In this document: positions 1-64,000 of the stretch, piece by piece | Layout: the number at the start of each line of letters is the position of its first letter | Position numbering within the stretch: the first letter of the stretch is position 1 | Source of the DNA: Posidoniimonas corsicana | Lineage (GTDB): Bacteria > Planctomycetota > Planctomycetia > Pirellulales > Lacipirellulaceae | Length of the DNA stretch: 64,000 nucleotides | Assembly (NCBI RefSeq): GCF_007859765.1 | Contig: NZ_SIHJ01000001.1 | Location: 1,983,311 to 2,047,310 of the forward strand | Direction of reading: 5' to 3' | Notes under the pieces: generated by a model | Told to the model about the DNA's origin: nothing | Database searches by the model: none | The model's input: the letters and a program-made list of their open reading frames with translations, nothing else | Program-made: the position numbers and the translations under genes

Positions 1-7
1 CCGTGTC

Positions 8-3000
8 ATGTACCCGTATTCCGGCTACGACGTGTCTGTCAGCGGCGTCACGATCGCTGACGGATATGTGATTGGCGACGGCGGCGGCATCGTCAATCGG
101 GGGAACCTCACGCTTGACCGCGTGGTTCTCCGTGACAACCGCGCCGAGGAATCGAGTGGCTCGTCTGGCGGCAAAGGAGGCGCCCTCCACAACTACCTGG
201 GCGCCTTAAACGTCATCGACAGCGTAATCGAGGGCAGCAAGGCTCGGCTCGGCGCCGGCTTCTGGCTCGACATGGGCCACTCCAACACTCAGGAAGTCGT
301 GATTACCGGATCCACCTTCGTCAACAACGAGGGCGTCGATCTGCGTGACGGAACAGACTACACCGTTGGCGGCGGTTTGGTCGCCCAAAACTCCAAGAGC
401 AGGGTCCTGGTTTCCAACAGCACTTTTGTCGGAAACACGGCGAGGTACGGTGGCGCCCTCCGCTCGCACAACGGGGCAAACCTTGACATCGTTAACACTA
501 CGGTCACGGGCAACCACGCCACCGATCAGGGCGGCGGGCTCATTGGTGTGGGAAGTTCCCACGTCACCGTGCAGAACAGCATTATTGCCCAAAACACATC
601 GGGCAATGGCCTCCCAGATGTTAGCTTCCAGTCGGGCATCCTCGACCAAGCCAACAGCACCGACAACCTGATTGGCGTCAACTCTGGCAGCCAGTTTAGC
701 AGCTCCACCAACCTGACCGGCGTCGACCCGCTGCTCGGAACCCTCGGCGACCACGGCGGAGCTACCCAGACCGTGCCGCTGCTGCAGGGCAGCCCGGCTA
801 TCGACGCCGGCGACGACACGCTCGCCTCCGCGGTTGGGTTGACCACCGACCAGCGCGGCCACCTGCGTGTCATCGACCTCGGCGATGACGGCACTGCTAG
901 CAGCATCGACATCGGTGCCTTCGAGGTGCAGCCGCCGCCGATTGAGATTGTTGATTTTCGGACGGAGAACGAGCAGCTTGTAGTGGACTACATCGTGCAT
1001 GGGGTCGGGGCGCGGCCGCTTGTATTGCAACTTGCCGCTCTTCATGACGGCAGCCTGACGTCGCTCCAGACAGACATCGAGATCACTAACTCCGCACTTT
1101 GGGCGGGAGGAACAACGCACTCGTTTGCATTCACCCCCAACTTTTCAGCCGCGGGTTTAGACGAGGATTACAGTCTCTCTGTGGGGGTTGCCTACACAGC
1201 CGAGACGCTAACTAATTCTGACGCCAAATTGCTCGTTTCGGGACTGTTTGTGGAACTAGACGGCACAGTCCACTTGCACGGCAGTGACTTAGACGAGCAA
1301 GTAACAGTGACGTCCACCCAGATCAGCAGCCCGGGGTTACTGACCAGCCCCTATTCCTACACGGCGGGCAACGCTGTGGAGATTCGAACAGGCGGGGGCA
1401 ATGACTCGATTGCGTTCGTAGCTCTCGGAACTGCTTCGGTCAGAGGATTTGGCGGCGCCGGCGACGACACGCTCTCGGCGACGCAAAGTTCCCAAGCGTT
1501 ATTAGATGGAAACGATGGGCAGGACAACCTAGCTGCTGAAAGCACCACTGAACCGCTAAGAGGCGGGATGGGGAATGACGTTATTGAGATATCTGGAAGT
1601 GGAACGGTCCAAGGCAGCTACGGGAGCGACACCTACCGTTTTCTTGCTAACGGTGCGCAGGCATTAGGCTCTGTCACTATTGTCGAGCCGATCGTGACAC
1701 TGGATGTTGCCGATGCCGGTCGGTTCGCAGGCGTCGACACGCTGGATTTCTCTCAGCTCCACTACAACGGCACTGGCGTAAATGTCAACCTAGCCAATAC
1801 CGCGAGTTCCCAAAACGTCTTCGATAATTCGAACTACCTGAGTGTATGGCTGAACGGGGGCGGGGTTGAGAGTATCATCGGCACTGATTACACCGACGCA
1901 CTTGTCGGTGATAGCGGGGCAAACCGACTCGACGGTCGGGGTGGAATAAATTTCTTAACCGGCGGTGGAGGCAACGACACCTACTCACTGAGCAATCAGC
2001 ATAGCGGCGCCAATTACTATTTCATCAGCGACGATGGAGGCTTCGACTTTCTGGACTTCAGCGACTGGACGGGAGAGCTCTACGACTTCGCCTCCAATCC
2101 ATCCTTCGCGCAGCTCGACGCTTCTGGCAACCGGTTCATTGACTTGCAGGATGAGTACTCCATCGAGGCAATCGTCGGTCTCGACAACGTCGATGTCCAA
2201 GGCGATGAACCGCATCTTACCGGCTTCGGAGAGCAGCTTCTCGTCAACTCTTTGGGAGACGTATCGACTACTGCGCCGCAGGAAGCTCCTCCAATTGTGG
2301 CGGGAAGCCTCACGCTACGAGAAGCGATCGAGATCGCAAACGCTGATGCGGGTCCCAACACGATCGTCTTCGACAAGTCGGTTCTTGCTGCGAGCAGCGG
2401 CGTCTTGGAGCTTCTCCCGGGCAGCGACGCGCTGGCAGTTTACGACGGCAACACCACGATCACTGGTCCCGGAGAGGATCAACTGAGGATCCTCCGTAAA
2501 CAAGACGGGCGGCATTTTGAGGTAGGTGGCGGCGCCGCCTCAACCGAGATTCTTGGGCTGACGCTGAGCGGCGGCGGCGCAAGCGATGGCGGCTCAATCC
2601 TCGTAGGAGGGCAACTGGCATTGGACGCTGTGCAGTTGGCTGGCAACGAAGCCGAACGTGGCGGAGCCGCCTATATTGCGAGCAGCGGCGAGTTGCAGTA
2701 CATCAACGGCGTTCTTGCCGATAACTACGCATCAATCGATGGAGGCGCCATCTGGAGCGAGGGTGCGCTTGTGCTCGATAGTACTGACGTAGTCGAAAAC
2801 ACTGCGGAGGGCGTTGGCGGTGGAATCTACAGCAAAGGAATGGTTGCCGGTGTGGATTCCGTAATTGCCTACAACGATTCCTACCATGCAGGTGGAATCT
2901 ACCAAGAGAGCGGCTTGATCGACCTGACGGCGTCAGAAGTTATCAGCAACAGGGCTACTGGGACTTACGGCACAAGTGGAGGCATCAACCTCTTCAACGT

Positions 3001-6000
3001 AAACCGGGCCATGCTCAAGGGAACTCGCATTTCTAACAATGAGAGTAACTTTAGCCGCGGTGGCCTCGGATTCGTTGTTAGCCTCGGTTTTAGCAGCGTG
3101 CTCGATATCTCTGACACTGAGATAAGCGGAAACTTTGCGCCACATGTTTCGGGAGGAGTAGGCATTGAAGCCTACGGTCGAGTTGAGGCAGATATCTCAA
3201 ATACAACTGTATCTGGCAACCGTAGCGACGATGGACCAGCGGGCATCCGGTTTAGTGGTTTCGATGGCGACTTGCTGTTGACGAATGTGACGATCGCGTA
3301 CAACGAATCGTCGAGTGCAGCCTCTGTAGGCGGGCTTGCAGTCGGAACAACCGTGGGTGGCGCAACGCTGTACAGTACGATTGTTGTCGAAAATACCTCA
3401 GGAGGAGTTAACAGCAATTTTTCAGGCGGAATGAGTTCCAGCAGCGGTTACAACCTCTTTGGTGCCGACGTGCAAAGCCTGAATTCAACAGACCTGAGCA
3501 CGTCTTTCCCCGGCCTTCTGCCGCTAGACTACTATGGCGGGGCAACGCAGACCCACGCACTCGAACCGAGCAGCGTTGCGATTGACCATGCTGACGATCT
3601 GATCGCTCCGCCTGCTGACCAGCGTGGTGCAGCCCGCCCCGCCAATGGCGACGGGGATGGCGCAGCGACAGCCGATATCGGCGCGTATGAGCGCTACTCT
3701 TCGGGCGTCACTGCTTTTGGCGAATCGTTCATAGCGTATGATCGTCGGAGTGGTCCGCAGGTCATTGATTCCACTGTCACACTGGTCAATGCCGACGAAG
3801 CTCTTGTCTACGCGGCATCGATCGAACTGCTTGACACTTTGGATGGATTTGTGAGCGAGGTGTTAGAAGTAGAGACGCCATCAGGCGTGTCTGCCGCCTA
3901 CACTGGCGGCGTGTTGACGCTCACAGGGGTGGCAACTGCTTCGGAGTATCAGCAGGCACTGCGATCCGTTTCGTATGCCAACTACTCTGCAGCACCAACT
4001 GACGGGTTGCGTCGAGTCCGGTACAGCATCAACGACGGCTTGCAGAGCTACACGTCAAATAGCATACGGATTGGTGTCGGGCTCAGCGGAGCGGTGACGC
4101 TGATTCCGATTGCGGACGCCCATTGGGGCTTCGGCGACACCGCTAGCGGTGACGATCCTGAGTTCACGCTCGATGGCGGAGCCGGCGAAGCCTTCCTGAG
4201 GTTCCACCTTGATCAGCCGCAGCCGGAAACATCGGGGTTAACTGGCAAGATCAGGGTCTGGGTTGAGGTTCCGGGAGGCGGAACGGGCACTGTGAGCCTG
4301 TACCGCGTCGATGATGATAGCTGGGGGGAGAGTGGAATTAATTCTTCCAGCCATCCGACAAAAATCGGTGGGGCGATCCAGACGCTCACCGGGCTGACGA
4401 CGGGATACGTTGAGTTCGACGTGTCCCAGTACTTGATTGACTCCTTGGATGCTGCGGATGACGAGGTTTCGTTTGCGCTCGTCGCCGACAACACAACAGG
4501 ATCGGCCCCAGTCTTGGTGTCAGCTAGAGAATCGAGCCATCCGGACTACCGGCCTCGCCTGATGATGGAGGGGCACTTCTACAACAACCAAGCCCCATCG
4601 ACCAAGAACGCCGACGTCGTTGGCGATTGGTATCAAGGCCTGATCCCTGGAAAGGTCTTCCAACCAACCTCAAAGGAAGGCGTGCTGGCGAACGACTCGG
4701 ATCCTGATGGAAGCGACATTGTGCTCTCGGTCGAGCTAGTGGATGGCCCGCGTTTTGGTTCGCTCTACCTGGCGCCGAATGGGTGGTTCTCCTTCCGGCC
4801 ACCTAAGGGCGTGAGCGGCCCGGTGAGCTTCACCTACCGCGTCTCGGATGGCCTGGAGTGGAGCGAGCCTCAAACCGTCAAGCTTCAGGTCGAGAAGTCT
4901 CAGCTATTCTACTTGCCTGGGATCGCATCACTGAGTGAGTTTGAGGACGCGGAGGTAATCTCCGCCTACGTCGATCTGTTTGTTCACCACTCTCATCCGA
5001 AGGTCTCTGGAGCGGGCGACGATTACCTGGATGAGTACGGGCCACTTGGCTCCCCACGGATTATGGCCGGGATTAACGTCGGGGAACTCTCTGAAGAAAT
5101 GAAGCGTAATCAGGTTGGCCCCCACAACTTCTACTTCTTCCCAGTCATTACAGCGTACCGAAGAGTTGATGTTACCGCCGATGTTAAGCACTACCTGGCG
5201 GATCCAAGTGCTACCCACTCATTTCACGTTGAATCGTGGGGCGTGGAGTACTGGGGCACCGAAGCTGATGACTTTTTGGAGCTTTCGGAGGGCCTAAACA
5301 GCCCGATAAGCTATGGAGGCCTTGTGAGCCAGCCGGTAGCTTTTTACCCGGCTGACGTAAGCTGGGAGCAAAAGCCCGGACGTAGTGAATGGCTTGAAGC
5401 CAACTCGCATGTCCTCTCAAAGGTTGGCGTGGGCGGAAACGTCTTGGTTGTCGAGGCGATTGTGCCTCGTGACCTCACCGACCCGGACGCCAATCACGAT
5501 CCTTGGTTCACCTCCGAGCGTCCCACGACGATCGCCGTCGGCGAAACACTCGAGTACGTCATGACAGCGACGGACCTCGACCCAGACACCCTGACGTTTT
5601 CGCTGCCGACCGACAAGATGGAGTGGCCAGAAGGGTACGACCCCGTGGCGGCCGGCGTACTGCCAGCATTCTCACAAAACTCGTTCGACCCGGGAGACGA
5701 GAAGGCGAAGGTTACCTGGACGGCGCCAGCCGAGCTGGCCGGAGAGGAAGTGGTATTCTACGAGTACGTCTACGACGGCGAGGGCGGTTGGGACTGGCGG
5801 GACATCCGAGTTAAGGTCATTGGGGAGAATGCGCCCCCGATGGTGACGGCCGACCCGGACGAAAACTACAACATCCCGCCGGACGTCACCCTGCCTCCCA
5901 GTGACGCCAACGTCGGCTCCGCGGAGACGCTCGACCTCGAACTCGACCCAGGCGAACAAGTGACCAAGGAGGTCTGGGTGACAACGACGGCATCCGGGGT

Positions 6001-9000
6001 CGAATCGAAGATTGTGTTCGCGCTGGACGCTACGGGGTCGATGACAGAAGGCTTTAACTGGCTGCAAGACAACCTTTCCGTAATCGATGCCGAGCTGGCC
6101 GACGCAGGGGTGGGGGCAAGGAACTACGGTCTGGTCACTTTTGCGGGAACGGTCAACAAGCACACCAATCCCGCCGTCGGTGTGGATTGGTTCAACGCCG
6201 ATGCGTTGAGCACCTACCTCGCCGACGCTGAGAATTCGGCCGGTACTGAAAATATCCCCGAGCACACTCACAGCCTTGGAAGTGAGGAGCTCTACGCTGG
6301 TCCGTATTACTCGGAACCAGGGTACTCGGCGATCGATTGGATCGTGTCCGACCCGGACTCCCTCTATAGCTGGGATCTCAACTCCGAAACGACTTCCTCT
6401 CAGATCATTCTCATCTCTGATGAGGAAGAGACCAGCTTCGCTATTGGGCAAGACGACTTCTTGCAGGCCCGAACTGCGGAGCGGGAGCGTCTGCTGGGAA
6501 TCTTGCAAAACAACCCCGACGACCCCACTGACGACATTCTCCTCACCTCAATCGTCGCGGCGGGCGTGACCGCCGAACCTACACACGAGTCAACACCCGG
6601 ATTCATTACTCTTTTGGGCGAATGGAGTCGAGGTGCGGGCGGGCTTGTAGGACAAGGCGCGGGAGGAACGGACTGGGCGTTTACGGTAGTTGACGCCGAC
6701 GCCGACAACAAACAGTACGGTCCTCAAGCGCTCAACGCCAAAATCAACATCTCGACGGATTTTGGTGAGTCCGGGACGAATGTCTTGCTGGCGTTCGATT
6801 ACGACCCGGCGTCACAGCAGTTCAAGTACCTGTCGCTCAGCGAGCCTACTCCTGGTGAAGCAGAATTTGAGATTGGGGTCGCTACGGTTGATTTGACAGG
6901 TCAGAAGGTGGACCTCACGCCGCGCTACACGAGCCCGCTAAACAGCGGCGTGGCACCCGGGGCCCACGACGTGACAGTCACTTTCCGGCGGGTCAGCGAC
7001 TCCACCTGGGCCGACGGCGCAGCGGGCCCTATCGTCGTATCGATTGATGGAGAGATATTCCTCGATGAATCAACCCTCGATCCGGCCATTCAGCCCTTGT
7101 TTGGCGCCAACGATGTACTGGATGGGTTTGTTGGAATCGGCGTTCTCGGCGCCGAAGTGTTAGTTGAGGAGTTTGCGCTGCTTGGGACCCGCGATGGCCC
7201 CCGCCACAATCCAGTATCGACCAGCCGGTATTTTGATTTCACTCCGGGCGGCGTTTCTTCTCCGGCGCTTGGTTTTGACCCATCGGGAGTAGCGTATTAC
7301 GCCGGGGTGGACGGTCAGGTTGAGGTCGGGCAGAACCCTTCCGTCGAGTGGTCCGTTAGCGGGGAAACGGCCGCCGCTGATTATTCTTCGGACGCCGAAA
7401 CCGACTATGTAAACCTGTCCCTCCAGTCTGGTGGTTCCGTCTGGGACTACAGCATCCTTCGCAGTAACACCTCCGAGGATGACCTGGGCATGTGGGGAGA
7501 GTCGTTCGCGAACGCGTTTGTTCACACCGTCTTAGAGCAAGTGCAGCAGAATACGAATGGCATCTTCATTACCGCGCCTGAATCGGATGGTTCGCTGGTC
7601 GAGTGGTCCTACAAAGAGCTCATTGATAACGGCGTGGCCCCTCCGACATACGTTTTTGACGTTACGCTGCAGGGAGTAAGCGACTCGCGAGTATTCGACC
7701 TCGAATTTCACCGGCACTCCGATACGGGTCCCATCGGCGCGATTCCCGTCGCGATCACAACGCCTTACTTCGTCGACTTTGAGGCGGTCGACCCCGATGG
7801 CCCTGGCCCCTACACATTCTCGTTTGTGCCAGGGGCCAGCGACCATGGAGCAAGGCTAGAGAGTTCAGGGAAAGATGGCTACATCAACGACCGTCTGGTG
7901 TGGGAAAGCAAGCCTGCCGACGGGGTCTACGAGTTCTTTGTAACGGTGAAGGATGGCCTGGGAGTGTCCGCCCAGACGGCGCTCAAGCCATTCCGGTGGA
8001 CAGTTACCGTAGACTCTGCGCCCCAAAACCTCCACCGCCCGGTAGTCCGCTCCATCTCGCCGAATGGCGGTCAAGACCTGCTGCAGCCAATCACTGTGAG
8101 TGAACGTCGCGGGGTCACTTTCCACGTCGATGCGACCGACGCCGACGACGACACGCCCCGCTACTACTTGGCCGACGACGCGCCGGCAGGTATGAAGATC
8201 GATCGGAACAGCGGCGACATCCGCTGGATTCCGACAAGAGCCGCCGCCGAGGCGGGATCGGTCACATTCACCGTCGCCGTCACGGACGGTAATCTGATTG
8301 AGGAAGACGGCGCGTACGTTACTTCGCGCACGGAGCATACCTTTACGCTTTATGTGGAACCGCTCGACTTTGGCAATCGCACGCCGTCGCTGGGAGCCAT
8401 CGAAGACCGTGTGATCCGGGCAGGCGACAGCTTGGTGATGGACACGGACAAGATCAAATGGACGGATCTCGATGGTGACACGCCACGCTTCACGAAGATT
8501 GAAGGCCCGGACGACCTGATTGTTGACGGCGAAAGCGGCGCCGTCTTTTGGGCGACGGACGAGACAGACGCCGGTGAGTTCGGCGAAAGCTACGATGTCA
8601 CGATCGGGATCGACGACGGAAACGAAGGGCACGCCCAGCGGACCTTCAACGTAGTAGTCCGTCCGGCCAATTCTGCTCCGTCACTACTCCTGCCCGAAAC
8701 ATGGGTCCTCTATGGCCCCACGGGAATCGAGCTGCCCTTCGTGGCTTGGGACAAGGACGGAGAGACCATCGACGTCCAGATCATTTCCCGGCCAGACTGG
8801 GTCAACCAAGATCTCAGCTTTTCGGAGGGCGTCTACAAGATACAGTCCGACCTTGGCTCCATCGGAACCGCATCCAGCAACGATGTGATCGTCATCCAGG
8901 CGGCCGATGGGCTCGAAACTGTCACGAAAAGCGTCCGCGTCAACGCGGGCCTCGTCACCGACTCCCCGCCTATCTTCATTGGCAAAGACAGAATTGTACG

Positions 9001-12000
9001 CCCATCGCACAGGTCCCTGGAGTACTCCTTCGACGTCCTCGCGAAGAGCCCGTTGCAGGCGGGCGACGTGATGCTCGACGCAGAGGCTCGGGCATTGGGG
9101 ATGTCACTGGTATTCTCGCAGGATTCGCCGACCTACGACGCCAGCCTAGGTGGGTACCTGTACTCAGGGTTCAAGGTCCTGTGGACTTCTGAGCAGGAAG
9201 GATCGTTCGACCTTACACTCACCGCCAATGACGCCAGTGGAGATGGGAGCCATAAAGACGTCTCAATCTCGGTAGGACCGGCAGTGAACCTTGGCGTCCC
9301 TCCGACGCTGGCCAATCTTTCGGTAACCGGTCCGGTCGCGGGAGAGATGTGGAACTGGCAGGTCGAGGGGGATGACCCGGACGGCAACAACAACAACATC
9401 TCGTTCCGGATTGTAAACGCCCCATCGGGAACCACCGTCAAGGACCCGGGACTGCTGGACGAAGAGGGGTGGGCAGGGATTCAGAACGGCTACGTCTCAT
9501 GGAGTCCCAGCGCCGAAATTGATCGAACCGTGCCCTATCGTGTCGTGATTGAGTTGATCGATGAGGACGGCGATATCACTCGCTACACGCTGGACGTGAT
9601 CGTTGCCCCCAGCGGCAACAGCGTGGGGGACGTATTTCCCGCTAAGCCCAGCACGCCTCCCGATAACGAAGGCCCCGATGTCCTGACGGATCTTTCCGGC
9701 CCCTACTATGTCGGCCAGAAATTTGATGTCTGGTTGCTGGCCGAAGATGAGAACAGCGACAACTTTACTTTTGCCCTGGACCCCACAACAACGTCGGCGA
9801 ACCTTGGAATCACCTCCGAGGACCTATCGCCCGAAGGGCGGCTCCTGTGGACGCCGACAGCGGCGGAAGGGAGCGCCTCACTAGGGATCACCGTCACGGA
9901 CGAATTCGGCGCGGCCAGAACGACCGTCTTCAAGTTTGACGTGCATGGCGCGCCGCCGATCTCGCCAACCTTCACGAATTTTACGGTTCCGGACATCGTC
10001 AGCGAGGGAATGCCCTGGACGCACCGCATCACGATCACCGACGACAACCCGGCAGCGCTGGAGGTGTCGCTATCTCCTGAAATGGCCGCCGCTGGAATCG
10101 AGTTGGTGCCGCCGGGAGAGGCGAACGACGCCCTGAATTCGATCGCGAACCGCGGGGAAAACGATTGGTACCTCGTGTGGGACGCCCCCGGCCCTGTCGG
10201 GCGGCAGGTGTACATCGACGTGGCTGTGGTGGATCGCCAGGCAGGCAAGCAGGTGAACTACAAGTTCAAGGACTTCTCCACGGGCCTTGAGGTGCCGCTA
10301 ACGGTCTACGCGCAGAATGACCCGTTGGGGGCAAATTCATCGCGAACGCTGACCATCCCGGCGTTGCGTGAGTTCCGTTACAACCTCGTCTTCCCGGAGG
10401 CGCTTGCGAGCCGCCTCTCCTTCGAACTCACGAGTTCACTAACCTACAGCGATCCGTTCCCCGAGGAGATCCGGATAGAGGGGAGTCAGATTGTCTGGGC
10501 TCCCTCCGGTCATCCAGATTGGTTCGACTATGAAGCAGTCTCGGGGCAGGCGCCTGCGTCGCAGTTGTTCAGCTTCGACTTGCAGGCCACCGATTCTGAG
10601 GGGGAGTACGGGCCTTTTGTCGCTGCATTTTCGCTTACTGTTGTGCCGCCCGACGGGTCGGCTGTAGCGCCGCCTGAGATCGAGCGTGCAACCCCGCCGC
10701 CTGCAATAGCCCCCGCCGGAAGCCTGTGGGCATTTGCACCCGCGAAAGTCGCCAACGCGAGCCAACTAGTGGATCCCAGCTGGTCGTTAGATGTCGCTCC
10801 AGCAGGAGTGATCTTCAACGAGGAAACTGGTGAGATAAAGTGGACGCCCGACGAGTCTCAGATTGGCGAAAAGTCCAAGTTCACACTGCGTCTTGAAGAC
10901 GTGATCGGCAATGCTGACGTGCTGACGTTCACCGTCGACGTCACCGCAGAGAACCGCAAGCCAATCATGGGAGGCGTGCTGCCCCAGGCTTGGCCCGATG
11001 GCTCCGCGATGGTCATCCCGCTATTGCTCCGCGACCCCGAGGGCCGATCGATTACGGCGGAGATCCTCGAGGACGGCGGAAGCGGCGCTCAGATTAGTGG
11101 CGGCGACACATTCGAGTGGGCCAGCCCGGCTCACCATGTCAAACCGTATTTGCTTACAATTCGGGTCTTCGAGGACGAAAATCCGCACGTCTACTCCGAC
11201 TACGACTTTGAAGTATCGGTCTCCGATAGCTTCGCGGGGAATATCTCCCCCACCATCCAAGGCAGCCCGGAGGGAACCCCGGCGTTCATCGGCGCCGCAA
11301 TCGACACCTATACGTTCACCGTCATCGACCCAGATGGCGGGTCGGGCTCGTACTTCAACGTCGAAAAAGTCAACGGGCAAGACTATCTCGGCGGCGCCGG
11401 CCAGGCTCACGAGCACGTACAAATTATCACGACGCCAGGAGGAACCGGCGAGTTCAATTGGACGCCCCAAGAAGGCGAGGAGGGGTCCAACTCGTTCCAG
11501 ATATCCTACTTTGATGGCTCCGACAGGGTTTACCGCACCTTCCACCTCGTCGCCGAAGCGAACGATGCTCCCGAGATCATCGCTCCTTCTCAGCTAGAAA
11601 TCACTGAGGGAGTGGAGCTAGTCTACGACTTCACAGCGACGGACCCAGAGGGAGGGCCGGTTTACTACGATTTTGGTGCGAACCAGCCAGCAGGGATGAC
11701 CATCGACCGCGAGTCGGGCCTCCTGCGTTGGAAGGCGCCCGCTCACAGCGGAACTTCGGCCGACACAAAGCAGGTAGACCTGATCCTCCGAGACAAGCAT
11801 GGGCGTGAATCGCAGTACACGTTCGATGTGGTTGTGGAAGCCGACACCGTCGCGCCGTCAATTAATTTCTACATCGAGGATACTTCTACCGGAAAAACCG
11901 TCCAACCAGGCGGCACAATCGACGCCAACCGCTCATCCGACTACAAGCTTTGGTTCGACATCCGAGACAACGTTGATCCGCTCTCAGATGTGCCATGGGT

Positions 12001-15000
12001 ATTGAAGCTGGAGGACTCGTCGACGCTCAACGAAACGGGGACGCTCCCAGTGTATCTGGACGATACAGCCGGCGGGTTGATCAGCACCTCCTTCACGTCG
12101 GGGCTGAACCAGGGATTGCTGCAGTTCACCTTTACCGCGAAGGACAAGGCTGGCGCCACTGGGGCGAATGAGGCCCAGCAGACCTTCACTTACTACGTGG
12201 ATGACCCGACGAACGGTCGAGTCGGTAAGATCACCAGCATTATTGACGAGGCGATCACTGAGCGGACCGAGATATTTGGCATCGCGGACTATGAAGACGC
12301 TAACGGCGTGGGAAGCTACAGCGTCAAGCTGACGTCCCTCGACGATCCGGACGATTTTGTTTGGATCGAGAAAGACAAGGTCGCCAACGTGCCCGCGGTA
12401 TTCACCGAATCGGAGAACCCCGGCGGCTTCCTCGCAGCGATCGACCCAACGCTGATCCGCTCGGGGCACTATCGGCTGTACCTCGAAGTCAAATGCAGCC
12501 AGGATTGCATCCAGGCGATCGACGAGCGTATCATCGAGATCCGCAATGATTCGCGACTGGGCAACCTGGAGCTATCATTCACAGACCTCCAGACCACTCT
12601 CGGAGGTGTGCCGGTATCGCTCGTCCGCAGCTATAGCTCGGCGTTGGCTGGTGAGGACACCTCTGCAATCGCCGGTCATTTCGGTCCCGGGTGGATGCTC
12701 AACATCCTTGAAGCGGGCGTTTCGGTGTCTCACCCGCGTCAGGTCACACAGGCATTGTCCCACCCGCTGGCGGCCGACTCACGGATTCTAGTAGAGCTCC
12801 CGGACGGTTCTATCCAGCGGTTCACTTTCTCACCTACCGCCCTCGCGGGAGGCTCATTCCTGCCGGCTTTCAAGCCCGATTCCGACACGACGGGCTCGCT
12901 GGGACTCGTCGGGCAAGATGAGTTGCGGCTGCGACTATCTCCGAATCGCAACGACGGCGTTTATCAGGAGTCCGTTTCAGGCGGCTTATTCACGCTTGGG
13001 AGCTTCGCCAACTCGCTTACGCTAACGACGCGGAGCGGGGTCCGCTATCTCTACGATGCGACGTTGGGCCAACTCACAGCTATTGTAGACGCTAACGGGC
13101 GGGCCGTCTCGATTGACCGCGCACTCGACTCAAGCGGCCTCCTCTCTCAAGTCGACGTTGTCTCGCTTAAGAATCCAAGCAACTCCGTTGTCGTCCATTT
13201 CAGCGACGACGGAAGCGGCGGGAAACGGATCACAAGCATCGTTGATCCCGACGGTCAATCGATCAGCTACGACTACGGCGAATACAACCAATCCGGGACC
13301 CTGGTCGATGGCTCGTTTGACGGGCTCGGCAAGGTGACCAATCGCGTCGACGACCCCACCGTCTACCGGTACGAAAGTGACCAGTTCGCCCATCACCTGA
13401 CCACGATTGTCAATGCCGATGGCGTGCCAGCCGTGACCGCCGTCTACTACTACAAAGGGGACGACCTCACCTCACCCCCGGAGCAATGGGGACGCCTGCG
13501 GTCCGTCACGGACGCTGGGCAACAGAATGCGGAGGCCGCGTTCACGCTGGAGGTCCGCCCCGGCCTAACGCTCACCACCACCACACAAGACGGGCAGCAG
13601 GTGGAAGAGGTCCGCAACAGCCGCGGCGATCTCAAGCGGCAGATCCTGCGGCTCACGCCCGATTCGGCGACCGACCACAAGTACCTGGTCACCGTTTTCA
13701 AGCATGACAACCAGGGCCGCGTGACGCAGCAGAGCACGCCCATCGTCATCGACACGGCGCTCCCTGAGTGGGACGCCGACGACCGAATCGACTACCTGCT
13801 GCCGTCACCGGAAGACGACCTGTCCGCATGGCAGTCCCTCACCGAGTACGATTCCGAGGGCCGTGTCAAGAGCACAACCGACGCGACGGGCGCGGTGACC
13901 AAGTATGAGTACGACGACGCTGATCGCCCAATCAAGACCACCGGGCCGGACCTCGTCGAGACCCACAACGTTTACGACCCCTACACCGGCAACCTGCGAG
14001 AAACCTACGCCTACGATCCGGAAACCGATAGGCGATTTAACCACTCCCGCTTCGAGTACAGCTACGGCCGGGTGACCGCCACGTACCAGGTCGACGGAGA
14101 CCAAGAAAAGCTCGTCTCGCGAACCAGCTATGGCGATGACGGACAAGTCGAGTGGACCGAAGATGCTAGCGGCGTCCGGCGCTACTTCGGGTACGACAAC
14201 GTCGGCAACCAGACGCACTCTTGGTCGAGCTGGACCAACGGGACCGAAAGCTACGCGGTTGTCTCGGTGACCGATTACGATTCGGAGGGCCGTGTTGTAG
14301 CGACCCACGAGCACGAACTCACGTCGCAGCACACCGACTTCGGTTCGCTGCCAACGCTTACCGTCGCAAACGCCCCGTGGTCAACGTTCACCACCTACGT
14401 GAACGGCCGCGTGGACCATACTACCGACCGCTACGGCGCAGAAACCCACTACCTCTACGATATCCGCGGTCAGGTTGTTGAGACCCGCTCCACGGCGCGG
14501 AATGAGAACGCTGTTGATGGTTGGCTCGTCACCCGCACCCTGTACGACGAGCAGGGCCGCGTCACTTTCGTGACCGATCCGTACTTCATTGCCGACCCCA
14601 CTGGAGTTTATGACGCCACGACCTCCAGCCTTGCCTGGTTCGGCACACGCACCACCTACGACCACCTTGGACGCACCGAGAAGACCGAACGTTGGGAAAA
14701 TGTACCGGTGGTGGTCAGCGACGTTGATGGACACCTAACGACATCGCCCTCGTTCAATTTCGCCTCTGGAACGCCACTCTCAACCAGCTCCACCACCTAC
14801 AACGACCTCGGCCAGGTAGAGCACACAGAGAGCGAATCGAATGCCCGTACCGACTACTACTACGACAACGCGGGCCGGCAGGTCGCCGTGCTCGGGCCGG
14901 AGGCCCTGGTGGACGGTGTCGCGACTCGCCACCTGACAATCAGCGTCTTCGACATTGCCGGCCGGCTCAAGCGGTCCGTCGCCAACGTCGCGGTCACCGG

Positions 15001-18000
15001 CTACGGCGTCAATCTGCACCCCAACTTCGAATTCGAAGGAACGGCGGTCCGTGGCCTTGACGCCTCGCTCGCCGACTCTGCCAACGAACAGGTCACGAAC
15101 TACGAGTACGACGCCGCGGGGCGGCAGACCGCCGTCATCACGCCCGAGGTTGACCACGATCAGGACCCCGCCACCACGCCGTTGCACCTCCGCAGCGAAA
15201 CCACCTACGACAACCTCGGCCGCCGCACCGCCAGCACGACCGGGCTCACCCAGGGCAACCCGCTGGATCCGAGCACCGTTGTTCGCGGCGCGGCCCGCAC
15301 CACAAATTACGAGTACGACGACGCCGGCCGGCTCACTGCGGTGACGCTCCCCACCGTCCTACACCCCACGCTCACCGTAGAACAGGCTCATGGTGAACAC
15401 GCGCGGGGCGATGAATCTGGCAATCCGCTTCCCGTGCCCGTGTTCGGTCGCCCGAGGTACGAATACTCGTACGACGACTACGGCAACCGCAATCAGGTCC
15501 GCGACAACGTCTTCGTGACCGCCGACGGCGTCTTCTACGACCACGACGGCGACGCCGATGACTTCTCCATTGACGCCGACACACAGGTCACCAAGTTCAC
15601 CTTTGACCACCGCGGCGCACAGCTCACCCGCACACTGCCCGAGGGCGTTGAGAACGGCGGGTTCGTCGAAGAGATGCACTACAGCGATGTGGTCCTCGAC
15701 ACATCGTCCGCCACCCCTGCGCCGGTCGTGGCCGGCCAGCTTGAGTTCACGGTCGACTTCGAGGGCCGCGTCACCGCCTACTCGTACGACAACTCGGCGG
15801 CCGGCGGCGGCCGCATGGTTGAGAAGCGGCACTACGAGAGCAGCACTGACTACTCCGGCAACAATGTCAAGGAGACGACTACCTACACCTACGATGAGTT
15901 CGGCCGCGAGCTCACCGTCGCCATCAACCGTTCAGGGGCAACCAGCCTGCCCGATTGGTCGCACACCACGACCAACCAATACGATGACCAGGGCCGACTC
16001 CTCCGCGTGGAGACCGCGCACGATAGCGTCACCACCGCGGTGAACTACGAGTACGATAACCTCGGCCGTCGAGTGCGGACCTACACGGGCGATAAGGCCA
16101 CCGGCGGGATCACCGGCAACCCCAGCTACACACCGGCAGCTAGCGATGACTTGGCGGTCACCGACACCCAGTACGTCTACGACGCGCTTGGCCGGCTAAC
16201 GAGCGTGATCACGCACGAGCGGTTCGATAACCCGCTCGCCACTCCAGAGCAGACCGACTACCAGTACGACCTCGCCGGCAACCTCGCCCGCACCGCCACG
16301 GACGATGTCGTGACCGACTACGCGTACGACGAGCTCAACCGGCTGGTGGACCAGAAGAACTACGTCGACGACGGCGGCACGCCAGGCGAGTTCGACGATG
16401 CCAACGCAGGCTCGCCGGACACGCTGCTGGGCCGCTACCAGTACGGGCTCGACCTAAACGGCAAGCGGACCTCGCTCGACGAGACCGACGCCAACGGCGG
16501 CCACGCCCAGTACGACTGGGTCTTCGACACGCTCGGCCGGCTGGTCGAGGAACGCTTCGACTACGACTCCGACCCGCAGTCTCCTGATCCGAACGACGCG
16601 TACGACTACACCACGAGCTTCACGCACGACCTGGTCGGCAATCGGGTCCAGAAGTCGGTCGACTATCGGAGCAACGGGGCCATTGACGCCGCGTTGGGAG
16701 ATGGATCGGTTGTCTACGACTATGACAAAAACGACCGCCTGCTCAGGGAGCAATCAGGGCATTACGAGTTGGAAGTCTTCGTGGCCGATCAAACTGCGTT
16801 CTACCAGTATGATGGCCCGGCTCCGGGCGTGCTCGATGGCACGGTCCAGACCGCCAAGCGGGTGTACGCCGGCGACAAGACCGATGAACCAAGTCTAAGC
16901 TTGGCAACCAGCACCACTACCTACGAGTACAACCTCCGCGGACGGATTGCGAAGGTGGATCAGGACGGAGTGGTCTACGAATACGAGTACGACGACTCCG
17001 GCTTCCGCGTCGTGCAGTCGGGGCCGAGCGGCAAGGCGATCTACGTCGTCGACGCGAACAACCCGACCGGCTACACGCAGGTGCTGGAGGAGCAAAACGC
17101 GTCGGGCAATGTCACCAAGACCTACACCCTGGGGCACGATGTGCTGGTTCAGGCGGCCGCCGGCGCGGTCTACCGCCTGCTGGCCGACGGCCACGGCAGC
17201 ACCCGCACGCTGCTCAACATCACCGGCGCTGCGCCCGCTGTTTCACAGCTCTACGCGTACACCGCGCACGGCGAGCCGATCGACCTCACCGGCGTTGCGA
17301 ACTACGTCACGGCCGTGGCCAACGCCACGACCTCGCTGCTCTACTCCGGCGAGCAGACCGACCGCACCGGGCAGCAGTACCTGCGGGCGCGGTACTACGA
17401 TCCAAGCGTGGGGCGGTTTAATCGGCTAGACCCGTACGCAGGCAACGCTCAAGACCCTCAAACCCTACACAAGTACCTGTATGCTCATGGCGACCCGGTA
17501 AATCTGCTTGACCCAACTGGTCTAGCAGCAAGCGATTACAACCTTGTCACCGGGACGCTTGCGCACTTGGTCTTTGGATTGATTTTCCCCAAACATGACT
17601 ATGGTGGTGATGTGTACGTTGACACGGCGATCACCCGGCTCGCTCAAGGAGACGTAGTTGGCGCAGCAAGATCTTTGTTTCGCCCCGATGCAGTCGTACA
17701 CGGCGGCCGATTACACGGCTTCTACGAGCTCAAGCCGATTACGCACTCGTCATCTGTCGCACGTGCAGACGCTACGAATGCGCAATTGGCTGCATATGAC
17801 TTGGCGTTTGCGAATAGCAACGTCCGTCGCGGCAATGCACCGCTTTACATTGGAAAAGAGGCCGGGTACGGCGTCGATGGCGGAGCAATCTGGGCTGGTC
17901 GCTGGTATAAGCTCACCTTCTATGCAGCAGGTGCCACGAAGTCTATCGGAGGGGCGCTTTATGACACGCGGGGACTAGTCTACTATTCACTAAAGCAGAT

Positions 18001-18229
18001 ACAGGTCCCAGACCCCACGCTGCTGGTAGTTCCGCAACAAGCGCCAGCGGAATATCGAGAGAATATCCGATTACCCATTCAGTACCACGGATCGTTTGCT
18101 CTTGAGCCCGTTGCCGCAACTGCCACTGCATACACGGCAGGAGTCGTGGGATACTACAAGCTTCGCGCTCGACTTGGAGGTGGAGGATTCAACCTCGGAG
18201 GATTATTCTCTGGCCTTGCTTTTGCTTGA
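8..18229 (+). CDS. Giant RHS/YD-repeat polymorphic toxin, >6073 aa, 5' end truncated by the window edge. N-terminal parallel beta-helix repeats, Ig/cadherin-like DPDGDTLTFS-type domains, a VWA domain (VFALDATGSM), many YD/RHS repeats, and an RHS core ending RYYDPSVGRFNRLDP...DPTGL, followed by a ~236 aa C-terminal toxin domain.
   Basis: Single ORF open to window start with no upstream stop. Repeated YEYDxxGR / YDNLGR motifs across aa ~4200-5800. Canonical RHS-core terminal motif PxxxxDPxGL at nt ~17480-17520. Sequence after that is unrelated. Confidence 0.85.
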   Translation: MYPYSGYDVSVSGVTIADGYVIGDGGGIVNRGNLTLDRVVLRDNRAEESSGSSGGKGGALHNYLGALNVIDSVIEGSKARLGAGFWLDMGHSNTQEVVITGSTFVNNEGVDLRDGTDYTVGGGLVAQNSKSRVLVSNSTFVGNTARYGGALRSHNGANLDIVNTTVTGNHATDQGGGLIGVGSSHVTVQNSIIAQNTSGNGLPDVSFQSGILDQANSTDNLIGVNSGSQFSSSTNLTGVDPLLGTLGDHGGATQTVPLLQGSPAIDAGDDTLASAVGLTTDQRGHLRVIDLGDDGTASSIDIGAFEVQPPPIEIVDFRTENEQLVVDYIVHGVGARPLVLQLAALHDGSLTSLQTDIEITNSALWAGGTTHSFAFTPNFSAAGLDEDYSLSVGVAYTAETLTNSDAKLLVSGLFVELDGTVHLHGSDLDEQVTVTSTQISSPGLLTSPYSYTAGNAVEIRTGGGNDSIAFVALGTASVRGFGGAGDDTLSATQSSQALLDGNDGQDNLAAESTTEPLRGGMGNDVIEISGSGTVQGSYGSDTYRFLANGAQALGSVTIVEPIVTLDVADAGRFAGVDTLDFSQLHYNGTGVNVNLANTASSQNVFDNSNYLSVWLNGGGVESIIGTDYTDALVGDSGANRLDGRGGINFLTGGGGNDTYSLSNQHSGANYYFISDDGGFDFLDFSDWTGELYDFASNPSFAQLDASGNRFIDLQDEYSIEAIVGLDNVDVQGDEPHLTGFGEQLLVNSLGDVSTTAPQEAPPIVAGSLTLREAIEIANADAGPNTIVFDKSVLAASSGVLELLPGSDALAVYDGNTTITGPGEDQLRILRKQDGRHFEVGGGAASTEILGLTLSGGGASDGGSILVGGQLALDAVQLAGNEAERGGAAYIASSGELQYINGVLADNYASIDGGAIWSEGALVLDSTDVVENTAEGVGGGIYSKGMVAGVDSVIAYNDSYHAGGIYQESGLIDLTASEVISNRATGTYGTSGGINLFNVNRAMLKGTRISNNESNFSRGGLGFVVSLGFSSVLDISDTEISGNFAPHVSGGVGIEAYGRVEADISNTTVSGNRSDDGPAGIRFSGFDGDLLLTNVTIAYNESSSAASVGGLAVGTTVGGATLYSTIVVENTSGGVNSNFSGGMSSSSGYNLFGADVQSLNSTDLSTSFPGLLPLDYYGGATQTHALEPSSVAIDHADDLIAPPADQRGAARPANGDGDGAATADIGAYERYSSGVTAFGESFIAYDRRSGPQVIDSTVTLVNADEALVYAASIELLDTLDGFVSEVLEVETPSGVSAAYTGGVLTLTGVATASEYQQALRSVSYANYSAAPTDGLRRVRYSINDGLQSYTSNSIRIGVGLSGAVTLIPIADAHWGFGDTASGDDPEFTLDGGAGEAFLRFHLDQPQPETSGLTGKIRVWVEVPGGGTGTVSLYRVDDDSWGESGINSSSHPTKIGGAIQTLTGLTTGYVEFDVSQYLIDSLDAADDEVSFALVADNTTGSAPVLVSARESSHPDYRPRLMMEGHFYNNQAPSTKNADVVGDWYQGLIPGKVFQPTSKEGVLANDSDPDGSDIVLSVELVDGPRFGSLYLAPNGWFSFRPPKGVSGPVSFTYRVSDGLEWSEPQTVKLQVEKSQLFYLPGIASLSEFEDAEVISAYVDLFVHHSHPKVSGAGDDYLDEYGPLGSPRIMAGINVGELSEEMKRNQVGPHNFYFFPVITAYRRVDVTADVKHYLADPSATHSFHVESWGVEYWGTEADDFLELSEGLNSPISYGGLVSQPVAFYPADVSWEQKPGRSEWLEANSHVLSKVGVGGNVLVVEAIVPRDLTDPDANHDPWFTSERPTTIAVGETLEYVMTATDLDPDTLTFSLPTDKMEWPEGYDPVAAGVLPAFSQNSFDPGDEKAKVTWTAPAELAGEEVVFYEYVYDGEGGWDWRDIRVKVIGENAPPMVTADPDENYNIPPDVTLPPSDANVGSAETLDLELDPGEQVTKEVWVTTTASGVESKIVFALDATGSMTEGFNWLQDNLSVIDAELADAGVGARNYGLVTFAGTVNKHTNPAVGVDWFNADALSTYLADAENSAGTENIPEHTHSLGSEELYAGPYYSEPGYSAIDWIVSDPDSLYSWDLNSETTSSQIILISDEEETSFAIGQDDFLQARTAERERLLGILQNNPDDPTDDILLTSIVAAGVTAEPTHESTPGFITLLGEWSRGAGGLVGQGAGGTDWAFTVVDADADNKQYGPQALNAKINISTDFGESGTNVLLAFDYDPASQQFKYLSLSEPTPGEAEFEIGVATVDLTGQKVDLTPRYTSPLNSGVAPGAHDVTVTFRRVSDSTWADGAAGPIVVSIDGEIFLDESTLDPAIQPLFGANDVLDGFVGIGVLGAEVLVEEFALLGTRDGPRHNPVSTSRYFDFTPGGVSSPALGFDPSGVAYYAGVDGQVEVGQNPSVEWSVSGETAAADYSSDAETDYVNLSLQSGGSVWDYSILRSNTSEDDLGMWGESFANAFVHTVLEQVQQNTNGIFITAPESDGSLVEWSYKELIDNGVAPPTYVFDVTLQGVSDSRVFDLEFHRHSDTGPIGAIPVAITTPYFVDFEAVDPDGPGPYTFSFVPGASDHGARLESSGKDGYINDRLVWESKPADGVYEFFVTVKDGLGVSAQTALKPFRWTVTVDSAPQNLHRPVVRSISPNGGQDLLQPITVSERRGVTFHVDATDADDDTPRYYLADDAPAGMKIDRNSGDIRWIPTRAAAEAGSVTFTVAVTDGNLIEEDGAYVTSRTEHTFTLYVEPLDFGNRTPSLGAIEDRVIRAGDSLVMDTDKIKWTDLDGDTPRFTKIEGPDDLIVDGESGAVFWATDETDAGEFGESYDVTIGIDDGNEGHAQRTFNVVVRPANSAPSLLLPETWVLYGPTGIELPFVAWDKDGETIDVQIISRPDWVNQDLSFSEGVYKIQSDLGSIGTASSNDVIVIQAADGLETVTKSVRVNAGLVTDSPPIFIGKDRIVRPSHRSLEYSFDVLAKSPLQAGDVMLDAEARALGMSLVFSQDSPTYDASLGGYLYSGFKVLWTSEQEGSFDLTLTANDASGDGSHKDVSISVGPAVNLGVPPTLANLSVTGPVAGEMWNWQVEGDDPDGNNNNISFRIVNAPSGTTVKDPGLLDEEGWAGIQNGYVSWSPSAEIDRTVPYRVVIELIDEDGDITRYTLDVIVAPSGNSVGDVFPAKPSTPPDNEGPDVLTDLSGPYYVGQKFDVWLLAEDENSDNFTFALDPTTTSANLGITSEDLSPEGRLLWTPTAAEGSASLGITVTDEFGAARTTVFKFDVHGAPPISPTFTNFTVPDIVSEGMPWTHRITITDDNPAALEVSLSPEMAAAGIELVPPGEANDALNSIANRGENDWYLVWDAPGPVGRQVYIDVAVVDRQAGKQVNYKFKDFSTGLEVPLTVYAQNDPLGANSSRTLTIPALREFRYNLVFPEALASRLSFELTSSLTYSDPFPEEIRIEGSQIVWAPSGHPDWFDYEAVSGQAPASQLFSFDLQATDSEGEYGPFVAAFSLTVVPPDGSAVAPPEIERATPPPAIAPAGSLWAFAPAKVANASQLVDPSWSLDVAPAGVIFNEETGEIKWTPDESQIGEKSKFTLRLEDVIGNADVLTFTVDVTAENRKPIMGGVLPQAWPDGSAMVIPLLLRDPEGRSITAEILEDGGSGAQISGGDTFEWASPAHHVKPYLLTIRVFEDENPHVYSDYDFEVSVSDSFAGNISPTIQGSPEGTPAFIGAAIDTYTFTVIDPDGGSGSYFNVEKVNGQDYLGGAGQAHEHVQIITTPGGTGEFNWTPQEGEEGSNSFQISYFDGSDRVYRTFHLVAEANDAPEIIAPSQLEITEGVELVYDFTATDPEGGPVYYDFGANQPAGMTIDRESGLLRWKAPAHSGTSADTKQVDLILRDKHGRESQYTFDVVVEADTVAPSINFYIEDTSTGKTVQPGGTIDANRSSDYKLWFDIRDNVDPLSDVPWVLKLEDSSTLNETGTLPVYLDDTAGGLISTSFTSGLNQGLLQFTFTAKDKAGATGANEAQQTFTYYVDDPTNGRVGKITSIIDEAITERTEIFGIADYEDANGVGSYSVKLTSLDDPDDFVWIEKDKVANVPAVFTESENPGGFLAAIDPTLIRSGHYRLYLEVKCSQDCIQAIDERIIEIRNDSRLGNLELSFTDLQTTLGGVPVSLVRSYSSALAGEDTSAIAGHFGPGWMLNILEAGVSVSHPRQVTQALSHPLAADSRILVELPDGSIQRFTFSPTALAGGSFLPAFKPDSDTTGSLGLVGQDELRLRLSPNRNDGVYQESVSGGLFTLGSFANSLTLTTRSGVRYLYDATLGQLTAIVDANGRAVSIDRALDSSGLLSQVDVVSLKNPSNSVVVHFSDDGSGGKRITSIVDPDGQSISYDYGEYNQSGTLVDGSFDGLGKVTNRVDDPTVYRYESDQFAHHLTTIVNADGVPAVTAVYYYKGDDLTSPPEQWGRLRSVTDAGQQNAEAAFTLEVRPGLTLTTTTQDGQQVEEVRNSRGDLKRQILRLTPDSATDHKYLVTVFKHDNQGRVTQQSTPIVIDTALPEWDADDRIDYLLPSPEDDLSAWQSLTEYDSEGRVKSTTDATGAVTKYEYDDADRPIKTTGPDLVETHNVYDPYTGNLRETYAYDPETDRRFNHSRFEYSYGRVTATYQVDGDQEKLVSRTSYGDDGQVEWTEDASGVRRYFGYDNVGNQTHSWSSWTNGTESYAVVSVTDYDSEGRVVATHEHELTSQHTDFGSLPTLTVANAPWSTFTTYVNGRVDHTTDRYGAETHYLYDIRGQVVETRSTARNENAVDGWLVTRTLYDEQGRVTFVTDPYFIADPTGVYDATTSSLAWFGTRTTYDHLGRTEKTERWENVPVVVSDVDGHLTTSPSFNFASGTPLSTSSTTYNDLGQVEHTESESNARTDYYYDNAGRQVAVLGPEALVDGVATRHLTISVFDIAGRLKRSVANVAVTGYGVNLHPNFEFEGTAVRGLDASLADSANEQVTNYEYDAAGRQTAVITPEVDHDQDPATTPLHLRSETTYDNLGRRTASTTGLTQGNPLDPSTVVRGAARTTNYEYDDAGRLTAVTLPTVLHPTLTVEQAHGEHARGDESGNPLPVPVFGRPRYEYSYDDYGNRNQVRDNVFVTADGVFYDHDGDADDFSIDADTQVTKFTFDHRGAQLTRTLPEGVENGGFVEEMHYSDVVLDTSSATPAPVVAGQLEFTVDFEGRVTAYSYDNSAAGGGRMVEKRHYESSTDYSGNNVKETTTYTYDEFGRELTVAINRSGATSLPDWSHTTTNQYDDQGRLLRVETAHDSVTTAVNYEYDNLGRRVRTYTGDKATGGITGNPSYTPAASDDLAVTDTQYVYDALGRLTSVITHERFDNPLATPEQTDYQYDLAGNLARTATDDVVTDYAYDELNRLVDQKNYVDDGGTPGEFDDANAGSPDTLLGRYQYGLDLNGKRTSLDETDANGGHAQYDWVFDTLGRLVEERFDYDSDPQSPDPNDAYDYTTSFTHDLVGNRVQKSVDYRSNGAIDAALGDGSVVYDYDKNDRLLREQSGHYELEVFVADQTAFYQYDGPAPGVLDGTVQTAKRVYAGDKTDEPSLSLATSTTTYEYNLRGRIAKVDQDGVVYEYEYDDSGFRVVQSGPSGKAIYVVDANNPTGYTQVLEEQNASGNVTKTYTLGHDVLVQAAAGAVYRLLADGHGSTRTLLNITGAAPAVSQLYAYTAHGEPIDLTGVANYVTAVANATTSLLYSGEQTDRTGQQYLRARYYDPSVGRFNRLDPYAGNAQDPQTLHKYLYAHGDPVNLLDPTGLAASDYNLVTGTLAHLVFGLIFPKHDYGGDVYVDTAITRLAQGDVVGAARSLFRPDAVVHGGRLHGFYELKPITHSSSVARADATNAQLAAYDLAFANSNVRRGNAPLYIGKEAGYGVDGGAIWAGRWYKLTFYAAGATKSIGGALYDTRGLVYYSLKQIQVPDPTLLVVPQQAPAEYRENIRLPIQYHGSFALEPVAATATAYTAGVVGYYKLRARLGGGGFNLGGLFSGLAFA

Positions 18230-18241
18230 TCAACAGTTTCA

Positions 18242-19159
18242 ATGCTTAGACGCTTATCAAAAATCTCGGATAACGAGTCGGTTCCAGTGCTCCTGCAGGG
18301 AGCGTTTCACGCTCATAGCGTGACTGAACATCGCCTGCTAGATCTGGCGAAACAACTTGATGAATTGAGCAAGACTTCTCATCAGCTAACCGAGGCTTTT
18401 GTTGCCCATCAATCCGACAGTGAGGTCAGATTGTTTGTGTCGTGGATTGACGAAGGTTGTGCAGAACAAGTGTTTGATGTGATTGAAAGAGTCTTTCCCG
18501 AGGCAACGGCAGCACACATTGGGGATGATTCGTCTGCGACCAGCCGGACCAATTGCATCACAGCGAGCATGTCCGGCCTTGAGAACTTGGTCGAAGTGAA
18601 CTCGAAGACGATCGGATTTGAGAACGGGCAGTATGAATTTGTTCGTGGTTTTCGCATTGGTCGAGAATGTGTGCGAGTTGGAGAGTTTCGCGCGTTCGTG
18701 GAAGCAACTGGGTACCAAACTACGGCACAGCAGCACGGGGATCAAGAAACATACGAATCAAACAGTGCCATCGATTGCATAGACGAAGAGGAGGTTAACC
18801 GGTCTGTGGTTACGATGGTGAGCAAGGTTGATGCATTAGAGTACTGTAATTGGGCAGGCGTGCGCCTGCCATCAGAAGCGGAGTGGTTAGCTGCTTCTGT
18901 ACTAGACTGGGACCCTCTACCGCCTGGCCAAAGCATTGTCGATGCCCTGAAGAAACTAAGCGAATTCGGCAGGCTAATAAGTTCTGGTCACGCTGAATGG
19001 ACTGCAACATGCTATTCGGTGCCCGGTACTGCGGTTACTAGGTCTGGCCCACGCTACTTCCTTGAGCATGACTGGCGAGATCGCTGTTGGGCCCAGCACT
19101 TTGTCGAAGCTCACTATGACCTCATGCTTTCATTCCGTGTCGTGCATGACAGTTCTTGA
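18242..19159 (+). CDS. FGE-sulfatase (SUMF1/formylglycine-generating-enzyme-like) domain protein. Candidate immunity protein for the upstream RHS toxin.
   Basis: Starts 13 nt after the RHS stop codon. Motifs VRVGEFRAFVEATGY and RLPSEAEWLAA match the FGE-sulfatase fold signature. Confidence 0.45.
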   Translation: MLRRLSKISDNESVPVLLQGAFHAHSVTEHRLLDLAKQLDELSKTSHQLTEAFVAHQSDSEVRLFVSWIDEGCAEQVFDVIERVFPEATAAHIGDDSSATSRTNCITASMSGLENLVEVNSKTIGFENGQYEFVRGFRIGRECVRVGEFRAFVEATGYQTTAQQHGDQETYESNSAIDCIDEEEVNRSVVTMVSKVDALEYCNWAGVRLPSEAEWLAASVLDWDPLPPGQSIVDALKKLSEFGRLISSGHAEWTATCYSVPGTAVTRSGPRYFLEHDWRDRCWAQHFVEAHYDLMLSFRVVHDSS

Positions 19160-19643
19160 TCAGGGATATTCTTGTGGACGGTTGAGATTCATAGTTATGT
19201 GGGGTGGTACTGCACTGACTCGTCTGTACGGGCGTATGTCTGCTTCCCGCAACCTTCTCGCCCACGGGCGGAGACGACATACGAACACGCCCAGCCGCAC
19301 AGCTCACTGGAATGAGTAGCTCGGATCAAATTCGCGGGCCGTCGCCTTGTTGAGAGATGGAACTGTTTTTTTGCTAGCAGGCAATAAGCTCGTTAGCTGT
19401 TCTTTGTGTTTTTCTATTAGTTGGGCTTGCGGGCGATGGTATACGTGATTCGGTGACGTAGCCATAAGCACTACCGTTAGGCTATTGAGCATCGCTACTA
19501 ACAGCGTCTGCTAGCGACTCTCGAAATCACCTTTCTTTCTTGCCTGAAGCAACGCGCGCAGCATAAATTGACAATGCGTATTAGCTGGCTTTGCCGCGCC
19601 TTTACGTCGCGTTACTTTTGAGTTTCAGGAGCCACTTTCTGCA

Positions 19644-20303
19644 ATGGTGTTACAAAAGCAGGCCGACGTGATTCTGCAGGATACCGGCATTGTGGAGATC
19701 CTCCGGAGCTTCGGCACGTCGTTCCTGCACGGCAGCTACGACCTCGACCTGATGGTCTGGCCCGAGCTTGACATCGCGGTTGAGATCCCCGAGTTGGACC
19801 ACCACACGCCGTACGAGCTGATGGCGGCGCTCAGCCGAGTGGTGACGCCCACGGTCGCGATGGTGGTCGACCAGTTTGGGCAAGAGTCGTTATTCCCTAT
19901 GCGAGTGGACGACAGCATCCTCGTCGACTTCCGATTTATCCACGCGGGGGTGGAGTGGAAGCTAGACTTGACCCTGCTAGCCGAACATGGTGAGTGGTCC
20001 GCGTCGGTCTACAACAATCAGATCAAACAGCGATTAACCCCAGAAACACGGAGGATTATCGCCTCCATCAAGGACCTGGCAGTGCAGTCAGGATGCTACC
20101 GGCGAAGCAGGTGGGCCTTCACAGCAGCCGAAGACGCCTTTTGCACGCACGACATCTACAAGGCGGTTTTCGAGTGCGGCGTGACCAACTACGAGCAGTT
20201 CGCTAGCTACCTGAAACTGGAACGTGACATTGACCTAGTGGGCGAGAACAGCCCCGGAGATGAGGATCCGCCGATCTGGTCCAACTTCAGCATCATCACG
20301 TAG
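19644..20303 (+). CDS. Hypothetical protein. Possible nucleotidyltransferase-like GS...DLDL motif.
   Basis: 219 aa ORF with HGSYDLDLMVWPELDIAV, which weakly resembles a nucleotidyltransferase fold. No firm homology recognisable. Confidence 0.3.
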   Translation: MVLQKQADVILQDTGIVEILRSFGTSFLHGSYDLDLMVWPELDIAVEIPELDHHTPYELMAALSRVVTPTVAMVVDQFGQESLFPMRVDDSILVDFRFIHAGVEWKLDLTLLAEHGEWSASVYNNQIKQRLTPETRRIIASIKDLAVQSGCYRRSRWAFTAAEDAFCTHDIYKAVFECGVTNYEQFASYLKLERDIDLVGENSPGDEDPPIWSNFSIIT

Positions 20304-20324
20304 GCCATCGGTTACCCGTGTCCG

Positions 20325-21530
20325 CTAATTGGCAGCCAGACGCTCGATATGTTCTGCGACTCGGTAAGCCGACGCGGCCGCGTCGTAGCCGCTGTACTTC
20401 TCCTGGAATGCGCGGGCGGCCTGCCGGTAGGAAGGCTTCCGCACCAGCGACTTGACCGCGTTGATCAGCCCTACCGGCGACCGTGGGTTGGCTACGATGC
20501 CGGCGCCGAGTTCCGCGATGCGGCAGCCGATCACCGCCTGTTCGGTCGTCATCGGCAGGATCAGCAGCGGGACGCCCCGCCGCAGCAGGTGGGTGAGGCT
20601 GCCGTTGTTGCCGTGCAGCACGGCGAAGTCGCACTCGTCGGCTACCCGGTCAAGGTCGAGCCGGGCAGGGGCCGCCCACAGGTACTCTGACTCGACGCGC
20701 TGAAGTGCAGGATCGCCATCGACCCCGTAGACCGCCAGCCGCAGCCCCATCTTGCAGAACGCCGCCAGCACGGGCGTCAACAGGGGGAACAGGTCCGTGG
20801 GCTTGAGGTAGGCGAACACCCGCGGCCCGTCGCCTGCAGGCCAGGAGGGCGGCGCGCCCCCGGCAGGCGACCACATCCCGTAGTAGTCGCCGTTGGGTCG
20901 CGCGAAGTGATCCAGCTCTTTGAACGTGAGCAGAAACTGGCGGTCCGCCCGTTGGTGAAGATCGCCGATGCAGGCTATCGGGTCTTGGTTGTTGCGATCT
21001 AGGACGGAGTTTACGTTGGCCACCACGACTGAACCGGCCTTGGCGCTCTCGCGCACCGCCTCCGCTGTAGGCAAAAGGAACGAAGGAAGTTGAGCGTTCG
21101 GCGGCGGGCTGAAATAGCCGGTTCCTAGCGTGGCCCGCGGAAAGCCCGCCCCACAGCTGGCGAGCAGCGCGAAGGGAGAGTAGTCGAACACGCCCGCGTC
21201 CGTGGCGACTTCTGCGAAGAGCTCTCGCCACCTACACGTAATCATCCACAGGTACTCAGCATTTCCAAACCCAACTCGAGCGAGCACTTCCGCGAACGTT
21301 GCCGGCCGTTCTTTGTACCGCTCGAGCGTGCGCGAGCGAGCGGGGGGTTGCAGGTATGTAAACCCATCATCTCCGATGATATCTTTGGCCTTCAGCTTGT
21401 CCTTCACCGCCAGAAAGACCGAGTGGCCACGGTCGCGAAGCATTTGAGCAATCGGCGCCAAGTTCACGCAATGCCCCGCACCGCCGCCTAGTTCCCAGGT
21501 CAAAAGATATCTTGCCATGTGGTGTAACAA
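20325..21530 (-). CDS. Glycosyltransferase family 1 (UDP-glycosyltransferase/MGT-like).
   Basis: N-terminal LGGGAGH glycine loop. C-terminal HGNNGSLTHLLRRGVPLLILPMTTEQAVIGCRIAELGAG matches the GT1 UDP-sugar binding signature (HHGG..T..E....G.P....P...DQ). The true start may be the MARYLL methionine a few codons in. Confidence 0.7.
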   Translation of the reverse strand: MLHHMARYLLTWELGGGAGHCVNLAPIAQMLRDRGHSVFLAVKDKLKAKDIIGDDGFTYLQPPARSRTLERYKERPATFAEVLARVGFGNAEYLWMITCRWRELFAEVATDAGVFDYSPFALLASCGAGFPRATLGTGYFSPPPNAQLPSFLLPTAEAVRESAKAGSVVVANVNSVLDRNNQDPIACIGDLHQRADRQFLLTFKELDHFARPNGDYYGMWSPAGGAPPSWPAGDGPRVFAYLKPTDLFPLLTPVLAAFCKMGLRLAVYGVDGDPALQRVESEYLWAAPARLDLDRVADECDFAVLHGNNGSLTHLLRRGVPLLILPMTTEQAVIGCRIAELGAGIVANPRSPVGLINAVKSLVRKPSYRQAARAFQEKYSGYDAAASAYRVAEHIERLAAN

Positions 21531-22043
21531 ACTTGCGGGAATCGACTAATTCTGTCCAGTATACACCAGGGTGTGAGTGGCATTTGAAAAGTGCAGCGCC
21601 CGGCGCCGAGTAGGTGCGGCGCTGGGTGGTTGCGGGGAGGCGACGACCTCGAGGTTTTGAGACAGCCCCCGACTAATCCAAATCTGTCTTGCTAGAACCT
21701 GTTTGATCGCATCGTACACCCTTCTAATTCTCTTCGCAATCACTCGCAAATCCTCGCGAGTTGAAGCAAGTACTCGCACGATTGCGAACGCAAAAAGGGT
21801 AGTAGAAAAACGACCACGTTTAGGCTGCTCTTGAGTATTGCTTTCAATCGCTTGATGCACTGTCAGACGCACGCAGCACACTGACGGTTAATCAGGAATT
21901 GACAAACAGCAAGCCCATCCGCGTTACATGAGAAGAACGTCTCGCGCAACGCATCGTAGGCAGCAAGCATAAGAAGGATTCTGATGCAAAGAAGAAGCAC
22001 CCCGCTAAGAACTAGCGAGGCGCAAAGAAGCAGCTACTTCCGA

Positions 22044-22730
22044 TCAAAGGCTGCCGCGTTCGAACACGAGGCACTGGTCATGGAGACCAGGGATGAACGT
22101 CGAGCGGTAGACCCGCCGCGACGAAGTGTTGCCGTACTGCAACCGGATGATCTCGGTGCCCGCCATCCGGAGCCCTTCTTTCGCAGCCGCGGCAACCGTC
22201 AGGTGTGGAAGGGGCTGAAAGACGCCGCGTTCACTGTAGCCGCCGATCAGAATCGCGATCTTTCCGCGACGGGTCAGCACACCCTGGCAGTTTCGTAGAA
22301 CCAGCCGTAGCCGGGCGAAGAACGCTTCGAGCGTCGGCGCCGCGGACAGGCACCGCGGATCGTCGTTGTAAACGATCTGTCGCCAGTAGGGCGGGTGCAT
22401 CCAGGCAAAGTCGATTGGCCCCACCGCACCGTAGAGGTTGGGATCGGCAGCGTCCTGGTCGAAGCGTATGTCCATCGAAACGCACGGGATCGATAGCTCG
22501 CGGCAGACGTCGCGGCAGGTTCCGCTGCCCGTCATCGGGTCGAGCACCCGCTTCGGCTGGTAGTAGCAGAGCAAGTCTCGGATCAGGTAGCCGCCGCAGT
22601 TGCCGCGGTACTTCGGGGAACCATAGGGACCACGCCGGCGGGCGGCGTGGATGCTGTTGAGTTCGGGCACTGGGCTAGCGTTACGCGGAGCGGCCGGCAC
22701 CTCGATGAACTTAGGAAGGACGGTTTTCAT
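22044..22730 (-). CDS. DNA methyltransferase (N6-adenine/N4-cytosine class).
   Basis: Motif I DPMTGSGT and motif IV MHPPY (DPPY-type). Start ATG at 22730 is preceded by a GGAGGA RBS and overlaps the upstream ORF's stop as ATGA. Confidence 0.65.
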   Translation of the reverse strand: MKTVLPKFIEVPAAPRNASPVPELNSIHAARRRGPYGSPKYRGNCGGYLIRDLLCYYQPKRVLDPMTGSGTCRDVCRELSIPCVSMDIRFDQDAADPNLYGAVGPIDFAWMHPPYWRQIVYNDDPRCLSAAPTLEAFFARLRLVLRNCQGVLTRRGKIAILIGGYSERGVFQPLPHLTVAAAAKEGLRMAGTEIIRLQYGNTSSRRVYRSTFIPGLHDQCLVFERGSL

Positions 22731-23275
22731 GGCGTATCCTCCGGTTCGGGGTACAAGGCCTCGGCTGCTGCTGACAGTGTCTCCCAGTTGACGCCCACTG
22801 ACGCGTTGTGATGGAGCCGAGCCCGCTCTAGCACCTGCCATGCCTGCTCGTCGTTGAGATCGGGGCGAACCCTCCGAACTTCAATGACGGACCAAATGAT
22901 AGCCAAGCGATGGTGGCGGCGAAGTAGCCGTTGGACCACCTCGACCGCATCGGCCCAGGAGTTGTCTCCCGGGCCTTCGAAGATATAGTCGAAGCGGCTC
23001 ATCGGGCGCCTCCCGGCACCAGTCGCATCGTCGGGTTCCGCTGCGTACGCTTCACCGACGGCGTCGAATGCCTTGCTTGCTAGATGGGCTACCCGCAGCA
23101 GCTCACTGCGGTTGAGGTAGTTGGTGTCGTGCCAGTTCCCATCGGCGTCGGTGTAGGACCGGGTCAGCGTAATCGAGTAGCGAGTTCGACCTTCGTCTGT
23201 CGTGTTGGCCCAGATGGTCGCCTTGAGCGCTCCGTCGCGAAGCGTGGCGAAGGGTTGGTTTATTGGTGTTGTCAT
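22727..23275 (-). CDS. Hypothetical protein, translationally coupled upstream partner of the DNA methyltransferase.
   Basis: 182 aa ORF with an AAGGAG RBS 6-8 nt upstream of the ATG. A 4-nt ATGA overlap with the MTase start suggests an operon. No recognisable domain. Confidence 0.4.
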   Translation of the reverse strand: MTTPINQPFATLRDGALKATIWANTTDEGRTRYSITLTRSYTDADGNWHDTNYLNRSELLRVAHLASKAFDAVGEAYAAEPDDATGAGRRPMSRFDYIFEGPGDNSWADAVEVVQRLLRRHHRLAIIWSVIEVRRVRPDLNDEQAWQVLERARLHHNASVGVNWETLSAAAEALYPEPEDTP

Positions 23276-23600
23276 GAGACTTCTCCTTTTCTGTTTGAGT
23301 TAACGATGCCAAGCAACTGGCGACCGCTAAGAGCGGGTCGCTCAAGGGTCTGCCTTCGGCCGGGGTGAAATGGGGAGGGGGCCCCGCTGCAACCCCGCCC
23401 TTGAACGCCCGCTCGCGGGCACCAGGCTGCATCGACGCTTAATCTCATACAGAAAGGAGTCGATGGCTGACCGACACCTAAAAGCGCGAACCCTAGGCCG
23501 GGACGGTCGGTCCGTCAGTGCGAGGTCGTCACCGTCGTCAATTGTGTCAGGAGGTGCATCATGAGCCGCCCAGCCAACGAAGAGCCGTCTTTTCGAGCCG

Positions 23601-23768
23601 ATGAGCAAGCGCCGTCGTGGCTACCCGTCCGAGACGCAGGTCAAGATCGGCGTCAGGGTCGTTCACGGCGATAAGCTGATGGAAGAGAAGCTCGGCCGCA
23701 ACGACCTGTGCCCGTGTGGCAGCGGTACGCGGTTCAAGCGTTGCTGCCTGAAGCGGGGTCGGTTTTGA
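23601..23768 (+). CDS. Small SEC-C motif (SecA C-terminal-like metal-binding) protein, 55 aa.
   Basis: Translation ends ...[20 protein letters not shown], matching the SEC-C motif CPCGSG..(K/R)CC. Below the ORF-track size cutoff. Confidence 0.4.
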
Positions 23769-23807
23769 CGGGGTGAACCGGGACCACTACTTTTAGGGAA
23801 GCTTAGA

Positions 23808-25202
23808 ATGCTCCCTCGCGAGGCCCGCACCGGTTTTGGTGTTGGGCCCCGTTTGTATTGCAGGACGCCAGAAGCACGCATGCGAAAGTTGTCGGACAAA
23901 GCCCGCCAAGCGGCCCAAGAACTCTACGAAATCGACCAGCAGAAAAGCTGGTTTGGCAGTCCACGTCGGGGTGGCGATATCGTTGCGCGGATCGTGGAAT
24001 TAGCCGCTTACGGGGAGCCTGCGTCGATCCCTTGCGTCTGCCGCTTTCTCTGCGCCAAGGAACCAGCCGTCAGGGAAACGTCCGTTGAGGCGATCGCGGC
24101 GATCCTCTCAACGCTGGCGCCACTGGAATTGCTTCAACTGGCTGACGCCTTCAACTGGGAGTATGGCTGGCATGCCGGCCAAGAGTGGAGCCAGCTCCGG
24201 AAGAAGTCGGTGCGCAAGCTTGCTCAGACGAGGGACGGAGAGCCTTCGGCGGCGGTGCTGGGCATGCTCAGCTTCCACCGAAACGGGTACGTGCGTGAAG
24301 AGGCGGTGAAGCTGTTGGCCGAGATATCAGACGGCGGCGAAGTGCCGTTCTTGCTGATCCGTCAGAACGACTGGGTTGCGGCGATCAGCCGTCGAGCGCA
24401 GGACGCCGTGAAGCAGCGTCTGGAATACTCTTATTCCCAGTACTGGTTCCACAACCTCGACCTGATTGCTCACCTGCCTGAGTTTGGTCGCAACGACCTG
24501 TCGCACATCACCGACGCGGCGTTCGCACAACTTCTGGAACCCGAGCATGCCGAGCGTCTCGCTACGCTGCTCTCGTCCGGCGATCGCAAAACGGTCCGGC
24601 GGTTTGTGAAGCGGGGTTTCGAGCTGCCTGGCTCGCACGCTGAGCGCGTCGCCCGACTAGGCATCGACTTGGAAGATGCGGTCGTGCGGCTCTGGTCCGC
24701 TCGCCGCCAGTTGTCGCTGGCCACTGACGACCTGCTCGTCGATCGCCTGCTCCGCGATGGTTTCGCTCCTATACGCCGCGAGGCCTACATCGCCCGTGCC
24801 GAGGCAAGTCGTGGGGAGGAGGCCAAGGTCTGGAGGCAAGCGGCCTTCGATCGGAGCGCTGGGATACGCGACTTGGCTCGATTTCAACTGAGGAAGCTTG
24901 GCTACACGAATCTCCGCCAGGAGTACCTGGCCCGTTTGAACCACAATTCGGAGGATCTGGCCGCCCTAATGGGCCTAGCGGAATGCGCCGAGGCGCCAGA
25001 CGCACAGCGGCTCAGAGAATATTGTACGCACGAACGTCCGCGGTTCCGCCGCGTAGCGATTGCTGGGCTAACTCGCCTCATGGGAGCGTCGATCGCTGAT
25101 GATCTGGTGGGATGGCTGGACGACCCGAGCCCGGCGGTCGCCAAGCAAGCAGCTCGTTCGCTTCAAGAGTTCGCCACCGTCTTGGCGGCGGAGAAGCTCT
25201 GA
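23808..25202 (+). CDS. HEAT/PBS-lyase-like repeat protein.
   Basis: Repeated EPAVRETSVEAIAAIL and DPSPAVAKQAARSLQEF segments typical of HEAT repeats. Ends at a TGA that is followed in the same frame by another HEAT-like ORF. Confidence 0.5.
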   Translation: MLPREARTGFGVGPRLYCRTPEARMRKLSDKARQAAQELYEIDQQKSWFGSPRRGGDIVARIVELAAYGEPASIPCVCRFLCAKEPAVRETSVEAIAAILSTLAPLELLQLADAFNWEYGWHAGQEWSQLRKKSVRKLAQTRDGEPSAAVLGMLSFHRNGYVREEAVKLLAEISDGGEVPFLLIRQNDWVAAISRRAQDAVKQRLEYSYSQYWFHNLDLIAHLPEFGRNDLSHITDAAFAQLLEPEHAERLATLLSSGDRKTVRRFVKRGFELPGSHAERVARLGIDLEDAVVRLWSARRQLSLATDDLLVDRLLRDGFAPIRREAYIARAEASRGEEAKVWRQAAFDRSAGIRDLARFQLRKLGYTNLRQEYLARLNHNSEDLAALMGLAECAEAPDAQRLREYCTHERPRFRRVAIAGLTRLMGASIADDLVGWLDDPSPAVAKQAARSLQEFATVLAAEKL

Positions 25203-25205
25203 GGC

Positions 25206-25523
25206 GTGCTGGAGCGGTCGCCGACCGTGCGCGGCAAGAGCCTCTGCCTGCGGCTGCTGTTCGAGATGGGGAAGTGGAAGAGCCTCCCGTGGCTGATCCG
25301 GGCCTTCAAGCTCGAAGACCCGTCCTTGCGCGAGCTGGCAGAGCAACTGGCGCTGACTTGGCTCAATAGCAATCGCGTTTTCACTAAGCCTTCCCGTTTA
25401 GAGCGTGAGGCGATCATCGACGCCTACGCAGCCGCTGAAGCAATCATGCCCAAAACCTTCGCCGAAGAGCTACAATCGAGGTTGTCGTTTCGCCTAACGG
25501 ACGGGCCAGAAGAGCCCAGCTAA
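25206..25523 (+). CDS. In-frame continuation of the HEAT-repeat ORF after a single TGA. Possible readthrough, pseudogene or separate small gene.
   Basis: Same reading frame as 23808-25202, separated by one TGA codon. Sequence continues with HEAT-like DPSLRELAEQLALTWL. Confidence 0.3.
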   Translation: MLERSPTVRGKSLCLRLLFEMGKWKSLPWLIRAFKLEDPSLRELAEQLALTWLNSNRVFTKPSRLEREAIIDAYAAAEAIMPKTFAEELQSRLSFRLTDGPEEPS

Positions 25524-25586
25524 CGGCTGCTGGGCAGCGAACTGGCTGAGAGCGCCCCCGGCCAGGGCAAAAGGAAACAAGACGCT

Positions 25587-26027
25587 ATGTCCGCAAGCGA
25601 CCTCACGCAGGAGTCAGGCCCCGACCTCGTCGAGCTGGCTCGCGCGATTGCTACTAGCGCCGACGAGGGTCAGTTCCGCCGAGACAGCGTTACGCCATAC
25701 ATCGAGCACCCCGCCGCGGTCGCGTCGCGTGCCCCCAAGTCGCCAGAATCCCAGGCTGCCGCGTGGCTGCACGACGTGCTGGAAGACACCGACCTCTCCG
25801 CCGCCGACCTGCTGGCGCAGGGGATCCCTGCTAGGGTCGTCGATGCTGTCGAAGCGCTCACCAAGCAAGAGGGCTTGTCGTACGAAGAGAACCTCGAACG
25901 GGTGGATGCGAACGAACTGGCCAAGGGCGTCAAGATCGCCGACATGCTGAGCAACCTCGCGGACAGCCCCACCAAGAGCCAGATTTGCAAGTACGCCCGC
26001 GGCCTGCTGAAGCTGCTGGTCGAATAG
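25587..26027 (+). CDS. HD-domain protein, RelA/SpoT-type small (p)ppGpp hydrolase-like.
   Basis: YIEHPAAVA...WLHDVLEDT matches the RelA/SpoT HD hydrolase signature (HPL.VA ... HDV.EDT). 146 aa single-domain protein. Confidence 0.6.
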   Translation: MSASDLTQESGPDLVELARAIATSADEGQFRRDSVTPYIEHPAAVASRAPKSPESQAAAWLHDVLEDTDLSAADLLAQGIPARVVDAVEALTKQEGLSYEENLERVDANELAKGVKIADMLSNLADSPTKSQICKYARGLLKLLVE

Positions 26028-26443
26028 ACCACGGCTGTGTCTCGCCCCGAACGCCTCAGCGTCCGTCCCTGAGAACTGGGCCGGCAGGAAATACCAGGTT
26101 TCTGGAAAAAGCGGGCGAACCTCTGGCTTGTTTCCGACATCTATAGTTACCGAACGCGACCCGCGGTGTTTAAAGCGGGTAGACTAGAACTGGAAGCACT
26201 TCTTCTCCGGAGACGGAATCATGTTACGGCTGAGTCTCATACGCTCATCGCTCCCGGCGAATACCGCCGGCTTGCCGTTTGCCTATAGGGCGAGCGATAA
26301 GCCCGGTTATGCGCCCGCCGGCGAACAATGGCGTTTATGACACTCGGCCAATCTCTTTGATGAGCCCGAGGCCCGGTGTCAGAGCGACATCGGGCTTTTT
26401 CTTTGGCTCCTGCCGATCGAAGAGGCCGACCCCACGACAACTT

Positions 26444-26515
26444 GGGCTGGTAGCTGAGACGGTATAGCGGCGGTCTGAAGAACCGCAGACGAGGATTCGA
26501 GCGTCTCCCGGCCCA
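26444..26515 (+). tRNA. tRNA-Phe (GAA).
   Basis: 7-bp acceptor gggctgg/ccggccc with one GU. Anticodon arm gcggt-CTGAAGA-accgc. T-loop TTCGAGC. Confidence 0.6.
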
Positions 26516-26553
26516 CTCTGCGCACCCGGTGCGCGCACAACGAGACACGACAC

Positions 26554-26625
26554 GCCCCGTTGGTCTAACGGCGAGGATAGCGGGCTTTCAATCCGCAGAT
26601 GAGGGTTCGATTCCCTCACGGGGTG
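26554..26625 (+). tRNA. tRNA-Glu (TTC).
   Basis: Acceptor gccccgt/acggggt. D-stem gtct/ggat. Anticodon loop CTTTCAA. T-arm gaggg-TTCGATT-ccctc. Confidence 0.65.
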
Positions 26626-26634
26626 CTGAGTAAT

Positions 26635-26725
26635 CAGAACGTAGCGAAGTTTGGCATCGCGCTTGGCTTGGGGCCAAGAGCCGCGTTGCCGAGGAGACAG
26701 AGCGGTTCGAGTCCGCCCGTTCTGA
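26635..26725 (+). tRNA. Aberrant 91-nt tRNA-Pro(TGG)-like gene with a 22-nt unpaired insertion in the variable region. Possible pseudogene.
   Basis: Perfect 7-bp acceptor cagaacg/cgttctg. D-arm gcga..tcgc. Anticodon arm cttgg-CTTGGGG-ccaag. The variable region agccgcgttgccgaggagacag does not fold into a hairpin. Confidence 0.35.
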
Positions 26726-26734
26726 CTGACAATT

Positions 26735-26807
26735 CGGGCGGAGGTGCAGATGAGAGCACGCCTGCTTTGGGAGCAGGAGGGTTTCGGTTCGACTCCGAGG
26801 CGCCCGA
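26735..26807 (+). tRNA. tRNA-Pro (TGG).
   Basis: Anticodon arm cctgc-TTTGGGA-gcagg. T-arm ttcgg-TTCGACT-ccgag. Acceptor pairs 6 of 7. Confidence 0.6.
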
Positions 26808-26814
26808 CTTACAC

Positions 26815-26886
26815 GGTAGTCGAGGGCTGGTTGCCCGAACCCGGCTGATAACCGGGTGGCGCTGAGTTCGATTCCCAGGGCTACCA
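26815..26886 (+). tRNA. tRNA-Ile (GAT).
   Basis: Acceptor ggtagtc/ggctacc. Anticodon arm cccgg-CTGATAA-ccggg. T-loop TTCGATT. Confidence 0.55.
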
Positions 26887-26968
26887 CTTACTTGGAACTT
26901 CGCGAACCACGAGGAGATACACAATGTCGATCGTCCTGCGATGCAAACGGATACGCCCAACCATCATT

Positions 26969-27040
26969 CGGGTTGTGGTGTAACGGCAGCATCCCTGGCT
27001 TATAACCAGGTGGGTGTGGGTTCGAATCCTACCGGCCCGA
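26969..27040 (+). tRNA. tRNA with anticodon TAT (Ile-AUA decoding type, unusual in bacteria).
   Basis: Acceptor cgggttg/cggcccg with GU pairs. Anticodon arm cctgg-CTTATAA-ccagg. T-arm gtggg-TTCGAAT-cctac. Confidence 0.5.
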
Positions 27041-27050
27041 CTCAAAGCAC

Positions 27051-27123
27051 TGGCGCGTAGCTCAGTGGTGAGAGCGACGACCTTATAAGTCGTGGGTCGG
27101 AGGTTCAATTCCTCCCGCGCCAA
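27051..27123 (+). tRNA. Second, distinct tRNA with anticodon TAT.
   Basis: Perfect acceptor tggcgcg/cgcgcca. Canonical D-arm gctc-agtggtga-gagc. Anticodon arm acgac-CTTATAA-gtcgt. T-loop TTCAATT. Confidence 0.6.
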
Positions 27124-27134
27124 TTGAACAACAT

Positions 27135-27207
27135 GGGACTGAGGTGTTAGCGGCAGCATCCCCGGCTCTTAACCGGCGGGGTGAGGGTTCGAGTCCCTCT
27201 GGTCCCA
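27135..27207 (+). tRNA. tRNA-Lys (CTT).
   Basis: Acceptor gggactg/tggtccc with GU pairs. Anticodon loop CTCTTAA. T-arm gaggg-TTCGAGT-ccctc. Confidence 0.6.
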
Positions 27208-27291
27208 CTGATTTTGATGGCGGATGGCAAGCATGAGTCGTGTCGCAGCATTGCTCGGCATGGAGAGCTCGTCATGCGTTCGACATGAAAG

Positions 27292-27363
27292 GCACTGGTC
27301 GTCTAGCGGCGAAGACTCCGCTCTCGTACAGCGGCGACGCCGGTTCGAGTCCGGCCCGGTGCT
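27292..27363 (+). tRNA. tRNA-Thr (CGT).
   Basis: Acceptor gcactgg/ccggtgc. Anticodon arm ccgct-CTCGTAC-agcgg. T-arm gccgg-TTCGAGT-ccggc. Confidence 0.65.
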
Positions 27364-27398
27364 CTGATGTTCTTTGACAACTTACTTTCCATTGCTTT

Positions 27399-27469
27399 GC
27401 GCCCATGATGTAGTGGCAGCCTTCCTGCTTGCCATGCAGGGTGTGTCGGTTCGATTCCGGCTGGGCGCA
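27399..27469 (+). tRNA. tRNA-Gly (GCC).
   Basis: Perfect acceptor gcgccca/tgggcgc. Anticodon arm cctgc-TTGCCAT-gcagg. T-loop TTCGATT. Confidence 0.65.
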
Positions 27470-27477
27470 TTGAGTTT

Positions 27478-27567
27478 CAGGGCGTGGGAAAGCCTGGCCA
27501 GTGTCTCTGGAGACGGGGCGCGTACCTCGGGCGCACGAGATCGCTGGTTCAAATCCAGCCGTCCTGA
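27478..27567 (+). tRNA. Atypical 90-nt tRNA-like gene with a potential 8-bp acceptor stem. Anticodon arm not resolvable by eye. Not selenocysteine, as there is no UCA loop.
   Basis: T-arm gctgg-TTCAAAT-ccagc. Acceptor cagggcg/cgtcctg, extendable to 8 bp with t/a. The internal region contains hairpins gtct-ctgg-agac and gcgc..gcgc but no clean 5-7-5 anticodon arm. Confidence 0.3.
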
Positions 27568-27576
27568 CTCACTTGA

Positions 27577-27648
27577 TCCGGTGTAGCCAAACGGTAAGGC
27601 GGCGGCCTGTTAAGTCGACGAGTGGAGGTTCGATTCCTCCCACCGGAG
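27577..27648 (+). tRNA. tRNA-Asn (GTT).
   Basis: Perfect acceptor tccggtg/caccgga. Anticodon loop CTGTTAA. T-arm ggagg-TTCGATT-cctcc. Confidence 0.65.
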
Positions 27649-27656
27649 CTACAGAT

Positions 27657-27744
27657 GGAAGGGCAAGCCAACGGGCGATGGCAGCTGCCTCGAAAGCAGT
27701 CGAGCGCCGAGCGCGCCTTGTGAGTTCGACTCTCACTCCTTCCG
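27657..27744 (+). tRNA. tRNA-Ser (CGA), class II with long variable arm.
   Basis: Acceptor ggaaggg/tccttcc. Anticodon arm gctgc-CTCGAAA-gcagt. Variable-arm hairpin gcgc-cga-gcgc. T-loop TTCGACT. Confidence 0.6.
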
Positions 27745-27750
27745 CTTCAC

Positions 27751-27822
27751 GTGTCCTTGGCCGAGCGGCAGAGGCTCCGGGCTTCCAACCCGGCCAGGCG
27801 GGTTCGACTCCCGCAGGGCACA
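27751..27822 (+). tRNA. tRNA-Gly (TCC).
   Basis: Perfect acceptor gtgtcct/agggcac with one GU. Anticodon arm ccggg-CTTCCAA-cccgg. T-arm gcggg-TTCGACT-cccgc. Confidence 0.6.
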
Positions 27823-27842
27823 CTTTCGATGCAAGCAATTTT

Positions 27843-27917
27843 TCCGGCGTCGTCGCTGTTGGTAGTGATGCCTGGCTTTGAACCAGGAGTCCGTAGGTTC
27901 GATTCCTACCCCCGGAA
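27843..27917 (+). tRNA. tRNA-Gln (TTG).
   Basis: U1-A72. Anticodon arm cctgg-CTTTGAA-ccagg. T-arm gtagg-TTCGATT-cctac. One C-C mismatch in the acceptor. Confidence 0.55.
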
Positions 27918-27933
27918 CTAACGAGACAACCTC

Positions 27934-28004
27934 TGCGGGGTCGTCTAAAGGCAGGACGGGGCGCTCTGAACGCCTTGGTGTTGGTTCGATTCCAGCCCCC
28001 GCAG
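27934..28004 (+). tRNA. tRNA-Gln (CTG).
   Basis: Perfect acceptor tgcgggg/ccccgca. Anticodon loop CTCTGAA. T-loop TTCGATT. Confidence 0.6.
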
Positions 28005-28009
28005 CTTAC

Positions 28010-28094
28010 GGAAGCCATCCGGCTGGATGAGGACGCTGTCTTGAAAACAGTTGGTCGCACCGGCGACTTGGGGGTTCGAGTCCCTCGGCTTCCG
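28010..28094 (+). tRNA. tRNA-Ser (TGA), class II.
   Basis: Perfect acceptor ggaagcc/ggcttcc. Anticodon arm gctgt-CTTGAAA-acagt. Variable-arm hairpin gtcgc-accg-gcgac. T-loop TTCGAGT. Confidence 0.65.
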
Positions 28095-28107
28095 CTCAAC
28101 TCAACAC

Positions 28108-28180
28108 GGTCCTGTGGCCTAGCGGCAAAGGCAGCTTCCTTACAAGAAGATGATCGGTGGTTCGAGTCCACCCAGGACTA
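28108..28180 (+). tRNA. tRNA-Val (TAC).
   Basis: Acceptor ggtcctg/caggact. Anticodon loop CTTACAA. T-arm ggtgg-TTCGAGT-ccacc. Confidence 0.6.
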
Positions 28181-28222
28181 CTCGTTACGTTTTTAAACGC
28201 ACTTGGGAACAAGGAGGCTCAG

Positions 28223-28492
28223 ATGAGCAAAAGCGTCCGCTACCGACAATGCACGATGCGTCGTCCCATAAGCAGGGGCTCGGTCGTTACGACCTCCTAC
28301 ATCCCTCACCAGTACGCGAAGCTTGGCAGAGTGCTCAAGCTGAAAGACGCCGACGATTCGTGGGTCGATGGTTGGGTCGTCGAGAAAGTTGGCGACGCCG
28401 TTATCGAAGCCAGCGAACTGCCTGACTACCGCAAGGCTATCAAAAACCACCGCAAGTCGACCGGCGACAGCACTCGTCGCAGTAAGAACTGA
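28223..28492 (+). CDS. Small hypothetical protein (89 aa) embedded inside the tRNA array.
   Basis: ATG at 28223 preceded by an AGGAGG RBS. ORF MSKSVRYRQCTMRRPISRG... followed by a hairpin ccgggg-aacgct-ccccgg. No recognisable domain. Confidence 0.45.
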   Translation: MSKSVRYRQCTMRRPISRGSVVTTSYIPHQYAKLGRVLKLKDADDSWVDGWVVEKVGDAVIEASELPDYRKAIKNHRKSTGDSTRRSKN

Positions 28493-28509
28493 CGAACGAC
28501 TCTGTGCTG

Positions 28510-28527
28510 CCGGGGAACGCTCCCCGG
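28510..28527 (+). terminator. Hairpin (terminator-like, no U-tract) after the embedded small ORF.
   Basis: Inverted repeat ccgggg/ccccgg with a 6-nt loop immediately after the stop at 28490-28492. Confidence 0.3.
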
Positions 28528-28545
28528 CGCGCAGAGCAGCTGACA

Positions 28546-28618
28546 TGCCCAGATACGCCAACGGCGAGCGGCCTGGCTTAGGATCAGGTGTTTGCAGGTT
28601 CGACTCCTGCCCGGCGCA
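28546..28618 (+). tRNA. tRNA-like gene with a Leu(TAG)-type anticodon loop but class-I length. Its 5' acceptor strand could not be paired. Possible pseudogene.
   Basis: T-arm gcagg-TTCGACT-cctgc. Anticodon-like arm cctgg-CTTAGGA-tcagg. No 7-mer upstream complements the 3' strand ccggcgc. Confidence 0.25.
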
Positions 28619-28630
28619 CTGAGACAACAT

Positions 28631-28701
28631 GGCCCGCTCTTTTAATGGCAGGATGCGAGACCCTCATTCTCGTGACGCGGGTTCGACTCCCGCACGGGCT
28701 A
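28631..28701 (+). tRNA. Atypical tRNA, anticodon CTC (Glu-like), with C at position 33 and a weak D-stem.
   Basis: Acceptor ggcccgc/acgggct (6 of 7). Anticodon arm cgaga-CCCTCAT-tctcg. T-arm gcggg-TTCGACT-cccgc. Confidence 0.4.
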
Positions 28702-28708
28702 CTGATAT

Positions 28709-28808
28709 GGCCAAGTGGTGGAATAGGTAGACACGCGACACTCAGAATGTCGTGCCACTCGTGGCGTGGGAGTTCGCGCCGTCTACCGAAGAAAGGGCCC
28801 CTTGGCTA
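28709..28808 (+). tRNA. tRNA-Leu(CAG)-like, aberrant (about 100 nt), with a degenerate T-arm and a 17-nt insertion before the 3' acceptor. Likely pseudogene.
   Basis: Leu-type D-arm ggtggaataggtagacacg. Anticodon arm cgaca-CTCAGAA-tgtcg. Variable hairpin gcca-ctcg-tggc. T-loop-like TTCGCGC lacks A58. Acceptor ggccaag/cttggct pairs only across the long span. Confidence 0.3.
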
Positions 28809-28816
28809 CTGACTGA

Positions 28817-28884
28817 TGCGGGTGAGCCAGGCTCAGCCGGGCCTCATAAGCCTGGACCGTCGGGTGCGACTCCCGGACCCGCTA
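28817..28884 (+). tRNA. Short (68 nt) tRNA with anticodon CAT (Met/initiator-like). U1-U72 mismatch and a reduced D-arm.
   Basis: Anticodon arm cgggc-CTCATAA-gcctg. T-arm tcggg-TGCGACT-cccgg. Acceptor pairs 6 of 7 with an unpaired 1-72. Confidence 0.35.
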
Positions 28885-28893
28885 CTTACCGAT

Positions 28894-28969
28894 GACTGGG
28901 TACGCAAATCGGCAAAGCGACCAGGTCGAGAGCCTGGTGATTTTGTGGGTTCGACTCCCACCCTGGTCA
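28894..28969 (+). tRNA. Atypical tRNA, anticodon loop UCGAGAG (GAG, C33), with a 7-nt variable loop and a 3-bp D-stem with large loop.
   Basis: Perfect acceptor gactggg/cctggtc with GU pairs. Anticodon arm ccagg-TCGAGAG-cctgg. T-arm gtggg-TTCGACT-cccac. Confidence 0.4.
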
Positions 28970-28975
28970 CTCAAT

Positions 28976-29048
28976 GATCCCGTGGTCCAACGGCTACGAC
29001 GCCTGGATGACACCCGGGAGAGTGATGGTTCGACTCCATACGGGATCA
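28976..29048 (+). tRNA. tRNA-Val (GAC).
   Basis: Perfect acceptor gatcccg/cgggatc. Anticodon arm cctgg-ATGACAC-ccggg. T-loop TTCGACT. Confidence 0.55.
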
Positions 29049-29052
29049 CTTT

Positions 29053-29123
29053 GGTCTGTAAGTGTTTCGGCCGCACGCGTCCGTGGTAAGGACGAGGGCC
29101 GGGTTCAATTCCCGGACGGACCT
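29053..29123 (+). tRNA. tRNA-Thr (GGT).
   Basis: Acceptor ggtctgt/acggacc. D-stem gtg/cac. Anticodon arm cgtcc-GTGGTAA-ggacg. T-arm ccggg-TTCAATT-cccgg. Confidence 0.6.
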
Positions 29124-29133
29124 CTTGAAAGAT

Positions 29134-29206
29134 GGGCTGGCATGTTCCAAGGGGGCGACTGACTCTTGCAAAGTCGGTGCGAAGGGTTCGATTCCCTTCC
29201 GGTCCA
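29134..29206 (+). tRNA. tRNA-Ala (TGC).
   Basis: Acceptor gggctgg/ccggtcc with the G3-U70 Ala identity pair. Anticodon arm tgact-CTTGCAA-agtcg. T-arm aaggg-TTCGATT-ccctt. Confidence 0.65.
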
Positions 29207-29216
29207 CTCACAACGA

Positions 29217-29287
29217 GGGCTCATGGTCCAACGGGACGACACCGGCTCGGCAGGCCGGGAATCTGGGTTCGATTCCCAGTGGGTCCA
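29217..29287 (+). tRNA. tRNA-Ala (GGC) with an atypical anticodon loop (C33).
   Basis: Acceptor gggctca/tgggtcc with G3-U70. D-stem gtc/gac. Anticodon arm ccggc-TCGGCAG-gccgg. T-arm ctggg-TTCGATT-cccag. Confidence 0.5.
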
Positions 29288-29298
29288 CTGACAATTTC

Positions 29299-29386
29299 GG
29301 AAGGTAGCCGGATACGGCTCGCCGGGCCGCACTGCTAATGCGGAGCCGCTTCGCGCGGCATGTGGGTTCGAATCCCACGCCTTCCG
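29299..29386 (+). tRNA. tRNA-Ser (GCT), class II.
   Basis: Acceptor ggaaggt/gccttcc. Anticodon arm ccgca-CTGCTAA-tgcgg. Variable hairpin gccgc-ttcgc-gcggc. T-arm gtggg-TTCGAAT-cccac. Confidence 0.65.
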
Positions 29387-29408
29387 CTCACATTGGCGAA
29401 TGAGGTTT

Positions 29409-29481
29409 GGCTCGATGGTGAAACGGACAATCATCCCTCGGTTCTAACGAGCGGTTCCAGATTCGAATCCTGGTCGAGCTG
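29409..29481 (+). tRNA. tRNA-Arg (TCT) with an unusual 9-nt T-loop (ATTCGAATC).
   Basis: Perfect acceptor ggctcga/tcgagct with one GU. Anticodon loop GTTCTAA. T-stem ccag/ctgg with an enlarged loop. Confidence 0.45.
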
Positions 29482-29492
29482 CTGAAGAAAAC

Positions 29493-29577
29493 GGAAGGGC
29501 AACCCGATTGGCGACGGGACCCGGTTGGAAGCCGGCTGAGCTTCATAGCCTTGAGGGTTCGACTCCCTCTCCTTCCG
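29493..29577 (+). tRNA. tRNA-Ser (GGA), class II.
   Basis: Acceptor ggaaggg/tctccttcc-type pairing. Anticodon arm ccgg-TTGGAAG-ccgg. Variable hairpin gct-tcat-agc. T-arm gaggg-TTCGACT-ccctc. Confidence 0.55.
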
Positions 29578-29612
29578 CTGCAACGATTCCACTGAAGAAA
29601 GGGAGACTAAAG

Positions 29613-30290
29613 ATGACCAACGATACCCTACAAGCATTCGAAGCACTTGGCGCCGAAGCTGCGATTGAGACGCGCGGAAATCGATTCGAAATCGACGTAC
29701 GTGAGATCTCTGGTGCAGAGGGATTCGCTCTGACTTACCCATGGTCGGACGTGATCACAACGGAAGTGATGGACATCAAGCCGCGGTTGCGTCACCTCGT
29801 GCTCGACGTGACGGGCTGGCGACTCCCGATCAGCGGACGCTACCTATGCGGCCACGATGAGCAGCACTGGTTCGTGGCTTCCTTGCCGTTTAATCGGCGG
29901 ACAGCGACGGTTCGTGGCGCAATGGAGGCCCTCAAGCCGGATATTGTGCGGCGTGAACAGCGACGCAAGGGTGTGAAGCACCGCCGCCACCGTCGGCGAA
30001 CCGCTGCGTACGTCCGGCAGGGCGAGTGGTTCTTCCTGCCGCGACCGAGCATGCACGTCGGTGACCTCGCAGAACGAAACGGACAGTTGGTGCGAGAGGG
30101 TGGCAAGCCCCACCGCGTCGAGTGGGTCTATCGCCCTGCAGGGCGCGACGAGACTTTCGTTCGCGGTGCGGTCTCACACCCGGACCACGAGACGATCCGT
30201 CTGCAAGCTTGGCACCGAGTCGTGCTGAACAACGAATCGACGCCAAGCGCTGAAGCTCAGCCATTCACCCGGATGGCTTACCTAGATTGA
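29613..30290 (+). CDS. Hypothetical protein (225 aa) embedded inside the tRNA array.
   Basis: ATG at 29613 preceded by a GGGAGA RBS. ORF MTNDTLQAFEALGAEAAIETRGNRFEID... No recognisable domain. Basic-rich central segment KHRRHRRR. Confidence 0.45.
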   Translation: MTNDTLQAFEALGAEAAIETRGNRFEIDVREISGAEGFALTYPWSDVITTEVMDIKPRLRHLVLDVTGWRLPISGRYLCGHDEQHWFVASLPFNRRTATVRGAMEALKPDIVRREQRRKGVKHRRHRRRTAAYVRQGEWFFLPRPSMHVGDLAERNGQLVREGGKPHRVEWVYRPAGRDETFVRGAVSHPDHETIRLQAWHRVVLNNESTPSAEAQPFTRMAYLD

Positions 30291-30324
30291 CCGTTGGGCC
30301 GTCGGCGACGGCGGTCCAACTTAT

Positions 30325-30398
30325 GGTGTCTGTGGTGTACACGGTACGCACGCCTGCCTGTGAAGCAGGAGGTACGGGTTCGATTCCCGTCGGATACC
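30325..30398 (+). tRNA. tRNA-His (GTG) with encoded G-1.
   Basis: Acceptor gtgtctg/cggatac. Extra 5' G opposite the C73 discriminator. Anticodon arm cctgc-CTGTGAA-gcagg. T-arm acggg-TTCGATT-cccgt. Confidence 0.65.
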
Positions 30399-30404
30399 CT
30401 CCAC

Positions 30405-30474
30405 GCGAGTGTGCTCCTGGGAGAGTAGTCAGCCTCCAAAACTGACGGACAGGGTTCGAATCCTTGCGCTCGTG
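30405..30474 (+). tRNA. Atypical tRNA-Trp(CCA)-like with an expanded 9-nt anticodon loop CCUCCAAAA and a 3-nt variable loop.
   Basis: Acceptor gcgagtg/cgctcgt with GU pairs. Anticodon stem gtcag/ctgac. T-arm caggg-TTCGAAT-ccttg. Confidence 0.35.
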
Positions 30475-30475
30475 C

Positions 30476-30545
30476 TTTGCCGAGGTGGCGGACCGCACGG
30501 GGCCCTCCTAAGGCCCAAGTCCTGGTTCGATTCCAGGTCGAGATG
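30476..30545 (+). tRNA. tRNA-Arg(CCT)-like. 5' half resembles Leu/Ser (gccgaggtggcgg) and the acceptor strands do not pair. Possible pseudogene or chimera.
   Basis: Anticodon arm gggcc-CTCCTAA-ggccc. T-arm cctgg-TTCGATT-ccagg. No complementary 5'/3' acceptor 7-mers found. Confidence 0.25.
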
Positions 30546-30553
30546 CTGACCAT

Positions 30554-30625
30554 GCCGTGTGGGTGTGCTGGATAGCATCGCAGTCTTCGAAACTGCGGGA
30601 CGGGGTTCGATTCCCTGACACGGTG
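30554..30625 (+). tRNA. tRNA-Arg (TCG).
   Basis: Perfect acceptor gccgtgt/acacggt. Anticodon arm gcagt-CTTCGAA-actgc. T-arm cgggg-TTCGATT-ccctg. Confidence 0.65.
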
Positions 30626-30630
30626 CTTGC

Positions 30631-30702
30631 AGCCTGTGAGTGTGTTGGATTGCACGCGACCCCGCGAAGGTCGTAGGCCAGGTTCGATTCCTGGGCGGGT
30701 TA
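30631..30702 (+). tRNA. Atypical tRNA-Arg-like with anticodon loop CCGCGAA (GCG, C33).
   Basis: Perfect acceptor agcctgt/gcgggtt with GU pairs. Anticodon arm cgacc-CCGCGAA-ggtcg. T-arm ccagg-TTCGATT-cctgg. Confidence 0.45.
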
Positions 30703-30726
30703 CTGCTGCTTCAATATGAAGACAAC

Positions 30727-30797
30727 GACGCTGGAGCCAGATGGCCAGGCAGCCGGTTGCAACCCGGTCAAAGTGGGTTCGACTCCCACCGGCGTCT
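30727..30797 (+). tRNA. tRNA-Cys (GCA).
   Basis: Perfect acceptor gacgctg/cggcgtc. Anticodon arm gccgg-TTGCAAC-ccggt. T-arm gtggg-TTCGACT-cccac. U73 discriminator as expected for Cys. Confidence 0.65.
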
Positions 30798-30907
30798 CTT
30801 TGTAAGCGAGGTTTGTCGTCGCTGGGCCAGCGGCGCCCTGCGCCCCGTTCAGACGGTTGGCTCAGTGTGTTCCGTGCATGGATTACTCGAAAGCGACACG
30901 TACCACC

Positions 30908-30981
30908 ATTAGGTTAGCTCAGTCAGGCAGAGCACCAGGCTGTTAACCTGGGAGTCACGGGTTCGAATCCCGTACCGCTAA
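30908..30981 (+). tRNA. Second tRNA-Asn(GTT)-like with imperfect acceptor pairing.
   Basis: Canonical D-arm tagctcagtcaggcagagc. Anticodon arm ccagg-CTGTTAA-cctgg. T-arm acggg-TTCGAAT-cccgt. Acceptor pairs only with a 2-nt bulge. Confidence 0.4.
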
Positions 30982-31448
30982 AAGCGCGGTGGCGTGAAAA
31001 CGCCTCACTAGAAGCCCGAGGGTGGCGGACGGCCGCTTGGTCGGCTGCGCGTTGCGGACTCACTCATGACAGGACTTCGGTCTTGTCAAAGTGTCGAGGC
31101 AGCGTAGCAGCAACGCGACTCGTCGCCTTGCAGCACGCAGATACCGCTTTCACGCGGCGCGGCATGCCAAGGGAAGAACAAGCCGATGGTCGCTCGCACG
31201 GACAGGTTCCGTGCAAGTCACCGCGGCGGACGCTCCCCAAAGCCGCCACGCTAACGACCGCTCAAGCGTGCTCCGCGTAGCGAACGCGTGACCAAGGGGA
31301 TCGTTTCGCCGCCCAAGGGTTTACTTTTACCAATCCATGAACCAATCGTTATCAATAGGCGTCTTCCACTTGCTGTACACGCTGTTAAAAAGCACGGGGC
31401 GGGTGGCCGGCCGCAACCACTTCTGGCCATAGAAAGGAGGCCTCCGAG

Positions 31449-32552
31449 ATGTTCTACAAGCGAATCAAGATCCGAAGCTACGAGGTAGGCCTCTACTTCC
31501 GTGACGGTGAGTTCAAGGGCCTGTTGACCGAAGGTCGGCACTGGCTAATGGGACCGTCCTGGAAGGTCCAGGTTGACGTCGTGTCACGCCGCGACCCGTG
31601 GCTGCAGCACGATGAACTCGACGCGATCGTTAAGAGCGGCGCGCTGACCGACGAGGCGGTTGTCGTTGACCTGAAGGACAACGACCGCGGTCTGGTCTGG
31701 ATCGAGGGCCGTTTCAGTCACATCCTGCCGCCGGGCCTGTACGCGTACTGGACTGGTCAGAAGGGCGTGCGTGTCGAAGTCGTCGACGCCAGTGAGGTCC
31801 GCTTCAAGCACGCCGAGCTGAAGCGCATCCTTGGCAGCCCGTACGCCGGTCAGGTGCTCGACATCTGCACGGTCGAGCGTAGCGCGGTCGGTGTTGTGTT
31901 CTACGACGGCGAGTACGTCGAGACGCTGCCGCCCGGTCAGTACGCGTACTGGCGCCGCACGGCCGATGCGAAGGTGGTTGAGGTCGACCTCCGCGAGCAG
32001 ACCTTGGACGTGGCGGGTCAGGAAATCATGACTGCCGACAAGGTCACGCTGCGGATGAACGCGGTCGTCACGTACCGCGTCGTCGACGCCCGCCAGGCGG
32101 TCACCGTGGCCGACGGCGCGAAGCAGTCGCTGTACCGCGAGGCGCAGCTGGCTCTGCGTGCGGTCGTCGCGACGCGCGACCTCGACGCGTTCCTGACGGA
32201 CAAGGACGCCGTCACGGACGAGTTCGCCGAGTCGGTCCGTCGCCGTTCGGGTGAGTTGGGTCTGGAGGTTGTTTCGGTAGGCGTCAGGGACGTCATCCTG
32301 CCGGGCGACATGAAGGACCTGCTCAACAAGGTCACGGAGGCCAAGAAGGCCGCCGAGGCGAACCTGATCTCGCGACGCGAGGAGACGGCCGCCATGCGGT
32401 CGCAGGCCAACACGGCCCGCCTGCTCGCCGACAACCCGACGCTGATGCGTCTCCGGGAACTGGAGGTCCTGGAGAAGGTCGCCACGGCCGGTGACCTGAA
32501 GGTTGTCCTCGGTGAGAAGGGACTCGCGGACCGCGTGGTCAACCTGCTGTAG
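31449..32552 (+). CDS. SPFH/band-7 (stomatin/prohibitin/slipin-like) domain protein.
   Basis: AGGAGG RBS. C-terminal half matches the band-7 signature (TADKVTLRMNAVVTYRVVDA ... RDVILPGDMKDLLNKVTEAKKAAEANLI ... coiled-coil tail). The N-terminal ~190 aa is an extra beta-rich region. Confidence 0.7.
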   Translation: MFYKRIKIRSYEVGLYFRDGEFKGLLTEGRHWLMGPSWKVQVDVVSRRDPWLQHDELDAIVKSGALTDEAVVVDLKDNDRGLVWIEGRFSHILPPGLYAYWTGQKGVRVEVVDASEVRFKHAELKRILGSPYAGQVLDICTVERSAVGVVFYDGEYVETLPPGQYAYWRRTADAKVVEVDLREQTLDVAGQEIMTADKVTLRMNAVVTYRVVDARQAVTVADGAKQSLYREAQLALRAVVATRDLDAFLTDKDAVTDEFAESVRRRSGELGLEVVSVGVRDVILPGDMKDLLNKVTEAKKAAEANLISRREETAAMRSQANTARLLADNPTLMRLRELEVLEKVATAGDLKVVLGEKGLADRVVNLL

Positions 32553-32559
32553 TGAACGA

Positions 32560-32589
32560 CCGGAGCCTGGGCGAAATCTCGGGCTCCGG
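32560..32589 (+). terminator. Candidate rho-independent terminator after the SPFH gene.
   Basis: 8-bp inverted repeat ccggagcc ... ggctccgg followed by the T-rich ttcaattctc. Confidence 0.35.
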
Positions 32590-32648
32590 TTCAATTCTCA
32601 CTGCCAGATAGTAGCTGAGCGAAGCGCCGGAATGTGAGTGTCAATGCG

Positions 32649-33353
32649 CTACGGCCTATCAGAATTGTCATGACCTTGACTACTTATCCACTTCAACATC
32701 TGCACTAATTGTCTGTCCTGAGATAATTCTGCAAGCATCAGCACGTCGGCTTCCGGCTTTCCTGCATCCAGTGAGGCGAGCAGGCAAGCACGAAATGAGC
32801 AAGGGTGCATAGTCGACGAATTCTTGTTGAGGTAATCTTCAAAAAGCCCAATCGAGCTATCGCCATTCCAAACTGCGAGACGCTGTGCGGCGAGCGGCAC
32901 AAATGAGCGTTGGATCGACGTTTCAAAACGTCCCTGAAAGATCTCGCGAGCGCGCAGGTGTTCCGTGCAGTCAACTCTTTCTTCTGGAAACATGCGGGCC
33001 CATGAGGGAACTGTCCATGTCTCGGAAGCGATCAACTGACTTGCGGTCTTGCCAAACCATTCGACGTGTTTTTTCCATTCAGTCGTTCTTCGAAGCAGAC
33101 TTGCTATAAGATCTGCCGAGTGATCGTATTCATCGAGATCGTCGCCGATCTTCTCGAGCAATCCGGCGGCGTACACGTCTGCGTGCGACCCCTGATGTCT
33201 TGCCAAGAAGCTAATCGTTGATCGCGGAGCTTCGTCCAAATCATCCAGGATGTCATCAACTGCCGACTTCTTCTCGATATCCGTCTCCTCATCCTCGCCT
33301 CCACTCGCGTACAGAAACACCTCCTCTGTGCCATCATGAGAGTCGACAAGCAT
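32649..33353 (-). CDS. Hypothetical acidic protein.
   Basis: 234 aa ORF with no recognisable motifs. Confidence 0.3.
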   Translation of the reverse strand: MLVDSHDGTEEVFLYASGGEDEETDIEKKSAVDDILDDLDEAPRSTISFLARHQGSHADVYAAGLLEKIGDDLDEYDHSADLIASLLRRTTEWKKHVEWFGKTASQLIASETWTVPSWARMFPEERVDCTEHLRAREIFQGRFETSIQRSFVPLAAQRLAVWNGDSSIGLFEDYLNKNSSTMHPCSFRACLLASLDAGKPEADVLMLAELSQDRQLVQMLKWISSQGHDNSDRP

Positions 33354-33369
33354 AGTCTTCTGAGGATTC

Positions 33370-34990
33370 AGCCCCGACGACCTCGAGGTTATGAGACTAT
33401 TTCTAACCGACCGCGGAACTGCCCATTTCTCGGTAAAACCAGGGGAAAACCTGCTCTCGCATCAAGTGAGAGTCTATCAAACCCTATCAAGGATTGTCAG
33501 GTATTTCGGTACAGGCGGCCTTAAAACGGTACAAGCGGTACGCGGAGTCAGACCCAAGCTTGGTTACTCCGGCCGTTGCGATTTCTTTGAAAGCCATACC
33601 TGGAATGATGCTTGAGGCCAGCGTCATTGCTGCGAGAATCAAGCGACATCAGGGGTTCGGAAAGATTGTCAGCCCTGTTTCCCGGAGAAAAACGCCAGGA
33701 CGGTTGCTTGATGAAGGGTTGGTTTACCCCGCTGTTGTTCCTGTTGGCGCGTTCAAAGGAAGACCAACTCAGGCGGCAGATCCTATTCTTGAAAGCGGAG
33801 CTTGAGATGACTCGGGCGCGCGTCCCCCAAAGCCGGATCTTCCTCTCGAATGAGGAGAGAGAGCGGCTGTTGGAGCTGGGCGACGGCATCGGCTCGGACG
33901 TGCTGAAGCTGGTTTCGATTGTGCACCCCCGAACGTACCAGCGCTGGCGTGAGCGGAAAAGCCAAGGGCAGCCTCCCGCCAAGAAGATGGGCCGCAAGGG
34001 CACTCCAGAGAGCCTGCGGCAGATCGTTGTTCGACTTGCCACCCAAGCTGGCTGGGGCTACGGTCGGATTGTTGGCGAGCTCAAAAAGCTTCGCATCCAG
34101 TGCGTTGGTCGCACGACGGTCCGGACGATCCTCAAGGAAGAGGGCGTCTTGCCCAGCCCGAAGCGGGGCAGGGGGACGTGGGACGAGTTCATCAAGATCC
34201 ACGCTCACACGCTTTGGCAGTGCGACTTCTTCTCGAAGATGGTCCTGGCGAAGACCGGGTTAACGCAGGCCTACGCGCTGGTGTTTTTGCACGTCAAATC
34301 GAGGCGAGTCATCTGCTCGCCCGCCACTTTCAAGGCGGACGACCAATGGATGGTCCAGCAGGCCGAATCGATGCTGGAGCAAGCCAAGGGAATGGAGTTG
34401 CCCGTTGCCTACCTCGTGCGTGATCAGGACTTCAAGTACAGCAAGCGGTTCGACCGAGTCTTCTCAGACGCAGGCGTTGCCGTTGAGCCAACCGCTCCTC
34501 GGGCTCCGAATCAAAATGCATTCGTGGAGCGTTGGATCCAGAGCGTGAAGTATGAATGCCTGAATCGCTTCATCGCCTGCGGCTTCAATCACCTTGATTA
34601 CTTGGTTTCTGAATTCGTGGACTATTATCACGAACTACGCCCTCATCAGCGCAAGGACAACAAGCCGCTTCTTGGGGTCTGGTCGGATACGGATGACCCT
34701 CCGAGCAGCGGAGACGAAGTGGTCTGCCGAGAGCGGCTCGGCGGGGTCTTGAAGTGCTACGAAAGGAAAGCCGTCTGACGAAGCTGCTGAGGCAACTCGA
34801 CTAGCCGGGCGCGAGAATTCGCGACCCGACTCCATGCGCCGTTGATAGATCGGAGCGATTCGTGACAATTGACGTCACGCCAAGAGCCGTTCAACGCAGC
34901 TCCCGACCCTGAATCAACGGGCTGGCTCGTTGGACAACCTTCTTGAACACGACGCACCCCGCTGACCAGCTCCCGCCAATCGAGGCACGC
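33370..34990 (+). mobile_element. IS481-family insertion sequence, copy A (boundaries approximate).
   Basis: Flanking non-coding segments (~33370-33611 and ~34779-34990) are homologous to those around the second copy at 48233-49860, including a shared ...acaacctt(c/g)ttgaacacgacgc right-end segment. Confidence 0.55.
33612..34778 (+). CDS. IS481-family transposase (HTH + rve/DDE integrase core).
   Basis: WQCDFF..., VRDQDFKYSKRFD and FVERWIQSVKYECL motifs of the rve DDE catalytic core. About 85-90% identical to the ORF at 48482-49648. Alternative start at MKGWF (33711). Confidence 0.75.
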   Translation: MRPASLLRESSDIRGSERLSALFPGEKRQDGCLMKGWFTPLLFLLARSKEDQLRRQILFLKAELEMTRARVPQSRIFLSNEERERLLELGDGIGSDVLKLVSIVHPRTYQRWRERKSQGQPPAKKMGRKGTPESLRQIVVRLATQAGWGYGRIVGELKKLRIQCVGRTTVRTILKEEGVLPSPKRGRGTWDEFIKIHAHTLWQCDFFSKMVLAKTGLTQAYALVFLHVKSRRVICSPATFKADDQWMVQQAESMLEQAKGMELPVAYLVRDQDFKYSKRFDRVFSDAGVAVEPTAPRAPNQNAFVERWIQSVKYECLNRFIACGFNHLDYLVSEFVDYYHELRPHQRKDNKPLLGVWSDTDDPPSSGDEVVCRERLGGVLKCYERKAV

Positions 34991-35031
34991 AAAAGGCACC
35001 CAACGTAACCCCTTCGACCTAGGAGAGAACC

Positions 35032-35373
35032 ATGCCCAAAGAGCCCTCCAGAGATGCCCGCTGGTCACTTGAAAAAAGGGTTCACGAGGAGATCCTGATT
35101 GCCTTACCTGATGTGCCCGAATGGCTCCCCAGCCGGCGGGGACGGAAGGTGCACAAGTCGACGATCTACCGATGGGTGCAGCGCGGCGTCCGTGGAAAAG
35201 TACTCGAATCCTATGAGATCGGTGGCGTCCGGTACACTAGCGTCGAAGCGCTGCAGCGGTTCATGGGCACGGGGCCGGCTGACCCTATGGAGCATCGCCG
35301 ATCGGCTGTGTTGCGCAACGCTCTCGCGGCGCGCGGTCTGCTGGGCAGGGACGCCAACAAAAGGCAGTCCTAG
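35032..35373 (+). CDS. Small HTH DNA-binding protein, excisionase/AlpA-like.
   Basis: RBS GGAGAG. KSTIYRWVQRGVRG helix-turn-helix-like segment. Located in a mobile-element context. Confidence 0.35.
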   Translation: MPKEPSRDARWSLEKRVHEEILIALPDVPEWLPSRRGRKVHKSTIYRWVQRGVRGKVLESYEIGGVRYTSVEALQRFMGTGPADPMEHRRSAVLRNALAARGLLGRDANKRQS

Positions 35374-35724
35374 CTGGCTGCGCCAGGGTGTTCGCGTTCG
35401 CGGGCAGGTCCGAAGCGGCATGCATGGCGATGGACGCGACATTCGCGGCGAACTGCTGCGAAAGCCGGAGCTCCGTGGTCATAACGATTGCACAGCCTCG
35501 GAGGTCTTGAACACCTCGTCGGATTGGTGCAGCGCTAGGTCGGGGCGAGTGGTCCAACCTCGGCACCCTGCCTGATTCGATGCATCCTTAGTTGCGGTCC
35601 GCAATCGGGATTCAAGCACTACCGTTCGGCGATCCGCTTGTGCTCCGCGAGGAATCACGGTAGTGGTTCACTTTGAAATCTAGCCGCCCGTCGCAGAACG
35701 GGACGCCCCTGCTAGAATGGGGGC

Positions 35725-36063
35725 ATGGCACGAGACAAGCAACACAATCCCGACCCCAACGAGAACGCGTCCCGCATTGTGGCCGAGTCTGTCGGGGATT
35801 CTGACGCCCTGCCGGCAGACGCGGAGGCAGCGTGGCAGGAGTGGTCCGCCCAGATTCAGAATGTGGACGAACGCGGCATGACGCTGCTTCGGGCGGCGTT
35901 TGAGGCGGGGCATGATGCGGCGGCCCAGGGGGCAGCGGCGTCGCTCGGGCGGGCTGGCGGGCTTAAGGGCGGCAAGGCACGCGCGGAAAGCCTAAGCGCC
36001 ACCAAAAGATCTGAGATTGCCAGGAAGGCCGCCGCGGCACGATGGAACACGGACAATCGCTAG
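35725..36063 (+). CDS. Hypothetical protein with a KGG/basic C-terminal tail (GGLKGGKARAESLSATKRSEIARKAAAARW).
   Basis: ORF only. The C-terminal motif recurs in small stress/nucleoid-type proteins, but the assignment is uncertain. Confidence 0.3.
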   Translation: MARDKQHNPDPNENASRIVAESVGDSDALPADAEAAWQEWSAQIQNVDERGMTLLRAAFEAGHDAAAQGAAASLGRAGGLKGGKARAESLSATKRSEIARKAAAARWNTDNR

Positions 36064-36569
36064 CGAGGTTGTGGGGGGCGATAGTCCCCGGAGAACTTGC
36101 CCTCCTCCACATCATCAGTGAAATCAAAGACCATCTGAATAGGCAGCTCGTCGGCGTGCTTGCAGTTGTAGTACTCGACATCGCGGTCTAGCTGGCGGCA
36201 ATCGCCTACGATCTGCTCCCGCCTCTGGTTAAATGCGCGTTCCATAAAGGAGCGCGGGGCGGTTTGAATGTCAGCCCACAAGTGCTGCTGAACATCACCC
36301 CTGGTGTATCTGGCGACATGCTTCGCCCGTACGGGCTTGCCGTCGTCATCCTTGATATACTGCTCCCGCATTGCGTCCGCGAAGTCTTCCCTGCACTTTC
36401 GCAGAACCAAGTCGGCCGGCGGCTCCCAGTGCCCGTGTGACAACGCCCACGCAGCAATCTCCTTGGCGGTGGCGGTTTCTTGGCCCGCCTCCGCAAAGTA
36501 GCGATCAGCAAGTTCCTGCAACTGCTCGCTATAGCTCCTTGAGGCGGCGCGGTGCTTGGTAGTGCTCAT
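36060..36569 (-). CDS. Hypothetical protein.
   Basis: 169 aa ORF whose stop overlaps the downstream gene. No recognisable domain. Confidence 0.3.
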   Translation of the reverse strand: MSTTKHRAASRSYSEQLQELADRYFAEAGQETATAKEIAAWALSHGHWEPPADLVLRKCREDFADAMREQYIKDDDGKPVRAKHVARYTRGDVQQHLWADIQTAPRSFMERAFNQRREQIVGDCRQLDRDVEYYNCKHADELPIQMVFDFTDDVEEGKFSGDYRPPQPR

Positions 36570-36571
36570 AA

Positions 36572-37687
36572 TTAGTGCTCCAGTGCAATGAAGTCTCCCC
36601 AGCCCTCAGTAAGTGCTTGACCTTTAATATGTGACGCAACCTTTTCATTCAGCTTCGTAAGCTGGTAGTGCTTAATTACGTCACGATGCCGAAGCTGCCC
36701 TGCCACGATATGTGGGTGAATGCCCTGCGACCTCGCGAACTGAACCACTCGGGTCATCTGAAATCCCGGTCCGCATCTCCGTATGAATGATTCCAGCTTT
36801 TCTGGCGCAACCAGCGTGGCAGATGCTTCGCTATTGGCCGTTACTTCAATATCGTCCAAGCCCTCCTTGGGGCCGATCTCTTCATCTACGGGGCTGGCAT
36901 GTTTGTGCTTGATGTGTACTAGCTCATGCAGCAGCGAGAACCAGAAGTTGTCTAGGCGGTCGTATCGCAGCGACAACCCAACTACTGGAGAGTCGTCGTC
37001 AAGCCACATGGCGACTCCATCGATCTTGCTTCGCTGAATATGCTGAAGCAGCACGAATCTAATACCCATGTCAGCCAGAACCCTAGGAACGCGCCTAGCA
37101 TCTTCGGCATTTGCAGCGAGCTTCAGGAGGTCTTCAACTCCCGGCGCCCAGTTGGAGTCGCTGTACTTACCTTCAACGGGCGCTGCGGGGGCGACCTTCT
37201 TGATACGGTAGTACCACGCTAGCTGAGCGGGATTATTGAATGTGTAGTCGTCGGACTTTCGCGCAGCAACGCACAACTTGGGCCGCTCGCTTAAATCTCC
37301 GATCTCCAAGAACGAGCATACGGCGTCTTCGAGTTTTTCGGTCGAGCACTTCTTTGGCAGCCAATTGCGTCGTCGCATCTCGCGAATGGGTAGCATTTCG
37401 TGGAGGCGCGCTAACTTCCTGATCTCACGTTCTTCTACTGCTGCATTGGCCAACTCAAATGCGACTTGAAAGTTCATCCAAGTTGCTGGCTCTTGGTCGA
37501 AAGCCGCCGCGATCGCTTTCGCAGACTCGGGGGTAACGCCAGACTTGCCCTTTACGATGTTCGCAATCTGCCGGCGAGTGATCCCGGTAACCTCGCTAAG
37601 GTCTTCGTGAGTCCAGCCTCTAGCGTCCAACTCGTCCTGTAGGTATTCGCCAGGAGGAATTGGTTCTGCGGGTACGAAAGTATCCAT
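36572..37687 (-). CDS. XRE-family HTH regulator fused to an ImmA/IrrE-type zinc metallopeptidase domain.
   Basis: N-terminal TGITRRQIANIVKGKSGVTPESAKAIAAAF (cro/CI-type HTH). HEXXH motif LLHELVHIKHKH in the C-terminal half, typical of COG2856 ImmA/IrrE peptidases. Confidence 0.7.
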   Translation of the reverse strand: MDTFVPAEPIPPGEYLQDELDARGWTHEDLSEVTGITRRQIANIVKGKSGVTPESAKAIAAAFDQEPATWMNFQVAFELANAAVEEREIRKLARLHEMLPIREMRRRNWLPKKCSTEKLEDAVCSFLEIGDLSERPKLCVAARKSDDYTFNNPAQLAWYYRIKKVAPAAPVEGKYSDSNWAPGVEDLLKLAANAEDARRVPRVLADMGIRFVLLQHIQRSKIDGVAMWLDDDSPVVGLSLRYDRLDNFWFSLLHELVHIKHKHASPVDEEIGPKEGLDDIEVTANSEASATLVAPEKLESFIRRCGPGFQMTRVVQFARSQGIHPHIVAGQLRHRDVIKHYQLTKLNEKVASHIKGQALTEGWGDFIALEH

Positions 37688-37705
37688 CAGTCCCTCCTTG
37701 TTGTG

Positions 37706-38044
37706 TTAGTGGTAATCTTCGATGCCCTTGATGACCAAAACGTTATTGTTCGGCCCACCCCGCTTCTCGATCTCAAAGATCAGGCGCCATTGTTTGTTGG
37801 TGCGAACTGAATGCTCGTGCTTCCGCTTGCCCTTCAGTCGTTCGTAATTGAGGCTGCGGAAACGCAGCAACTCCGTTTCATTGCTGACCTGCCGAAGCAC
37901 ATTCATCACTTTTCGGAAATCGCGCAGGCGCTTGCGATCGAGGGCGCCCCGGTACTCTGGGTTGCGCTCGGCGTCTTCTAAATCGCTGTCAACATGCCTT
38001 ACTTCCATGGCGTGCGATGGGGTGTTGATGCCTTTCAACCCCAA
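37706..38044 (-). CDS. higB: HigB-like (RelE/ParE superfamily) toxin.
   Basis: LKGKRKHEHSVRTNKQWRLIFEIEKRGG...VLVIKGIEDYH matches the HigB/killer-protein signature (LKG...S.RIN.QWR..F......I.I.DYH). Located 19 bp upstream of the XRE-ImmA gene on the same strand. Confidence 0.6.
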   Translation of the reverse strand: MGLKGINTPSHAMEVRHVDSDLEDAERNPEYRGALDRKRLRDFRKVMNVLRQVSNETELLRFRSLNYERLKGKRKHEHSVRTNKQWRLIFEIEKRGGPNNNVLVIKGIEDYH

Positions 38045-38143
38045 TTCTAGCGAACCTTATCGGCCTGTCAATATGCAATTGTGAAATGGTGTTTCACAAT
38101 TTCACATATTGACAATGCCTGACCGCTCAAGCATGCTGACGCC

Positions 38144-39031
38144 ATGAGAAAGTTAAGCACTGAAAAGCGAGCCATGATCCTCTCCGCCCTGGTCGAGGGG
38201 AGTTCCATCAACGCCACGGCCCGCATGGTCGGTGCGTCGAAGGTGACGGTGCTCCGGCTGCTGGCCGACGCGGGCACGTTCTGCGAGCAGTACCACAACA
38301 TCACCGTCCGGGATCTGCAATCGAAACGGGTTCAGGTGGACGAGATTTGGTCGTTCTGCGGCTGCAAGGACAAGGCGGTCGAGCGTGGCGCCGGCGGGCT
38401 GGGCAGCGTTTGGACCTGGACGGCTATCGACGCCGACAGCAAGCTCTGTGTGAGCTTCCTGGTGGGACTGCGGGACCAGCAAGACGCTATTGCGTTCTGC
38501 AAGGACGTTGCGGCTCGGCTGGCGAATCGCGTCCAGTTAACCAGCGATGGCCTTAATGCCTATCTGACGGCCGTTGACTTGGCTTTCGGCGGCAACATCG
38601 ACTACGCCCGTTTGGTCAAGATGTACGGCCAGACCCCGGACGGCGAGAAGCGTTACAGCCCGGCTGAGTGCATCGGATGCAGGCGCGAGGTTGCCGCAGG
38701 CCAGCCCGACCCGGAGCACATCAGCACCAGCTATGTCGAGCGGCAGAATCTGACGATGAGAATGAGCATTCGCAGATTTACGAGGCTGACCAATGCGTTC
38801 TCGAAGAAGATCGAGAACCACGCCCATGCGGTCGCCCTCCACTTTTTCCACTACAACTTCATCCGCAAGCACCAGACGCTAAAGACGACCCCCGCCGTGG
38901 CTGCGGGAATCGCCAATAAGGCTCTGACGGTGCTGGATTTGGTCAAGATGATCGAGGAAGAGGAGTCCAAGGTGGGCGGCCGGCTGACCGACTACCTGCC
39001 GGCGGCCTCAAAAGGCTCGGATTCAAAGTGA
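38144..39031 (+). CDS. IS1-family-like transposase.
   Basis: N-terminal HTH (SINATARMVGASKVTVLRLL) and a VQVDEIWSFCGCKDK DDE-region motif resembling the IS1 InsAB fusion. The family assignment is tentative. Confidence 0.5.
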   Translation: MRKLSTEKRAMILSALVEGSSINATARMVGASKVTVLRLLADAGTFCEQYHNITVRDLQSKRVQVDEIWSFCGCKDKAVERGAGGLGSVWTWTAIDADSKLCVSFLVGLRDQQDAIAFCKDVAARLANRVQLTSDGLNAYLTAVDLAFGGNIDYARLVKMYGQTPDGEKRYSPAECIGCRREVAAGQPDPEHISTSYVERQNLTMRMSIRRFTRLTNAFSKKIENHAHAVALHFFHYNFIRKHQTLKTTPAVAAGIANKALTVLDLVKMIEEEESKVGGRLTDYLPAASKGSDSK

Positions 39032-39151
39032 ACCACTACCGGAATCACTGAAATTTGACATCGCGGGCCTCATCAGGTAGGGTGTCCCGCTGCGGATGGA
39101 ATCGTTCGACTCCCGCGAGACGCCCGTGGCCGTCTCGCCAGCCTCTGGGAG

Positions 39152-42100
39152 ATGTTCGAAGTGCGATCCCACCCACTGTTGGCCCGCCTGCACCCACTCT
39201 GCTGGGCGGCCGCGGTTCTTCTCGCATCGGCCCCCTCTCCCTCGGGGGCGGAAGACTTCCTCTGGGACCCGGGCGTCGGCCTCAGTGATTTCGACGATCC
39301 GGTCAGTTGGTTCGACTCCCTAACCGCGCCGACCGTGGGCGATGACGCCACGTTTGGCAATTCTTCTAGCGCGAACTTCGCGGTCGATGGCGCCGTCGAC
39401 TCGGTCACGATCGACGAGAGCGTCGCGTTCGTCTTCCAAGCCAACAGCGGCGTCCGTACCCTCACGTTGGACGATTTCTTCCTGGAAGCGTCGTCCAGCC
39501 TACAGCTCAACGACGTGGGCCTCGTCGTCTCGGGAACCGTCCTCGGGATGGGGGTGGAGGACGCCAAGCTTGAGCTCCGCGAGCAGGCCAGCGTCACCGG
39601 CGGTGTGATCGAAGGCGTGCAGGTGCTCATGAGCGACGCGACCGCCCTTCTGGACGGCGTCGAGCTGCAGAACTCGCAAGTTCAGCGGACCGAAAACGGG
39701 GCGCCGTCGATCTTGGATGGCGTCACGATCGGGCCGAACGTCACGCTCTCGGGCAACTCCGGGACCACGCTGCAACTCGACGGCACGACTACCTTCGTTG
39801 GCGACGCGGAGCTGACGACCTCGCCCAGCTTGACCGCGGTCCTCAACGGGCCGCTGGAGGGCGCCGGCGACAGCCACCTGATCACCAACTTCGGAGAGCT
39901 CCAAACCGCACCGCTGACTAGCCCAAACATCAGCTTTGACGACTCCCCGGGGGTCAGTCAGTCGCTCACAATCGACAACGTGTCGGGCGTGATAGACATC
40001 ATCCCCGCGTCGTCGCTCGTCGTCGGTGACGGCGAGCTGGTTATCCAGGGGGGCGTGATCGAGGGTGGCGGGAATCTGCGTGCGGCCAGCGCCGGCGCCG
40101 ACCTGGTCGTCGACGGCGCGGCCGTGATCGACGGCGTGTCGGTCCAAGTGTTCAATGGCGCGTCGCTGTCGCTTGGCGTCGGCGTGACGCTGCAGTCGGC
40201 CGATGTCGAGGTTCGAGACGGGTCCACCGGCGACGTCCCCTCCGGCTTTACGATCGGCGCGGGGTCGTCGTACCGGTCGACCCGAGGCGGCGTTGTCGCG
40301 ATCGGCCCCACGATCACCAACGACGGCTCGCTGAACGCCGAACGGGCGACGCTTCGCGTGGTCGGTGACACGACGATCGACGGCGTAGGAACGACCACGC
40401 TGACGTCCGCCGGCGTTCTCGGCGTCGCGCCACGCATCGAGCTCGCGGGCGGCGGATCGTTGACCGTGGGCGCCGACCAGACGCTGCTCTTCAACACCCC
40501 CGACGACGGTTACCTGTACGGGACCGGTTCGGGGGGCCTGACCTTGACAAACGATGGCCTCGTGCAAGTCGGAGTGAACGGGCGAGCCACCGTGCTGCTG
40601 TCGGACAACGCGGCTTCGCCGATCCCCGCGGCGACCTTGCAAGACTTCACGCTGGAGAACCGGGGCGAGTTGCTGCTGGAGAGCGATTCGCGACTCACGC
40701 TGCAGAGCGACTCGTCGACCGCGTCGACGCCGGTCACCACGGTCGACAACGTAGGGGGCGTCATCACGCTCAGTCCCGGCGCGGAGTTGGTCTTCGACCA
40801 ACCCAACTTCACGAGCGAGGTCGTGCTGCAAGGAGGGCTGATCACCGGCGGCGGCGCCGCGCGTTCCTCGGGGGGGGACTTGCTGATCAACGGTGCCGCG
40901 GTGGTCGACGGCGCGACGATCGCGGTGGAGTACGGCGCAGCGCTGACCCTCGGCCCCGGCGTGACGCTCCAAGCGGCCGACATCGCGATCGGCCAGGACT
41001 CGACCTACGCGCTACAGGACGGTCTCGTGGTCGATGCCGGAACGACCTACCGGTCGTACGACAGCGGTGAACTAACAGTTGGCCCAAGCCTGACGAACAA
41101 CGGCACGGTGCTCGCCGACCGAGCCTTGCTCCGTTTCGTAGGCGATTCGGCGATCAACGGAACCGGTACGACCACGGTGTCGGGGACGGTGGGCCCATCT
41201 GGCCAGGCCTTTCAACCACGGATCGAGATCGCCGGTGGCGGCTCGCTAACGATCGGCGCGGACCAGACGCTGCAGTTCGGCGAGTTCGGGCAGCAGTACG
41301 TGTACGGCTCCGGCTCGGGGGGGGTGACGCTGGTGAACGACGGCCTGGTGCAGCTCGACCAGTTCGCCACCGTGACGCTCTTGCAAAGTGACACGAGCTT
41401 CTTCGCCCCGGACGCCACCCTCCAAGATTTCACGCTGGTAAACAACGGGGAGGTGATGATCGGGAGCAGCTCGCGGCTGGTGTTTCATGCCGAAGACGTC
41501 GACGGCCTGACGCCGGTCGCGACCACGATCGACAACCGCAACGGCGTGATATCGCTGGAGTTCTCGGAGCTGCGTTTCGAGCAATCGGGGTTCCCGACCG
41601 ACGTGACGCTCCGCGGCGGGCAGATCGTCGGCTCGACCACAGAACCCGTGACGTTCGAGCAAGTTATCGTCGCGGAAGACTCCTCGCTGCTACTGACCGA
41701 CTCGCCGACGCTCACCAACGTCTTGCTCCAAGTGCAGGACGATGGAACCCTATCGATCGACGGCGACCTGACCAACGACGGCGTCGTGCGGGTCGACAGC
41801 GGATTACTCCGCTTCGTGAATGACTCGGCCCTGAACGGGACCGGGACTGCCGAGCTGAATTCGAATTCGAGTCTAGAGCTCTCGGGTGGCGGCTCGCTAA
41901 CGATCGGCGCGGACCAGACGCTGCAGTTCGGCGAGTTCGGGCAGCAGTACGTGTACGGCTCCGGCTCGGGGGGGGTGACGCTGGTGAACGACGGCCTGGT
42001 GCAGCTCGACCAGTTCGCCACCGTGACGCTCTTGCAAAGTGACACGAGCTTCTTCGCCCCGGACGCCACCCTCCAAGATTTCACGCTGGTAAACAACGGG

Positions 42101-45100
42101 GAGGTGATGATCGGGAGCAGCTCGCGGCTGGTGTTTCATGCCGAAGACGTCGACGGCCTGACGCCGGTCGCGACCACGATCGACAACCGCAACGGCGTGA
42201 TATCGCTGGAGTTCTCGGAGCTGCGTTTCGAGCAATCGGGGTTCCCGACCGACGTGACGCTCCGCGGCGGGCAGATCGTCGGCTCGACCACAGAACCCGT
42301 GACGTTCGAGCAAGTTATCGTCGCGGAAGACTCCTCGCTGCTACTGACCGACTCGCCGACGCTCACCAACGTCTTGCTCCAAGTGCGGAACGATGGAACC
42401 CTCTCGATCGATGGCTCGTTCACTGCCAACGCCAACGCGCGGTTCACCGGAGGTCGCCTCAACGCGGTCGGCGGCGAGTGGCTCGGGACCGGTGAGGTTC
42501 TCTTCGAGGAGGCCGGGCTCTTCGCGCCGGCGCGGATCTTCTCTACCACCGGCGGCGCGATCCGGTTCGGAGCCGGGCAACAGGTCCGCATCACCAACGG
42601 GACCACCGAGCTCTCGGGCGCGACAATCGCGGGCTCCCTTGCCAACAGCGCCGGGTCGCTCACCGTCGAGTCGGGCGGAACGCTGCGGGTCGAATCCGCG
42701 CCCGCAGCGATCGACGACGTCGCCCTGAACGTGGCCGGCGTGCTCGACGCCCAAGCCATCCTGACCGCCACCGTGCCTATCCCGGTCGCCGCAGGCGGCG
42801 AGCTGCGCGTTGACACGGGGGCGACGGTCACGGCCCCCAGCGTGACAATCGACTCGGGCGGCGTGCTCACGCTCGCGGGCGGCGTGCTCGACACGCCGTC
42901 GTTTGTGCTGGGCGGCTCCGCGGCCGGATCTGGCACGATCGTTACGCCGAACAGTTCTGCTACTCCGGCCCAGATCGCGGCGCCGATCACGGGGACGAGC
43001 GCCGCCGAGCCGATCACCCTCACGGGCTGGATCGAGGGAGACGGCCTCCTCGACAACGTGCTTTTCGAGGGGACCCACTCGCCGGGCGACGGGACCGCGT
43101 TCACCACGGCCGGCTCGCTGGCCTACGCGCCTGGATCGGACTTGCGGATTGAGATCACCAACCAGAACGTGCTCAACCCCGGGTTCGACCGCCTGGTCTC
43201 GACCGGCAGCGTTTCGCTCGGCGGCGACCTCGACCTTCAACTAGTCGACTACGTCGAGAACACGCTCAGCATCAACGATCAACTTGTGCTGCTCACGTCC
43301 GACGGCCTGAGCGGCACGTTTGCCAACGTGGCTCCGGGCGATCGCGTGCTGTTCGATGGCGGCCTCGCGTCGGCCCAAATCGACTACGGCCCGACCAGCC
43401 CGTTCAACCCCGACCACGTGGTCTTCTCTGAGTTCGTCCGCGAGCCGCAGCAAATCTTCTGGGTAGGGGGGAGCTCGAATTGGAACTCGGTCCTGAACTG
43501 GGACCTGCTCCGTGTTCCCAACAACGACGGTTCGCTGAAGTACCACGCGATCATCAATGCCGGAACCGTCGACGTCGATGTGCCGGTCACGCTTAGTCGC
43601 CTGACGCTGAACAACGTTGGCAGCACATTGACGCTCAACCAGACGATGACCGTCGAGGACTTCACCTGGACCGCGGCCCACCTCGGCGGGACGAATGCGC
43701 TGACCATCACCGGCCAGAGCACCTTCGACACGACAAGCCAGTTGAACACCGGTCCGGGGCTCATCAACCAAGGGACCGCGACCTGGGTCGACGGCGACTT
43801 CACCGGCACGTTCAACCAGCAGTACTTCGTCAACCAGGGCGAGTTCGTTATCGAACTCGTTGACGATCACAGCTTCCAGTACTTCCGGAACACCGCGACC
43901 GGCCTGATCCGCCACACGGGGACCGCTCGGGCGACGCTTGGCGCGAACACCGGCTTCGAGAACGACGGCCAAGTCGAGATCACCGGCGGGGGCACGCTTC
44001 GAGTCGGCCGAGACTTCGACAACGGCAGCGACGGCGACTTCGTGATCACGGACGGGGTGCTGGAGTCGAGCGTCGGTTTCGGCGCCGACCACAAGTACAA
44101 CGGCAGCGTCACGGGCGAGGAGTTCCGCGCGTTGGCGGGGACCACTTCGTTCAACGGCGCGTACGACGTCGACACCACGGAGATCAACAGCGCGACCACC
44201 TTCAACACCCCGACGCCGGCCGTGACCGACACGCTGACGATCAACGCGGGGACCGTCATGGTTGGAACGACGCTCACCGTGGACCAGCTCACCTGGAACG
44301 GCGGCGGCTTCGCCACGGCGGCCGGCGAGACGGTGCTCACCACCTCGGGCGTGATCGACACCCCCGTTGGCAAGACCCTGACCGGCCGGGTCGTGAACCA
44401 GGGCGCACTGACTTGGCTAGACGGGGGCTTCTCCGACAACCAGAACGGCGTCATCCAGAACGAGGGTACGTTCTCGATCGGCTTGGCTACCGAGAGGTCG
44501 CTCCGCTACGTCTACAACACCGCAACCGGGGTTGTCCGCCACACGAATGGCGTGCGAGCGAACGTGGGCGTCAACGGCGGCTTCGAGAACGACGGCCAAG
44601 TCGAGATCACCGGCGGGGGAGCGCTGCGGATCGGTCGCGACCGCACCAACGGCAGCGACGGCGATTTCGTGATCACGGACGGGGTGCTGGAGTCGAGCGT
44701 CGGTTTCGGCGCCGACCACAAGTACAACGGCAGCGTCACGGGCGAGGAGTTCCGCGCGTTGGCGGGGACCACTTCGTTCAACGGCGCGTACGACGTCGAC
44801 ACCACGGAGATCAACAGCGCGACCACCTTCAACACCCCGACGCCGGCCGTGACCGACACGCTGACCCTCAACGCGGGCGAGATCAAGGTCGAGACCGAGT
44901 TCGTGGCCGACCAGATCAACTGGACCGGCGGCGGTTTCGGCACATCAACGGGGCAGCCGGTCCTGACCGGGCAAGGCGTCATCAGCGGCCCCGACGGCAA
45001 GGTCATCAAGTCAACGCTGATCAACCAAGGCGCCCTGACCTGGACCGACGGCGCGCTCGGCTCGGGAGCCTACACCGCAGCTCGGCTCCGCAACGAGGGC

Positions 45101-46294
45101 CTCTTCACGATGGACCTCGTCACGCCTCGGAGCATCGTCCGGCTGGAGAATCCGGGCGGCGGCGAAGTCCAGAACACCGGCGCCGCCGCGACGATCAACT
45201 GGTTCGCCAACGGCGGCACGCTCGACGTGATCGCGTCGTCGGTGACTGTTGGCGGAAACTTCGATAACCACTCGGGGACCACCCTCACCGGTGGCGAGTG
45301 GATCGTTCGTGACGGCGCAGCGATCAACCTGGGCGCGCGGACGATCACTATCAACAACTCCGCGGTCCGCTTGCACGGCCCCGGGTCGGTGCTGACCGCG
45401 ATCGATCCCTTGGCCGAGAACCTCGGCGTGTTCGAGATCGCCGAGGGCCGCGACTTCACCACCGTGGGCGACCTGGCCAACAGCGGCGCCGTTGTCATCG
45501 GAGCCGGCAGCACGCTGACGGTCTCGGGCGTGTACACCCAAACGGGCGCCGGCAGCTCGCTGCAGGTCGACGGCGAGTTCATCTCGCCGGGCGGCCCGGC
45601 GACGTTCGCGGGCGGCGCCGAGCTGGGTGGCGGCGGGTTCGTGCCGGGCGACGTGGTGATCGGCGTCGATGGCGTGGTGACGCCCGGGTCGAGCCCCGGG
45701 ACGCTGACGGTCGAGAGCCTCCAATTCGGCGACGACGCCGTGTACGAGTGGGAGTACGACGGAACCGAGTCCGATTCGATCGTGGCTAGCAACAGCCTGA
45801 CGCTCGGCGCCTCCGCGACGCTACGCATCGTGCAACTCGGCGGGGCGCCGAGTTTGTCGGACGAGTTCGTTCTTTTTGAGTACCCCGAGTCGCAGGCCGA
45901 TCCGACGAACCCCGCTTGGACGATCGACGGCTCGCTCGCGCCCGACTGGGACGTGTCGTCGGCCACCGTGACGCTCGACCCGATTGCGAACCAGGTCTTG
46001 GTCAGCGGGCTCGTAACCGTGCTCAACCCGGCCGACTTCAATGCCGATGGGTTAGTCGACGCGGCCGACTACACCCTCTGGCGGGACAGCCTCGATCAAC
46101 AGGTCGCCCCATTCACGTCGGCCGACGCGGACGGCGACGGCCACGTCACCCAATCGGACTACCTGGTTTGGCGCACGAACTACGGCGCCACCGGCGTATT
46201 GGCTTCCCCCGCTGCAGTCCCGGAGCCAGGGGGCCTCGCCCTCTCCTGCTTGCTTTGCCTCTCCGCGCAGTTGCGGTCGCGGAGCTCCCGGTGA
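39152..46294 (+). CDS. Giant (2380 aa) secreted beta-helix/autotransporter-repeat surface protein with a C-terminal dockerin-like segment and PEP-CTERM anchor.
   Basis: Signal peptide LARLHPLCWAAAVLLASA. Repetitive GGG(S/T)LTIGADQTL...NDG modules. C-terminal FNADGLVDAADYTLWRD...DADGDGHVTQSDYLVWR followed by VPEPGGLALSCLLCLSAQLRSRSSR (PEP-CTERM). Confidence 0.75.
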   Translation: MFEVRSHPLLARLHPLCWAAAVLLASAPSPSGAEDFLWDPGVGLSDFDDPVSWFDSLTAPTVGDDATFGNSSSANFAVDGAVDSVTIDESVAFVFQANSGVRTLTLDDFFLEASSSLQLNDVGLVVSGTVLGMGVEDAKLELREQASVTGGVIEGVQVLMSDATALLDGVELQNSQVQRTENGAPSILDGVTIGPNVTLSGNSGTTLQLDGTTTFVGDAELTTSPSLTAVLNGPLEGAGDSHLITNFGELQTAPLTSPNISFDDSPGVSQSLTIDNVSGVIDIIPASSLVVGDGELVIQGGVIEGGGNLRAASAGADLVVDGAAVIDGVSVQVFNGASLSLGVGVTLQSADVEVRDGSTGDVPSGFTIGAGSSYRSTRGGVVAIGPTITNDGSLNAERATLRVVGDTTIDGVGTTTLTSAGVLGVAPRIELAGGGSLTVGADQTLLFNTPDDGYLYGTGSGGLTLTNDGLVQVGVNGRATVLLSDNAASPIPAATLQDFTLENRGELLLESDSRLTLQSDSSTASTPVTTVDNVGGVITLSPGAELVFDQPNFTSEVVLQGGLITGGGAARSSGGDLLINGAAVVDGATIAVEYGAALTLGPGVTLQAADIAIGQDSTYALQDGLVVDAGTTYRSYDSGELTVGPSLTNNGTVLADRALLRFVGDSAINGTGTTTVSGTVGPSGQAFQPRIEIAGGGSLTIGADQTLQFGEFGQQYVYGSGSGGVTLVNDGLVQLDQFATVTLLQSDTSFFAPDATLQDFTLVNNGEVMIGSSSRLVFHAEDVDGLTPVATTIDNRNGVISLEFSELRFEQSGFPTDVTLRGGQIVGSTTEPVTFEQVIVAEDSSLLLTDSPTLTNVLLQVQDDGTLSIDGDLTNDGVVRVDSGLLRFVNDSALNGTGTAELNSNSSLELSGGGSLTIGADQTLQFGEFGQQYVYGSGSGGVTLVNDGLVQLDQFATVTLLQSDTSFFAPDATLQDFTLVNNGEVMIGSSSRLVFHAEDVDGLTPVATTIDNRNGVISLEFSELRFEQSGFPTDVTLRGGQIVGSTTEPVTFEQVIVAEDSSLLLTDSPTLTNVLLQVRNDGTLSIDGSFTANANARFTGGRLNAVGGEWLGTGEVLFEEAGLFAPARIFSTTGGAIRFGAGQQVRITNGTTELSGATIAGSLANSAGSLTVESGGTLRVESAPAAIDDVALNVAGVLDAQAILTATVPIPVAAGGELRVDTGATVTAPSVTIDSGGVLTLAGGVLDTPSFVLGGSAAGSGTIVTPNSSATPAQIAAPITGTSAAEPITLTGWIEGDGLLDNVLFEGTHSPGDGTAFTTAGSLAYAPGSDLRIEITNQNVLNPGFDRLVSTGSVSLGGDLDLQLVDYVENTLSINDQLVLLTSDGLSGTFANVAPGDRVLFDGGLASAQIDYGPTSPFNPDHVVFSEFVREPQQIFWVGGSSNWNSVLNWDLLRVPNNDGSLKYHAIINAGTVDVDVPVTLSRLTLNNVGSTLTLNQTMTVEDFTWTAAHLGGTNALTITGQSTFDTTSQLNTGPGLINQGTATWVDGDFTGTFNQQYFVNQGEFVIELVDDHSFQYFRNTATGLIRHTGTARATLGANTGFENDGQVEITGGGTLRVGRDFDNGSDGDFVITDGVLESSVGFGADHKYNGSVTGEEFRALAGTTSFNGAYDVDTTEINSATTFNTPTPAVTDTLTINAGTVMVGTTLTVDQLTWNGGGFATAAGETVLTTSGVIDTPVGKTLTGRVVNQGALTWLDGGFSDNQNGVIQNEGTFSIGLATERSLRYVYNTATGVVRHTNGVRANVGVNGGFENDGQVEITGGGALRIGRDRTNGSDGDFVITDGVLESSVGFGADHKYNGSVTGEEFRALAGTTSFNGAYDVDTTEINSATTFNTPTPAVTDTLTLNAGEIKVETEFVADQINWTGGGFGTSTGQPVLTGQGVISGPDGKVIKSTLINQGALTWTDGALGSGAYTAARLRNEGLFTMDLVTPRSIVRLENPGGGEVQNTGAAATINWFANGGTLDVIASSVTVGGNFDNHSGTTLTGGEWIVRDGAAINLGARTITINNSAVRLHGPGSVLTAIDPLAENLGVFEIAEGRDFTTVGDLANSGAVVIGAGSTLTVSGVYTQTGAGSSLQVDGEFISPGGPATFAGGAELGGGGFVPGDVVIGVDGVVTPGSSPGTLTVESLQFGDDAVYEWEYDGTESDSIVASNSLTLGASATLRIVQLGGAPSLSDEFVLFEYPESQADPTNPAWTIDGSLAPDWDVSSATVTLDPIANQVLVSGLVTVLNPADFNADGLVDAADYTLWRDSLDQQVAPFTSADADGDGHVTQSDYLVWRTNYGATGVLASPAAVPEPGGLALSCLLCLSAQLRSRSSR
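41233..42401 (+). repeat. Exact tandem duplication (unit ~651 bp, about 518 bp virtually identical) inside the giant PEP-CTERM gene.
   Basis: Antisense ORFs 41246-41662 and 41897-42313 have identical translations at a 651-nt offset. The protein segment GGGSLTIGADQTLQFGEF...LLQV(Q/R)NDGTLSIDG appears twice in succession. Confidence 0.8.
43959..44867 (+). repeat. Second internal tandem repeat (period ~627 bp) in the same gene, with an identical ~215 bp core.
   Basis: Segment GSDGDFVITDGVLESSVGFGADHKYNGSVTGEEFRALAGTTSFNGAYDVDTTEINSATTFNTPTPAVTDTLT appears twice. Nucleotide cores at ~44023-44235 and ~44650-44862 are identical. Confidence 0.7.
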
Positions 46295-46376
46295 GCTGCC
46301 AGTCACTCTTCCGTCACGGCGGAGCACTCCACGGATGCCGTATGGTCCAATAACTCCAACGAGCTATCGTTCTAGA

Positions 46377-46697
46377 TCATTCGCTGCTGTTGGTTTCGCT
46401 TGTTCCGCGTGACAGGGTAGCCTCGGGACCGTACGCCGAGATCCTGTCAAGCGTCTCCCTGTCCATCCCTTCCGCCAGCCGCTCCAGCTTGGCTCGTTCC
46501 TCTTCCGAGAGCCGGATCGGCTCTCCGGTCTCACGCTCGATCTGCTCCTTCAGACGCCGCGTCTCTTCGATGCGTCGAGCGATCTCACGCTCGATCATTC
46601 TTTCCGCCCAACGTCTCAACCAACCGATCATGGCGATTCTCCTCAGGCGGCCATCCAGTGGTAGTGCTTGAGCATCCCGCCAAGCCGCTCGCGACAC
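46377..46697 (-). CDS. Hypothetical small protein overlapping the 3' end of the transposase gene.
   Basis: ORF only. Arg/Glu-rich coiled-coil-like sequence. May not be a genuine gene. Confidence 0.2.
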   Translation of the reverse strand: MSRAAWRDAQALPLDGRLRRIAMIGWLRRWAERMIEREIARRIEETRRLKEQIERETGEPIRLSEEERAKLERLAEGMDRETLDRISAYGPEATLSRGTSETNSSE

Positions 46698-47722
46698 TGG
46701 ACTACACCGTCCGGCGGCTGCTCGTCAGGCTCTTCGATCAACCGGTTCTCGATTCCCTGGTTATTGCGTTCGGTGTGGTAGTGCTCCAGGTATTGCCGAA
46801 TCGCGTTTCGAAGCGAGCCCTCGCCGAAGAAGATCATCCGGTCGAGACACTCCTCCTTGAGGCTCCGCATGAATCGCTCGACGTAGGCGTTCAGGTTCGG
46901 CGTCTTCGGCGGCAGCCGCAGTGCATGCACGCCGCCCAGGCTCAGCGTGTGGCGGAACGCGGCGGAGAACTTCGTGTCCCGGTCCATTAGCAGCAACTTG
47001 GAGTCCTTGAGGAAGCCGTCCTCGTCATCGATCAGGTTCCTCGCGACCTGCTGCATCCAGGCGTCGTTCGGGGAAGTCGTCAGGCCGGCGAAGGTGACCC
47101 GACGCGACTTCAGCTCGATCACGAACAAGGCGTAGAACGTGATCAGGCCTCTTGGAGTCCATACTTCAACGCTAGTGAAATCGACCGCTGAGAGCTGGTC
47201 CCAATGCGCCTTCAAGAACTCCTTCCAAGGCGTTCGTTTCCTACGGATCGGAGCCGGCTCTAAGCCGTTGGCCTTCATGACATTGGCGACCGTCGATTCC
47301 GAGACGTCGTGGCCCAGGTTGGCTAGCGCTCCCTGAATCCGCCGGTAGCCCCACGACCGATTCTGCTTCGCGAACCGCACGATCAACTTCGTCACTTCTT
47401 CGGATACCGGCGGCCGCCCGGCCCTCATGCGTCGCTGGCTGTAGTCCCACTTCTGAGCCACCAGTTGGCGGTGCCAACGCAGAATGGTGTCAGGCGTGAA
47501 GAGGGTCGTGATTGACTCGAGGCCCTTCCTCCCCAGCTCCTTCCCCTTCACGGCCAGCCTTCTTCGCTGGTCATCCGTCAGCAGGATGCGTTTCTTGTGA
47601 ACCTGCTCTCGCAAAACCCGATTCTCGGCACAGAGGTACTCGATCACCAACTGCTGCTGACGATTCACCCAGCCAACCGCCCAGATGAAGGCGACATGCC
47701 AAGGTTGCAGAGACGTGGTCAT
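46643..47722 (-). CDS. IS481-family transposase (third, divergent copy).
   Basis: HTH + rve architecture. C-terminal VVQCRERLGGMLKHYH parallels VVCRERLGGVLKCYE of the other copies. DDE region LMDRDTKFSAAFRH...YVERFMRSLKEECL. Confidence 0.7.
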   Translation of the reverse strand: MTTSLQPWHVAFIWAVGWVNRQQQLVIEYLCAENRVLREQVHKKRILLTDDQRRRLAVKGKELGRKGLESITTLFTPDTILRWHRQLVAQKWDYSQRRMRAGRPPVSEEVTKLIVRFAKQNRSWGYRRIQGALANLGHDVSESTVANVMKANGLEPAPIRRKRTPWKEFLKAHWDQLSAVDFTSVEVWTPRGLITFYALFVIELKSRRVTFAGLTTSPNDAWMQQVARNLIDDEDGFLKDSKLLLMDRDTKFSAAFRHTLSLGGVHALRLPPKTPNLNAYVERFMRSLKEECLDRMIFFGEGSLRNAIRQYLEHYHTERNNQGIENRLIEEPDEQPPDGVVQCRERLGGMLKHYHWMAA

Positions 47723-47909
47723 GCGGGCTCCTGGCGAAACGTGCTCGGAGCCCCCAATCTACCCGATTCTCGACCGGGATTCTCGGTCGAGATCGCTGGA
47801 CTCGGCGGTCCACAAAGCCTGCAAATCAAGGCGTTTCGCGTCGGCTGAGTTTTTGGACCATACGCCCTGCTGCAGGCGGCGACGCAGCTGCTTGACGGTG
47901 AGCAGGGAC

Positions 47910-48125
47910 TCAGGGTCGGCCTCGGCCAGGTCGGGCCGCTCCTCGTCGCGTCGGCGACATCAGCTCCTCGTACCGCTCGTGGCTCTCGCCGGAGCCGTAG
48001 GGGCCGAGCTGATGCACCTTGCCGCCGATCGAGACGACGGCCTGGCCGGTGCTTTTGTGGAGACGGTACTTCGGGGGGCGCTTGAGTAGCTTGGGCACGG
48101 CGGCTCTCCCGCTACGAGTCACCAA
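47910..48125 (-). pseudogene. N-terminal fragment of a tyrosine recombinase/phage-type integrase, truncated.
   Basis: PKYRLHKSTGQAVVSIGGKVHQLGPYGSGESHERYEEL resembles a conserved integrase N-terminus (...NGKRHYLGKYGSPESHAAYERL...). The reading frame does not continue into a catalytic domain, and an IS481 copy lies immediately downstream. Confidence 0.35.
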
Positions 48126-48232
48126 AAGAGGTACTTTTACCTCTTTTGGGCCCTAGCAAGCCGCTCGGCCTCACAAGTGGCCGGTAACCTAAAGCACGGT
48201 TTCAGCAGGACTTAGAAAAAGTGGCGGGGGCC

Positions 48233-49860
48233 GGATTCGAACCGACGACCTCGAGGTTATGAGGCGATTTCTAACCAGCCTTGGAACTGCTCATTTCTCG
48301 GCAAAACCAGGGGGAAACCTGCTATCGCAGACAAGTGAGAGTCTATCAAACCGTATCAAGGATTGTCAGGTATTTCGGTACAGTCGGCCTAAATCCGGTA
48401 CAAACGGTACGCGGAGTCAGGCCCCAAGCATGGCTATTCCGGCCGTTGCGAATTCTTTGAAAGCCATACCGGGAATGATGCTTGAAGCCAGCGTCATTGC
48501 TGAGAGAATCAACCGACACCAGGGGCTCAGAAAGATTGTCACCCCAGTTTCCCGGAGAATCTCGCCAGGGCGGTTGCTTGATGAAGGGTTGGTTTACCCC
48601 GCTGATGTTTCTGCTGGCGCGTTCAAGAGAAGACCAGCTCAGGCGGCAGATCCTGTTCTTGAAGGCCGAGCTCGAGATGACCCGAGTTCGGGTGCCCCAA
48701 AGCCGGATCTTCCTTTCGAACGAGGAACGCGAACGACTGCTGGAACTGGGTGATGGCATCGGGTCGGACGTGCTGAAGCTGGTTTCAATCGTGCATCCCC
48801 GAACGTACCAGCGTTGGCGTGAGCGGAAAAGCCAAGGGCAGCCTCCCGCCAAGAAGATGGGGCGGAAAGGCACGCCGGAGACTCTACGTCAGATTGTGAT
48901 TCGACTGGCGAAACAAACGGGCTGGGGCTACGGCCGGATTGTGGGCGAGCTCAAAAAGCTCCGGATCCAGTGCGTTGGACGCACCACGGTGCGGACAATT
49001 CTCAAAGAAGAGGGCGTATCGCCGAGCCCGAAGCGGGGCAGGGGGACTTGGGACGAGTTCATCAAGATCCACGCTGACACGCTTTGGCAGTGTGATTTCT
49101 TCTCGAAGATGGTCGTGACGAAGACCGGTTTGCGGCAGGCCTACGTGCTGGCGTTCCTGCACGTCAACTCGCGGCGGGTGATCTGCTCGCCGGCGACGCT
49201 CACGCCGGACGACGGTTGGGTTACTGTTCAGGCCGAGTCAATGCTGCAGCAGGCTCGGTCGATGGAGTTGCCCGTTCGTTACGTGGTCCGCGACCTCGAC
49301 TTCAAGTACTCCAAGCGGTTCGACCAGACCTTCGCCGAAGCAGGTGTATCCGTCGAGCCGACAGCGCCGCGGGCGCCGAACCAGAACGCCTTTGTTGAGC
49401 GCTGGATCGGCTCGATCCGAGGTGAGTGCCTCAACCGGTTCATCGCCTTCGGCCTCGGCCACCTCGATCACCTCGTTGAGTCGTACCTGGATTACTACCA
49501 CGCGTCTCGCCCTCACCAGCGGAAGGAGAACAAGCCGTTACTCGGCGTCTGGCCCGAGGTCGATGACCCGCCAGCTGACGGGGAGGAAGTCGTTTGCCGA
49601 GAGTGGCTCGGCGGGGCGCTAAAGCACTACGAACGCAAAGCCGCCTGATGCGAAGCGGGACAATCGCTCGCCTCGGATCCGTAACCGATTCTCCAGCCCT
49701 GCCCCATCGGCCGTACGACCGCGATTCTTGACAATCCGACCAGCGAAAGTTTGCGGAGTGACCGGCGTCTAAACCTTTCATCAACGGAGGTTCTTCAGCG
49801 GACAACCTTGTTGAACACGACGCTTGAACACAACGGACGGCTCTAGACTGACGCGGCGGC
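48233..49860 (+). mobile_element. IS481-family insertion sequence, copy B (boundaries approximate). Direct repeat of copy A.
   Basis: Flanks and transposase ORF are homologous to 33370-34990, in the same orientation. Confidence 0.55.
48482..49648 (+). CDS. IS481-family transposase, copy B.
   Basis: 388 aa, collinear with the 33612-34778 ORF and sharing its motifs. Alternative start at MKGWF. Confidence 0.75.
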   Translation: MKPASLLRESTDTRGSERLSPQFPGESRQGGCLMKGWFTPLMFLLARSREDQLRRQILFLKAELEMTRVRVPQSRIFLSNEERERLLELGDGIGSDVLKLVSIVHPRTYQRWRERKSQGQPPAKKMGRKGTPETLRQIVIRLAKQTGWGYGRIVGELKKLRIQCVGRTTVRTILKEEGVSPSPKRGRGTWDEFIKIHADTLWQCDFFSKMVVTKTGLRQAYVLAFLHVNSRRVICSPATLTPDDGWVTVQAESMLQQARSMELPVRYVVRDLDFKYSKRFDQTFAEAGVSVEPTAPRAPNQNAFVERWIGSIRGECLNRFIAFGLGHLDHLVESYLDYYHASRPHQRKENKPLLGVWPEVDDPPADGEEVVCREWLGGALKHYERKAA

Positions 49861-51333
49861 GCTGTTGGCCAAGACCTCGGTCACGACCCGGGCCTCCTTC
49901 ACGCCGGTCAGCTTTTGGTTGAGGCCTTGGAAAGGGATTGAGAGACGCCGGTGGTCAAGCCCCAGTAAGTGCAGTAGTGTGGCGTGAAAGTCGCGTATGT
50001 GAACCGGGTCGCGGACAATGGAAAAGCCCATGGGGTCGGTCTCGCCGTGGGTGTAACCGGCGCGGACGCCGGCGCCCGCCATCCAAAGGGTGAACGCGTG
50101 CGGGTTATGATCGCGTCCAACAAACCTCATCTCGGCACCGCCGCGGTTCTCTCGCATCGATGTGCGGCCGAACTCGCCGCTCCAAACGACCAGAGTGTCC
50201 TCCATCATACCGCGTTGTTTGAGGTCGGTGAGCAGGGCCGATATAGGCTGGTCTATCTGCTTGCACTTGCGTCGGAACCCAACGTTGAGGGCCTCTGACT
50301 CGTTTGAGCCGTGCGTGTCCCAACCCCAATCGAAGAGTTGAATGAACCGTACGCCACGTTCCGCAAGGCGGCGGGCCAGAAGGCAGTTGTTGGCGAACGA
50401 TTCGGCGCCAGGGTTAGCGCCGTACGAGTCGCGGACCTGTTGCGGCTCCTGGGTGATGTCCATCGCCTCTGGCGCCGCAGACTGCATGCGGAAGGCGAGT
50501 TCGTATTGCGCAATCCGCGCAAGGGTCTCTTCATCACCGAAGGTGTTGTACGACTGCTGGTTGAGCTTCGTGAGCGCATCAAGTAGCACGCGACGCTCTT
50601 GCCGAGACTCCCCGCTCGGGTTTGAGATATTTAGCACCGGATCACCCTGCGAGCGGCACTGGACGCCCTGGTACACCGAGGGCAGAAAACCGCCGCTCCA
50701 GAGGGCTTTACCGACCCGCGGCTGCCGACCGCCAGAGAGCAGCACAATAAAGCCGGGGAGGTCCTCGTTTTCGGTGCCGAGTCCCCAGGTCACCCAGGAA
50801 CCAATAGAAGGATAACCAAGGCGGGGCTGCCCGGTGTGAACCATCAGCTGGGCAGGGCCGTGGTTGAATTGATCGGTCTGCATTGACTTTATAAAGCAGA
50901 CGTCGTCAACGTGCTTGGCGAACATCGGCAGGCGGTCGCTTACCCAGGCGCCCGATTCTCCATACTGAGCAAATGGGTACTGTGGCCCAAGCATCTTGGG
51001 GATGCCCTGGATAAACGCAAATCGCTTTCCCTTCAAGAATTCATTGGGGCAATCTTTGCCGTCATAGGCTATTAGTTCGGGCTTGTTCTCAAAGAGCTCC
51101 AACTGGCTGGGCGCGCCAATCATGTGCAGAAAGATGACCCGCTTCACCTTTGGCGTATGGTGGGGCAATCCTAGAGGTCCTGACTCCGACCGGCTGCTGG
51201 CCGCTGCGGTCGCCTGCTGAGACGCCAGCCACAATGCACCGAGTCCCGTGGTGCAGTCCTTTAAGAACGTTCGGCGAGTCGCCAACTCTAGATGGCGGCG
51301 GCCGATTTCACACTGTAACGTATCGAGTTTCAT
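49843..51333 (-). CDS. DUF1501 domain protein (sulfatase-like, Tat signal RRTFLK).
   Basis: MKLDTLQCEIGRRHLELATRRTFLKDC... start at 51333. Characteristic DUF1501 segments (FIQLFDWGWDTHG, VVWSGEFGRT). Paired with the downstream DUF1553 gene, as is typical in Planctomycetes. Confidence 0.8.
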   Translation of the reverse strand: MKLDTLQCEIGRRHLELATRRTFLKDCTTGLGALWLASQQATAAASSRSESGPLGLPHHTPKVKRVIFLHMIGAPSQLELFENKPELIAYDGKDCPNEFLKGKRFAFIQGIPKMLGPQYPFAQYGESGAWVSDRLPMFAKHVDDVCFIKSMQTDQFNHGPAQLMVHTGQPRLGYPSIGSWVTWGLGTENEDLPGFIVLLSGGRQPRVGKALWSGGFLPSVYQGVQCRSQGDPVLNISNPSGESRQERRVLLDALTKLNQQSYNTFGDEETLARIAQYELAFRMQSAAPEAMDITQEPQQVRDSYGANPGAESFANNCLLARRLAERGVRFIQLFDWGWDTHGSNESEALNVGFRRKCKQIDQPISALLTDLKQRGMMEDTLVVWSGEFGRTSMRENRGGAEMRFVGRDHNPHAFTLWMAGAGVRAGYTHGETDPMGFSIVRDPVHIRDFHATLLHLLGLDHRRLSIPFQGLNQKLTGVKEARVVTEVLANSAAASV

Positions 51334-51371
51334 GGCAGTTCTGCCTGCTGACTCAAGCCCGCAATCACGGG

Positions 51372-54300
51372 CTATTTCATCAGTACTTCGTCGAGGTTCA
51401 ATAGGACTTTCGCCACGGCCTGAGCCCCCCCGCCGGGATGTTCCAGCAGCTCGGTGAGAACCGTCAGCTCTTCTCCCTTGGGTGGGCGGCAGGTAACAAG
51501 CTTGAAGCCCCACGCGATTTGTTCTTCTGGCGTGCCGGTGGTCTGCGTGATCCGCTCCGCCAGCGCCTCGGTGCACTCATCAAACGATTCACTATTGAGA
51601 GTCTGCAGCGCTTGGAGCGGGGTATTGGAGCGCAGGCGACGCGGCGAGCAAAACTCCCGTGAGGGTTGATCAAAGGTTGCGAACATCGGGTACGGGATGC
51701 TCCGTTTGGTGTAGGTGTAAATGGACCGCCGGTAGCGATCGGCGTCGCCCCGAGGCGCCGCTGGCCACCTATCGTAGGCCGCGAAGGGCTGCCACACGCC
51801 GTCCGGGATCGGTGGCTTCACAGGGGGGCCATAGAGATCGCGGACCAGCAACCCCGACAGCGCCAATGCCTGGTCTCGCACCATCTCGGACGAGAGACGA
51901 TGCCTGGGGCCGCGGCTCAGCAGCCGATTGTTGGGGTCAGATGTCTTAGCAGTGCTTGATGCGACTTCGCTTTGGCGATAAGTGCTAGAGAGAACCAACT
52001 CACGGAGCAGCGGCTTGAAGCGCCAATCATGCTGATTCTGAAGTCGGAGTGCAAGGTGATCCAGCAGCCCCGGGTGCGAGGGAGGCTCTCCCGAAGAACC
52101 GAAGTCCTCTTCTGTTTCGACAAGGCCGACGCCAAAGAGCTGCGCCCAAACCCGATTCACGGCGACACGTGCGGTTAACGGATTCTTTTCGGACGCCAGC
52201 CACTCGGCCATTGCAAGTCGATCGGCTGGCTGGTTTCTTGAGAGCGGCGGCATCGTACTTGGTACGCCCGCCGAGACCTGCTTGCCCTTGTCCAGGAAGA
52301 GCCCACGCTCAAACACGTTCGTTTGACGCGCTAGGTGAGTTGGTCGCTCCTGCATGACGGGTGTCGGCGTAGATCGAATCTCTCGACGCTGTTCTTGTAA
52401 TTTGGCGAGTTGCTCCCGCTGCTTCGCAATAGTAGGAGAGTTGGCGAAGTCGGTGAAGTCTGGGTTGCCTGAGACCGCCAGCCACCCCCGCCGACTCGTG
52501 AGGCTGAAGGCGCCGACCATCTGGACTCGATGGGCAATGGTCAGGCGGAGTTTGGCGCCCCGTGGGATCACGACCGGCGAACTAAGGACCAGCGCGACGC
52601 GCCTCGGGTAGTAGATACGCGAGAGCGCAGCAAACCCGCGTCCCGACTTACTGTCGAGGCTCATCTGGGGATCATAGATTGGGTGCGGTTCGTCGCCGAT
52701 GACGCGGACAAGGTCGAGCGGCTTGGCCTCTGACTGCGACGGCAGCAGCAGCTCCGCAGAGACGTGAGACCAAACGAAGCCCCACTCAGAATCTCCCTTA
52801 GCCGCCTCTGGATCCAACGGCAGCACGACTCCTTTAATCGCGGTAAGCGACTCGAGCCCCGCTGGGAGCGGGGCTTCGAGCGTGAACGTGGCCCCGTGCT
52901 GGATGGTGCCGACTGTTGTGAATTCGTCGTGGGCGGACTGCTCTTCGACATCGAGCACCGTGGCGTTGCTGGTCTTGGCTGACAAGCCTTGCAGCGGCGT
53001 CCATGAGCCGTCGTCCTCTAGCATGCCAAAACCCTTTGCCCAGAGCGATTCTTGCAGTGACTGGATCTGCTCATCCAATTGCTCTGCCACTTTGTAGTCA
53101 GCGGTTTGAAGCGGCGCAGCGAAGAGCGGCGCGTCGTCCCCCAGGTCGGTGTCGACAGTGCTATTGAAGAAGGCCGCGAAGCGGTAATAGTCTTCGTGGC
53201 GGAACGGTTCGTAGGGATGATCATGGCACTGCACGCAGCCGAATGTCATTCCTTGCCAGGTCTGCCAGGTGGTGTTGACCCTGTCGAGCACTGCAGCGAT
53301 GCGGAATTCTTCGTCATCGGTGCCGCCCTCCTCGTTGGTTTGTGTGAGGCGGTGGCACGCGGTCGCTATCAGGTTTTCCGGGTCTCGACCAGGGAGTAGG
53401 TCGCCAGCAATCTGCTTGATTGTGAACTGGTCGTAGGGCATGTCGGCGTTGAGAGATCGGATCACCCAGTCGCGATACTTCCAGATGGAGCGGGGACCAT
53501 CTAAGCCAAGCCCCTTGGAGTCGGCGTAGCGGACTTGATCTAGCCAGACGCTAGCCCAACGCTCCCCATAATGGGGCGACGCGAGCAGCCGGTCGACTAC
53601 ACGGCCGTAGGCCCCGTCGCCCAGCGAGTCGAGCTCAGCAAGAAAACGCTCCAGTTCCTCTGGCGAAGGAGGCAGGCCGGTGATGTCGAGGCTGACGCGA
53701 CGCAGCCAACGGTGGGGGGCTGAATCTGGCGGAGCATCTAGCCCTACCTGCTCTCTACGGGCTTGGACGAATCGATCGATATCGGACCTAGCCCAGGCAT
53801 GGTTCTTTACGGTCGGCACTTCTGGTTCAGGGGGAGGCTCGAACGCCCAGTGCTCTTTCCAGGTGGCGCCTTCGGCGATCCATTGCCGCAGCAGGTCGAT
53901 TTCACGGCTGCTAAGCGGGGGGCCATGCTCTGCAGGCGGCATCCGCAGGGAAGGATCGTCTTCGATCACTCGGTCAATAATAATCGAACTGCCGGGGTCT
54001 CCTGGCTCGACGATCCAACCCTCCGGAGGAAGCACCTGATCGCGATAGACGAATGAGATTCCCGCCTGCTGCTTCACCCCGCCGTGGCAGCTCAGGCAAT
54101 GAGAAACGAAAACTGGGCGGATGTGTTGATTGAAATCGACGCGCGTAGGGGGCTCTGATTCTGGACCGCCAGCCTCGGAGTGGTTCGCTTCTGCAGGCTC
54201 TGCAGCGGGTGAGTCAGACGCCGGCACGCATAGCGGGGCTGCCAGCAAGAAGCTTACGTGCGCCAGACGAGCAGCATAGGCTCTGGCACGGAGGCTTCGC

Positions 54301-54398
54301 CGTGGTTGAGGTAGTCGTCGAGGCAGTTTGAGAAGCATCGTAGGATTGAAGGCATTCGTGCCGGGCAGGTGGAATGTGTAAATGACGGCTGCCACCAA
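51372..54398 (-). CDS. PSCyt/DUF1549/DUF1553 (PSD1-type) domain protein.
   Basis: Cytochrome-c-like CxxCH (HCLSCHGG) near the N-terminus, DUF1549 middle region and DUF1553 C-terminal region. The true start is probably the internal MLLKLPRR signal peptide. Confidence 0.8.
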
Positions 54399-55626
54399 TC
54401 CTGCCGGGACGATTGGAGCTTGCCAGGAAAGACGAACCTTACTCCCAAGTAGCGAAGCCCATGGTAAAGGCCCACCTTACTTCAAACTCCTTGTGAGTCG
54501 GAATCTGTTGGGCGTGAGTGAGCTGCGGCCACGCCCTGACCGGATCTTCGTTCAGGCGATTGGCGACGACGCTTGCAGCCCCGACCGGCATCCGAATCTA
54601 ATCGGGGCGTCATCCCGTACTGTCGCCATTTGTTCGGTGTCGTCGACGCCACACTAGCCAATGCAGAGGGCAGGCGCCCACGTGCCCAGAATGCCGGCTG
54701 AATTCACTGGCAAGAAGGGCGTTGCCGGTCTATGACGCTGGGCTGAACTTGTAGACGCTTTTGACGCTCTTTCTCGGTAACAGATCGGGGCATCAGGTCT
54801 TTGAGGTGAAGAAGCCCAACGCGCATTGGCTCTCCGCCTGGCGGCATTCAGCCCCATGCCCTAGCTATATTCAACACAGGCGTGCCGATATTCACGCAGA
54901 AAGTCTCCATTTAAAGAAGAATCGCACGTTGCTCGGCGACAGACTCGGCGGGCAACTCAGCAGCACATGCATGCGGTCGCACGACACTGCCCCCTGCAGA
55001 ATGTCGATCTCGTGCGATCGGCAGGCCTGGCGGACCAGGTCTCGAAAGCGAATGCCTACCTCCCCGCTCAACGCCTGCTTGCGAGAATTCGTCACCCACT
55101 CAGAATGGCACTACAGATCAAATCGCGTATGCGATCCCGTGCGTTAGCGCCCAATCCCACAAGGGTACCGAGAAAATGCTCCAAGGAGCCGCTTGACGGC
55201 GAGGACTTCTGGCCCCTCACAAGGGCAATGATCACTGGCGCTGCCTGAAACCTCGGCCTTGGTTCGCTGGAGGCATTACGAAACTCTAGCGGGGCGACAC
55301 CCTGGCAGCCATTCCTGCCTAGATGCCGTCTCGGGGTTGCGCATATAAGATGTCCTGGAATAGGGGCAGATCTTGCGAAAACGATGGTCCGCTTGCGCGA
55401 ACAGGAGCGACAGCGCCTGGAGAAACGCCTGGAGAATGGTGTGCGGACAACTGCGGTTACCTCCTGAACATGCTGTCGAGCTCACAGAGTGTGCTCAGCG
55501 GGGAGCGCGATGGGCACTGTAGCACGCGTTAGCGAACCGCCCATCGACCGAATCAAAGTTTCTCGGATATTTTCAACGAATTTGTGCAAAACCGGCGGCA
55601 CTTTCCGGGAATACATACAGCGGTAG

Positions 55627-56238
55627 TTGTCACTCGACCTCTACTGGATTGACTCATCTCATCTTCTCCAACAATGCCACCTTCCAGGGCAGCGGGTGGC
55701 AACGCAACTTTTCCTTATGGCCGTAAGTGACGAGGCGAATGAGCGGTTTGTTGAACTGCTTGCAGCTCACACAAAACGCCTATACGCGTTTATTCGCACA
55801 TTGATGCTCAATGGTGAGAATGACGCCGAAGAAGTGTTCCAAGCCACCTGCTTAGTCCTGTGGAGGAAATTCGGCGAGTACGATCCCGCAAAAGACTTTG
55901 GCGCCTGGGCCTGCCGGATGGCCTACTTCGAGGCGTTGCGACAAAAGCATAAATCCCAGCGAATTCAGCACATGAGCGAGGCTGCCCTTGAGGCCCTTGC
56001 CGTGGCGGCCGAGCCAATCGCCCAACAGATCGACCGCCGTCGGGAGGCTCTGGCGGATTGCCTGGCCAAATTGAATGTTCCTGATCGAGAGACTGTTCAA
56101 TTGCGGTATTTCACGGGGCTTCGCCCGAAAGAGATGGCAGCCCGCAAAGGTCGGCCCAGGCACACTGTGTACCGAGAGCTAAGCCGCATCCATTCTCTGC
56201 TGATGCGATGCGTGCAAAGGAAACTGGAATCGGAATAG
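55627..56238 (+). CDS. ECF-type RNA polymerase sigma-70 factor.
   Basis: Region 2 (LYAFIRTLMLNGENDAEEVFQATCLVLWRKFGEY) and region 4 HTH (VPDRETVQLRYFTGLRPKEMAARKGRPRHTVYRELSRI). Start likely at MAVSDE (55714). Confidence 0.75.
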   Translation: MSLDLYWIDSSHLLQQCHLPGQRVATQLFLMAVSDEANERFVELLAAHTKRLYAFIRTLMLNGENDAEEVFQATCLVLWRKFGEYDPAKDFGAWACRMAYFEALRQKHKSQRIQHMSEAALEALAVAAEPIAQQIDRRREALADCLAKLNVPDRETVQLRYFTGLRPKEMAARKGRPRHTVYRELSRIHSLLMRCVQRKLESE

Positions 56239-56245
56239 ATCGTCC

Positions 56246-57976
56246 ATGAGCGAATCCACCAGAAGTGAGCAACGACTCCGTGCCATTATACTGAAGATCT
56301 CGGCTGGGGATGCATCGTCGGCTGAGTCTCGAGAACTGAGTAAATTATTCGAGAGCCCAGCCAACGCCGCCCATGGGTCGGAACTCTTAGATCAGATGGC
56401 AGCCCTCAGCGACGCGGAGCGGAGTAAGAGTACGCTCGCGTCGGAAACGCAGTTCGCAACGCCTGGGGGGGCGTCTTGCCGGCCCCGCCGAGCCGGAACC
56501 TGGTGGGATTGCGCCTCACGCTATGGCTGGCAAGCCGCAGCCGCCGCTGTTCTGATTGTTAGCCATTGGGCCGTCGCTCAATTGGCAATCGGAACCGTCG
56601 CTGGTGCGAACTCTTCGTCGCCGTCTGGGCCGCCGCTAGCAGCCAGCCACTCCGCGAGTGCCTTCGCTGCCACGCCGCAGCTAGTTGGGATGACGGCCTG
56701 CGTCTGGGAGTCCGAAACAACCGCCGAACCTGCTGTGGGAAACTCGCTTCGCTTGGGCGAAGTGTTGACCCTGCTCGAAGGGATTGCTGAACTCGATTTC
56801 GAGAACGCCCAGGGCGGAAGTATGCGGGTCCGGATCGAAGGGCCGGCTAGCGTCTTCTTGCGAGCCGATGGGAAGATCGGCGTTCGCCATGGAACCGTCA
56901 CCGCGGACGCGAGACCGAAGGGCGGAGAGTTTTCGTTAGAAACGCCGGCTGGCGCCATTCAGGTGCTGGCCGACGCATCCTTCGGTATTCGAGCAACGGA
57001 GGATTCTCATGAGATCCACGCCTTCGATGGCGAACTGATCGTGACGCCAGGTCGAGGAACGCTTTCGACTGAAGGCATGCGTGTCTCTCGCGGCAACGCC
57101 TTACGGCTGCAGCTTCGGTTTAAGGAGATTGTAGGTGCAGAACACATTGCCGCCTCGCCCGCGGCGTTTGCATCATCGCGTTCCATGCTTTCGGACCGAG
57201 TGAGGTTCGGCAAAGCGTACCAAGATATCGTGCTGCGGAGTGAGCCAGTCGTCTACCTGCGATTCGCTCAAGCGAGCAGGGTGGTGCCAAACCTTGGCTC
57301 AGCTGAGGGCCTTGATCTCCATCAGGTTGGAGAAGTCCATTGGCGGACCGCCACCGACCAAGCGACCGTCGAATTTGGCTTGAATCCGAACCCCGGATGT
57401 TTCGTGAGCCAAGACTACTGGCCGAATGAACCGCTAGGCAGCTATTCGATCGAATTTTGGATGAAGCCGAGCCAATACCGTAACGGATCGTTGGTCTCGC
57501 TGGTTGGCAAAGATCCTCAAGGGACGATGTATCCTCACGGACTGCTGGTTGAGCTTGGTGGACCAGTCGTTTCCGCCGACCGAGGAGTCCCGTCTAGCGC
57601 CATTCGCTTTCTTCATCGGAATCCACTCTCTCTGCGCGGTGATGTAGGGACGTCGTGCATTTCAAGTTCAAACTACCGTGTCAGGCAATGGCAGCACATT
57701 GCTGTTACCAAAGACGGGCAGAAGATGACGCTCTATCTGGATGGAAAGGTGATGGCTGAAGCACACGAATTGAGAAACCTGCCTGGGCAGCTCCGACTCG
57801 TGGTAGGTCAGATCTACCCATTGGATGGTTCAGAGAATTACAACACGAAGGGAATCCGTCCGTACATCGGGCAGGTTAGAGAGCTGGCGGCTTATGAACG
57901 ACCGTTAGAAGCTAGCGAGATTCGCGCACGGCTCCGCAGTGCTCGCCCCGACACTAAGGGTCTCACGGAGACCTAG
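56246..57976 (+). CDS. Anti-sigma factor: N-terminal anti-sigma region, one TM helix, FecR domain and C-terminal LamG/concanavalin-like domain.
   Basis: Starts 8 nt after the sigma factor stop. TM WQAAAAAVLIVSHWAVAQLAIG. FecR-like beta region in the middle. LamG-like SIEFWMKPSQYRNGSLVSLVG...HIAVTKDGQKMTLYLDGKV at the C-terminus. Confidence 0.6.
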   Translation: MSESTRSEQRLRAIILKISAGDASSAESRELSKLFESPANAAHGSELLDQMAALSDAERSKSTLASETQFATPGGASCRPRRAGTWWDCASRYGWQAAAAAVLIVSHWAVAQLAIGTVAGANSSSPSGPPLAASHSASAFAATPQLVGMTACVWESETTAEPAVGNSLRLGEVLTLLEGIAELDFENAQGGSMRVRIEGPASVFLRADGKIGVRHGTVTADARPKGGEFSLETPAGAIQVLADASFGIRATEDSHEIHAFDGELIVTPGRGTLSTEGMRVSRGNALRLQLRFKEIVGAEHIAASPAAFASSRSMLSDRVRFGKAYQDIVLRSEPVVYLRFAQASRVVPNLGSAEGLDLHQVGEVHWRTATDQATVEFGLNPNPGCFVSQDYWPNEPLGSYSIEFWMKPSQYRNGSLVSLVGKDPQGTMYPHGLLVELGGPVVSADRGVPSSAIRFLHRNPLSLRGDVGTSCISSSNYRVRQWQHIAVTKDGQKMTLYLDGKVMAEAHELRNLPGQLRLVVGQIYPLDGSENYNTKGIRPYIGQVRELAAYERPLEASEIRARLRSARPDTKGLTET

Positions 57977-58090
57977 TACGCATACTTGCAACGGTTGAGC
58001 TACAAAAATCAAAGAACTGCTGTTCGAGAGCAGGCAACTCAATCGTGAAATCTTATCTGAAGGATATGGGGAAGACGACAAGGAAAACCT

Positions 58091-59149
58091 ATGCAAACTG
58101 ACAAAGAAGATCGACGCTCGGCTTTAGGATTCACCCTGGTCGAACTGCTGGTGGTCATTGCGATCATCGGCGTTCTCATTGCGTTGCTGCTGCCAGCCGT
58201 CCAATCGGCTCGCGAGTCGGCCCGCAGGATGCAGTGCCTGAACAACTTGAAACAGCTCGGCCTGGCGTGCCATAACTACGAGAGCGCCAATGGAACTCTG
58301 CCGCCGGGGTCCCACTACAACGGTGGCCCCCCACCAGGCGGAAACTGGATCACCAATACATTTGACTACATGGAGCTCGGGACTGTCCTCGACTCCCTGG
58401 ACAGAACCGAGTACTTCACAAACGGTGGGGCGACAGATACTCCCAATGAACAAGTCATCGCGCAGCTACGGTTCGAGCAGTTGATCTGCCCGAGCGATGA
58501 AACTGCTAGCCAACCGATGGCAGACGACGTTGAGTCTTCAGGCCGGAATCCTAGAGTCTGCCAGATGCTTTGGTACACCGGCTCTATGGGTACCACCATT
58601 CCTGACTTCGTTTCCACATTGACGGGAACCGTCCCAGCCGGTGCATCGGGCGGCGTCGATCCTGTTATACAAGTCGCAACTGGTTGCAACTTTGGGTCGG
58701 GCGGTAAGTTCAACTGCGCCCCATGCTTTGGGAATGCTCGGCTGCCTTGTATGGGGCCAGAAGGCGCTCTTTGCGGTGGGCTGATATGCCGCTCCATCGA
58801 CGGCGTGGCGTTCAAGAAAGCCCCGGATGGGCTCTCTAAGACATTCTTGGCTGGTGAGCACATTCCGTCGCATAACTATTTCAACTCGGTGTTCTCTGAG
58901 AACTTTGTCGTCTCGTCAACGGTGACACCTATCAATCTCTTCAACGACGCAGAGGAAATCGGGCGAGACGGTCCAAGGCAACCTCGCACCTACCCTCGCA
59001 CCTCTGGCTTCAAGAGCTGGCACCCTGGCGGCGCCAACATGCTTTTTGGCGATGGAAGCGCTCGCTTGATCCAAGAATCGATCGATTACTTTGCCTGGAA
59101 TGCGTTCGGTTCGCGAGCGGGTGAGGAAAACGTGAATGACGACGCCTAG
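58091..59149 (+). CDS. DUF1559 protein with a prepilin-type N-terminal cleavage/methylation domain.
   Basis: [53 protein letters not shown] is the classic DUF1559 N-terminus. Confidence 0.85.
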
Positions 59150-59245
59150 TCCTTGTTCGTGCGGGCACTCCCCCCCCGGCTTATGGTGGCGTGCTAGCTA
59201 GGTTTGGAAAGCTTGTCAAAGTCGAAAACTGTTGAAAGGTTGTAA

Positions 59246-59716
59246 GTGTCTAGAAATAGTCGAAGTACTAATGCACTGCTGTTGCTAAGCGTTAGCGTGT
59301 TTATCGCATCGCCGTTAGGCTGCGGCGGCGATCCATTGGCTAAGGTCCCTGTCACAGGCACCGTCACGTTCGACGGCAAAGAGTGCCCCGCGTCTGGTCG
59401 CGTTACATTGTCTCCGCTGAGTATCGCTGAAGGTGTGCCCCGGCGTCTCGCTTCGGGTTCGTTTGGAACGGATGGGAAGTTTGAAGCATACTCCTTCAGG
59501 CCAGGCGACGGGGTCGTGCCGGGTGAGTACCGCTTCGCGGTTTCCTGTTTCGATCCGAGAAAAGTGAGCAGCGCTCCTAGTGACGCCGAGGTAAACGCCG
59601 CATCTTACGTCGCCAAGGATTATGAAGGGCTTATCCTAACGGTTGAGCCGGGCAAAGGATTGGCGGATTTGAATATCGACGTCCCGCTCCGCAAACCAGG
59701 GGAGGGCAAGCGTTAA
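59246..59716 (+). CDS. Small lipoprotein (lipobox LGC) with a carboxypeptidase-regulatory-like beta domain.
   Basis: Signal peptide + LGCGG lipobox. VPVTGTVTFDGKECP beta-sandwich-like start. Commonly follows DUF1559 genes in Planctomycetes. Confidence 0.4.
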   Translation: MSRNSRSTNALLLLSVSVFIASPLGCGGDPLAKVPVTGTVTFDGKECPASGRVTLSPLSIAEGVPRRLASGSFGTDGKFEAYSFRPGDGVVPGEYRFAVSCFDPRKVSSAPSDAEVNAASYVAKDYEGLILTVEPGKGLADLNIDVPLRKPGEGKR

Positions 59717-60061
59717 GTTTCACCGGTTCAAGCTTGAGAGTGTCGGCAAAGGCAAAGCTAGTATGCCTTCGATTCCAGCCAAGATGCTCACAAGTTACTA
59801 CCGCAGTTCGAGGCAACGAGGCAACGATGCAGCTTGAAGGTTATGCCACAGCCTTTGAGTTGGCGCATGGTCGCTAGGGACGCATCTAACAGTGCGATTG
59901 AGTAATCTACCTGTCTTATTTGTAAGAAGAGCAGCCTTGATAATCGAGAACTCGTTCCTTAGCGAGTGTGGGATTGTGCTGCCAAGCTATTCAACTTTTC
60001 GTCCGGTAAGTGATCGATTAGAAACCGCCCACAAGGGTGGACCTCACCTTGTCTTATTTGA

Positions 60062-62785
60062 ATGTGGAGCAATCACGTGATTGAGCAACTCAAGCTCTTA
60101 GAACGCGGCCGCCAATCTTGGCAAGCAGTCACCCTGATCTCGGTCGCTCTTGTTTGCGCCAGCAATTCCCAAGCGCAGGGCCTGACGTACGTCGACGCGG
60201 ATGACTTCGTCAATGTAAATTTGAGCACCAGTTCGGGGGAACCGCTGGGAAATGCAATCGATATATTCGGCACCTCTACTGATAACGGCGGCGACGGCCT
60301 ATGGCGTATTCGTGGCACTGCTACCGGTAATATGTTCGGCGCGTCGGGCATCGTGTACGAGGCAGACCCTGGCGAAGATGTTCCCGAGTTGATTCAGACC
60401 GTTTCTGGACTCGCTTCGGGAACAAGCTACGACATGTACGCCGTCTGGTGGTCGGCCACTGGTGGCGAGAATTGGAATATTCGGGGCGCGCTGACTTCAA
60501 ATCCGAATAGCAACACGCTGTATGACCGGACAGGCGGCCTTGGGATCCCTGGTAGCTTGGCCGTGTTTGCTAACTGGCAGTCGCTCCCCGGTGACAACCC
60601 CGATATCGAAGATGGCTTTCCCGGCGTTGAGGGAGCCACGCTTGAAGGTAATCGCGTAATGTTGGTTTCCAAGGTAGGAACTGCGATCGCGGATGGCAGT
60701 GGCGAAGTTCAGGTATTTATAGACGATCTTTTTGACGAGTCATTGGGGATCGCTCAGCGCACATGGTTCGACGGAGTTGCCTATGCTCCGGCCGGGGCAA
60801 CGGCGAATACCGTTACGGCGACCATTGATCGAACTACTGGGAATCTGACGGTATCGTCAATGACTTCTGACTTTTCGATCAACGCCATTAATATTGCGTC
60901 GGGAGCTGGCTCCTTGGCCTCTTCCGAATGGTCGTCTATTACGGGGAATCTGGATTCCGCTGGCGACAGCACTTTTGATGGTGACGCTTGGGAGGTGACC
61001 TCTTCGACCTCCTTCAGCCTGGCCGAGAGTGAAGTCGATCGAGACCCTAGCGAGGAGGTGGTTCTTGTCGACGGCGGAACCTTCGGCCCCGGCGGAGCAT
61101 CGACCATCGACTTTGGCAATGTATGGCTGGCCTCGCCATTTGAGGACGTGAGCGTCAATTTAACGCTGAACGATTCTGGCTTCTCAGTGCCCGTGACCGT
61201 CGAGTTCACCGGCGGAACGCAGCAGGCGATCGGTGACTACAATGCTGATGGCAATATTGATGTCGACGACTATGGCCTAATGCTAGGTAACCTCAATCGA
61301 ACCTTTTCCGACATCTCACGAGCAGAGGCCCACGGCATGGGAGACATAACGGGTGATTTAGTTACAAACTTCAGCGACCTAGTCGCATTTCGCGATGTCT
61401 ATGACACCGCCAACGGAGCTGGCAGCTTCGCCCTCATCTCTTCAGGGGTCGTGCCAGAACCAGGATGCTTCGCCCTTCTGAGTATGCTGGCCGCTGGATG
61501 GCTCGGATTTCGCTGCCGACGCCACGCACCGGTGGTAGCTGCCGGGGCGCTAATGCTCGCCTTAGTAGCAGCGGCGCCAGAAGCCAGCGCACAAATAACT
61601 TACGTCGATGCAGATGAAGAAGCAGGCGGCAACACGGTAGGCCTTCCTGGCGGCTGGGTTGCTCGCGGAGCAGGCGCAAGCACCGATGCCCTTAACTTCG
61701 CGAATGAAGGCGGAGCGCTGCAGGGGAACGGGGAAGTGGATGAACTGGCGACAACGTTCTCAATCCCCAACGCGGGGTTCTATCAGATCTACGCCTTTTA
61801 CTGGTCCGACGGGGGCAACTGGAACATCCAGGCCGGGTTGGAGAGCGGAGCATTGACCGACTTTGACCAGAACACTCCTGGCATCCTGACGGTTAACGAA
61901 GAGACGCAGATGAGTGGCAGCCCAACAGAAGTGCTAGGTCTTAATGTCCTCGGGCAAGGCGACGACACTTTTGATGACTACGTCGATGGCAACAGGACTA
62001 TCTACGCAGCTTCGATTGGCTTTGCTGCTGTGGCCAGCGATAACGATACAGTGACTGCTTACATTGACCACAACTCCGACTTGGGAGCTCGCACCTGGTA
62101 TGACGGGCTCGGCTACGCGGTCGCACCGGCAATACCGACGTTAGAGGTAAATACAAGCACGGGCGAAATCAGTATTAAGAATCAATTCGATGTATCGGTC
62201 GATATGAGCTATTACGAGATCACCAGTGCAAGCGGTTCGCTTAACCCAGATGGCTGGAACAGCCTCGACGACCAGAATATCGATGCTATCGACGGCGATG
62301 ACGCCGGATCGGTCGCAGGCGATAGTCTGCTGGAAGGCTGGGACGAGGCTGGCGGCGTTGGCGGAGGCGGTGACCTTGACGGCGACTACAATGGCGACCT
62401 GACCGTGGATGCGGCAGACTACACGGTCTGGCGTGACGGCCTTGGGACAACGTATGTCCAAGAGGACTATGACACTTGGCGTGATAACTATGGCGCCACA
62501 TCCAACCCCGGTGGTTTGTCTCCTGAAATTCTCAACGAGGTCAACTTGCTGAACATCACTACGCTAGCGGCACAAAGTGAAACCAGCTTAGGGACTGCGT
62601 TTAATACAGCGGGAAGTCAGGACTTGGTCTTCCGCTATGGAAACGTCGAGGACGGGTCCTTAACGACATCCTTGGTGACCTACGTTGGCGAAGGAGGCGC
62701 CGCCGCTACTGCTCCGGAACCCACTGGGGTTGCACTACTACTTTCCGCACTTTGCGTCACTCTAGGGCGTCGACGTATTTGCTAG
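60062..62785 (+). CDS. 907 aa ORF made of two tandem paralogous modules, each ending in a dockerin-like segment plus a PEP-CTERM tail. Likely two exosortase-substrate genes fused in frame with no intervening stop.
   Basis: First PEP-CTERM VVPEPGCFALLSMLAAGWLGFRCRRH at aa ~470. A second signal-like AAGALMLALVAAAPEASAQ follows immediately. Second PEP-CTERM APEPTGVALLLSALCVTLGRRRIC at the end. Repeated DxNxDGxVDxxDYxxWRD motifs. Confidence 0.5.
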   Translation: MWSNHVIEQLKLLERGRQSWQAVTLISVALVCASNSQAQGLTYVDADDFVNVNLSTSSGEPLGNAIDIFGTSTDNGGDGLWRIRGTATGNMFGASGIVYEADPGEDVPELIQTVSGLASGTSYDMYAVWWSATGGENWNIRGALTSNPNSNTLYDRTGGLGIPGSLAVFANWQSLPGDNPDIEDGFPGVEGATLEGNRVMLVSKVGTAIADGSGEVQVFIDDLFDESLGIAQRTWFDGVAYAPAGATANTVTATIDRTTGNLTVSSMTSDFSINAINIASGAGSLASSEWSSITGNLDSAGDSTFDGDAWEVTSSTSFSLAESEVDRDPSEEVVLVDGGTFGPGGASTIDFGNVWLASPFEDVSVNLTLNDSGFSVPVTVEFTGGTQQAIGDYNADGNIDVDDYGLMLGNLNRTFSDISRAEAHGMGDITGDLVTNFSDLVAFRDVYDTANGAGSFALISSGVVPEPGCFALLSMLAAGWLGFRCRRHAPVVAAGALMLALVAAAPEASAQITYVDADEEAGGNTVGLPGGWVARGAGASTDALNFANEGGALQGNGEVDELATTFSIPNAGFYQIYAFYWSDGGNWNIQAGLESGALTDFDQNTPGILTVNEETQMSGSPTEVLGLNVLGQGDDTFDDYVDGNRTIYAASIGFAAVASDNDTVTAYIDHNSDLGARTWYDGLGYAVAPAIPTLEVNTSTGEISIKNQFDVSVDMSYYEITSASGSLNPDGWNSLDDQNIDAIDGDDAGSVAGDSLLEGWDEAGGVGGGGDLDGDYNGDLTVDAADYTVWRDGLGTTYVQEDYDTWRDNYGATSNPGGLSPEILNEVNLLNITTLAAQSETSLGTAFNTAGSQDLVFRYGNVEDGSLTTSLVTYVGEGGAAATAPEPTGVALLLSALCVTLGRRRIC

Positions 62786-63375
62786 GCGCATGAGTGTGGT
62801 TCTTAGTTCGTGCCGCCGGTAGATGCCTGGGCAGGGCTTCTACCGGCTGGCGCGTCTAGTTTTAGAATCTCTGACAAACCGGTCTTGATTCACGGTAAGT
62901 CGCGACCGTAGGGCGATCGCATCACAATGAATGCATTCAGGCAAGATGCGTCGCATCGCAGCTTGCCGAGTCTCGCTTGCCAAAGAATAGAAGCAATCAG
63001 ATATGTGATTCGTTAGATCGAGAGGGAAACGACAGAACGTTCCGCCGCTGTCAAGCAAGGCTGGGAAGCTCTAAAGCTTGCCTTGTCACCCTCATTCTGA
63101 TGCGATTGCCCTGGGGGCAAAGTTACGACAAGTTCAATAGGTTTTGTCAGGGCTTCTATAGGCAACACCGGTAGTCGGTTGGTCTCGCCCGTCATCGTGA
63201 AGCGGAACTCGCCGCAACGGTGTTGTGATGCACCTTTGTGGCTAGAATCATATTGTGGCTGTGTCCACGTGAATAGAATAATCAGAGCGGTCTTTGTGCC
63301 GTGAGCTACTATTGAAGCACCTTCTAGACGATTGGCTGTACTACAGCTAAGCGGCGTCATACTAGAGCTGGCAAC

Positions 63376-64000
63376 ATGAAGCGTTTAAAGAGCGAGCGAA
63401 GTGCGAATCAACAGCGAAGCACTCGACGCAGAACACTAACTGTCGAGCGTCTTGAACCACGGGCCATGCTCGCCGCCGAACCCATTATCACAGAGTTCTT
63501 AGCCTCGAACTCTGACGGCCTGCTCGATGGCAATGGCGTCTCGTCTGACTGGATTGAAATCTACAATGCTGGCGACACAACGATCGACCTCAATGGTTGG
63601 CGCCTAACCGATGACGCCGGCGACCTTTCAAAATGGCAGTTCCCTGACGTTGTCGAGTCGATCTTGGACCCGGGCGAGTATTTGGTCGTCTTCGCCTCGG
63701 GTGATGGGGTTCCCGATCCAGAAGGAAATTTGCATACGAATTTCCGTTTGTCGGCTGCGGGCGAGTACGTTGCCTTGGTCGATCCAGGCTTTGCAGTTGC
63801 CAGTGAGTTTGGAATTGGGGGCGTCGACTATCCCGATCAGTTCACCGATGTCTCGTACGGGTTTGAAGGGGTCTCTCCCCCAACAGCGACGCCTGGCGCG
63901 ATTCTCTATATAGACGCAGATGAAGAGCCTGGTGGAAACACGACTGGACTGCCGGGCGGCTGGGCGCCGCGCGGGGCTGGCGCCGGCCAAGACCCCGTCA
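63376..64000 (+). CDS. Lamin-tail-domain (LTD) secreted protein, partial (runs off the 3' window edge).
   Basis: Planctomycete-type signal ERLEPRAMLAAEP. LTD signature ITEFLASNSDG...SSDWIEIYNAGDTTIDLNGWRLTDDAGD...PGEYLVVFASG. Then the ILYIDADEEPGGNTTGLPGGW module shared with the 60062 ORF. Confidence 0.55.
   Translation, partial: MKRLKSERSANQQRSTRRRTLTVERLEPRAMLAAEPIITEFLASNSDGLLDGNGVSSDWIEIYNAGDTTIDLNGWRLTDDAGDLSKWQFPDVVESILDPGEYLVVFASGDGVPDPEGNLHTNFRLSAAGEYVALVDPGFAVASEFGIGGVDYPDQFTDVSYGFEGVSPPTATPGAILYIDADEEPGGNTTGLPGGWAPRGAGAGQDPV

Follow-up and report, generated by a model that had tools for sequence, protein, structure and literature searches.

A giant planctomycete RHS toxin with a restriction-endonuclease-like C-terminal domain and an FGE-fold protein as its putative immunity partner

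The stretch of DNA analyzed here (the window) comprises 64,000 nucleotides of the Posidoniimonas corsicana genome, and at its left end lies a giant gene for an RHS polymorphic toxin, followed within a few nucleotides by a gene for a protein of the formylglycine-generating enzyme (FGE) fold (Table 1). The toxin open reading frame (ORF) of the window (8..18229, + strand) encodes 6073 amino acids (aa), and an ORF of more than 18 kb and 6000 aa, as reported in a preliminary description of the sequence, therefore exists, but the window boundary truncates it. The frame upstream of the ATG at nt 8 is open, with no stop codon in nt 2-7, and the ORF corresponds to residue 1036 to the C-terminus of a database protein of 7108 aa (P0043; TWT36616.1 / WP_146563659.1, Posidoniimonas corsicana). 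The ATG at nt 8 is thus internal, and the gene is ~21.3 kb long, with its 5' part beyond the window edge. The toxin stop codon (18227-18229) is separated by a spacer of 12 nt from the next ATG at 18242, which opens an ORF of 305 aa on the same strand (18242..19159).

Table 1. Features of the toxin locus in window coordinates
Feature	Position	Strand	Basis
Giant RHS polymorphic-toxin gene, 5'-truncated	1..18229	+	Open frame and database protein P0043
Choice-of-anchor Q domain, end marker of right-handed beta-helix region	725..931	+	NF041518, 1.2e-35
CBM96/DNRLRE module, then cadherin-like / Big_9 Ig domain	4181..4894	+	Pfam/NCBIfam matches
He_PIG Ig-like domain, top score in Ig-like array	8087..8296	+	PF05345, 1.3e-29, 3 stretches
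RHS/YD shell, from weak DUF6531 match to end of RHS-associated core, ~1650 aa	12560..17524	+	
RHS repeat-associated core ending in DPTGL, expected self-cleavage boundary	17312..17524	+	TIGR03696
C-terminal (CT) toxin core, PD-(D/E)xK nuclease-like fold	17525..18079	+	Motifs and AF2 model
CT GxxxH motif, His	17564-17566	+	
CT PD motif, Asp	17687-17689	+	
CT ELK motif	17726-17734	+	
CT QxxxY motif	17783-17797	+	
Gly/Ala-rich, moderately hydrophobic CT tail, modelled at low confidence	18089..18226	+	
Putative immunity protein, N-terminal domain, ~115 aa, no known family	18242..18586	+	
Putative immunity protein, shortened FGE-fold domain without catalytic Cys pair	18587..19159	+	
Low-GC (0.508) non-coding stretch closing the low-GC CT/immunity cassette	19160..19643	.	

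Approximately 5200 aa of the 7108-aa toxin, upstream of the RHS shell, consist of adhesin-like modules. The beta-helix adhesin repeats and Ig/cadherin-like modules of the preliminary description were both recovered, the former through the choice-of-anchor Q family, of which a second stretch lies downstream of the one in Table 1, and the latter through matches to Cadherin_5, Big_9 and He_PIG, in addition to CBM96/DNRLRE. A von Willebrand-type (VWA) domain had also been listed; it is weakly supported, as the best match, to VWA_2, is sub-threshold (E = 0.1, 13.7 bits against a cut-off of 27), and a confident VWA domain was rejected. The RHS repeats, previously put at about 1600 aa, form a shell-sized region with multiple YD/RHS repeats (RHS_repeat PF05593, 2.9e-38), which opens near a weak match to the plug-like DUF6531 at ~aa 4185 of the window ORF. 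It closes with the RHS core (TIGR03696, 1e-16, 61 bits against a cut-off of 32.5), which ends at aa 5839, exactly at the DPTGL motif (aa 5835-5839, nt 17510-17524) taken earlier as the core terminus. The window ORF thus encodes an RHS polymorphic toxin, and its public name, 'tRNA(Glu)-specific nuclease WapA', probably derives from RHS-repeat similarity only.

The CT that follows DPTGL is 234 aa long (aa 5840-6073, nt 17525-18226), and not 236 aa as first counted. No sequence match to the window CT was found in Pfam (E <= 10), NCBIfam or the PDB, and searches with a 28-sequence CT profile likewise found none; an NCBIfam 'classIII_w_PIP' match (E = 0.046), located in the nuclease core and not in the tail, was dismissed as chance, and a PHROGs scan of the family returned only noise from the Gly/Ala-rich tails. 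A profile search among 1.84e9 proteins, by comparison, yielded 37 representatives at E <= 1e-3, nearly all of which begin directly after DPxG[LMFH], that is, at the end of an RHS core. With the 28-sequence profile, a word-indexed search for homologues returned at least six proteins, a scan of a genome collection gave one locus, in Planctomycetales bacterium ZRK34, and a scan of metagenomes two loci only, both redundant with loci already in the set. Because the sequence after DPTGL recurs behind the RHS core in many other proteins, it is a real, recurrent toxin module and not structural RHS shell, the reading that would have overturned the original proposal.

Conservation in the CT family is centered on the motifs GxxxH, PD, ELKP and QxxxY. 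G15, P59, D60, L74, K75, Y96, G108, G155 and Y159 are invariant in the alignment of 28 sequences, H19, P76 and Q92 are conserved in at least 90%, and position 73 is E, or D in a few members. The AF2 model of the CT (pLDDT 79.5, pTM 0.76) is confident over the core, residues 10-190, and arranges its elements in the order alpha1(His) - beta1 - beta2(PD) - beta3(ELK) - alpha2(QxxxY), with P59, D60 and positions 73, L74 and K75 on strands 61-64 and 70-76. The alpha-beta-beta-beta-alpha-beta core of the PD-(D/E)xK superfamily is present in this model, as are the Asp with which beta2 begins and the (D/E)xK in beta3, both conserved in the family. Foldseek of the model against the PDB gave no significant match; the closest structural matches are RecB/Cas4-type DNA-processing nucleases.

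A link to a named toxin family comes from Tox-REase-9 (PF15650), for which 4 of the 28 members gave weak matches spanning the PD-ELKP-QxxxY stretch; the relatives P0074 and P0076 reached 18.8 and 16.3 bits against a gathering threshold of 27.3. The window CT itself has no match to this model, even at E <= 10, which counts against the nuclease reading. Comparison by hhalign joins the window clade to the clade with weak PF15650 matches at 99.7% probability (E = 1.7e-26). The published signature consists of GxxxH, E, D, ELKP and YxxE (Zhang et al. 2012, PMC3482391). Of these elements the CT family has and conserves GxxxH, D and ELKP, the Glu between His and Asp has no conserved counterpart, and YxxE occurs in tail-less CT relatives and reads Y-D-L-A in the window CT. 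The CT, initially thought to resemble no nameable toxin family, is on the model and these motifs assignable as a divergent PD-(D/E)xK restriction-endonuclease (REase)-fold domain with a Tox-REase-9-like signature.

The FGE/SUMF1-like fold proposed for the downstream protein was borne out by Pfam (FGE-sulfatase, 6.9e-16), by profile comparison with FGEs of the PDB (2.7e-19) and by Foldseek to human FGE/pFGE (E ~1e-7, probability 1.0). The Pfam match is partial, as aa 131-219 cover profile positions 32-122 of 255. Upstream of it lies a domain of ~115 aa that is confined to FGE-fold proteins paired with the window CT clade; its profile has no match in the PDB, and it is poorly modelled, the model having been built with generic FGE-family sequences. 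Among 11 aligned partner sequences the conserved Cys pair of FGE is absent; C202 alone among the Cys residues is conserved, and its counterpart in the T. curvata FGE is a Thr. No DinB domain was found in the protein, no signal peptide or transmembrane segment in any FGE-fold partner, and no sulfatase among the neighboring ORFs scanned. The public names, 'Formylglycine-generating sulfatase enzyme' and 'SUMF1/EgtB/PvdO family nonheme iron enzyme', thus stand on a protein that has neither a complete FGE domain with a Cu-binding Cys pair nor a sulfatase context, and an active FGE beside a sulfatase operon, the second reading that would have undone the proposed pair, was rejected on the absent catalytic cysteines and the sulfatase-free neighborhood scanned. 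An FGE substrate motif conserved in the CT was rejected too, since (C/S)x(P/A)xR has a single isolated match among seven CTs tested (SLAFR in L001) and none in the other six, including the window CT. The downstream gene most likely encodes a catalytically dead antidote.

The association of the two genes extends well beyond the window. In 8 distinct loci (the window, L001, L002, L003, L005/6/19, L007, L008 and L010), the gene after the CT encodes an FGE-fold protein of 279-309 aa. Some of these loci are orphan cassettes of Rhs arrays, and L001 and L005/6 have the classic layout of a main Rhs gene plus orphan CT/immunity cassettes. Toxin and partner gene are separated by 5-22 nt at seven loci, and at the remaining one, L010, the called genes are ~330 nt apart with a stop-to-stop ORF ~150 nt away. 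In Planctomycetales bacterium ZRK34, an IS element truncates the toxin; the FGE-fold gene is intact. Moreover, pairwise identities of toxin and partner co-vary (Mantel r = 0.92, exact permutation p = 0.004). The FGE-fold gene is a conserved partner of the CT clade, and what had been suggested as a possible toxin and immunity pair is, judged from sequence, a genuine one, in which specific binding and neutralization of the toxin are predicted, with the conserved adjacency and the co-varying divergence as indirect support.

Base composition sets this cassette apart, with a GC content of 0.548 in the CT and 0.509 in the immunity gene against 0.628 in the RHS body (0.51-0.55 versus 0.63). Elsewhere in the window tblastn found no orphan CT/immunity cassettes or RHS-core fragments; no credible terminator or promoter lies between the two genes, and no genes or domains of a type VI secretion system (T6SS) occur among the window ORFs scanned.

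Taken together, the locus is probably best explained as a planctomycete RHS polymorphic toxin with a REase-fold nuclease CT and a cognate FGE-fold immunity protein. The 7108-aa protein would be exported and would form on display a long adhesin-like fiber of beta-helix, carbohydrate-binding and Ig/cadherin modules with the RHS cocoon at its end, by a delivery route that we infer. As in Rhs/Tc proteins of solved structure, the cocoon may enclose the last 234 aa and cleave itself at the DPTGL boundary. The released CT would act as a PD-(D/E)xK nuclease of Tox-REase-9-like type, with a RecB/Cas4-type motif set, and would kill the neighboring cell by cutting cytoplasmic nucleic acid, presumably DNA more likely than RNA. 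The producer would be protected by the co-transcribed, cytoplasmic, catalytically dead FGE-fold protein with its extra N-terminal domain, which is expected to neutralize the CT by binding and not by enzymatic action. The CT-plus-immunity cassette appears to be laterally acquired and exchangeable, and for the hydrophobic tail a role in this scheme is likewise something that we infer.

Tails equivalent to that of the window CT, 40-60 aa in length and with many small-xxx-small motifs, are found in ~20 of 28 CT family members. Both their sequence and their length are poorly conserved, and their maximum 19-residue hydropathy is 1.0-2.1, the window protein being weak in this respect (maximum 1.09). 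A C-terminal sorting signal of the PEP-CTERM / GlyGly-CTERM type was rejected, as the tail matches no such model and has no terminal basic cluster. The presence of a tail on most members answers no obvious need in a soluble nuclease, which counts against the nuclease reading. The FGE-fold partner accompanies a tail-bearing CT in 8/8 loci and a tail-less CT in 0/3; the tail-less sister clade (3 loci) has the same catalytic motifs and a different immunity-like partner protein. It is conceivable, albeit rather unlikely, that the tail is a membrane-insertion or translocation device, by which an RHS nuclease would cross the cytoplasmic membrane of the target without a T6SS, and that the N-terminal domain of the immunity protein shields the tail while its FGE domain blocks the active site, giving a two-part toxin and a two-part antidote; the FGE-fold partner beside tailed CTs in 8/8 loci, and another partner beside tail-less ones in 3/3, fit this.

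The same tail could instead be the killing device, damaging membranes as a glycine-zipper-like pore former comparable to Tse5, with the REase-like domain as a carrier or inactive scaffold. Such a toxin would be in keeping with the frequency, small-xxx-small motifs and hydropathy of the tails and with the confinement of FGE-fold partners to tail-bearing CTs; in addition, L001 has a bona fide glycine-zipper toxin as its adjoining orphan CT, and membrane-depolarizing Rhs CTs are on record (Tse5; PMC10684867). We nevertheless regard it as unlikely, given that strict conservation falls on the nuclease-type residues and not on the tail, which in the window protein is only weakly hydrophobic, that immunity to membrane-acting toxins is usually membrane-bound or periplasmic while the FGE-fold partners have neither signal peptide nor transmembrane segment, and that the tail-less sister clade keeps the catalytic motifs and still pairs with an immunity-like gene. 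A tie between FGE-like immunity and pore formers was sought in the Tke5/BTH_I2691 literature and rejected, the Tke5 immunity being a membrane protein and not FGE-like.

A nuclease CT need not cut DNA, and an RNase of the PD-(D/E)xK fold, such as a tRNase of the Burkholderia CdiA-CT kind, would leave the rest of the preferred explanation intact. The fold assignment does not fix the substrate, and structures of CdiA-CTs have shown that PD-(D/E)xK toxins include both DNases and RNases, the EC869 toxin being a DNase. The public WapA name also points to RNA, probably through RHS-repeat similarity only. The closest structural matches, on the other hand, are DNA-processing RecB/Cas4-type nucleases, a group typified by the H...D...ExK...QxxxY motif set that the CT carries, and an RNase is accordingly considered improbable. 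Far more improbable still is a working FGE/EgtB/PvdO-type enzyme in the downstream gene, either unrelated to the toxin or acting as its maturase or enzymatic immunity. The FGE-sulfatase match, the formylglycine-generating and SUMF1/EgtB/PvdO names and the many sulfatases of planctomycetes speak for an enzyme; against this, the match is confined to less than half of the profile, Cys pair and DinB domain are lacking, NCBIfam scores miss the equivalog cut-offs by a wide margin (SenA 50 versus 420, EgtB 32 versus 360), no sulfatase lies among the neighbors scanned, and the substrate motif is absent from 6/7 CTs. Adjacency to the CT clade is moreover strict in 8 loci, orphan cassettes included, and the FGE-like immunity protein Tsi3 has been shown to depend on binding (Lopez et al. 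2021, 10.1101/2021.05.21.445229).

For a toxin module missed by domain databases, a REase-fold nuclease is hence a likely identity, and the family it defines, carried on RHS proteins, numbers at least 37 sequence clusters. FGE-fold immunity, previously reported only for one T6SS effector, would reach beyond the T6SS and the Proteobacteria, with an RHS toxin of assignable fold as its partner in Planctomycetes and uncultured bacteria. Both public annotations, WapA and sulfatase-type FGE, are corrected, and FGE-labelled genes beside RHS genes should be left out when the capacity of planctomycete genomes for sulfatase maturation is assessed. The correlation between tail and N-terminal domain offers a testable handle on cell entry by T6SS-independent RHS toxins.

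Among known systems, the Rhs/YD polymorphic toxins (Zhang et al. 2012, PMC3482391) share with the window protein the YD repeats and the RHS core ending in DPxGL, the variable CT right after the core, the immunity gene a few nucleotides downstream, the GC drop over the cassette, and the occurrence of related CT/immunity pairs as orphan cassettes behind other Rhs genes. Their cocoon is exemplified by Tse5 (PMC10684867). The window protein differs in its exceptional length of 7108 aa, with ~5200 aa of adhesin-like modules before the shell, in the lack of PAAR, VgrG or T6SS context, and in its planctomycete host. Tox-REase-9, the phyletic range of which was listed in 2012 without Planctomycetes (PMC3482391), has GxxxH, D and ELKP in common with the CT family, and both are carried on RHS proteins. 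In the window CT, by contrast, YxxE is replaced by QxxxY-D, the length is about twice that of the 88-position model, with an extra beta-sheet region and the hydrophobic tail, and the partner is of the FGE fold instead of Imm54. Nucleases of the RecB/Cas4/AddA/Dna2/MGME1 type carry His, Asp, (D/E)xK and QxxxY on alpha1, beta2, beta3 and alpha2, as the CT does, whereas the CT is a stand-alone toxin module without detectable sequence similarity to them or Fe-S cluster cysteines.

The nearest precedent for the partner is Tsi3, a non-enzymatic FGE-like T6SS immunity protein (Lopez et al. 2021, bioRxiv 10.1101/2021.05.21.445229), so that the FGE-like fold, formerly held not to be a commonly cited immunity family, was already published in that role. 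Like the window protein, Tsi3 has an FGE fold without catalytic cysteines and is encoded beside an antibacterial toxin, and its action by binding would, by analogy, be expected of the window protein as well. The limit set in that study for close relatives of A. baumannii Tsi3 was E < 1e-50. Tsi3, the only FGE-like immunity protein studied by experiment, neutralizes the VgrG-linked effector Tse3 of Proteobacteria, and its genes frequently have the opposite orientation and form multi-copy arrays (10.1101/2021.05.21.445229); because the activity of Tse3 is not known, this precedent is silent on nucleases. The window gene, in contrast, is single-copy and co-directional, lies 12 nt behind an RHS nuclease-like CT in a planctomycete, and encodes a shortened FGE domain plus an extra N-terminal domain of ~115 aa. 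The T6SS linkage of Tsi3 (vgrG, tse3, DUF4123) is replaced by an RHS CT, with no T6SS domains in the window ORFs scanned. FGE-like immunity as such is therefore known from the T6SS, and the part of the pairing that stands as undescribed in the searchable literature is that of a tailed REase-fold RHS toxin with an FGE-fold protein bearing an extra N-terminal domain, outside the T6SS.

The giant gene at the left edge of the window and the ORF directly behind it quite probably constitute an RHS polymorphic toxin system, in which the exchangeable tip of the RHS protein would be a divergent PD-(D/E)xK nuclease, neutralised through binding by a catalytically dead, cytoplasmic FGE-fold protein. That the C-terminal domain (CT) and the FGE-fold gene form a toxin-immunity pair is highly probable, and the CT is likely to be a nuclease with DNA or RNA as its substrate. 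Both ORFs described from the sequence are present (table), and the beta-helix, Ig/cadherin and YD/RHS segments proposed for the larger one, together with its terminal core motif, were recovered by profile matches, while the proposed VWA domain returned only a sub-threshold match (E = 0.1). The ORF does exceed 6000 aa within the window, but it is not the whole protein. The large frame lacks a stop at nt 2-7 and is thus open to the left edge, and the database protein P0043 of Posidoniimonas corsicana (TWT36616.1 / WP_146563659.1) has 7108 aa, of which residue 1036 to the end equals the window ORF; therefore, the gene is ~21.3 kb long and cut by the window edge. The 1035 extra N-terminal residues start with MRRFPSS...RLEALEVRALLTA, which we take to be a leader of the kind found on many giant surface proteins of planctomycetes, and bear one more CBM96 module and a dockerin-like repeat. 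The CT and the spacer before the partner gene were nearly right in the preliminary description, measuring 234 aa rather than 236 and 12 nt rather than 13.

Features of the toxin locus, of related loci and of the CT model
Feature	Position	Strand	Size or value
Giant RHS ORF	8..18229	+	6073 aa inside window
Downstream FGE-fold ORF	18242..19159	+	305 aa
Choice-of-anchor Q, beta-helix end module	in window ORF		1.2e-35
CBM96/DNRLRE	in window ORF		confirmed
Cadherin-like / Big_9 and He_PIG	in window ORF		1.3e-29 (He_PIG)
Tandem-95 repeats	in window ORF		confirmed
RHS repeats	in window ORF		2.9e-38
RHS-associated core TIGR03696, ends at DPTGL	aa 5835-5839, nt 17510-17524	+	1e-16
CT	nt 17525-18226	+	234 aa
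GC, RHS body			0.628
GC, CT			0.548
GC, immunity gene			0.509
GC, 484-nt non-coding stretch downstream of immunity gene			0.508
GC, window mean			0.598
Protein after tail-less CT, locus L009	2762-3541		
Protein after tail-less CT, locus L015	2211-3008		
Protein after tail-less CT, locus L016	1802-2575		
CT model, His19	helix 12-25		
CT model, Pro-Asp	start of strand 61-64		
CT model, Glu-Leu-Lys	strand 70-76		
CT model, QxxxY	helix 83-99		

The residues past DPTGL could belong to the structural RHS shell rather than to a toxin module, and the distribution of their relatives decides this. A word-indexed search of 5.8e9 proteins returned only two, P0001 and P0002 (~40% identical to the window CT), and a profile built from all three recovered 37 proteins at E <= 1e-3 among 1.84e9 cluster representatives. 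In nearly all relatives that retain the N-terminus, the match starts right behind the RHS-core end DPxG[LMFH]; the CT is therefore not shell but a toxin module that recurs behind RHS cores.

The downstream protein, for its part, could be an active FGE. Pfam finds part of an FGE-sulfatase domain in it (6.9e-16; aa 131-219 on profile positions 32-122 of 255), solved FGEs are matched at 2.7e-19 by a profile that combines it with its relatives, and Foldseek places its model near human FGE/pFGE, CalU17 and EgtB (E ~1e-7, probability 1.0), in agreement with the FGE/SUMF1-like fold assigned earlier. Enzymatic activity is nonetheless very unlikely, because the C-terminal part of the partners has no conserved Cys pair, matches to NCBIfam enzyme models fall well short of the cut-offs, the scan of neighbouring ORFs found no sulfatase, and the CTs have no conserved FGE substrate motif, six of the seven tested lacking it altogether and the single match being SLAFR in locus L001. 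The only conserved Cys of the partners, C202, aligns to a Thr of T. curvata FGE. In addition, a conserved N-terminal domain of ~115 aa, for which no known relatives were found, is common to the partners. The FGE-fold partners all lack signal peptides and TM segments and, judged from sequence, are therefore cytoplasmic, which fits a toxin that would act on a cytoplasmic target. RefSeq begins the protein at an internal GTG, which yields 290 aa, but the N-terminal block aligns with the orthologues upstream of this GTG and the GenBank record has 305 aa, so the ATG at 18242 is the better start.

The key evidence for the FGE-fold gene as the immunity partner is conserved adjacency. A 279-309-aa FGE-fold ORF lies behind a CT homologue at L001 (JGI 3300031654), L002 (SRR26038644), L003 (the genome of Planctomycetales bacterium ZRK34), L005/L006/L019 (one pair found in three samples), L007, L008 and L010, so that, with the window, the suggested pairing holds in eight loci. 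The spacer is 5-22 nt at all these loci except L010, where ~330 nt separate the called genes, the stop-to-stop ORF starting ~150 nt downstream. Orphan cassettes are found in other Rhs arrays: at L001 and L005/6 the main CT and its immunity gene are followed by an orphan CT of the family with an FGE-fold gene, as in textbook Rhs arrays, and the L001 array continues with a glycine-zipper orphan and its own immunity gene. The main Rhs CTs upstream of these cassettes (L001 24-2200; L005 1-3373; L006 3-2988) look REase-type too, with the motifs GTEIH…LPD…EIKP in L001 and a weak match to positions 1-76 of the family profile in L005/6; they come with small immunity genes of their own, of 192 and 238 aa, that have no Pfam match. 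In ZRK34 (L003 5073-7495, CP050848.1), an IS transposase has taken the place of the CT gene's 5' half, with loss of the PD motif, and the FGE-fold gene is intact; it resembles an orphan immunity gene that has been retained, for which loss of the toxin half is the usual fate. Toxins that diverge more from one another also have more divergent partners (Mantel r = 0.92, exact permutation p = 0.004); most of this signal comes from the three closest pairs (Spearman 0.42), and it thus indicates co-inheritance without proving co-evolution. The FGE-fold proteins closest to the window FGE domain (~36% identity) are short ones of 207-210 aa at L011-L014 (P0004, P0005), which have no N-terminal domain and, on contigs that are themselves short, no CT gene beside them; their role may be that of orphan immunity genes standing alone, or a different one.

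The CT had been said to resemble no nameable toxin family, a view that motifs, model and profile comparison overturn. Counting from the D of DPTGL, G15, P59, D60, L74, K75, Y96, G108, G155 and Y159 are invariant in the 28-sequence alignment of the family, H19, F22, P76 and Q92 are at least 90% conserved, and position 73 is E, or D in a few members; this H/D/ExK/QxxxY set is presumably that of RecB/Cas4-type nucleases. In the AlphaFold2 model (pLDDT 79.5, pTM 0.76; residues 10-190 confident), the predicted placement of these motifs is the canonical PD-(D/E)xK layout. The structural matches listed include the DinG nuclease domain (6.3), BpuSI (6.3), MGME1 (5.9), AddA (5.5), Cas4/Cas1 (5.4), Dna2 (5.1), NucS (5.0) and the CdiA-CT EC869 toxin (3.8), and Foldseek gave no significant match, so kinship to these folds is remote. 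When each member was scanned against Pfam, four of the 28 weakly matched Tox-REase-9 (best E = 0.0015) and one weakly matched Tox-REase-7; the Tox-REase-9 match of P0074, below the curated cut-off, coincides exactly with the PD-ELKP-QxxxY stretch (profile positions 34-75 of 88). According to Zhang et al. 2012 (PMC3482391), Tox-REase-9 occurs on RHS proteins among others and has the signature 'GxxxH, E, D, ELKP, YxxE', of which GxxxH, D and ELKP also occur here. Moreover, hhalign joins the window clade to the clade with weak Pfam matches (99.7% probability, E = 1.7e-26, 153 core columns). Our conclusion from these alignments and the model is that the CT is a divergent restriction-endonuclease-fold toxin, kin to Tox-REase-9 and missed by the current Pfam model.

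About 20 of the 28 CTs, including that of the window, carry a moderately hydrophobic tail of 40-60 aa past the nuclease core, rich in Gly/Ala/Ser/Thr, with many small-xxx-small motifs and low model confidence; the Tox-REase-9-like sister clade has none. At the three tail-less loci inspected, the next gene encodes a non-FGE protein of 257-265 aa without a Pfam domain. Those of L009 and L015 are homologous (27% identity, E = 6e-17), and such proteins may represent an undescribed immunity family of the tail-less clade. The FGE-fold partner with the N-domain accompanies tail-bearing CTs at 8/8 loci, and a different partner accompanies tail-less CTs at 3/3. Hypothetically, the tail could serve in membrane insertion or translocation, in a second (pore-forming) activity, or as a handle for the immunity N-domain, and its correlation with this domain offers a handle on the cell entry of T6SS-independent RHS toxins.

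GC content steps down over window 17525-19643 (table), and such a drop is the usual mark of a CT/immunity cassette acquired laterally. No obvious terminator or promoter was found in the 484-nt stretch after the immunity gene, and the window holds no further RHS-core fragments, CTs (orphan cassettes included) or FGE-fold genes; no T6SS genes were seen among the window ORFs scanned. Elsewhere in the window, two IS copies in the same orientation (33364-34784 and 48233-49656; 82% identical, both carrying an rve-integrase ORF of 388 aa), a third rve-type transposase (46643-47722) and an IS1-like ORF (38144-39031) bracket a second giant gene with a dockerin-like repeat (39152-46294, 2380 aa), and this region may be a composite mobile one. 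A typical planctomycete PSCyt1/PSCyt2/PSD1 protein (DUF1549/DUF1553; 51372-54398, minus strand) fits the taxonomy and is unrelated to the toxin locus.

In public records, the toxin is named 'tRNA(Glu)-specific nuclease WapA precursor' or 'choice-of-anchor Q domain-containing protein' (TWT36616.1 / WP_146563659.1) and the partner 'Formylglycine-generating sulfatase enzyme' (TWT36617.1 / WP_197531237.1); the WapA and FGE labels are probably transfers from partial similarity. The preliminary interpretation stands as to a toxin module with an FGE-fold partner, but the CT is assignable, and the FGE fold as immunity, which was thought uncommon, is not new, because Tsi3-type proteins have been published. 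According to Lopez et al. 2021 (10.1101/2021.05.21.445229), the FGE-like Tsi3 of Acinetobacter baumannii, which lacks the catalytic cysteines, neutralises by binding the T6SS effector Tse3, of unknown activity, and has thousands of homologues beside vgrG/tse3 genes in Proteobacteria; a 2026 paper cites it as 'widespread T6E immunity'. The accessible part of the 2012 polymorphic-toxin immunity catalogue (PMC3482391) mentions no FGE, sulfatase or DUF323. Whereas Tsi3 is tied to T6SS, the fold here pairs with an RHS-borne toxin outside T6SS and has an added N-domain, and within the literature searched it is this pairing of FGE-fold immunity with an RHS-borne REase-fold toxin, outside T6SS and with the extra N-domain, that is new.

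Follow-up and report, generated by a model that had tools for sequence, protein, structure and literature searches.

Our analysis of a 64-kb window, the whole stretch of the Posidoniimonas corsicana KOR34 chromosome that was analysed, supports the view that an integrated element there carries a mobile array of supernumerary tRNA genes. The array is probably a horizontally acquired L-array or degenerate cluster that lies in a low-G+C island and is eroding, and it may serve as a reserve tRNA pool. The KOR34 block is a further example of an already described element type, and this kind of array is therefore not itself new. The most interesting and less expected content is an embedded 225-aa protein that recurs beside tRNA clusters and RNA-repair genes.

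Extent and supernumerary status of the array

ARAGORN at default settings called 33 tRNA genes in the window, all on the + strand within 26444-30798 (7.6 genes per kb), and none in the rest of the 64 kb. The RF00005 gathering score was passed by 24 of these 33 genes. Rfam added matches at 28631-28701 and at an acceptor-less tRNA-like element (30912-30976), and under relaxed settings ARAGORN also called 28631 as Glu(CUC) and 28814 as a Met-like (CAU) gene. A relaxed call within the 225-aa ORF was false and was dropped from the count. Including the Leu(CAG) pseudogene at 28709-28813, this gives 37 tRNA or tRNA-like elements, which bears out the approximately 37 claimed in the initial annotation. 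GGTTCRANTCC motifs were found at 33 places in the window, of which 31 fall within the array; shuffled sequences give an expectation of 0.34.

26444-30798, + strand: tRNA gene array, 33 genes by ARAGORN default, about 36 with weak members
27051-27123, + strand: canonical tRNA-Ile(UAU), 74.4 bits, the top score of the array
26969-27041, + strand: positional ortholog of tRNA-Lys(UUU), anticodon now UAU, strongly diverged (54/73)

Intergenic spacers in the array have a median of about 9 nt and are not periodic; the long ones house the two ORFs (364 and 747 nt) or two weak members (191 nt). The array genes do not encode CCA, and their C74-U75 3′ trailer is the same as that of isolated planctomycete tRNA genes. 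Rfam scores in the array had a median of about 45-47 bits, and the few isolated planctomycete type-I tRNAs used for comparison scored 67-74 bits. Some 28 genes, covering 17-18 amino acids, still appear intact. Because Asp and Tyr tRNAs are absent from the array, Met is doubtful and nine members are damaged or altered, the set is unable to support translation alone.

Because the KOR34 genome has 91 tRNA genes, compared to 47-78 in other Lacipirellulaceae (54 in strain Pla123a, in the same published table as the 91), we regard the array as supernumerary. The G+C content is 53-63% in the region and ~0.60 in the array, against a genome mean of 66.7%. The earlier proposal of a mobile supernumerary array rather than a housekeeping operon is supported by the tRNA surplus, the G+C content, syntenic copies, integrases and relatives of the embedded 225-aa protein on viral contigs. 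Planctomycetes have been known since 2016 to carry degenerate tRNA clusters acquired by horizontal transfer, whose published hallmark, a canonical tRNA-Ile(UAU) (PMC4807772), is likewise present in the KOR34 array. L-arrays, described in 2021, are supernumerary, horizontally transferred and tied to homing endonucleases (PMC8421152).

ARAGORN confirmed the two UAU anticodons noted previously at 26969 and 27051. The gene at 27051-27123 is identical to its counterpart in the sister array at 71/74 positions, with one compensatory pair change. The gene at 26969-27041 was rejected as a second tRNA-Ile, as its place in the array makes it the ortholog of tRNA-Lys(UUU), with an altered anticodon; its stem changes are compensatory despite the divergence.

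Sister arrays, structural selection and erosion

The search for the same array in related genomes found syntenic copies in other contexts: the same tRNA gene order occurs at at least 10 other loci in Pirellulales and Planctomycetales with differing flanks, and syntenic arrays of up to 41 called genes occupy various chromosomal sites in many Planctomycetia. The order is preserved although the 225-aa proteins of the arrays are only 46-60% identical. An intact 41-gene sister array (L082) has 85-90% DNA identity to the KOR34 copy and adjoins a tyrosine integrase, RepB/ParB, an excisionase-like HTH_17 protein and a tRNA-Pro; another array (L083) also adjoins a tyrosine integrase. An HNH endonuclease lies between tRNA-His and tRNA-Trp in 11 sister arrays and is missing from that of KOR34. 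The array belongs to a conserved mobile module composed of a fixed-order tRNA array with the 225-aa protein and usually the homing-type HNH endonuclease, followed by a tRNA-like element and an SPFH protein; in KOR34, the module also includes an 89-aa protein.

Across 24 orthologous tRNA pairs compared with L082, 16 stem pairs had changed on both sides and 17 on one side while still pairing, and only 3 were broken; the trend was the same against five more distant arrays. Because two-sided compensatory changes outnumber broken pairs (16 versus 3), the structure was under selection after the split from the sister copy, and this comparison of aligned genes shows that the array tRNA genes were selected for structure until recently.

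Erosion was assessed by aligning each gene with the intact 41-gene sister array. The KOR34 copy is eroding: six genes were lost via T-arm recombination and three were broken by 16-17-nt insertions, and several members carry damaging point changes.

26635-26726, + strand: tRNA-Pro(GGG) ortholog and probable pseudogene, G34 changed to T, 17-nt insertion in the variable region
27478-27568, + strand: tRNA-Pro(CGG) ortholog, pseudogene, 16-nt D-arm insertion, 19.6 bits
28546-28617, + strand: Leu(UAA)/Tyr chimera, tRNA-Leu(UAA) in its 5′ part and tRNA-Tyr at its 3′ end, junction in the T arm
28709-28813, + strand: tRNA-Leu(CAG) ortholog, pseudogene, 16-nt T-loop insertion, 20 bits
28814-28885, + strand: weak Met-like (CAU) gene, 8-nt T loop, acceptor mismatches
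29130-29207, + strand: degenerate tRNA-Ala(UGC)-like gene, 39/72 identity to the sister copy
29409-29482, + strand: tRNA-Arg(UCU), window-specific G53A that opens the last T-stem pair
30477-30546, + strand: Thr(UGU)/Arg(CCU) chimera, pseudogene, acceptor stem unpaired, 22.6 bits

Aberrant members, as reported previously, are present, and by their alignment they fall into two classes. Most represent recent, window-specific damage, namely the 16-17-nt insertions, deletions from T arm to T arm that left chimeras, and the loss of Asp and Tyr, whereas C33 in Leu-GAG, Ala-GGC and Glu-CUC and the Trp mismatch are conserved across arrays. The inserted segments noted at 26635 and 28709 were confirmed, and a further one was found at 27478, which ARAGORN had miscalled as Leu(GAG). 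The deletion behind the chimera at 28546-28617, whose anticodon is now UAG and whose acceptor stem is mismatched, took Leu(UAG), Asp and Leu(CAA) along with most of Tyr. The pseudo-tRNA placed at 30476 is a pseudogene with an unpaired acceptor, and alignment with the sister array resolved it as a chimera starting at 30477, with the first 10 nt from tRNA-Thr(UGU) and the remainder from tRNA-Arg(CCU) from the D loop on. The supposed 9-nt T loop at 29409 reduces to one substitution, G53A, by which the gene differs from its sister copy. The gene at 29130-29207 has poor acceptor and D stems and falls under the Rfam tRNA threshold, and the position of 28814-28885 is filled by Met(CAU) in other arrays.

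28631-28702, + strand: tRNA-Glu(CUC) with C33, found in 6/8 orthologs called in 13 arrays
28894-28970, + strand: tRNA-Leu(GAG) with C33, no difference from the sister copy
29217-29288, + strand: tRNA-Ala(GGC) with C33, found in 5/6 orthologs
30405-30475, + strand: tRNA-Trp(CCA), C31.A39 mismatch, low Rfam score of 30.8 bits
30631-30703, + strand: tRNA-Arg(GCG) with C32 and C33 (G32 and U33 in the sister array)

Cellular elongator tRNAs almost always have U33, and the C33 reported at 28631, 28894, 29217 and 30631 was verified in all four genes. In 13 syntenic arrays, 59 of 395 tRNAs carry C33, concentrated in Leu-GAG, Ala-GGC and Glu-CUC, and the anticodon stems of these three covary between the arrays. 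For Leu-GAG, it is present in 9/10 true orthologs with covarying anticodon stems (9/11 as called, the miscalled pseudogene at 27478 being among the 11), and the anticodon-stem change of Ala(GGC) relative to the sister array is compensatory; for Arg-GCG, only 3/10 orthologs have C33. The frequency of C33 was 15% in other array loci and 9% in viral loci, and the housekeeping planctomycete comparison consisted of three isolated tRNA genes inspected by eye. The mismatch in tRNA-Trp is common to four arrays, and the 9-nt anticodon loop described there holds if the 31-39 pair is left open; otherwise, it is a C31.A39 mismatch.

Accessory proteins, flanks and candidate island boundaries

29613-30290, + strand: 225-aa protein KOR34_15600, AGGGAG ribosome-binding site
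28223-28492, + strand: 89-aa ORF, AAGGAGG ribosome-binding site, 80% amino acid identity in the sister array
25587-26027, + strand: 146-aa HD-domain protein of the RelA/SpoT hydrolase type, small-alarmone-hydrolase-like
26368-26398, + strand: terminator-like hairpin and T run, 45 nt upstream of the first tRNA
30912-30976, + strand: conserved tRNA-like element, 53.2 bits, model positions 5-66
31449-32552, + strand: 367-aa SPFH/Band-7 protein, 98% identical to the copy of the sister element

The two ORFs at 28223 and 29613 were correctly recognized as preceded by ribosome-binding sites: both are real and conserved, AGGAG-type sites can be read from the sequence, and both are open in comparison with the sister array, with synonymous codon differences outnumbering non-synonymous ones (45 versus 22; 23 versus 18). 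KOR34_15600 is a member of a large unannotated family for which no fold match was found. In syntenic arrays, it always lies between the Ser/Arg block and tRNA-His, and its relatives adjoin HNH endonucleases, the RNA-repair genes Rsr-YrlA-RtcB and, on contigs of bacteria and of viruses, tRNA arrays. Relatives were found on 114 contigs classed as viral in IMG/VR, with at least three tRNA genes within 5 kb in 36 of the 80 retained contigs; the annotated stretches of these contigs contained no capsid or terminase gene, and cultured phages and plasmids yielded no detectable relative. The 89-aa ORF has a weak phage-family match (phrog_25356, 2.3e-5), and a homolog lies 0.9 kb from a 225-aa relative on a 340-kb viral contig (L093). 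Because relatives of the accessory proteins occur in tRNA-rich regions of large viral contigs, the module is likely of phage ancestry.

Directly upstream of the array, the HD protein matches Pfam HD_4 (3.7e-7), PHROG 990 (2.7e-39) and, in part, NCBIfam spoT_relA. Homologs with 32-39% identity lie less than 10 kb from 225-aa relatives in five viral loci, and the gene may be part of the array module. Because the hairpin at 26368-26398 would end the upstream unit, we expect the array promoter at about 26400-26443; no sigma-70 consensus was found for it. Downstream, the tRNA-like element between tRNA-Cys and the SPFH gene has canonical D, anticodon (GUU) and T arms and an acceptor stem of only 3 bp. 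SPFH homologs with 67-71% identity follow four other arrays and also occur in verrucomicrobial loci.

21640-21661, - strand: degenerate 22-mer with 2 mismatches, derived from an initiator-type tRNA-Met (3′ half)
33374-33395, - strand: exact tRNA-Met-derived 22-mer, followed by an rve-type DDE gene (33612-34778)
48200-48263, - strand: 3′ half of an initiator-type tRNA-Met from anticodon loop to acceptor end, containing the 22-mer

The 22-mer direct repeats at 21640-21661 and 33374-33395 bracket 21662-33373 and are candidate left and right boundaries of the array-bearing island. They are absent from the other array loci, and the window contains no intact target tRNA gene. The tRNA-Met half at 48200-48263 is followed by a second rve-type gene (48482-49648) and, from 49843, by core planctomycete genes. 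The mobile context described in the initial annotation was found in part: Pfam identified both rve-type DDE genes, an IS1-like gene, HigB and XRE/M78. No integrase remnant was found, as tblastn queries from the sister elements (their integrases and RepB proteins) gave no match. Integrase, HNH, RtcB and Ro60 genes are all absent from the 64-kb window.

Possible roles of the array

The array could have lost all function and be left-over cargo that has been decaying since an old integration and is neutral or slightly deleterious; at most tRNA-Ile(UAU) would then still be used, and the aberrant features would be meaningless. We consider this possible but rather unlikely. The nine damaged or altered members, the loss of six genes and the HNH gene and the low Rfam medians fit such decay, and planctomycete clusters have been viewed as degraded and dispensable except for tRNA-Ile(UAU) (PMC4807772), with L-arrays being mostly weakly transcribed (PMC8421152). 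The compensatory stem changes, the open ORFs with their synonymous excess, the 98% identity of the SPFH protein, the gene order held across diverged arrays and the conservation of isoacceptor-specific C33 with covarying stems argue against it. The same C33 pattern is compatible with the anticodon-nuclease resistance suggested in the initial annotation, and C33 and the altered 31-39 and 32-38 positions might let the tRNAs escape anticodon nucleases, protecting translation of the element or host against toxins, immunity systems or competitors. Loop changes that block VapC- and MazF-type cleavage have been proposed for phage tRNAs (PMC10264068), and the RtcB, Ro60 and HD hydrolase genes neighbouring tRNA arrays would fit a response to RNA damage. 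We hold this reading, too, to be possible but rather unlikely: 85% of members have an ordinary U33 loop, no host nuclease against these isoacceptors is known, C33 could instead mean relaxed constraint or lowered activity, and the control for its rate in housekeeping genes comprised the three genes mentioned above.

That the array belongs to a prophage, whether intact or recently inactivated, is very improbable despite the phage-family matches of the HD protein and the 89-aa ORF and the viral relatives of the 225-aa protein, because the ORFs scanned at 18-39 kb include no capsid, terminase, tail or lysis genes and the sister element combines RepB/ParB and an integrase without phage structural genes. 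Near-complete amino-acid coverage on a single strand and the shared C74-U75 trailer might suggest the housekeeping tRNA operon of the organism, yet the 91 tRNA genes, the missing Asp, Tyr and good Met tRNAs, the pseudogenes and chimeras, the atypical G+C content and the patchy distribution with integrase linkage leave it hardly any probability.

Under the favoured reading of an eroding, acquired array with a reserve function, the missing CCA and the packing at about 9 nt on one strand make a polycistronic precursor most likely, which would be matured by host RNase P, 3′ processing and CCA addition. The resulting pool would be used when the normal tRNA pool is damaged or translation is stressed; the L-array of Anabaena is inducible by translational stress (PMC8421152). 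The conserved C33, the upstream RelA/SpoT-type HD hydrolase and the occurrence of the 225-aa family beside RtcB, Ro60 and YrlA would fit a theme of RNA-damage response. In addition, tRNA-Ile(UAU) may be supplied constitutively for AUA codons; codon usage in the window counts against this, with AUA rare in all of its genes.

Composition and origin of the tRNA gene array

The tRNA genes of the window form a real array of a known kind. It is supernumerary, was acquired horizontally and, within a composite island, is now partly decayed. The features that we refer to are:

26444-30798, + strand: tRNA gene array
27051-27123: tRNA-Ile(UAU) of the array
28223-28492: 89-aa ORF embedded in the array
29613-30290: gene of the 225-aa protein, embedded in the array
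25587-26027: gene of an HD protein, upstream of the array
30912-30976: tRNA-like element
31449-32552: SPFH gene, downstream of the array

Using default settings, ARAGORN called 33 tRNA genes in the 64-kb window, all on the + strand within the 4.36 kb of the array (7.6 genes per kb) and none outside it. The Rfam tRNA model accepts 24 of the 33 at its curated threshold and adds a gene at 28631-28701 as well as a truncated match (model positions 5-66) that corresponds to the tRNA-like element. With its threshold relaxed, ARAGORN recovered Glu(CUC), starting at 28631, as well as a Met-like gene that starts at 28814; a further call inside the 225-aa ORF was false and was discarded. Including a Leu(CAG) pseudogene at 28709-28813, these results sum to 37 tRNA or tRNA-like elements, the same total that the initial annotation had derived from the sequence without any tRNA caller. 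In the array we counted 31 copies of the T-arm motif GGTTCRANTCC, compared with 0.34 expected per window. The spacers have a median length of approximately 9 nt, the longest (747 nt) being the one that holds the 225-aa ORF, and Tandem Repeats Finder reported no periodicity within 26300-31100. Asp and Tyr tRNAs are absent from the array. A search of 25400-32700 for promoters returned no sigma-70-like site, a consensus from which planctomycete promoters may deviate.

With the Rfam model, the array members score between 19.6 and 74.4 bits (median approximately 45); isolated planctomycete type-I tRNAs score 67-74 bits (n = 3 only). The top score belongs to the canonical tRNA-Ile(UAU), and its ortholog is also the best-scoring member (76.4 bits) of the array on L082, the metagenomic contig that carries the closest, intact sister array. 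AUA accounts for 0-25% of the Ile codons in all genes examined, with very small counts.

The 225-aa protein matches, at 100% identity, KOR34_15600 of Posidoniimonas corsicana, whose published genome comprises 6.77 Mb with 66.7% G+C and 91 tRNA genes; the array itself lies in DNA of 53-63% G+C. Because the literature counts give 91 tRNA genes for KOR34 compared with 47-78 for other Lacipirellulaceae (54 for Pla123a in the same table), we attribute the excess to the array, which agrees with the earlier proposal that it is not the housekeeping set.

By searching one genome per species, we found 345 relatives of the 225-aa protein, and 114 viral contigs encode relatives as well. The closer ones (mostly at least 46% identity) sit in arrays with the same gene order, which begins Phe-Glu-Pro-Pro-Ile-Lys-Ile(UAU)-Lys-Thr-Gly and ends Ser(GCU)-Arg(UCU)-[Ser]-ORF225-His-[HNH]-Trp-Thr-Arg x4-Cys. 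These syntenic arrays contain up to 39 genes in MAGs assigned to Pirellulales, Planctomycetaceae, Planctomycetales and Lacipirellulaceae. In 11 sister arrays, the ORF between His and Trp encodes an HNH endonuclease; the window contains no HNH gene. Five loci have an SPFH/Band-7 gene after the array, and the remaining flanking genes vary from locus to locus. At 5483-5855 of locus L001, ARAGORN reported a 'tmRNA' that spans several array tRNA genes and is an artefact of dense tRNA-like sequence.

The L082 copy has 41 tRNA genes, the 89-aa ORF and a 225-aa protein with 90% identity, and its DNA is 85-90% identical to window positions 26130-32551, the homology ending at the end of the SPFH gene. 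Downstream of its array, L082 carries the SPFH gene, two genes for RepB/ParB, an HTH_17 gene that resembles an excisionase and, next to tRNA-Pro(GGG) and abutting it, a tyrosine integrase; at locus L083, two integrase genes lie upstream of the array. The integrase remnant mentioned in the initial annotation could not be recovered: tblastn of the whole window with the integrases of these sister elements (L082, L083) and with the RepB, HTH_17 and DUF4440 proteins gave no match. Only rve-type DDE genes are present in the window, and no site-specific integrase was detected. The differing contexts of the syntenic arrays, the integrases at L082 and L083, the low G+C content and the 22-mer repeats described below all indicate horizontal transfer.

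Decay and conservation of the tRNA genes

Damage was defined by gene-by-gene alignment of the window to L082, which resulted in the following list of altered members (start positions in the window, + strand):

26635: Pro(GGG) ortholog, 17-nt insertion and G34->T
26969: Lys(UUU) ortholog, anticodon now UAU
27478: Pro(CGG), 16-nt insertion in the D arm, miscalled as Leu
28546: Leu(UAA)/Tyr chimera, T-arm-to-T-arm deletion that removed Leu(UAG), Asp and Leu(CAA)
28709: Leu(CAG), 16-nt insertion in the T loop
29130: Ala(UGC), strongly diverged
29409: Arg(UCU), G53A
30477: Thr(UGU)/Arg(CCU) chimera

Arg(CCG) has also been lost from the window array relative to L082, and approximately 28 array genes still appear intact. 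All the structural irregularities that had been noticed by hand-folding proved to be real: the alignment accounts for the inserted segments in several members and for the opened T stem at 29409, the array does contain two UAU anticodons, the Trp anticodon loop is enlarged, and C33 is present at 28631, 28894, 29217 and 30631.

In 24 same-length orthologous pairs of the window and L082, 465 stem pairs are unchanged; among the changed ones, 16 differ on both sides and are still paired, 17 differ on one side and are still paired, and 3 are broken. The more distant arrays display the same pattern of stem changes, and both the 225-aa and the 89-aa ORF have more synonymous than non-synonymous codon differences relative to L082. 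As judged from these alignments, the array has evidently been under selection for tRNA structure until recently. Taken together, the comparisons demonstrate that the array shares an ancestor with mobile sister arrays, that selection acted on its tRNA structure in the past and that it is now eroding. The intact sister copy reveals the routes of decay, namely recombination between the conserved T arms and short insertions, and it allows decay to be separated from conserved oddities.

C33 belongs to the latter in three isoacceptors: 9 of 10 true Leu(GAG) orthologs carry it, as do 5 of 6 Ala(GGC) and 6 of 8 Glu(CUC) orthologs, and the anticodon stems of these orthologs covary. In Arg(GCG), it is sporadic (3/10 orthologs) and new in the window. 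Overall, C33 is found in 59 of 395 tRNAs from 13 arrays, in 15% of the tRNAs of other array loci and in 9% of those of the viral loci. A C31.A39 mismatch in Trp is common to four arrays. The conservation of C33 in specific isoacceptors of mobile arrays makes the idea of escape from anticodon nucleases directly testable.

The dinucleotide C74-U75 directly follows the discriminator in 82-94% of the tRNAs of 13 syntenic arrays (394 tRNAs), and CCA is not encoded. We considered this trailer as an array-specific processing signal and rejected that reading because 6 of 10 non-array tRNA genes (taken from L003, L011, L026, L042, L047, L055, L065, L069, L081 and L082) carry it as well, including 5 of 5 clearly isolated planctomycete ones. 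C74-U75 without encoded CCA thus looks like a phylum-wide 3′-processing signature.

Flanking elements and candidate island boundaries

In planctomycete and verrucomicrobial loci, the conserved tRNA-like element is found a short distance upstream of the SPFH gene; in the planctomycete ones, the conserved box TGTGTTCCGnnCATGGGTTCTGAC precedes it. It has canonical D, anticodon and T arms, an acceptor stem of only 3 bp and a variable 'anticodon'. The copies compared are:

window 30866-30976
L082 5288-5358
L001 8308-8375
L007 8040-8111
L014 7273-7335
L040 7852-7910

An assignment of this element to the Y RNAs is not supported: the Rfam YrlA model yielded only noise-level matches elsewhere in the array, and the consensus fold of the six sequences favours a cloverleaf with a 3-bp acceptor stem and without a flanking Ro-binding helix. 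The 89-aa ORF, which is conserved in L082, has a weak phage-family match and recurs near a relative of the 225-aa protein on one viral contig. The HD protein has a RelA/SpoT-type hydrolase domain, a strong phage-family match and relatives in five viral loci. As it is missing upstream of the other bacterial arrays and recurs only in these five viral loci, we do not count it as a conserved part of the array module, and its membership is uncertain.

A 22-mer from the 3′ half of an initiator-type tRNA-Met (anticodon loop to T stem) occurs in three copies of the same orientation:

21640-21661, - strand: 22-mer with 2 mismatches
33374-33395, - strand: 22-mer, at the start of the rve unit 33374-34800
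48242, - strand: 22-mer within the tRNA-Met 3′ half 48200-48263, the only copy that continues into the full 3′ half

The repeats mark off two segments: the one with the array spans 21662-33373, the other 33396-48241. From 49843 onward, core planctomycete genes are found again. Neither the 5′ half nor an intact target tRNA-Met was found in the window. The arrangement looks like tandem islands at one tRNA-fMet att site. Because the other arrays do not carry the 22-mer, the integration sites appear to differ between arrays.

Two units with 88-92% identity, 33374-34800 and 48242-49700, each encode a 388-aa rve/rve_3 DDE protein. Both begin exactly at the tRNA-Met-derived 22-mer, which is 100% conserved between diverged flanks; it would be unusual for a DDE element to carry or target a piece of a tRNA. 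At 36572-38044 (- strand), between an rve element and an IS1-like gene, an XRE-HTH/M78 (ImmA-like) protein is encoded beside a HigB-like toxin, and the two are likely a toxin-antitoxin or regulatory pair of the neighbouring island. Two large ORFs complete the surroundings. One, at 8-18229, encodes more than 6,073 aa, runs off the window start and has a G+C content below the genome mean. The other, at 39152-46294, encodes 2,380 aa and has a G+C content typical of the genome; within it lie direct repeats of 300 nt at a spacing of 627-651 nt (41225-42175 and 43875-44801).

Relation to known systems and the family of the 225-aa protein

Degenerate tRNA gene clusters have been described in many Planctomycetes, with horizontal transfer proposed; they comprise 2-28 genes that are weakly syntenic and score low, with one canonical tRNA-Ile(UAU) among them (Kim et al. 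2016, PLoS One, PMC4807772). The window array resembles them in being dense, low-scoring and partly degraded, in its phylum and in its one highly canonical tRNA-Ile(UAU), but differs in belonging to a family with up to 41 called genes and a fixed order across orders of Planctomycetia. Because a term search of the text and supplements of that study returned no match to 'HNH' and no passage on embedded proteins (PMC4807772), the embedded 225-aa protein, the HNH and SPFH genes, the tRNA-like element and the conservation of C33 are apparently undescribed there.

With 33 genes in 4.36 kb, the array is a tRNA array unit, a class defined by 20 or more tRNA genes that are spaced at 2 or more per kb; another example, carried by an integrative conjugative element (ICE), comes from Acidithiobacillus ferrooxidans (Tran et al. 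2016, GBE, PMC4758250). Planctomycetes are among the phyla with arrays (PMC8421152, PMC4758250). The L-arrays, for which the Anabaena PCC 7120 trn operon is an example, are long and rarely periodic, share one orientation with short intergenic distances that allow co-transcription, have not accreted in tandem, are supernumerary without a copy in close relatives and spread horizontally on mobile DNA; a neighbouring homing endonuclease is frequent and not obligatory, and the arrays, silent while growth is normal, are induced when translation is stressed (Santamaria-Gomez et al. 2021, NAR, PMC8421152). The window array is likewise long, non-periodic, same-strand, supernumerary, patchy in distribution and on mobile DNA, with short spacers. 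A homing-type endonuclease neighbour is found in its sister arrays and not in the window, and, unlike L-arrays, the window copy has lost the HNH gene and several tRNAs.

Large (jumbo) phages carry tRNA clusters with RNA-repair genes for RtcB and TROVE proteins (Viruses 2021, PMC7824862), and phage tRNAs with nuclease-insensitive anticodon loops have been proposed (eLife 2023, PMC10264068). The tRNA clusters of the 225-aa family, with RtcB, Ro60/TROVE, HNH and NAD-related enzymes, are similar to the former, and the variant anticodon loops recall the latter. In contrast to jumbo phages, the window is bacterial chromosome without phage structural genes, RtcB or Ro60; among the ORFs scanned in 18-39 kb, no capsid, terminase, tail or lysis gene was matched by Pfam or PHROG. 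Rsr (Ro60) - YrlA (Y RNA) - RtcB operons act in RNA repair (RNA 2014, PMC4201824), and the likeness to them is a feature of the 225-aa protein family and not of the window locus. In the literature that we covered, which the main RNA-repair survey lies outside, we found neither the 225-aa family nor the fixed 41-gene order nor the conserved C33 described.

The array would be transcribed polycistronically and its tRNAs processed by the host; it may serve as a reserve or damage-tolerant tRNA pool and could supply tRNA-Ile(UAU). It adds one well-resolved example to a known class. We consider the role of the 225-aa protein the more interesting question.

The family of this protein comprises at least 1,842 clusters at 50% identity with E <= 0.001, of which 945 reach E <= 1e-10. 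It has no Pfam, PHROG or NCBIfam family, the best match of its profile to PDB sequences has an E-value of 1.5, and no relative was detectable in cultured phages or plasmids. The structure model of the 225-aa protein is confident (pLDDT 82), and neither the PDB nor the viral models contain a structural neighbour of it. Domain fusions are absent among the best 150 representatives, the longest of which has 359 aa. Across 53 diverse members, H81, D82, E83, R135, Q136, E138, K165, H167, H189, D191, H192 and H201 are invariant or near-invariant, and the conserved residues of the family, mostly polar, surround a disordered basic loop. We infer that this pattern would be typical of a metal-dependent enzyme acting on nucleic acid.

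Within 5 kb of the 225-aa relative, 24 of the 80 genome loci and 36 of the 80 viral-contig loci have at least three tRNA genes. Its most frequent neighbours are HNH (29 loci), Ro60/TROVE-vWA (12), SPFH (10) and the RtcB ligase (9); NAPRTase, NADAR and ARPP domains also recur on viral contigs, and some copies are solitary, without called tRNA-related neighbours (locus L084). In one sister array (L029), Ro60 occupies the usual position of SPFH. Distant relatives (approximately 36% identity) are encoded directly downstream of RtcB in operon-like Ro60-YrlA-RtcB loci, in which YrlA scores above the Rfam gathering threshold (83.6 bits in L017, 69.4 in L026 and 70.4 in L073). In enterobacterial rtc operons, the slot just after RtcB is occupied by RtcA. 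Ro60, YrlA and RtcB are all absent from the window. The loci of this type are:

L017 86-4689, L026 1131-6783 and L073 2725-6783: Ro60 - YrlA - (tRNA) - RtcB - 225-aa homolog, in Planctomycetota and Phycisphaerales MAGs
L081 9818-17552: same type with a 74%-identical copy, plus extra EF-Tu and RbfA

This abundant, unannotated family has enzyme-like conservation and a gene neighbourhood of tRNA arrays and RtcB/Ro60. We regard it as a concrete candidate for an activity that is still missing from RNA repair in bacteria and phages. A tentative and rather improbable extension is that the 225-aa protein founds an undescribed family of RNA-end or tRNA-processing metalloenzymes that travels with mobile tRNA arrays, HNH genes and Rsr-YrlA-RtcB operons through several bacterial phyla and giant viral contigs and that, combined with nuclease-resistant C33 tRNAs, might form a portable 'replace-and-repair' kit against tRNA damage. 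What the data establish is narrower, namely a large unmatched family, its conserved residues and its basic, disordered loop.

Unrelated tRNA arrays of different gene order, in other phyla and on putatively viral contigs of 100-500 kb, also have a relative of the 225-aa protein embedded in them, and 9-15% of their tRNAs carry C33:

L040, L051, L056, L059 and L063: Verrucomicrobiota
L062: Phycisphaerales
L074: Rhodothermia
L103-L143: viral contigs

When ten ORFs neighbouring the relatives on the IMG/VR contigs were compared with PHROG, the matches were methyltransferases, endonucleases and radical-SAM enzymes and no structural genes. The viral contigs carry up to 45 tRNA genes in 20 kb.
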